From: Candidatus Heimdallarchaeota archaeon
GTDB taxonomy: Archaea > Asgardarchaeota > Heimdallarchaeia > Heimdallarchaeales > Heimdallarchaeaceae
Length of the DNA stretch: 15,692 bases
Direction of reading: 5' to 3'
Assembly: GCA_016840095.1 (NCBI GenBank)
Contig: JAEOSZ010000165.1
Coordinates: forward strand, 1 to 15,692
The notes under the pieces were generated by a model. The model searched no databases and had not been told where the DNA came from. It worked only from the letters and a program-made list of their open reading frames with translations. Made by a program: the position numbers and the translations under genes. Below are positions 1 through 15,692 of the stretch, piece by piece. Position 1 is the first letter of the stretch. Each line of letters starts with the position of its first letter.

Positions 1-2
1 CT

Positions 3-497
3 GGACAAAAAGGAAAGGCTGAGAAGGGAACTGGTCTTGCTTTTGAAGATGCTTTAGATCTCTATTTTGATATACGATCGATAAATGAAGTTATAGTTTT
101 GATTCTAACTTATAGTCTAGACAATATCAATACTTTTCAAAACCTTGAGTACTGGCTAAACAGAGCAATTGAACAAGAACTGATAAAAGAGTACACTAAC
201 ATCATTTTATTAGGTACACATCTTGATAAAGAGGACCATGTTATTGTCAAAGATGAGGAAATTGAACAAGGAAAACAATTCATTACTAATCATGTTGAGG
301 ATAGAATTGGTGTTAAGATTGATTTAGATAGAATCCATCCTGTAAAGATATCAAACATGACAAAAGAAGGAATTCCAGAATTTCAAGAAGTTATTAGTAA
401 TTGTTTCTTTGCATCTTTCGATATTCAACAAATAATAGATGAGAATCTGTGTTTAGAACCTCAAGGTAATGAAAATGAAAGCAAAGAGCAAATCTAA
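3..497 (+). CDS. Ras-superfamily small GTPase (Rab/Roc-like), 5'-truncated by window edge
   Basis: Frame 3 is open from position 3 (GQKGKAEKGTGLAFEDALDLYFDIRSINEVIVLILTYSLDNINTFQNLEYWL...), so the track's start at 99 is internal. The initial GQ is probably the end of G3 (DxxGQ). IVLILTYSLDNINTFQNLEYWL matches the Rab-type beta4/alpha3 pattern (ilvyDit...sF.nl..Wl). IILLGTHLD is G4 (THLD at 216-227) and KISNMTKEGIPEF resembles G5. The P-loop lies outside the window. Confidence 0.8.
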   Translation, partial: GQKGKAEKGTGLAFEDALDLYFDIRSINEVIVLILTYSLDNINTFQNLEYWLNRAIEQELIKEYTNIILLGTHLDKEDHVIVKDEEIEQGKQFITNHVEDRIGVKIDLDRIHPVKISNMTKEGIPEFQEVISNCFFASFDIQQIIDENLCLEPQGNENESKEQI

Positions 498-3400
498 TAT
501 TTTTTCCATATTTTTAGTTTTATTATGTTTAAATTCTATAATGTACTATAATTTTGATAAATTCTGGATAGAAGATAATACTACAAATGATCTGCAGGAT
601 TCTGAACTTGGAAACTTGATAGATACTTCTGAAACAATAAATGAATATAATCTTCCAATTTCTAAAGCCATAATTCCAGGTGATGGTAAAACTTATGCTT
701 ATTTTCCACATAGTAATGCTATTTTAGACCCTGAAGGTATTGAGTATGCTTCAGGCGGTAGCAATTTATACCAATGGGAGACTTATGATGAAGTAAAGGA
801 TAAAGGTTTAGACAATGCTTATTTAGATTGGAGATCAGATTGGAGGGATATTAGGGATAGAGATATACATGCTGATGCTTATGCTTGGGATTATAATGCC
901 CCAGATTATTATTATGCTTGGCCATTATCAGCTGATTCTTGGACATTACTAAGAGATTTGTGGAATCCTTGGCAACCATGTAAAATCTTTAGTCCAGTAT
1001 TTACTGAAGAGTACATACTTAGTGGAAAAGTATATTTTCTATATTTCCCTAGAATACCTTTTTCTGGACATGAAGCTGCTTTTTCAGATACTTCTGTAGT
1101 TATCTCTTTTAGATTAAGATTGGCTCTCTATAATCCTTCAACTAACACTTCTACGGATATAACTTCATATGAAACTACACTTCCTGCAACAGGAATGAAT
1201 CAAGAACAAAGATCTGTTTATGCAACAATTCCAGCTCCTGTAACTATTCCGGCTGGATATAGATTGAAATTCTCTGTAGAATATAAGTATGACAAAATCC
1301 CCGCCACTGGTAGTATATTCATGAGAGCAGCAGCTCAAGCTCCTGGAAATAGTTGGTATTGGACAATCAATGATGGTGTATATTCTAACAGTTACCATTT
1401 CTATGATTATGCTGATATGCTTGGGATTCAAGTATATATGAGATCAAATTCCTTTCCAGATATCAATTTATTTGGAGCAACCAATGAAACAGTCTATCAA
1501 GTTGCTCAAAATATGACTATTGATGTTACAGATGGATCAGTTAGCTCTTATCGATGGGATGGAGGAACATGGAATTCTTTTGATAATGACACTCAAACTC
1601 AATTACCCGCTACCCATGGCTGGCACTATTTGGAAGTAAAAGCAAGTGAACCTGAATTTAATAACACAAGAACAACTCTATATCAAATTGGGTATGATAA
1701 TTCTGCTGATAATTTATTTCTTAATAATGCAATAAGCGGAGATTATCTTGACGGAGGAACGGTTCTTAATTTCACAGCTTTTGATGTTATCAATGTAGTT
1801 TATGAATGGGATGCGGATGGAAATTGGACTACTCTAAATAGTCCCTATGATCTTGCTACTCTTTTATTTACGGGATGGCATACTTTAAGAATCAATGCTA
1901 CAGATTATCATGAAACAATTACATATACATATTTATTTTCTTTTGATTCTGACGTACCAGTTATTCTGTTATCAAATGCAGAAAATGATACAATCTATGC
2001 TCCTGGAAAATATCTAGAATTCCTAATTACAGATAATTCTGGAATATCTTCTCTTAATTACAGCTGGGACGGAGGAACTTTGAACGGATGGATTCCTGAT
2101 CCTAGTGATACTTATTCCACCTATCTACCAGAGTTTGGTCCTCATTATCTTGAGATTTTTGCGAGCGATGAATATGGACATCTAGCTTATGCAAATTATA
2201 GTTTCTTTGCTGATGATAGTATCTTCAGTGTTGATTTACTAAATCTCATTGAAGATGCTTATTATCAAGGTAGCAATACTGTAGAACTCAATATACAAAG
2301 AAGCAATGAGACGGTTTACTTCCATTGGGACAGTGATACTGAACAATTAGGAATTCTAGATGGGACTACTCTCACTCTGAATGGAACTGATGCGTTGCCA
2401 ACAGATGAAGGATTACACACTCTTTACATTCGAACATTCAACTTAACTGATCATGAGCAGACTTATGATTTCACATTTAATGTTGACAATACTGCACCAA
2501 CAATAGAAAACTTGGAAATATATGATGGAGGAAGATGGTTCCAAAACACAACTTTCTATCTATCCATATGGGATACTTTTGCAGATAATATAACAGAACT
2601 GTATGTTGACTATTCCATTGATGGAAAAATCTATAGACAACTAAATTATCCTTTTAATTTCTTCTATCCTTACTCTGACGGTCCTCATACTTTGATAATC
2701 AGAGTCAGAGATCTTGCAGGAAATGTTAATTCCACTGAAATAACATTTGTAATAGATTCAACTGCACCTGAATTTGATGTTGCAATAAGTGGTCTAGTAG
2801 ATAGAAGAACTTACGATTTGAATCAATATATATCAACAGGTAATTTATTTGAAATTAGTGTTGATGATATAGATCCTTCTATTACATTGGAATTCAACTG
2901 GAATAAAACAGGATGGGATCTTATTGTTGGCAGAAATTTCACTCTAACACCAAGTATTAACGGTAAAGCTTTGTTTTGGATACGTGCAAATGATTCACTT
3001 GGAAATAGAGGTGAATATTACGAGATAGAGCTGGTATATGATACTACTCCACCTTCTTTGGAGAATGTTTTTCCTGTAGTCAGAAATGTAATCAATGGTC
3101 AAACAGAAATTGATTTTACAATAGGTGATTATACTTTAGAAAACATAGAATTAGTTAGTTATAACTGGGACTATTCTGGTGATTTCTTTGTTAGTTCCTA
3201 TCCTGCTGGTGATTTCAATTTAAATCTGGGTTTTTCTCTCGAATCTCTATATTTAGATTATCATAACAATAGCTTAGCTAATGTTACTTTCTACACTCAA
3301 GATTATTTGGGTAACAATGAAACTTATGTTTTTGAATTCGTAATTGATAACACTCCCCCCTCATTATCTTTGGTTTTTAATGAAACAGGAGAAATAATTC

Positions 3401-5313
3401 TATCTAACACAGATTATCCAGTTCAGGGAGGAACAACTCTTACTTTCAACTCCACCCTAAATCCTGTAGAATCAGATTTTAAGGAACTACTATATTATTG
3501 GGAAGATACACCAATTGATGATCCGTTGAGGTTATTTTCAACTGGATATATTGAAGTTCCTCCAGTAGATGGAATTCATTCTCTAATGGTTGTTCTTAGA
3601 GATATTACTGGGGATAGAGAATCTCCAAACGAAGCAATATATAATATCACTTTTACTGTTGATGATATGTTACTTGAGTATATCTTCCCGCTTGATTTTG
3701 AAGATGATTATAAAACTACTATGATATATAATGACACTTTTGCTTATGTTGTAAACATAACTGATGCAGTTGATGATCAACCGATTCCAGGATTAACATA
3801 TGATATAATCTCTGATGATACATATAACTTGAATGTAACTGTAAATCAAACAGGAAGCTCTGAATATCAAGTTAGTATTCATGCCACAAATGTTACTAAT
3901 GGTTTAGAAACATATATTCATGTGAACTTCTACCATCCTTTTGGTGGTCAGATAGTTAGTTTTTATCCTACAATAAACAAGAAGGAAGGGCAAGTATTTC
4001 TTTTAGAGATGGATGAACAGATAACATATGAAGAAGATTTAGAAATACAACTGTACTTGCAAAATCATCTTGGGGATAATCAGACAGTAACTAAAATCTT
4101 TGTTAATGATAGCTATTCGCAAACAATTGAAGTCATTCATGATTTTGATTTCAATCCTACAACATATATCTGTAATTTCACATATTCTTCATTTAAGATA
4201 GGAATGAAAGGTAATTTCTCATTGGATATAAGTGTGGAATCAGCTTTTTATTTCGCTAATACAACTAATATAGGAGAAACTATTGATTTTGAGATATTGC
4301 CATTAAGTGTTAATATGGTTATTACAGTTTCGAATTATACTATTTTAGAAGGAACTGATGTAAGCATTAGTCTTCTTCTTACATATACTAATGGAACACC
4401 TATACCTTTTAGTTCTGTTGAGGTTATTATCTATATATATCTGAAAAACACAACTGAAACTACACTTAAGCTACAATATGATGATGCAAACGGAACTGAG
4501 GTTTTTCCACTTGAAACCGATTCAAATGGAATCGCAAGTATGGTATTTAATTTGAATTCTTCTGTTAATTATATAATCATACAAGGAACCTATACAGGAT
4601 CTGATACTACTGATTCCTTTACATTTTCTGTTCAAGATCATATTATCACTATACCATTACCTGAAGCAGAAGAATTTCCAAAATGGTTATTGTATACTAT
4701 TATAGCTGGAAGTATAGCATTAGCAGCAATAGTGTCCTTTGTTCTTTACAAAGTAACTAGACCTAAACCCTTTGAAATATTAATGGAAAAAATAACAGAT
4801 GAAGAAATAACTCTAAACTATTCACTCATCTCTCCTGGTGTTGTACTAACTATATTCGACCAAAGAAAAGGTCCTATACCATTGCTGGCAGATCATAGTT
4901 TTACCATAGGTCGATATATTGGTAGAATGAGACAAGGTGTTGATAATTTTATTCTAAAAATTGCAGATCAGGCTTATTCCAGTTTAGGTTTCGAAGAGCA
5001 CGATGCTGGTAGAAGAGTGGGGTCAATAGTTCTTCCAACAGAGAAAATGATAGGATTTGTTCATGGTATACAACTACCTAATAAGATGGCTAGAGGTGGA
5101 TTTGAAAACTTATCTCTAATTGTATTAGCTGATTCTGAAACAGGTAAACTATTACAAAACTATCAAGATTATTTGTATAATGACATTGATGCTCTTATTA
5201 AACTCTTGAAGGAAAAGAAACCTGTCAAAGAAATCAAACAGCAGCTTGAACATATCCGAAAGATGTCTGTAATCGCTATGCTTGCTGGTCAAAAAGTAAA
5301 GGTCAAAGACTGA
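469..5313 (+). CDS. Large receptor-like membrane protein (paralog 1): Ig-like repeat ectodomain, TM helix, cytoplasmic folliculin/SMCR8-like uDENN/longin domain
   Basis: 1614-aa ORF with an alternative start at 475. It has an N-terminal hydrophobic segment (IFSIFLVLLCLNSIMYY), repeated Y/FxWD...GxHxLxI...DxTxP beta-sandwich units and many NxS/T sequons. The TM helix WLLYTIIAGSIALAAIVSFVLY (4684-4749) is followed by basic KVTRPKP, then VVLTIFDQRKGPIPL...FVHGIQLPNKMARGGFENLSLIVLAD. Confidence 0.9.
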   Translation: MKMKAKSKSNIFSIFLVLLCLNSIMYYNFDKFWIEDNTTNDLQDSELGNLIDTSETINEYNLPISKAIIPGDGKTYAYFPHSNAILDPEGIEYASGGSNLYQWETYDEVKDKGLDNAYLDWRSDWRDIRDRDIHADAYAWDYNAPDYYYAWPLSADSWTLLRDLWNPWQPCKIFSPVFTEEYILSGKVYFLYFPRIPFSGHEAAFSDTSVVISFRLRLALYNPSTNTSTDITSYETTLPATGMNQEQRSVYATIPAPVTIPAGYRLKFSVEYKYDKIPATGSIFMRAAAQAPGNSWYWTINDGVYSNSYHFYDYADMLGIQVYMRSNSFPDINLFGATNETVYQVAQNMTIDVTDGSVSSYRWDGGTWNSFDNDTQTQLPATHGWHYLEVKASEPEFNNTRTTLYQIGYDNSADNLFLNNAISGDYLDGGTVLNFTAFDVINVVYEWDADGNWTTLNSPYDLATLLFTGWHTLRINATDYHETITYTYLFSFDSDVPVILLSNAENDTIYAPGKYLEFLITDNSGISSLNYSWDGGTLNGWIPDPSDTYSTYLPEFGPHYLEIFASDEYGHLAYANYSFFADDSIFSVDLLNLIEDAYYQGSNTVELNIQRSNETVYFHWDSDTEQLGILDGTTLTLNGTDALPTDEGLHTLYIRTFNLTDHEQTYDFTFNVDNTAPTIENLEIYDGGRWFQNTTFYLSIWDTFADNITELYVDYSIDGKIYRQLNYPFNFFYPYSDGPHTLIIRVRDLAGNVNSTEITFVIDSTAPEFDVAISGLVDRRTYDLNQYISTGNLFEISVDDIDPSITLEFNWNKTGWDLIVGRNFTLTPSINGKALFWIRANDSLGNRGEYYEIELVYDTTPPSLENVFPVVRNVINGQTEIDFTIGDYTLENIELVSYNWDYSGDFFVSSYPAGDFNLNLGFSLESLYLDYHNNSLANVTFYTQDYLGNNETYVFEFVIDNTPPSLSLVFNETGEIILSNTDYPVQGGTTLTFNSTLNPVESDFKELLYYWEDTPIDDPLRLFSTGYIEVPPVDGIHSLMVVLRDITGDRESPNEAIYNITFTVDDMLLEYIFPLDFEDDYKTTMIYNDTFAYVVNITDAVDDQPIPGLTYDIISDDTYNLNVTVNQTGSSEYQVSIHATNVTNGLETYIHVNFYHPFGGQIVSFYPTINKKEGQVFLLEMDEQITYEEDLEIQLYLQNHLGDNQTVTKIFVNDSYSQTIEVIHDFDFNPTTYICNFTYSSFKIGMKGNFSLDISVESAFYFANTTNIGETIDFEILPLSVNMVITVSNYTILEGTDVSISLLLTYTNGTPIPFSSVEVIIYIYLKNTTETTLKLQYDDANGTEVFPLETDSNGIASMVFNLNSSVNYIIIQGTYTGSDTTDSFTFSVQDHIITIPLPEAEEFPKWLLYTIIAGSIALAAIVSFVLYKVTRPKPFEILMEKITDEEITLNYSLISPGVVLTIFDQRKGPIPLLADHSFTIGRYIGRMRQGVDNFILKIADQAYSSLGFEEHDAGRRVGSIVLPTEKMIGFVHGIQLPNKMARGGFENLSLIVLADSETGKLLQNYQDYLYNDIDALIKLLKEKKPVKEIKQQLEHIRKMSVIAMLAGQKVKVKD
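1453..3666 (+). repeat. About 8 degenerate Ig-like beta-sandwich protein repeats in paralog 1 (equivalents at ~6404-8628 and ~11362-13617)
   Basis: The cores YRWDGG, YEWDAD, YSWDGG, FHWDSD, YSIDGK, FNWNKT, YNWDYS and YYWEDT recur about every 85-110 aa. Most are followed by GxHxLxI/V..xD..G/N and end in a DxTxP-like linker (VDNTAP, IDSTAP, YDTTPP, IDNTPP). Confidence 0.75.
4837..5310 (+). other. Cytoplasmic uDENN/longin domain (FLCN/SMCR8-like) of paralog 1; putative arginine finger R1542 at 5092-5094
   Basis: The beta-hairpin motif LTIFDQRKGPIPL resembles SMCR8 ISEFSEQVGPQPL and FLCN LCHFCELHGP. FVHGIQLPNKMARGGFENLSLIVL resembles SMCR8 [24 protein letters not shown] and FLCN DSLARGFQRWYSI. 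Reference motifs are recalled, not searched. Confidence 0.72.
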
Positions 5314-5464
5314 ACCAAGTACTATTCTTATTACATTTTCAATGACCTTTAGCAATAAATTGATATTATAATATATGATTCTAGTATTACTAAGGGGTAA
5401 AAACCATATGATTGGTTTTCACTAAACCAATTCAACTTGAGATAAATTAGAGTAGGATATAGCT

Positions 5465-8400
5465 ATGAGTAATAAGATTTCATCAGTAACTGCAATGTTT
5501 TTAATTTTCTTATGTTTAAATTCACTAATATATCATCAAATAGAAGATTTATCAGATGATTTAACACGTTTTTCAGACAATTTTCCAGATGTAACAGAAA
5601 TTCTAGATGATTCAGATGATTATGTTCCTAATGAATATTCTCCAAGAATAAAAACAGAAGTTATTGAAGGAAATTACACAACGAGAGCTTTCTTTTCATA
5701 TGATTCTTTTACACCCTCTTTAGATGTAAACGGTTCAGGATATCAATGGACTGAGTATGACGATATTCCAGGTCATGATGCAACAGGATTAGATACTGAA
5801 AGATTCGGTGTAGGGGATATAAGTAATGCAGTAGTACCTCAAATTAATGATGTTTATTATCTAGCTAGGGATTATTGGGGCTCAGGACACAGGGCAATGA
5901 TGTATAGTCCAGTTTTACCTTATAATACCACTGTAGCTGACAAAGTTCATTACATCTTTAATATGCACAGAGATTTGAATGACAATGCTTCTGATTCTCA
6001 ATTTAATGCAATGGATGCAACGTTCCAAATTACTCTGTGGCATTACCATAGTTCAACCCAAGATTCAACAAAAATTACATCAGTAGAGTATCTTCTTCCC
6101 AAAATTAATACTCCAACAGATACTGAGTATTGGGAATGGTTAGAAACAAGTAGTTCTTTCTCTTCTTATACTGTACCTGCAGGAGATAGATTCAAAATAA
6201 CTTATGAAATGAAATATAGTGATGTAAGTGCTACTCTCGGGCATTTCACATTGAATATAATAAATGATGGTCAATATTATGATACAGGTATTTCAGGTAC
6301 TAGTTTAGATTGGAATATAATTGATGGAATTCATTCTAACAGTTATACTATATCGAACACAGATGGTATGTTAGGTATTCAGCTATACATGTTTGAAGAG
6401 AATACACCTGACATTAACCTATATAATGCAGTCAATAATACTGTTTATCAAACTACAAAAAACATGACAATAGATGTGTCTGATGATTCTATCAGTTCTT
6501 ATCGTTGGGATGGAGGTTCTTGGAATTCATTTGAAAATGATACAATAGTATACCTCCCAACTACTCATGGTTGGCATTATCTGGAAATCGAAGCAAAAGG
6601 TCCAGTGTATAATAATACTCGAATAGAATTGTACAAATTTGGGTATGATAGTTCAGTAGATAATATCATTCTTCATAATGCGCTTAGTGGGGATTACTTA
6701 GCAGGAGGTTATGTTCTTAATTTTAGTATTTTTGACGTCGATTCTGTAGTTTATAATTGGAACTGGAACGGTTCTTGGTTTACTTTGACGGATCCATATG
6801 ATATAACAACACCTCAATTTCTAGGATGGCGAGATTTAATTATTAATACTACGGATTTCTATGAAACGAATTCGTATTTGTATACTTTCTTCTTTGATTC
6901 AGATACACCAATAATTACTTTAACAAATGCAGATAATGATACCATTTATGCTCCTGGAAAATATCTAGAGTTCTCAATTACAGATAACACTGGATTAATT
7001 TCATTAAATTATAGTTGGGATTCAGGACCGATTCAAACTTGGTCATCTGATCCAAGTAACACCTATTCTACAAATCTTCCAGGATCAGTAGCTGATCATT
7101 GGTTAGAAATTTTTGTAAGTGATGACTATGGGCATTTTGCTTCTGCTTATTTTGAGTTCTTTACAGATACTGATATTTTCAATGTTGACTTGTTAAATCT
7201 TGTAGAAGATAATTATTATCAGGGAGGGAATACAGTAGAGTTAATTGTTCAAAGAAGCAATACTACTGTATACTTCAAATGGGATAGTGATTCAGAACAA
7301 CTTGGAACATTGGATGGATCATATCTTACATTGAATGGTTCAGATGCTTTACCTTCTTCTGAAGGTCTTCACACTCTCTACATTCGAACATTTAATTTAT
7401 CTTACATTGAGTTCAATTTCAATTTCTCTTTCTGGGTAGATAATACGGATCCGATAATAGAATATCTAGATATTTATGATGGAGGAAGATGGTTCCAGAA
7501 TAAAACCTTCACCATCTCTATTTATGATTACTATACAGATAATTCAACAGAATTAATAGTGGAATATTCATTAGATGGTAAGATCTACCAACCTTTAGAT
7601 TATCCTTTTAATTTCTTCTATCCTTATTTGGATGGTCCTCATACACTAGATATTAGAGCACAAGATTTAGCTGGAAATGTTGGCAATTATACAATAAATT
7701 TCATTATTGATAATACAGCTCCAACTATAGATGTCACATGGGGTGGATTATTGGATAGAATACTAGTAGATGGATATCTATACATACTACCTGATAGTCT
7801 TATTGAAGTTGATATTATTGAAGTTGATCCAACTTACAGAATTGAATATAACTGGAATAACACAGGTTGGATAAATGCTACAATAGGTAGTTTTATCTTA
7901 ACTTCCAGTTTTGATGGTGAAGCTCTTTTGCAGATAAGGGCTAACGATTCCTTGGGTAATAAAGCAGAAATTTTCGAAATTTTACTTGTTTATGATAACA
8001 CTCCTCCTGAAATTTCACTCACTTTTCCAACTACACATTTTGAAATAAATGATCATGCTGATCTTGAATTTGATGTTACTGATTTTACTCAATACAATAC
8101 CGATTCAATAACCTATCAGTGGGATGATGCCATAGGTATCGGTACTTTTGATGTTGCAGATATTGAATCATTTCTTGATGGACATTTCCGCTTAGAACTT
8201 GGTGAATCAGCAAGATTTCTTTATGTTGCTTATGGTTATGAATTAGCTAATTTATCTATAACAGCTGAGGATATCCTTGGGAATAGTGAAACATATAATT
8301 TCACTTTTACAATTGATGTCTCACCTCCATCAATTTCATTGTTTATTAACGAAACAGTGTTGACTCCAATATCACCTGGAAGTGTAAATATAGTTCAAGG

Positions 8401-10294
8401 GGGAACTTCTCTTTGGTTTAATAGTTCTGTTGATTCTGATTTCTATAGTTTTGAATATTATTGGGAATTTACTCCTGTTGATGAAGGTCTTTCTCTATAT
8501 GCACCATGGACTTTTGAGGTACCAAAAGCAGATGGAAATCATTCATTAAAAGTTACTCTTGGAGACTACACTGGACAAGGAACAAGTCCAAACTACATTA
8601 GCTATAATTTTACTTTTATTGTAGATGACATTACGATTGAGTATCTTCTCCCTCTCGATTTTGATGATGGCTATAAAATAGATATGGAGTATAATGATAC
8701 TTTCATCTATGTTGTAAACGTAACTGATGCAAATGATAATGAACCGATTCCAGGTCTTAATTACTTGATCCATTATGATGATACATATAATCTCACAATA
8801 GATGTTGTGTCAATAGGTCCATCAGAATATCAAGTTAGTATTCTTGCCTCTGATGTGACTAATGGGCTTGAAACTTACGTAAATATTCAATTTTTCCAAA
8901 CAGTTGGTGGAGGTCAAACAATTCACTTCTTCCCTACGATTTACAAAAAAGAAGGAGAAATTATTCTTTTAGAAACAGATAATCAGATAGTACATGAAGA
9001 GGATTTGGAAATACAATTATACCTACAAAATGATTTAGGAGAGAATCAGACTGTTTCGAAAGTTTATGTAAATGATAGCTACTCTCAAACACTTAAAGAG
9101 ATTATTGATTTTGATTTCAATGTTTCGACATATATTTGTACATTTAACTATTCCTCCTATGAAATAAATCTCAAAGGGAACTACTCTTTAGATATTAGTG
9201 TAGAATCGAGTTTCTATTTCGCTAATACTTTAGCATCAAATGAAACGATTGACTTTGAGATATTACCACTAGGAATTAATATGATTATTACAGTCTCAAA
9301 TTATACCATTTTAGAAGGAACTGATGTAAGCATCAATTTACAGCTCACATATCTCAATGGAACACCAGTGCCATTCACAGATGTGATAATTACAATATAT
9401 GTGTATCTAAAAAACACCACCACAGAATCAACTTTCATGTTTTCATTTGAAGATGCTAATGGAACTGAAGTTTTCTTATTAGAAACTAATTCTCAAGGAA
9501 GAGCAAGTATGTTATTTAACTTAAACTCTACAGTTGATAATATAGTAATTGAAGGATCATATCTAGGAGGAGACACAACAGATTCTGTTACATTCTCATT
9601 GGAAGAACCTATAGTAACAATACCCATACCTGAAGCTGAGGAATTTCCAAAATGGTTGCTTTATACGTTAATTGCAGGAAGTATAGCTCTGGCAGCGATA
9701 GTTTCTCTTATTATTTACAAAGTAACTAGACCTAAACCCTTTGAAGTATTGATGGAAAAAATAACAGATGAAGAAATAGCTTTAAATTATTCTATAATGT
9801 CTCCTGGTGTTGTACTAACTATATTCGACCAAAGAAAAGGTCCAATTCCTCTTGTTGCTGACCATAGTCTAACTATTGGAAGATACATTGGAAGAATGAC
9901 AATAGGAGTAGAAAATTTCATGCTGAAGATTGCTGATCAAGCTTATTCTAGTTTAGGTTTTGAAGAGCACGATGCTGGAAGGAGAGTAGGATCAATTGTT
10001 CTACCTACCGAAAAAATGATTGGGTTTGTTCATGGAGTCCAACTACCTAATAAGATGGCTAGAGGAGGATTTGAAAACCTATCTCTAATCGTTCTAGCTG
10101 ATTCTGAGTATGGTAATCTTCTTCTTAACTATCAAGAACATATTTACGAAGAAGTTGATTCACTTATTAAACTCTTAAAAGATAAGAAACCTTTGAAGGA
10201 AGTTGAAATTAAATTAGAATCAATACGAAAACTATCTGTAGTAATTATGCTTTCTGCACAAAAAGCGGAGCCTAAGGAGAAGAATGGTAGATAA
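5465..10294 (+). CDS. Large receptor-like membrane protein (paralog 2), same architecture
   Basis: 1609-aa ORF collinear with paralog 1 over its whole length. It has the LCLNS N-terminal segment, Ig-like repeats, a TM helix at 9653-9718 and the conserved cytoplasmic domain with NKMARGG. Confidence 0.9.
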   Translation: MSNKISSVTAMFLIFLCLNSLIYHQIEDLSDDLTRFSDNFPDVTEILDDSDDYVPNEYSPRIKTEVIEGNYTTRAFFSYDSFTPSLDVNGSGYQWTEYDDIPGHDATGLDTERFGVGDISNAVVPQINDVYYLARDYWGSGHRAMMYSPVLPYNTTVADKVHYIFNMHRDLNDNASDSQFNAMDATFQITLWHYHSSTQDSTKITSVEYLLPKINTPTDTEYWEWLETSSSFSSYTVPAGDRFKITYEMKYSDVSATLGHFTLNIINDGQYYDTGISGTSLDWNIIDGIHSNSYTISNTDGMLGIQLYMFEENTPDINLYNAVNNTVYQTTKNMTIDVSDDSISSYRWDGGSWNSFENDTIVYLPTTHGWHYLEIEAKGPVYNNTRIELYKFGYDSSVDNIILHNALSGDYLAGGYVLNFSIFDVDSVVYNWNWNGSWFTLTDPYDITTPQFLGWRDLIINTTDFYETNSYLYTFFFDSDTPIITLTNADNDTIYAPGKYLEFSITDNTGLISLNYSWDSGPIQTWSSDPSNTYSTNLPGSVADHWLEIFVSDDYGHFASAYFEFFTDTDIFNVDLLNLVEDNYYQGGNTVELIVQRSNTTVYFKWDSDSEQLGTLDGSYLTLNGSDALPSSEGLHTLYIRTFNLSYIEFNFNFSFWVDNTDPIIEYLDIYDGGRWFQNKTFTISIYDYYTDNSTELIVEYSLDGKIYQPLDYPFNFFYPYLDGPHTLDIRAQDLAGNVGNYTINFIIDNTAPTIDVTWGGLLDRILVDGYLYILPDSLIEVDIIEVDPTYRIEYNWNNTGWINATIGSFILTSSFDGEALLQIRANDSLGNKAEIFEILLVYDNTPPEISLTFPTTHFEINDHADLEFDVTDFTQYNTDSITYQWDDAIGIGTFDVADIESFLDGHFRLELGESARFLYVAYGYELANLSITAEDILGNSETYNFTFTIDVSPPSISLFINETVLTPISPGSVNIVQGGTSLWFNSSVDSDFYSFEYYWEFTPVDEGLSLYAPWTFEVPKADGNHSLKVTLGDYTGQGTSPNYISYNFTFIVDDITIEYLLPLDFDDGYKIDMEYNDTFIYVVNVTDANDNEPIPGLNYLIHYDDTYNLTIDVVSIGPSEYQVSILASDVTNGLETYVNIQFFQTVGGGQTIHFFPTIYKKEGEIILLETDNQIVHEEDLEIQLYLQNDLGENQTVSKVYVNDSYSQTLKEIIDFDFNVSTYICTFNYSSYEINLKGNYSLDISVESSFYFANTLASNETIDFEILPLGINMIITVSNYTILEGTDVSINLQLTYLNGTPVPFTDVIITIYVYLKNTTTESTFMFSFEDANGTEVFLLETNSQGRASMLFNLNSTVDNIVIEGSYLGGDTTDSVTFSLEEPIVTIPIPEAEEFPKWLLYTLIAGSIALAAIVSLIIYKVTRPKPFEVLMEKITDEEIALNYSIMSPGVVLTIFDQRKGPIPLVADHSLTIGRYIGRMTIGVENFMLKIADQAYSSLGFEEHDAGRRVGSIVLPTEKMIGFVHGVQLPNKMARGGFENLSLIVLADSEYGNLLLNYQEHIYEEVDSLIKLLKDKKPLKEVEIKLESIRKLSVVIMLSAQKAEPKEKNGR
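8144..8229 (+). repeat. 86-nt near-identical segment shared by paralogs 2 and 3 (copy at 13102-13187)
   Basis: acttttgatgttgcagatattgaatc(a/g)tttcttgatggacatttccgcttagaacttggtgaatcagcaagatttctttatgttgc matches at 85 of 86 positions. Confidence 0.9.
9806..10291 (+). other. Cytoplasmic uDENN/longin domain of paralog 2; putative arginine finger R1533 at 10061-10063
   Basis: Same motifs as paralog 1. Confidence 0.72.
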
Positions 10295-10413
10295 GTAACT
10301 CACAGCCTTGAACGATAACTTGATATTTCTTTAATACAAATTTGATATTAAGATAATTATTTAAGGAAAGATAATCCTTTCACTTCCTTAAGGAAATCAG
10401 AAGGCAGATAGAT

Positions 10414-13400
10414 ATGAATAATAACAGTTCAAGATTCATCAGTTTATTTTTAATTCTTTTATGTTTAAATTCTCTTGCATATTATAACTTTCAAGAACCT
10501 ACTAATGAGGAAAATATCTCTGAAAATGAGCTAATTGATTCTTTAGTCCCTGATAATCCTATAGACATTCCAAATGATAATATCTATTCTTCAAAAATAA
10601 AAAAAGTAAAAACACCTGGTGATTTTAAGACTTTTGCTTTCTTCAGTGGTGGGGGAACTGAAGCAGGTAATGATTTGATTAATGATACAGAATATCCTTT
10701 TGAGCCTGACAATAATGACCCTAGTTATTATCCTAACGTAGTTGAATGGGTTACATTTGATGAAGTTAAAGATGGAGATCACATTCCAAAGGAATTGTAT
10801 TGGCGGGCATTGAGTACAGTACCAATTACATGGCCTGCTGATAAGACTGTCTGGCATCATTTAAGGGAAAGAAACTTTCCTGATGAGCCTTCTAAGATGT
10901 TTAGTCCAATCTTTACAGAAGATTGGGAAATAGATGGACGAGTCTTTTATCTAACTTATATAAGAACAAATGATGGAGCATATTTTTCTGAATATCTCGA
11001 TATATATATGAGATTTAGTTTACATCTTTTTAATCCTGTTGACCAGAACAAAACCTTACTAACTTCCACTAATCCCATCTTGTTTTCGGTAAACACTTCT
11101 TTAACACAGAGAACATATAGTTCAGAAATAACAGGTGGACCATATTTAGTCCCTGCTGGTTATAGATTGATATATGATATTGAATTTAGATTCAGCTCTA
11201 ATCCCACTTCTGGTTCTTTGCTTATGTATACTGGTTATCCTGCTGGAGGTCAAACAGGGTCAATGGTTTGGACAATAAACGATCCAACATATGGAAATTC
11301 TTACACTTTAAATAATAATACAAGGATGGCAGGAATCCAATTATATATGCGCTCAAAAGAATATCCTTCTATAGATGTTTACGGTCCAACTAATAATACA
11401 GTTTACCAAACAGCTGAAGATGTGACTATAGATGTGACGAATGGCTCAATAAGTTCTTATCGGTGGGATGGAGGAACTTGGAATTCATTCGATAATATTA
11501 CTCAAACACAATTACCAACAACTCATGGATGGCATAACCTAGAAATAAAAGCTAGTGATCCAGTTTTTAATAATACAGATGTAGTGTTGTACCAGTATGG
11601 GTATGATGCTTCCTCAACTAATATTCAACTGCATAATGCTATAAGTGGAGATTACCTTACGGGAGGTTTTGTGTTAAATTTCAGTGTATATGATGTAGAT
11701 ACGGTAGAATATGAGTGGGATAATAATGGTAGCTGGTTTTTGTTAACGAATCCGTATGATATCACCACGTCTTTGTTTGAAGGATGGTACGATTTACGAA
11801 TTAATACTACGGATTTCTATGAAACAAATTCGTATACTTATACTTTCTTCTTTGATTCAGATACACCAATAATTACATTAACAAATGCAGATAATGATAC
11901 AATCTATGCTCCTGGAAAATATCTAGAGTTCCTAATTACAGATAACACTGGATTAACTTCACTAAATTATAGTTGGGATTCAGGACCGATTCAAACTTGG
12001 TCACCTGATCCAAGTAACACCTATTCAACAAATCTTCCAGGATCAGTAGCTGATCATTGGTTGGAAATTTTTGTAAGTGATGACTATGGGCATTTTGCTT
12101 CTGCCTATTATGAGTTCTTTACTGATACTGATGTATTCAATGTGGATTTACTGAATCTTGTAGAAGATAACTATTACCAAGGTGGTGATACAATAGAGCT
12201 TATTGTTCAAAGAAGTAATACCACTGTATACTTCAACTGGGACAGTGATTCAGAGCAACCTGGAACATTGGATGGATCATATCTTACATTAAATGGTTCT
12301 GATTCCCTCCCTACTTTAGAAGGTCTTCACACTCTTTACATTCGCACTTTTAATTTATCTGATATTGAGTTCAATTTTAATTTCACCTTCTGGGTGGATA
12401 ATACAGCTCCGATAATAAGCAATTTAGATACCTATAATAATGAAAGATTTTTACAAAATCAAATTTTTAATATCTATATTAATGATACATATTCTGATAA
12501 CTCTACTGATTTAATTGTTCAGTACTCTTTAGATGGGAAAATCTACCAATCTCTAACTTATCCTTTTACTTTTGCTTTTCCTTACATAGACGGTCCTCAT
12601 ACACTTGATATAAAGGCTCAAGATCTTGCAGGAAATATAGCTAATTATACAATTACTTTTGTTATTGATAATACTCCCCCAATCTTAAATGTTGTATTAA
12701 ATGGGGAAATAGATAGAACTAGTATTGATGGTCATATCTACATTACACCGAATAGTGTTGTTGATATTGAAATAACTGAGGATGATCTGCTTTATTCTAT
12801 TTATTATAATTGGAATAATACAGGCTGGATAGAGGTTTTTGGAGAAAATTTTACATTTCCTATTTCATCTGTTGGCATAGGAATTCTACAAATAAGAGCT
12901 AATGATTCTTTACAAAATCTAGATGATTCCTATTCAATAAATCTAGTTTATGATGATACTGCACCCAATCTAATTCAAACATTTCCAACAAATAATTTTA
13001 GAATCAATGATCACTCTGATTTGGAATTCGACATAAGTGATTTCACTTTGAAGAATATTCGATCTGTTACATATCAATGGGATGATGTAATAGGAATGGG
13101 AACTTTTGATGTTGCAGATATTGAATCGTTTCTTGATGGACATTTCCGCTTAGAACTTGGTGAATCAGCAAGATTTCTTTATGTTGCATTTGGGTATGAT
13201 TTAGCTAATTTAACAATTACAGCTGAAGATTATGTTGGCAACAGTAACGCAACTACTTTTCATTTCATTATTGATATTACACCTCCACCAATATTCTTGG
13301 AATATCTTAACATATCATGGTCTCCTTTAAACAAAAATGAAAAATATAATCCATATCCTTTAGTTGGCGGAACAGATATAAGATATGATAATACTACAGC

Positions 13401-15273
13401 TTATCTTTACAATGTTTCTTATATACGTTATAAATGGTTGGTAAATACAGATAATGAAACTTCCTCAGATTGGCAAGAACTGAATCTAGATGATCCTTAT
13501 TTAATTATAGGAACAGAAGATGGAAACCACACACTTATCTTTGAAATTTATGACAATACTGGCCAAGGTGGTACTCCAAATCTTAACCAAACATATTACT
13601 ATTTTGTAGTAGATGACATGCGAATTGATTATATTTACCCTACAAATTTTGATAATGGGAATTTCTATAGGATAGAATATAATGATACTTTTACATACAG
13701 AGTTAATATCACAGATCAAGTTGATAAAGAACCAATTCCTGGGCTTCAGTATGAAGTTTATTATGATATTGAACTTAATCTCTCCTGGTCAGTTGTAATA
13801 ATTAACACTACAATTTATGAAGTTACTGTACATGCCACTAATGTAACTAACGGATTAACAACTGCGATTCAAGTATACTTCTATCGGCCTGGAAAAGGAG
13901 GTCAAACGGTTACACTATTTTTAGAGATTATCAAGAAAATAGGAGTACTCAATGTTTTAGAAACATCAACTTCAATTATATATGAAGAGAGTTTGTTTGT
14001 TCAATTATATTTAGAGAATGACATAGGCCAAAACCAAACTATAACTAAGATATATGTAAATGATAATTATACTCAAACGATAAAAGAAATTCTGGATTTT
14101 GAATTCAATGTATCAACATATATTTGTAGTTTTAATTATTCCTCTGTTTGGATTGGATCAAAAGGTAATTTCTCTCTACAAATCTTTGCAGATTCAACTT
14201 TTTACAATGCAAGTACAGAAACAAGTTCATTATTAGAATTTGAGATTAAACCACTCACAGTTCTTCTAACAATAAGTGTTTCAAATTATACAATACTTGA
14301 AGGAACAGATGTAAGCATTAATTTACAGCTCACATATCTCAATGGAACACCAATCATCTTTTCTGATGTAAATCTTACAATATATGTTTATCTAAAGAAT
14401 GTAACAGAGACTGAAGATCCTTTTAAGTTCTCTTTTACCAATTATAATTATACAATATCTGAAAATCTTATAACTAATAACCAAGGTAGAGCTAATACAC
14501 TCTTCACTCTCAATTCTACAATGGATTATATCGAAATAGAAGGAGAATATTATGGAAGTCCAACATTAGATTATGTTTCTTTTGCTTTAGAGAGTCCAGT
14601 AATAACCATTCCATTACCAGAAGCAGAAGAATTTCCAAAATGGTTGCTTTATACACTGATAGCTGGAAGTGTTGCTCTAGCAGCAATAGTTTCATTGATC
14701 ATCTACAGAATAACTAGACCTAAACCTTTCGAAGAATTATTAGAAAAAATAACAGATGAAGAAATACTACAGAATTTCCATTTGATGTCTCCTGGAATCA
14801 TTTTAACTATCTTTGACCAGAGAAAAGGACCTATACCTCTTGTAGGAGATAATAGTCTTGATACGATGAGGTATATAGGAAGAATGACAATAGGTGTAGA
14901 AAATTTTCTACTCAAGATAGCAGATCAAGCTTATTCTAGCTTAGGTTTCGAAGAACATGATACAGGAAGAAGAGTAGGATCAATCATCCTACCAACAGAA
15001 AAGATGATTGGTTTTGTTCATGGTGTTCAGTTGCCTAATAAAATGGCTAGAGGAGGATTTGAAAACTTATCTTTAATTGTATTAGCTGATTCTGAATATG
15101 GTAATCTGCTACTAAATTATCAAGAACACATGTATGAAGACATTGATGAACTATCAAACTTATTGAAAAGCAAAAAACCTCTAAAGGAAATTGAAGATGA
15201 AATAAAGTCTCTCCGTATTCTTTCTGTTAGAATTATGTTAGCCGCTCAAAAGATTGAACTAAAAGAAAAATAG
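10414..15273 (+). CDS. Large receptor-like membrane protein (paralog 3), same architecture
   Basis: 1619-aa ORF collinear with paralogs 1 and 2, with a TM helix at 14641-14706 and the conserved cytoplasmic domain with NKMARGG. Confidence 0.9.
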   Translation: MNNNSSRFISLFLILLCLNSLAYYNFQEPTNEENISENELIDSLVPDNPIDIPNDNIYSSKIKKVKTPGDFKTFAFFSGGGTEAGNDLINDTEYPFEPDNNDPSYYPNVVEWVTFDEVKDGDHIPKELYWRALSTVPITWPADKTVWHHLRERNFPDEPSKMFSPIFTEDWEIDGRVFYLTYIRTNDGAYFSEYLDIYMRFSLHLFNPVDQNKTLLTSTNPILFSVNTSLTQRTYSSEITGGPYLVPAGYRLIYDIEFRFSSNPTSGSLLMYTGYPAGGQTGSMVWTINDPTYGNSYTLNNNTRMAGIQLYMRSKEYPSIDVYGPTNNTVYQTAEDVTIDVTNGSISSYRWDGGTWNSFDNITQTQLPTTHGWHNLEIKASDPVFNNTDVVLYQYGYDASSTNIQLHNAISGDYLTGGFVLNFSVYDVDTVEYEWDNNGSWFLLTNPYDITTSLFEGWYDLRINTTDFYETNSYTYTFFFDSDTPIITLTNADNDTIYAPGKYLEFLITDNTGLTSLNYSWDSGPIQTWSPDPSNTYSTNLPGSVADHWLEIFVSDDYGHFASAYYEFFTDTDVFNVDLLNLVEDNYYQGGDTIELIVQRSNTTVYFNWDSDSEQPGTLDGSYLTLNGSDSLPTLEGLHTLYIRTFNLSDIEFNFNFTFWVDNTAPIISNLDTYNNERFLQNQIFNIYINDTYSDNSTDLIVQYSLDGKIYQSLTYPFTFAFPYIDGPHTLDIKAQDLAGNIANYTITFVIDNTPPILNVVLNGEIDRTSIDGHIYITPNSVVDIEITEDDLLYSIYYNWNNTGWIEVFGENFTFPISSVGIGILQIRANDSLQNLDDSYSINLVYDDTAPNLIQTFPTNNFRINDHSDLEFDISDFTLKNIRSVTYQWDDVIGMGTFDVADIESFLDGHFRLELGESARFLYVAFGYDLANLTITAEDYVGNSNATTFHFIIDITPPPIFLEYLNISWSPLNKNEKYNPYPLVGGTDIRYDNTTAYLYNVSYIRYKWLVNTDNETSSDWQELNLDDPYLIIGTEDGNHTLIFEIYDNTGQGGTPNLNQTYYYFVVDDMRIDYIYPTNFDNGNFYRIEYNDTFTYRVNITDQVDKEPIPGLQYEVYYDIELNLSWSVVIINTTIYEVTVHATNVTNGLTTAIQVYFYRPGKGGQTVTLFLEIIKKIGVLNVLETSTSIIYEESLFVQLYLENDIGQNQTITKIYVNDNYTQTIKEILDFEFNVSTYICSFNYSSVWIGSKGNFSLQIFADSTFYNASTETSSLLEFEIKPLTVLLTISVSNYTILEGTDVSINLQLTYLNGTPIIFSDVNLTIYVYLKNVTETEDPFKFSFTNYNYTISENLITNNQGRANTLFTLNSTMDYIEIEGEYYGSPTLDYVSFALESPVITIPLPEAEEFPKWLLYTLIAGSVALAAIVSLIIYRITRPKPFEELLEKITDEEILQNFHLMSPGIILTIFDQRKGPIPLVGDNSLDTMRYIGRMTIGVENFLLKIADQAYSSLGFEEHDTGRRVGSIILPTEKMIGFVHGVQLPNKMARGGFENLSLIVLADSEYGNLLLNYQEHMYEDIDELSNLLKSKKPLKEIEDEIKSLRILSVRIMLAAQKIELKEK
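14794..15270 (+). other. Cytoplasmic uDENN/longin domain of paralog 3; putative arginine finger R1546 at 15049-15051
   Basis: Same motifs as paralog 1. Confidence 0.72.
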
Positions 15274-15283
15274 TTCTTCAAAA

Positions 15284-15298
15284 TTTCTTTTTCTTCCC
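15284..15298 (+). terminator. Possible archaeal-type T-rich terminator after paralog 3
   Basis: The pyrimidine/T tract tttctttttcttccc begins about 10 nt after the stop at 15273. Confidence 0.35.
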
Positions 15299-15330
15299 GC
15301 CTTTATCGATAGCTTATTAATTCATTTTTC

Positions 15331-15355
15331 TATAAATATCATAAAGGTTATAACC
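15331..15355 (+). promoter_or_regulatory. Possible TATA-box promoter of the Rag-like gene with an adjacent palindrome
   Basis: TATAAATA at 15331-15338 and the perfect palindrome GGTTATAACC at 15346-15355 (containing TTATAA) lie 21-45 nt upstream of ATG 15376. The AT-rich background makes this weak. Confidence 0.3.
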
Positions 15356-15375
15356 ACTGTATTAGAGGCATCAAT

Positions 15376-15692
15376 ATGTCCTATCTCTTCGATGAACTTT
15401 CTGGAAAAACTGATGGAGCTCCAGCTGTAGAGGATAAAATACTTCTCATGGGACTTCAAGCTGCTGGCAAAACTGCTATAAAAGATGTTGTCTTCTTCAA
15501 TAAAGAACCTGGAGAAGTCAACGGTTACATGGCTACAGTACATTATCAAAGACAATTCATTGACGAAGAACAAACAAGCATGATTATAGATTCTGGAGGA
15601 CAGGAATCATATTGGAATGAAGCAGTTACACATTTTCGTCACCTTGTCTTTTCAAATGTTAAGCTTCTAATCTGGATTGTTGATGTTACTAA
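15376..15692 (+). CDS. Rag/Gtr1-like small GTPase, 3'-truncated by window edge (not in ORF track)
   Basis: Manual translation: MSYLFDELSGKTDGAPAVEDKILLMGLQAAGKTAIKDVVFFNKEPGEVNGYMATVHYQRQFIDEEQTSMIIDSGGQESYWNEAVTHFRHLVFSNVKLLIWIVDVT. G1 is GLQAAGKT (15451-15474), the G2 Thr is in MAT and G3 is DSGGQ (15589-15603). The spacing and the VFSNVKLLIWIVDV segment parallel RagA/Gtr1 (KVLLMGKSGSGKTS...GAT...DCGGQ...IFRNVEVLIYVFDV, recalled). Confidence 0.88.
   Translation, partial: MSYLFDELSGKTDGAPAVEDKILLMGLQAAGKTAIKDVVFFNKEPGEVNGYMATVHYQRQFIDEEQTSMIIDSGGQESYWNEAVTHFRHLVFSNVKLLIWIVDVT

Follow-up and report, generated by a model that had tools for sequence, protein, structure and literature searches.

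FLCN-FNIP, in yeast Lst7-Lst4, acts as a GAP for RagC/D (Gtr2). FLCN is a soluble protein with a C-terminal DENN domain which forms a heterodimer with FNIP and is recruited to lysosomes. C9orf72-SMCR8 (CSW) and the NPRL2-NPRL3 pair of GATOR1 belong to the same class of longin GAPs, marked by a GP motif and an arginine finger; both are multi-subunit soluble complexes with DENN domains and have no transmembrane form, and CSW acts on Arf/Rab GTPases. The catalytic arginine fingers are R164 in FLCN and R147 in SMCR8.

Longins carrying the GP and Arg motifs have already been published from Asgard archaea, namely "Folliculin/SMCR8 longin domain-containing" proteins (PMC12290439) and Loki-type longin-GTPase fusions (PMC10933270). 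They are soluble proteins of 236–500 aa with an N-terminal longin, in many cases joined to the G domain of a Rag or Ras GTPase; a membrane-spanning form is mentioned in neither paper. The GP motif was defined as specific to GAP longins, where it adjoins the Arg finger, and both the GP and Arg motifs are absent from non-GAP longins (PMC12290439). The same study raises the question of the partners of GP-motif Asgard longins, with Rag/Gtr or Arf-related GTPases as the candidates. GTPase genes of MK-D1 are generally found outside operons with longin genes, and in the cultured Loki strain GTPases cannot be assigned to regulators from the genome layout (PMC10933270). A prokaryotic small GTPase with a roadblock/longin-type dimer regulator encoded by the adjoining gene, as proposed for the locus described here, is found in MglB-MglA; MglB is, however, a soluble roadblock protein with neither a receptor part nor an arginine finger of the type described below.

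Organization of the locus

The window, that is, the whole stretch of DNA analyzed, is one entire 15.7-kb contig (15,692 nucleotides) of a marine-sediment Heimdallarchaeota MAG; hence, both GTPase genes at its ends are truncated. It contains exactly five ORFs, all on the plus strand, and zero ORFs of ≥100 aa on the opposite strand. In order, the co-oriented genes encode a Ras-like GTPase, of which the 3' part is present, three type-I surface glycoproteins in tandem (receptors A, B, and C, of 1614, 1609, and 1619 aa), and a Rag-like GTPase represented by its first 105 aa. A first-pass annotation of this DNA had described five co-oriented genes with three receptors of about 1600 aa between two GTPases and had suggested an Asgard archaeal origin; the gene order was confirmed by ORF listing and Pfam, and the origin lies within the Heimdall group. 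ORFs of 1600 aa in DNA of 32% GC are not due to chance. The following features were identified:

3..497, 5'-open, plus strand: 3' part (164 aa) of the divergent Ras-superfamily GTPase Ras5 (Pfam Ras)
469..5313, plus strand: receptor A, 1614 aa (ORF listing, hydropathy, Pfam, paralogue comparison)
4684..4752, plus strand: TM helix of receptor A, aa 1406–1428 (hydropathy scan)
4756..5310, plus strand: cytoplasmic tail of receptor A, 185 aa, longin with two long C-terminal helices (AF2, Foldseek, VIA)
4855..4881, plus strand: GP motif FDQRKGPIP of tail A, beta1-beta2 hairpin (invariant positions in the tail alignment)
5092..5094, plus strand: Arg113 of tail A (R1542 of receptor A), candidate arginine finger in the beta4-beta5 loop, motif ARGGFEN (invariance)
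5345..5367, plus strand: shared intergenic motif about 30 nt past the receptor stop; also at 10305–10327 and, looser, at about 15299–15321
5465..10294, plus strand: receptor B, 1609 aa; TM helix 9653–9721, tail 9725–10291, candidate Arg finger codon 10061–10063
10414..15273, plus strand: receptor C, 1619 aa; TM helix 14641–14709, tail 14713–15270, candidate Arg finger codon 15049–15051
15376..15690, 3'-open, plus strand: first 105 aa of the long Rag-like GTPase RagL (Pfam Gtr1_RagA)

Independent Logan contigs from two runs span the B-to-C and C-to-Rag junctions; the A-to-B junction was not clearly spanned. The public runs listed for the locus comprise DNA contigs from marine-sediment metagenomes only, with no RNA run among them. 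Three receptor copies are the maximum observed, and relatives contain one or two. The intergenic motif gave two matches at ≤3 mismatches with 0 expected; as a candidate regulatory element it was dropped, being retained in just one orthologous locus.

Topology of the giant surface proteins

Sequence inspection and a hydropathy scan revealed in each of the three receptors an N-terminal hydrophobic segment, 44–51 N-x-S/T sequons, and a single TM helix at a distance of about 205 aa from the C-terminus. Basic residues directly follow this helix in all three proteins (KVTRPKP in receptor A); therefore, the tail was placed in the cytoplasm. In all three proteins the ectodomain is thus linked through a single TM helix to a domain of catalytic or regulatory type in the cytoplasm. 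Receptor A is built of an N-terminal hydrophobic signal or anchor, a variable head (about aa 30–280), Ig-like "YxWD" repeats, the TM helix, and the longin tail. All three proteins follow this plan, in which the variable head is membrane-distal and the Ig-like repeats form a stalk.

Identity among the three paralogues amounts to 13–31% in the head and 77–90% in the tail, and this combination of a variable head with a conserved tail is, judged from the sequences, receptor-like evolution. No clue to an ectodomain ligand was obtained from Pfam, NCBIfam, or ESM Atlas; an ESM Atlas search with the variable head (aa 30–340) returned no score ≥0.9 and no family. Giant surface proteins with Ig repeats can be purely adhesive or structural.

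Fold of the cytoplasmic tail

The AF2 model of tail A (pLDDT 90.2, pTM 0.87) has the topology beta-beta-alpha-beta-beta-beta-alpha. Comparison by VIA matched it to FLCN (8dhb_J, Z 12.9), a Loki longin (8yqg, Z 12.9), Lst4 (Z 12.1), a further FLCN chain (6nzd_H, Z 11.8), and C9orf72-SMCR8 entries (Z 11.2–11.7); the top matches found by Foldseek were the same set. NPRL2-type (GATOR1) chains reached up to Z 9.7, generic longins ≤9.6, and the roadblock proteins LAMTOR, Ego3, and MglB 6.9–7.7 (MglB 6.9).

At the sequence level, Pfam Folliculin (PF11704) remained below threshold on the tail (E 0.13, 12.5 bits vs a cut-off of 23.3), and PDB sequence searches with a single tail and with two tail profiles gave chance helical matches only and no FLCN, SMCR8, or NPRL2 chain. 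The link to Folliculin is transitive only: the tail profile finds soluble Asgard longins (1e-7), two of which exceed the PF11704 cut-off with 27.7 and 28.3 bits. A DENN domain is absent from the tail, where about 60 residues past the longin core are modeled as two helices (H137–152, H157–184) before the protein ends. Every eukaryotic GAP longin has a DENN domain, a difference that speaks against the tail being a regulator of the GAP type.

GP motif and candidate arginine finger

Among 91 tail ORFs from 80 loci, 90 carry the GP motif FDQxxGPxP and 89 have a TM helix just upstream of the tail. Residues F34, D35, Q36, G39, P40, P42, R113, and G114 are invariant in 41 tails with identities down to 21%, and no complete tail inspected lacks the Arg. 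In the AF2 model, G39-P40 are located at the start of strand 2 (E28–35, E39–47) and the invariant Arg of the ARG motif in the beta4-beta5 loop; by the reported match ranges, this Arg falls at about position 60 of the Pfam Folliculin profile in both the tail and a soluble Asgard homologue. Such strict invariance of GP hairpin and Arg among tails otherwise 21–30% identical is the pattern that would be expected of a catalytic site.

Fold, GP motif, and conserved arginine support the assignment of the tails to the FLCN/SMCR8 class of longins. The first-pass annotation had called them FLCN/SMCR8-like, and the structural search, which placed FLCN, Lst4, and C9orf72-SMCR8 on top, bears this out. Its additional label "uDENN" overstates the tail, because there is no DENN core but only a longin with C-terminal helices.

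Rag-like GTPases adjoining the receptors

The RagL fragment in the window matches Pfam Gtr1_RagA with 56.7 bits (E 3e-15, cut-off 22) and shows the motifs GLQAAGKT (G1) and DSGGQ (G3). Orthologues of RagL comprise 549–686 aa; in 24 of 25 loci, their genes lie 80–130 nt past the last receptor gene. The C-terminal end of RagL is found on another contig of the same assembly (G000:C136), off the window, together with a third GTPase gene encoding a convergent short Rag-like protein, RagS. Gtr1_RagA was matched at E values of 6e-26 by a full RagL orthologue and 9e-36 by RagS; the best PDB matches of both are RagA/Gtr1, and their G4 motif is HKxD.

A RagS profile matched RagA with an E value of 2.8e-41, and its alignment reaches residue 290 of Gtr1 and residue 321 of LokiRagM, that is, into the C-terminal roadblock domain; RagL matches end at the G domain. 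By these alignments RagS probably carries a roadblock-type C-terminal domain, as RagL may do likewise. Both Rag-like genes occur together at 17 related loci, and such pairs are also part of several distant arrangements. The earlier proposal of a Rag-like 3' gene next to the receptors was therefore correct, including its predicted Gtr1_RagA match, but the partner is a pair of Rag-like genes whose second member lies off the window. The complex of tail and RagL G domain, the sole pairing predicted, scored 0.13 and 0.18 vs a mark of 0.32, which argues neither for nor against binding.

Synteny and distribution

Orthologous receptor loci were found in 18 of 24 same-genus genomes, and RagL is located directly downstream in all 18. 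The cassette consisting of Ras-like gene, one to three receptors, long Rag-like gene, and convergent short Rag-like gene is retained in 24 of 25 related public loci with enough flank. At one related locus, L035, the receptor is split and is not followed by Rag genes. Six same-genus genomes lack receptor and RagL alike; this was discarded as phyletic evidence, because adjacent genes vanish together in assembly gaps. Two of these six genomes still hold the Ras-like orthologue on short contigs.

Distant receptors from other Heimdallarchaeia (tail identity 24–30%) lie beside Rag-like genes in four other arrangements. Rag-like genes are the sole neighbor family that recurs around these receptors, at 16 of 50 loci. 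Roughly two thirds of the distant loci contain no GTPase gene within the available flank. This also applies to a second receptor paralogue group with the same tail (including G000:C74 and L045–L048). Adjacency to GTPase genes is kept in close relatives and recurrent in distant ones, as the receptor-GTPase coupling first proposed had called for. The cassette contains no obvious downstream effector gene and no partner longin or FNIP-like gene. A soluble GP-motif protein recurs at distant loci, and a homologue is encoded on G000:C165.

Furthermore, the tail profile matches soluble Asgard proteins at 1e-7 to 1e-14. These combine an N-terminal FDxxxGP...ARG longin with a Gtr1_RagA G domain in one chain, an arrangement seen in Loki-type Asgards. 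This longin-Rag fusion is present in all genomes of three families (135 of 135 in f20, 14 of 14 in f19, and 4 of 4 in f21). One fusion, L100, joins the longin to a Ras family domain; the others mostly contain a Rag G domain. Covalent fusion of longin and Rag elsewhere in Asgards backs the syntenic pairing of the longin tail with the Rag-like pair.

Discussion

With a probability of roughly 0.6, the receptors of the cassette are membrane-anchored regulators of the folliculin class that act, probably as GAPs, on the neighboring Rag-like pair. The longin tail would act at the inner face of the membrane on RagL and RagS, the products of adjoining genes; R113 together with the GP hairpin would complete the active site of the GTPase, like Arg164 of FLCN for RagC. 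The ectodomain may set the place or time of tail action; a ligand or contact could, for instance, cause the tails to cluster, which is proposed because each of the three eukaryotic longin GAPs functions as a dimer of longins. We infer four of these elements, namely GAP activity rather than other regulation, physical binding, the identity of the substrate GTPase, and outside-in signaling.

The tail shares with FLCN-FNIP the longin fold, the GP hairpin, an Arg in an ARG motif, and an association, here by gene neighborhood, with Rag-family GTPases that probably have roadblock C-terminal domains; it would likewise act at a membrane. In contrast to FLCN, it is a lone longin with helices at the C-terminus of a single-pass surface protein of 1600 aa, and its similarity stays under the Pfam threshold. 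The published Asgard longins are homologues of the tail by profile and show the same FDxxxGP and ARG motifs; here, however, the longin is C-terminal and preceded by a giant ectodomain and a TM helix, and separate neighboring genes encode the Rag-like proteins.

A possible, though clearly less probable, explanation is that the tail serves as a membrane platform, a Ragulator-like anchor or of the GEF type, that recruits the Rag-like pair, by way of their roadblock or G domains, to sites beneath the surface protein. Information might then flow inside-out, with the GTPases steering placement, clustering, or turnover of the surface proteins. Longin and roadblock domains serve GTPases as platforms in general, and the majority of longin/DENN modules act as GEFs (PMC3747258). 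This general prevalence of GEFs and platforms among longin and DENN proteins also weighs against a GAP. The matches of the tail model to LAMTOR, Ego3, and MglB, the probable roadblock-type C-terminal domains of RagS and perhaps RagL, which could pair with the tail, and the lack of an obvious effector gene are consistent with a platform. However, GAP-class longins outscore roadblock proteins and generic longins (Z 11–13 vs ≤9.6), and the GP hairpin and Arg, strictly invariant in these divergent tails, are the very motifs that non-GAP longins lack (PMC12290439).

Alternatively, but this appears unlikely, the substrate could be the upstream Ras-like GTPase, or both kinds of GTPase, comparable to the action of SMCR8-C9orf72 on Arf/Rab, with the Rag-like pair downstream or in parallel. 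The Ras5 ORF overlaps the ATG of receptor A by 29 nt, and the corresponding gap is 2–14 nt in loci L021 and L016, which suggests co-translation with the receptor; 14 related loci keep the gene in synteny on the upstream side of the receptors. Ras5 itself lost its 5' end including the P-loop at the contig end and matches Pfam Ras partially (23.3 bits vs a cut-off of 21.6). Full-length orthologues of 239–275 aa contain the motifs GDGxxGKT, [IL][ML]PGQ, and THxD; P-loop and switch-II Gln are kept and the Asp of DxxG is replaced by Ile, which may mean unusual, assisted catalysis. The 5' gene, first annotated as a small GTPase, encodes a divergent Ras-like protein limited to the cassette of this lineage; distant receptors pair with Rag-like genes only. 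Fusions in other Asgards mostly link the longin to a Rag G domain, with the exception of L100, and the G-domain fold was not confirmed by AF2, which for 14 close orthologues gave a model too poor for a fold search (pLDDT 47.6).

Still less likely, the giant proteins are adhesins or envelope proteins with a tail for sorting or anchoring, and the GTPase neighborhood is the inherited gene order of one clade: a GTPase gene is missing near many receptor paralogues that share the tail, the ectodomain gives no ligand hint, and close relatives are non-independent observations, but the pairing recurs in at least five gene arrangements across tails 24–30% identical, the longin is covalently fused to Rag in other Asgard classes, and Rag-like genes are sparse, with only four strongly Rag-like ORFs in the 3.44 Mb of the own genome.

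The first-pass annotation knew of no characterized receptor of such architecture. Receptor GAPs do exist in eukaryotes: plexins, which are known from eukaryotes only, are single-pass semaphorin receptors with an Ig-type or otherwise large ectodomain and a cytoplasmic Rap/Ras GAP that is activated by dimerization. Their layout is similar to that of the Asgard receptors, but the GAP fold is RasGAP-like and not a longin, and there is no homology. No description of the receptor architecture or of the receptor-Rag synteny was found in the literature searched.

Returning to the regulator of the Rag-like pair, the cassette could even represent the ancestral FLCN/GATOR1-Rag axis, a plasma-membrane receptor with a longin-tail GAP of a Rag heterodimer, although we regard this as rather doubtful. 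Rag signaling would then have begun as contact or nutrient sensing at the cell surface of an archaeal ancestor and become lysosomal only after internalization of the membrane, and the tails of tandem paralogues, as homo- or heterodimers, would prefigure FLCN-FNIP, NPRL2-NPRL3, and SMCR8-C9orf72.

At this locus, the longin appears in a setting that is new for it, namely as the intracellular tail of giant surface proteins that cross the membrane once. Moreover, it offers a synteny-conserved pairing of a FLCN-type longin with a Rag-like pair, which bears on the open question of both Asgard studies (PMC12290439; PMC10933270). If the tail is a GAP, it would be the first prokaryotic receptor-GAP, and its 185-aa domain together with the small GTPases would provide an expressible model of the pre-eukaryotic folliculin-Rag switch. 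The cassette would thus be a testable archaeal forerunner of the Rag switch, tied to the cell surface.

Organization of the locus

The source metagenome-assembled genome comprises 3.44 Mb on 165 contigs (89% complete, 7.8% contamination). The window represents the entire contig C160 with a GC content of ~32%, and every ORF of ≥100 aa in it is located on the plus strand:

3..497, +, fragment of a Ras-like GTPase, ORF open at the 5' end
469..5313, +, receptor A, ORF of 1614 aa
5465..10294, +, receptor B, ORF of 1609 aa
10414..15273, +, receptor C, ORF of 1619 aa
15376..15690, +, fragment of the long Rag-like GTPase RagL, ORF open at the 3' end

Public runs containing the window sequence are marine-sediment metagenomes; the nearest public contigs, including AB_125, carry the label Candidatus Heimdallarchaeota, and the orthologous proteins are named hypothetical by NCBI. 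No clear bridging of the A-to-B junction (5313-5465) was found among the Logan contigs listed. A Logan contig of run X2 connects window position 4744 to 9714 with 32 shared letters and omits 4969 nt; this join would place the ectodomain of receptor A on the tail of receptor B. Either a strain variant with two copies is present in this sample, or the contig follows a graph path via the conserved transmembrane (TM)/tail repeat.

Additionally, a motif of ~23 nt (GCCTTTAnCGATAACTTGATATT-like) was observed ~10-30 nt past each receptor stop codon, at 5345-5367, 10305-10327, and about 15299-15321. Two copies occur within three mismatches as compared to 0 expected by chance, and one orthologous locus only (L032) has kept the motif. 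It may belong to the unit that was duplicated, or act as a regulatory signal common to the copies.

The receptors combine a variable ectodomain with a conserved tail

Receptors A, B, and C each possess a hydrophobic N-terminal segment, 44-51 N-x-S/T sequons, only 2-3 cysteines, and a single strong TM helix (aa 1406-1428 in A), which is followed by basic residues and a tail of ~185 aa. They are predicted to be of type-I topology with a cytoplasmic tail. Searches of Pfam and NCBIfam with the ectodomain returned Ig-like Big_13/OmpL47-type barrels and nothing else. Identity among the three paralogues is 13-31% over the first ~280 residues, 40-70% in the middle part, and 77-90% in the tail; therefore, a variable head is joined to a conserved cytoplasmic module. 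Over ~200 residues (alignment aa 469-668; nt ~6870-7470 and ~11820-12420), identity between receptors B and C rises to 90-94%, as compared to 57% overall, which suggests recent gene conversion between the tandem copies.

A fourth paralogue of 1581 aa is encoded elsewhere in the same genome (contig C74, 2223-6968, minus strand; locus L109). Its tail is 55% identical with both GP motif (FDQxxGPxP hairpin) and arginine kept. No GTPase gene was found on its 9.4-kb contig, where the neighbors are a hydrolase-like ORF, a DUF4332 protein, and a PadR regulator; GTPase neighbors are likewise absent from the available flanks in its paralogue group (L045-L048).

The tail is a folliculin-type longin domain

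Only 57 relatives of the tail were recovered when 1.84 billion representatives were searched exhaustively with phmmer. In all of them, the domain forms the extreme C-terminus of a larger protein (maximum 2352 aa), and in the short ones a TM helix immediately precedes it. Residues G28, F34, D35, Q36, G39, P40, P42, D71, F79, R113, and G114 (numbering of the receptor A tail) are invariant in 41 aligned tails with identities down to 21%. A census of 80 public loci yielded 91 tail ORFs, of which 90 contain the FDQxxGPxP motif and 89 an upstream TM helix; the arginine is kept in all complete tails.

The AF2 model of the tail, built from a 21-row alignment, reached a pLDDT of 90.2 and a pTM of 0.87. 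It shows a longin topology with two long helices at its end; strand 2 opens at G39-P40, and the loop connecting strands 4 and 5 contains R113. The first-pass annotation had proposed a tail of the FLCN/SMCR8 type. This was borne out by Foldseek, which ranked the Lokiarchaeal longin 8yqg first, followed by FLCN-FNIP2, GATOR1, Lst4, SEA, and C9orf72-SMCR8. The 'uDENN' element of the same proposal went too far, as a DENN domain is absent.

Structural similarity of the tail to longin and roadblock proteins (VIA-align)
Structure: Z-score
FLCN 8dhb_J: 12.9
Loki longin 8yqg: 12.9
Lst4: 12.1
FLCN 6nzd_H: 11.8
C9orf72-SMCR8 entries: 11.2-11.7
GATOR1: 9.7
Ykt6, adaptin sigma, TRAPP, other longins: 9.6 or less
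Roadblock proteins: about 7

The GP motif has been described as specific to the GAP longins SMCR8, C9orf72, FLCN, and NPRL2, where it is located spatially beside the arginine finger, and it is carried by one class of Asgard longins (PMC12290439). GP/Arg longins of Asgards have already been published. The tail matched Pfam Folliculin at an E-value of 0.13, below cut-off, and a comparison of tail profiles with solved structures revealed no FLCN-class chain. Soluble Asgard longins were matched by the tail profile at 1e-7 to 1e-14, and two of these exceed the Pfam Folliculin cut-off (27.7 and 28.3 bits). In terms of sequence, the link of the tail to the Folliculin family is thus transitive, through soluble Asgard longins.

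The neighboring GTPases

The 3' fragment of the window was identified as Gtr1_RagA (Pfam, E 3e-15). RagL orthologues comprise 549-686 aa, with lengths differing between species, and their family match is confined to the G domain. Inspection by eye suggested a roadblock-like region beyond it, then a long low-complexity stretch rich in Pro/Glu/Val, and at the C-terminus a conserved motif. In the 651-aa orthologue at L016:16467-18422, ~200 residues are rich in Pro/Glu/Val/Ala and the C-terminal motif (GxxFSAxDIxNFAxFLVQKK...) spans ~60 aa. Another contig of the same genome, C136 (locus L019, 3.35 kb), begins within the RagL low-complexity stretch and contains the RagL end in frame 2 of 1-790. It is followed by a second, short Rag-like gene, RagS:

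C136 793-2043, -, RagS, convergent to RagL, 416 aa, 85% identical to the orthologue of genome G001

The cassette therefore extends past the window, and the assembly probably broke between C160 and C136 in the RagL low-complexity region.

As a single sequence, RagS matched human RagA at 2e-22; with a profile, the match improved to 2.8e-41. This profile can be aligned with Gtr1 as far as residue 290, an extent that probably takes in the roadblock C-terminal domain. Both RagL and RagS contain an HKxD G4 motif and DxGGQ. The RagS orthologue at L016:18425-19654 (minus strand, 409 aa) has ~100 additional C-terminal residues with a CxxC ... HEC pattern; this segment, which eukaryotic Rags lack, looks like a small zinc-binding module.

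The 5' gene encodes a divergent Ras-like protein that matched Pfam Ras barely above cut-off and in its second half only. In its full-length orthologues, the P-loop GDGxxGKT is present and the switch II Gln is kept; the Asp of DxxG is replaced by Ile, and G4 reads THxD. The AF2 model of the Ras-like protein was too poor for use. Two tandem Ras-like paralogues of 220 and 231 aa, again barely above the Pfam Ras cut-off, were found on contig C122 (64093-65537, minus strand; locus L108), adjoining proteins of 215 and 308 aa without family.

Receptor genes are linked to Rag-like genes

Conserved adjacency of receptor and GTPase, which the first-pass annotation had set as a check, held within the genus. 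The receptor was present in 18 of 24 genomes, with RagL located 80-130 nt downstream on the same strand in 18/18. The Ras-like gene is located upstream of one to three receptors. Among related loci in public genomes, RagL follows the receptor in 24 of the 25 having downstream flank; 17 extend to the convergent RagS and 14 to the Ras-like gene, and the flanks outside the cassette differ between loci. The exception, L035:3744-8576, has a receptor split into ORFs of 603 and 981 aa and lacks the Rag-like pair despite 8 kb of downstream flank; the entire cassette may have decayed here, or the sequence may be misassembled.

Distant receptors (tails 24-30% identical) were found in genomes labeled Hodarchaeota, Heimdallarchaeota, and others. 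Rag-like genes are their sole recurrent neighbor family (16 of 50 loci, four different arrangements); for many of these receptors, as for the group of the C74 paralogue, GTPase genes are absent nearby. Relatives are non-independent observations, whereas different arrangements are independent ones. Strongly Rag-like ORFs number just four in the 3.44 Mb of the window's own genome; at a given locus, chance would therefore produce such adjacency in about 1 in 500 cases.

Rag-like pairs of distant receptor loci are repeatedly accompanied by a soluble protein (260-358 aa) that has a 'T[IV]FED.GP' hairpin at its N-terminus and lacks the ARG motif:

L057:9863-10645, -
L068:11998-13017, -
L072:11552-12577, +
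L074, L079, and L081

A homologue is encoded in the window's own genome (contig C165, 12642-13412, plus strand). No Pfam match was obtained. The structures nearest to a low-confidence Atlas model were SMCR8, C9orf72, FLCN/SMCR8-uDENN, and DENN clusters, all with TM scores <0.5. The protein may be a non-catalytic partner longin.

Distribution of the tail and longin-Rag fusions

Among 400 genomes of the phylum, strong matches to the tail profile (E below 1e-40) were confined to the window's own class (families f1, f5, f6, and f7) and one genome of f32 (class not given). Family f5 had strong matches in 21 of 22 genomes, with up to nine copies. Open frames closed by the tail comprise 8821, 8857, 10,069, and 10,431 aa in four f5 genomes (G057, G070, G074, and G075); therefore, the tail family includes some of the largest archaeal proteins. 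Elsewhere, the weaker matches were to soluble proteins 236-480 aa in length, which have the FDxxxGP and ARG motifs close to their N-terminus. In one f14 genome, soluble longin genes of the Folliculin type (L104, L106) stand in tandem; they number at least two and probably three.

Of these soluble longins, several carry a fused Gtr1_RagA G domain (E 2e-20, 2e-24), and one has a Ras domain fused to it. Two fusions of 469-480 aa from other Asgard classes consist of an N-terminal GP/Arg longin and a Gtr1_RagA G domain:

L103:1438-2880, +
L101:1486-2895, +

The full-length longin-Rag fusion was present in 135/135 genomes of f20, often as two paralogues, in 14/14 of f19, and in 4/4 of f21. The fusion connects the longin family of the tail with G domains of the Rag type, and this connection does not depend on gene order.

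A proposed membrane-anchored regulator of Rag-like GTPases

Asgard Rag-like GTPases and longin-GTPase fusions have been described, and GTPases of MK-D1 were found generally outside operons with longin genes (PMC10933270). The partner GTPases of Asgard GP longins were posed as a question in PMC12290439, in which the word transmembrane is absent. We found neither the receptor form nor receptor-Rag synteny described in the literature searched.

The evidence is best fitted by a tail of the folliculin class that is anchored at the membrane and regulates the Rag-like pair encoded next to it. We infer that the tail would bind and act catalytically on a GTPase, its substrate being RagL, RagS, or the Ras-like protein, and that signaling would proceed outside-in. 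R113 and the GP hairpin would most likely confer GAP activity. Plexins, whose GAP fold is unrelated, offer a functional analogue. The ectodomain would set the place or time at which the tail acts, perhaps by clustering of tails.
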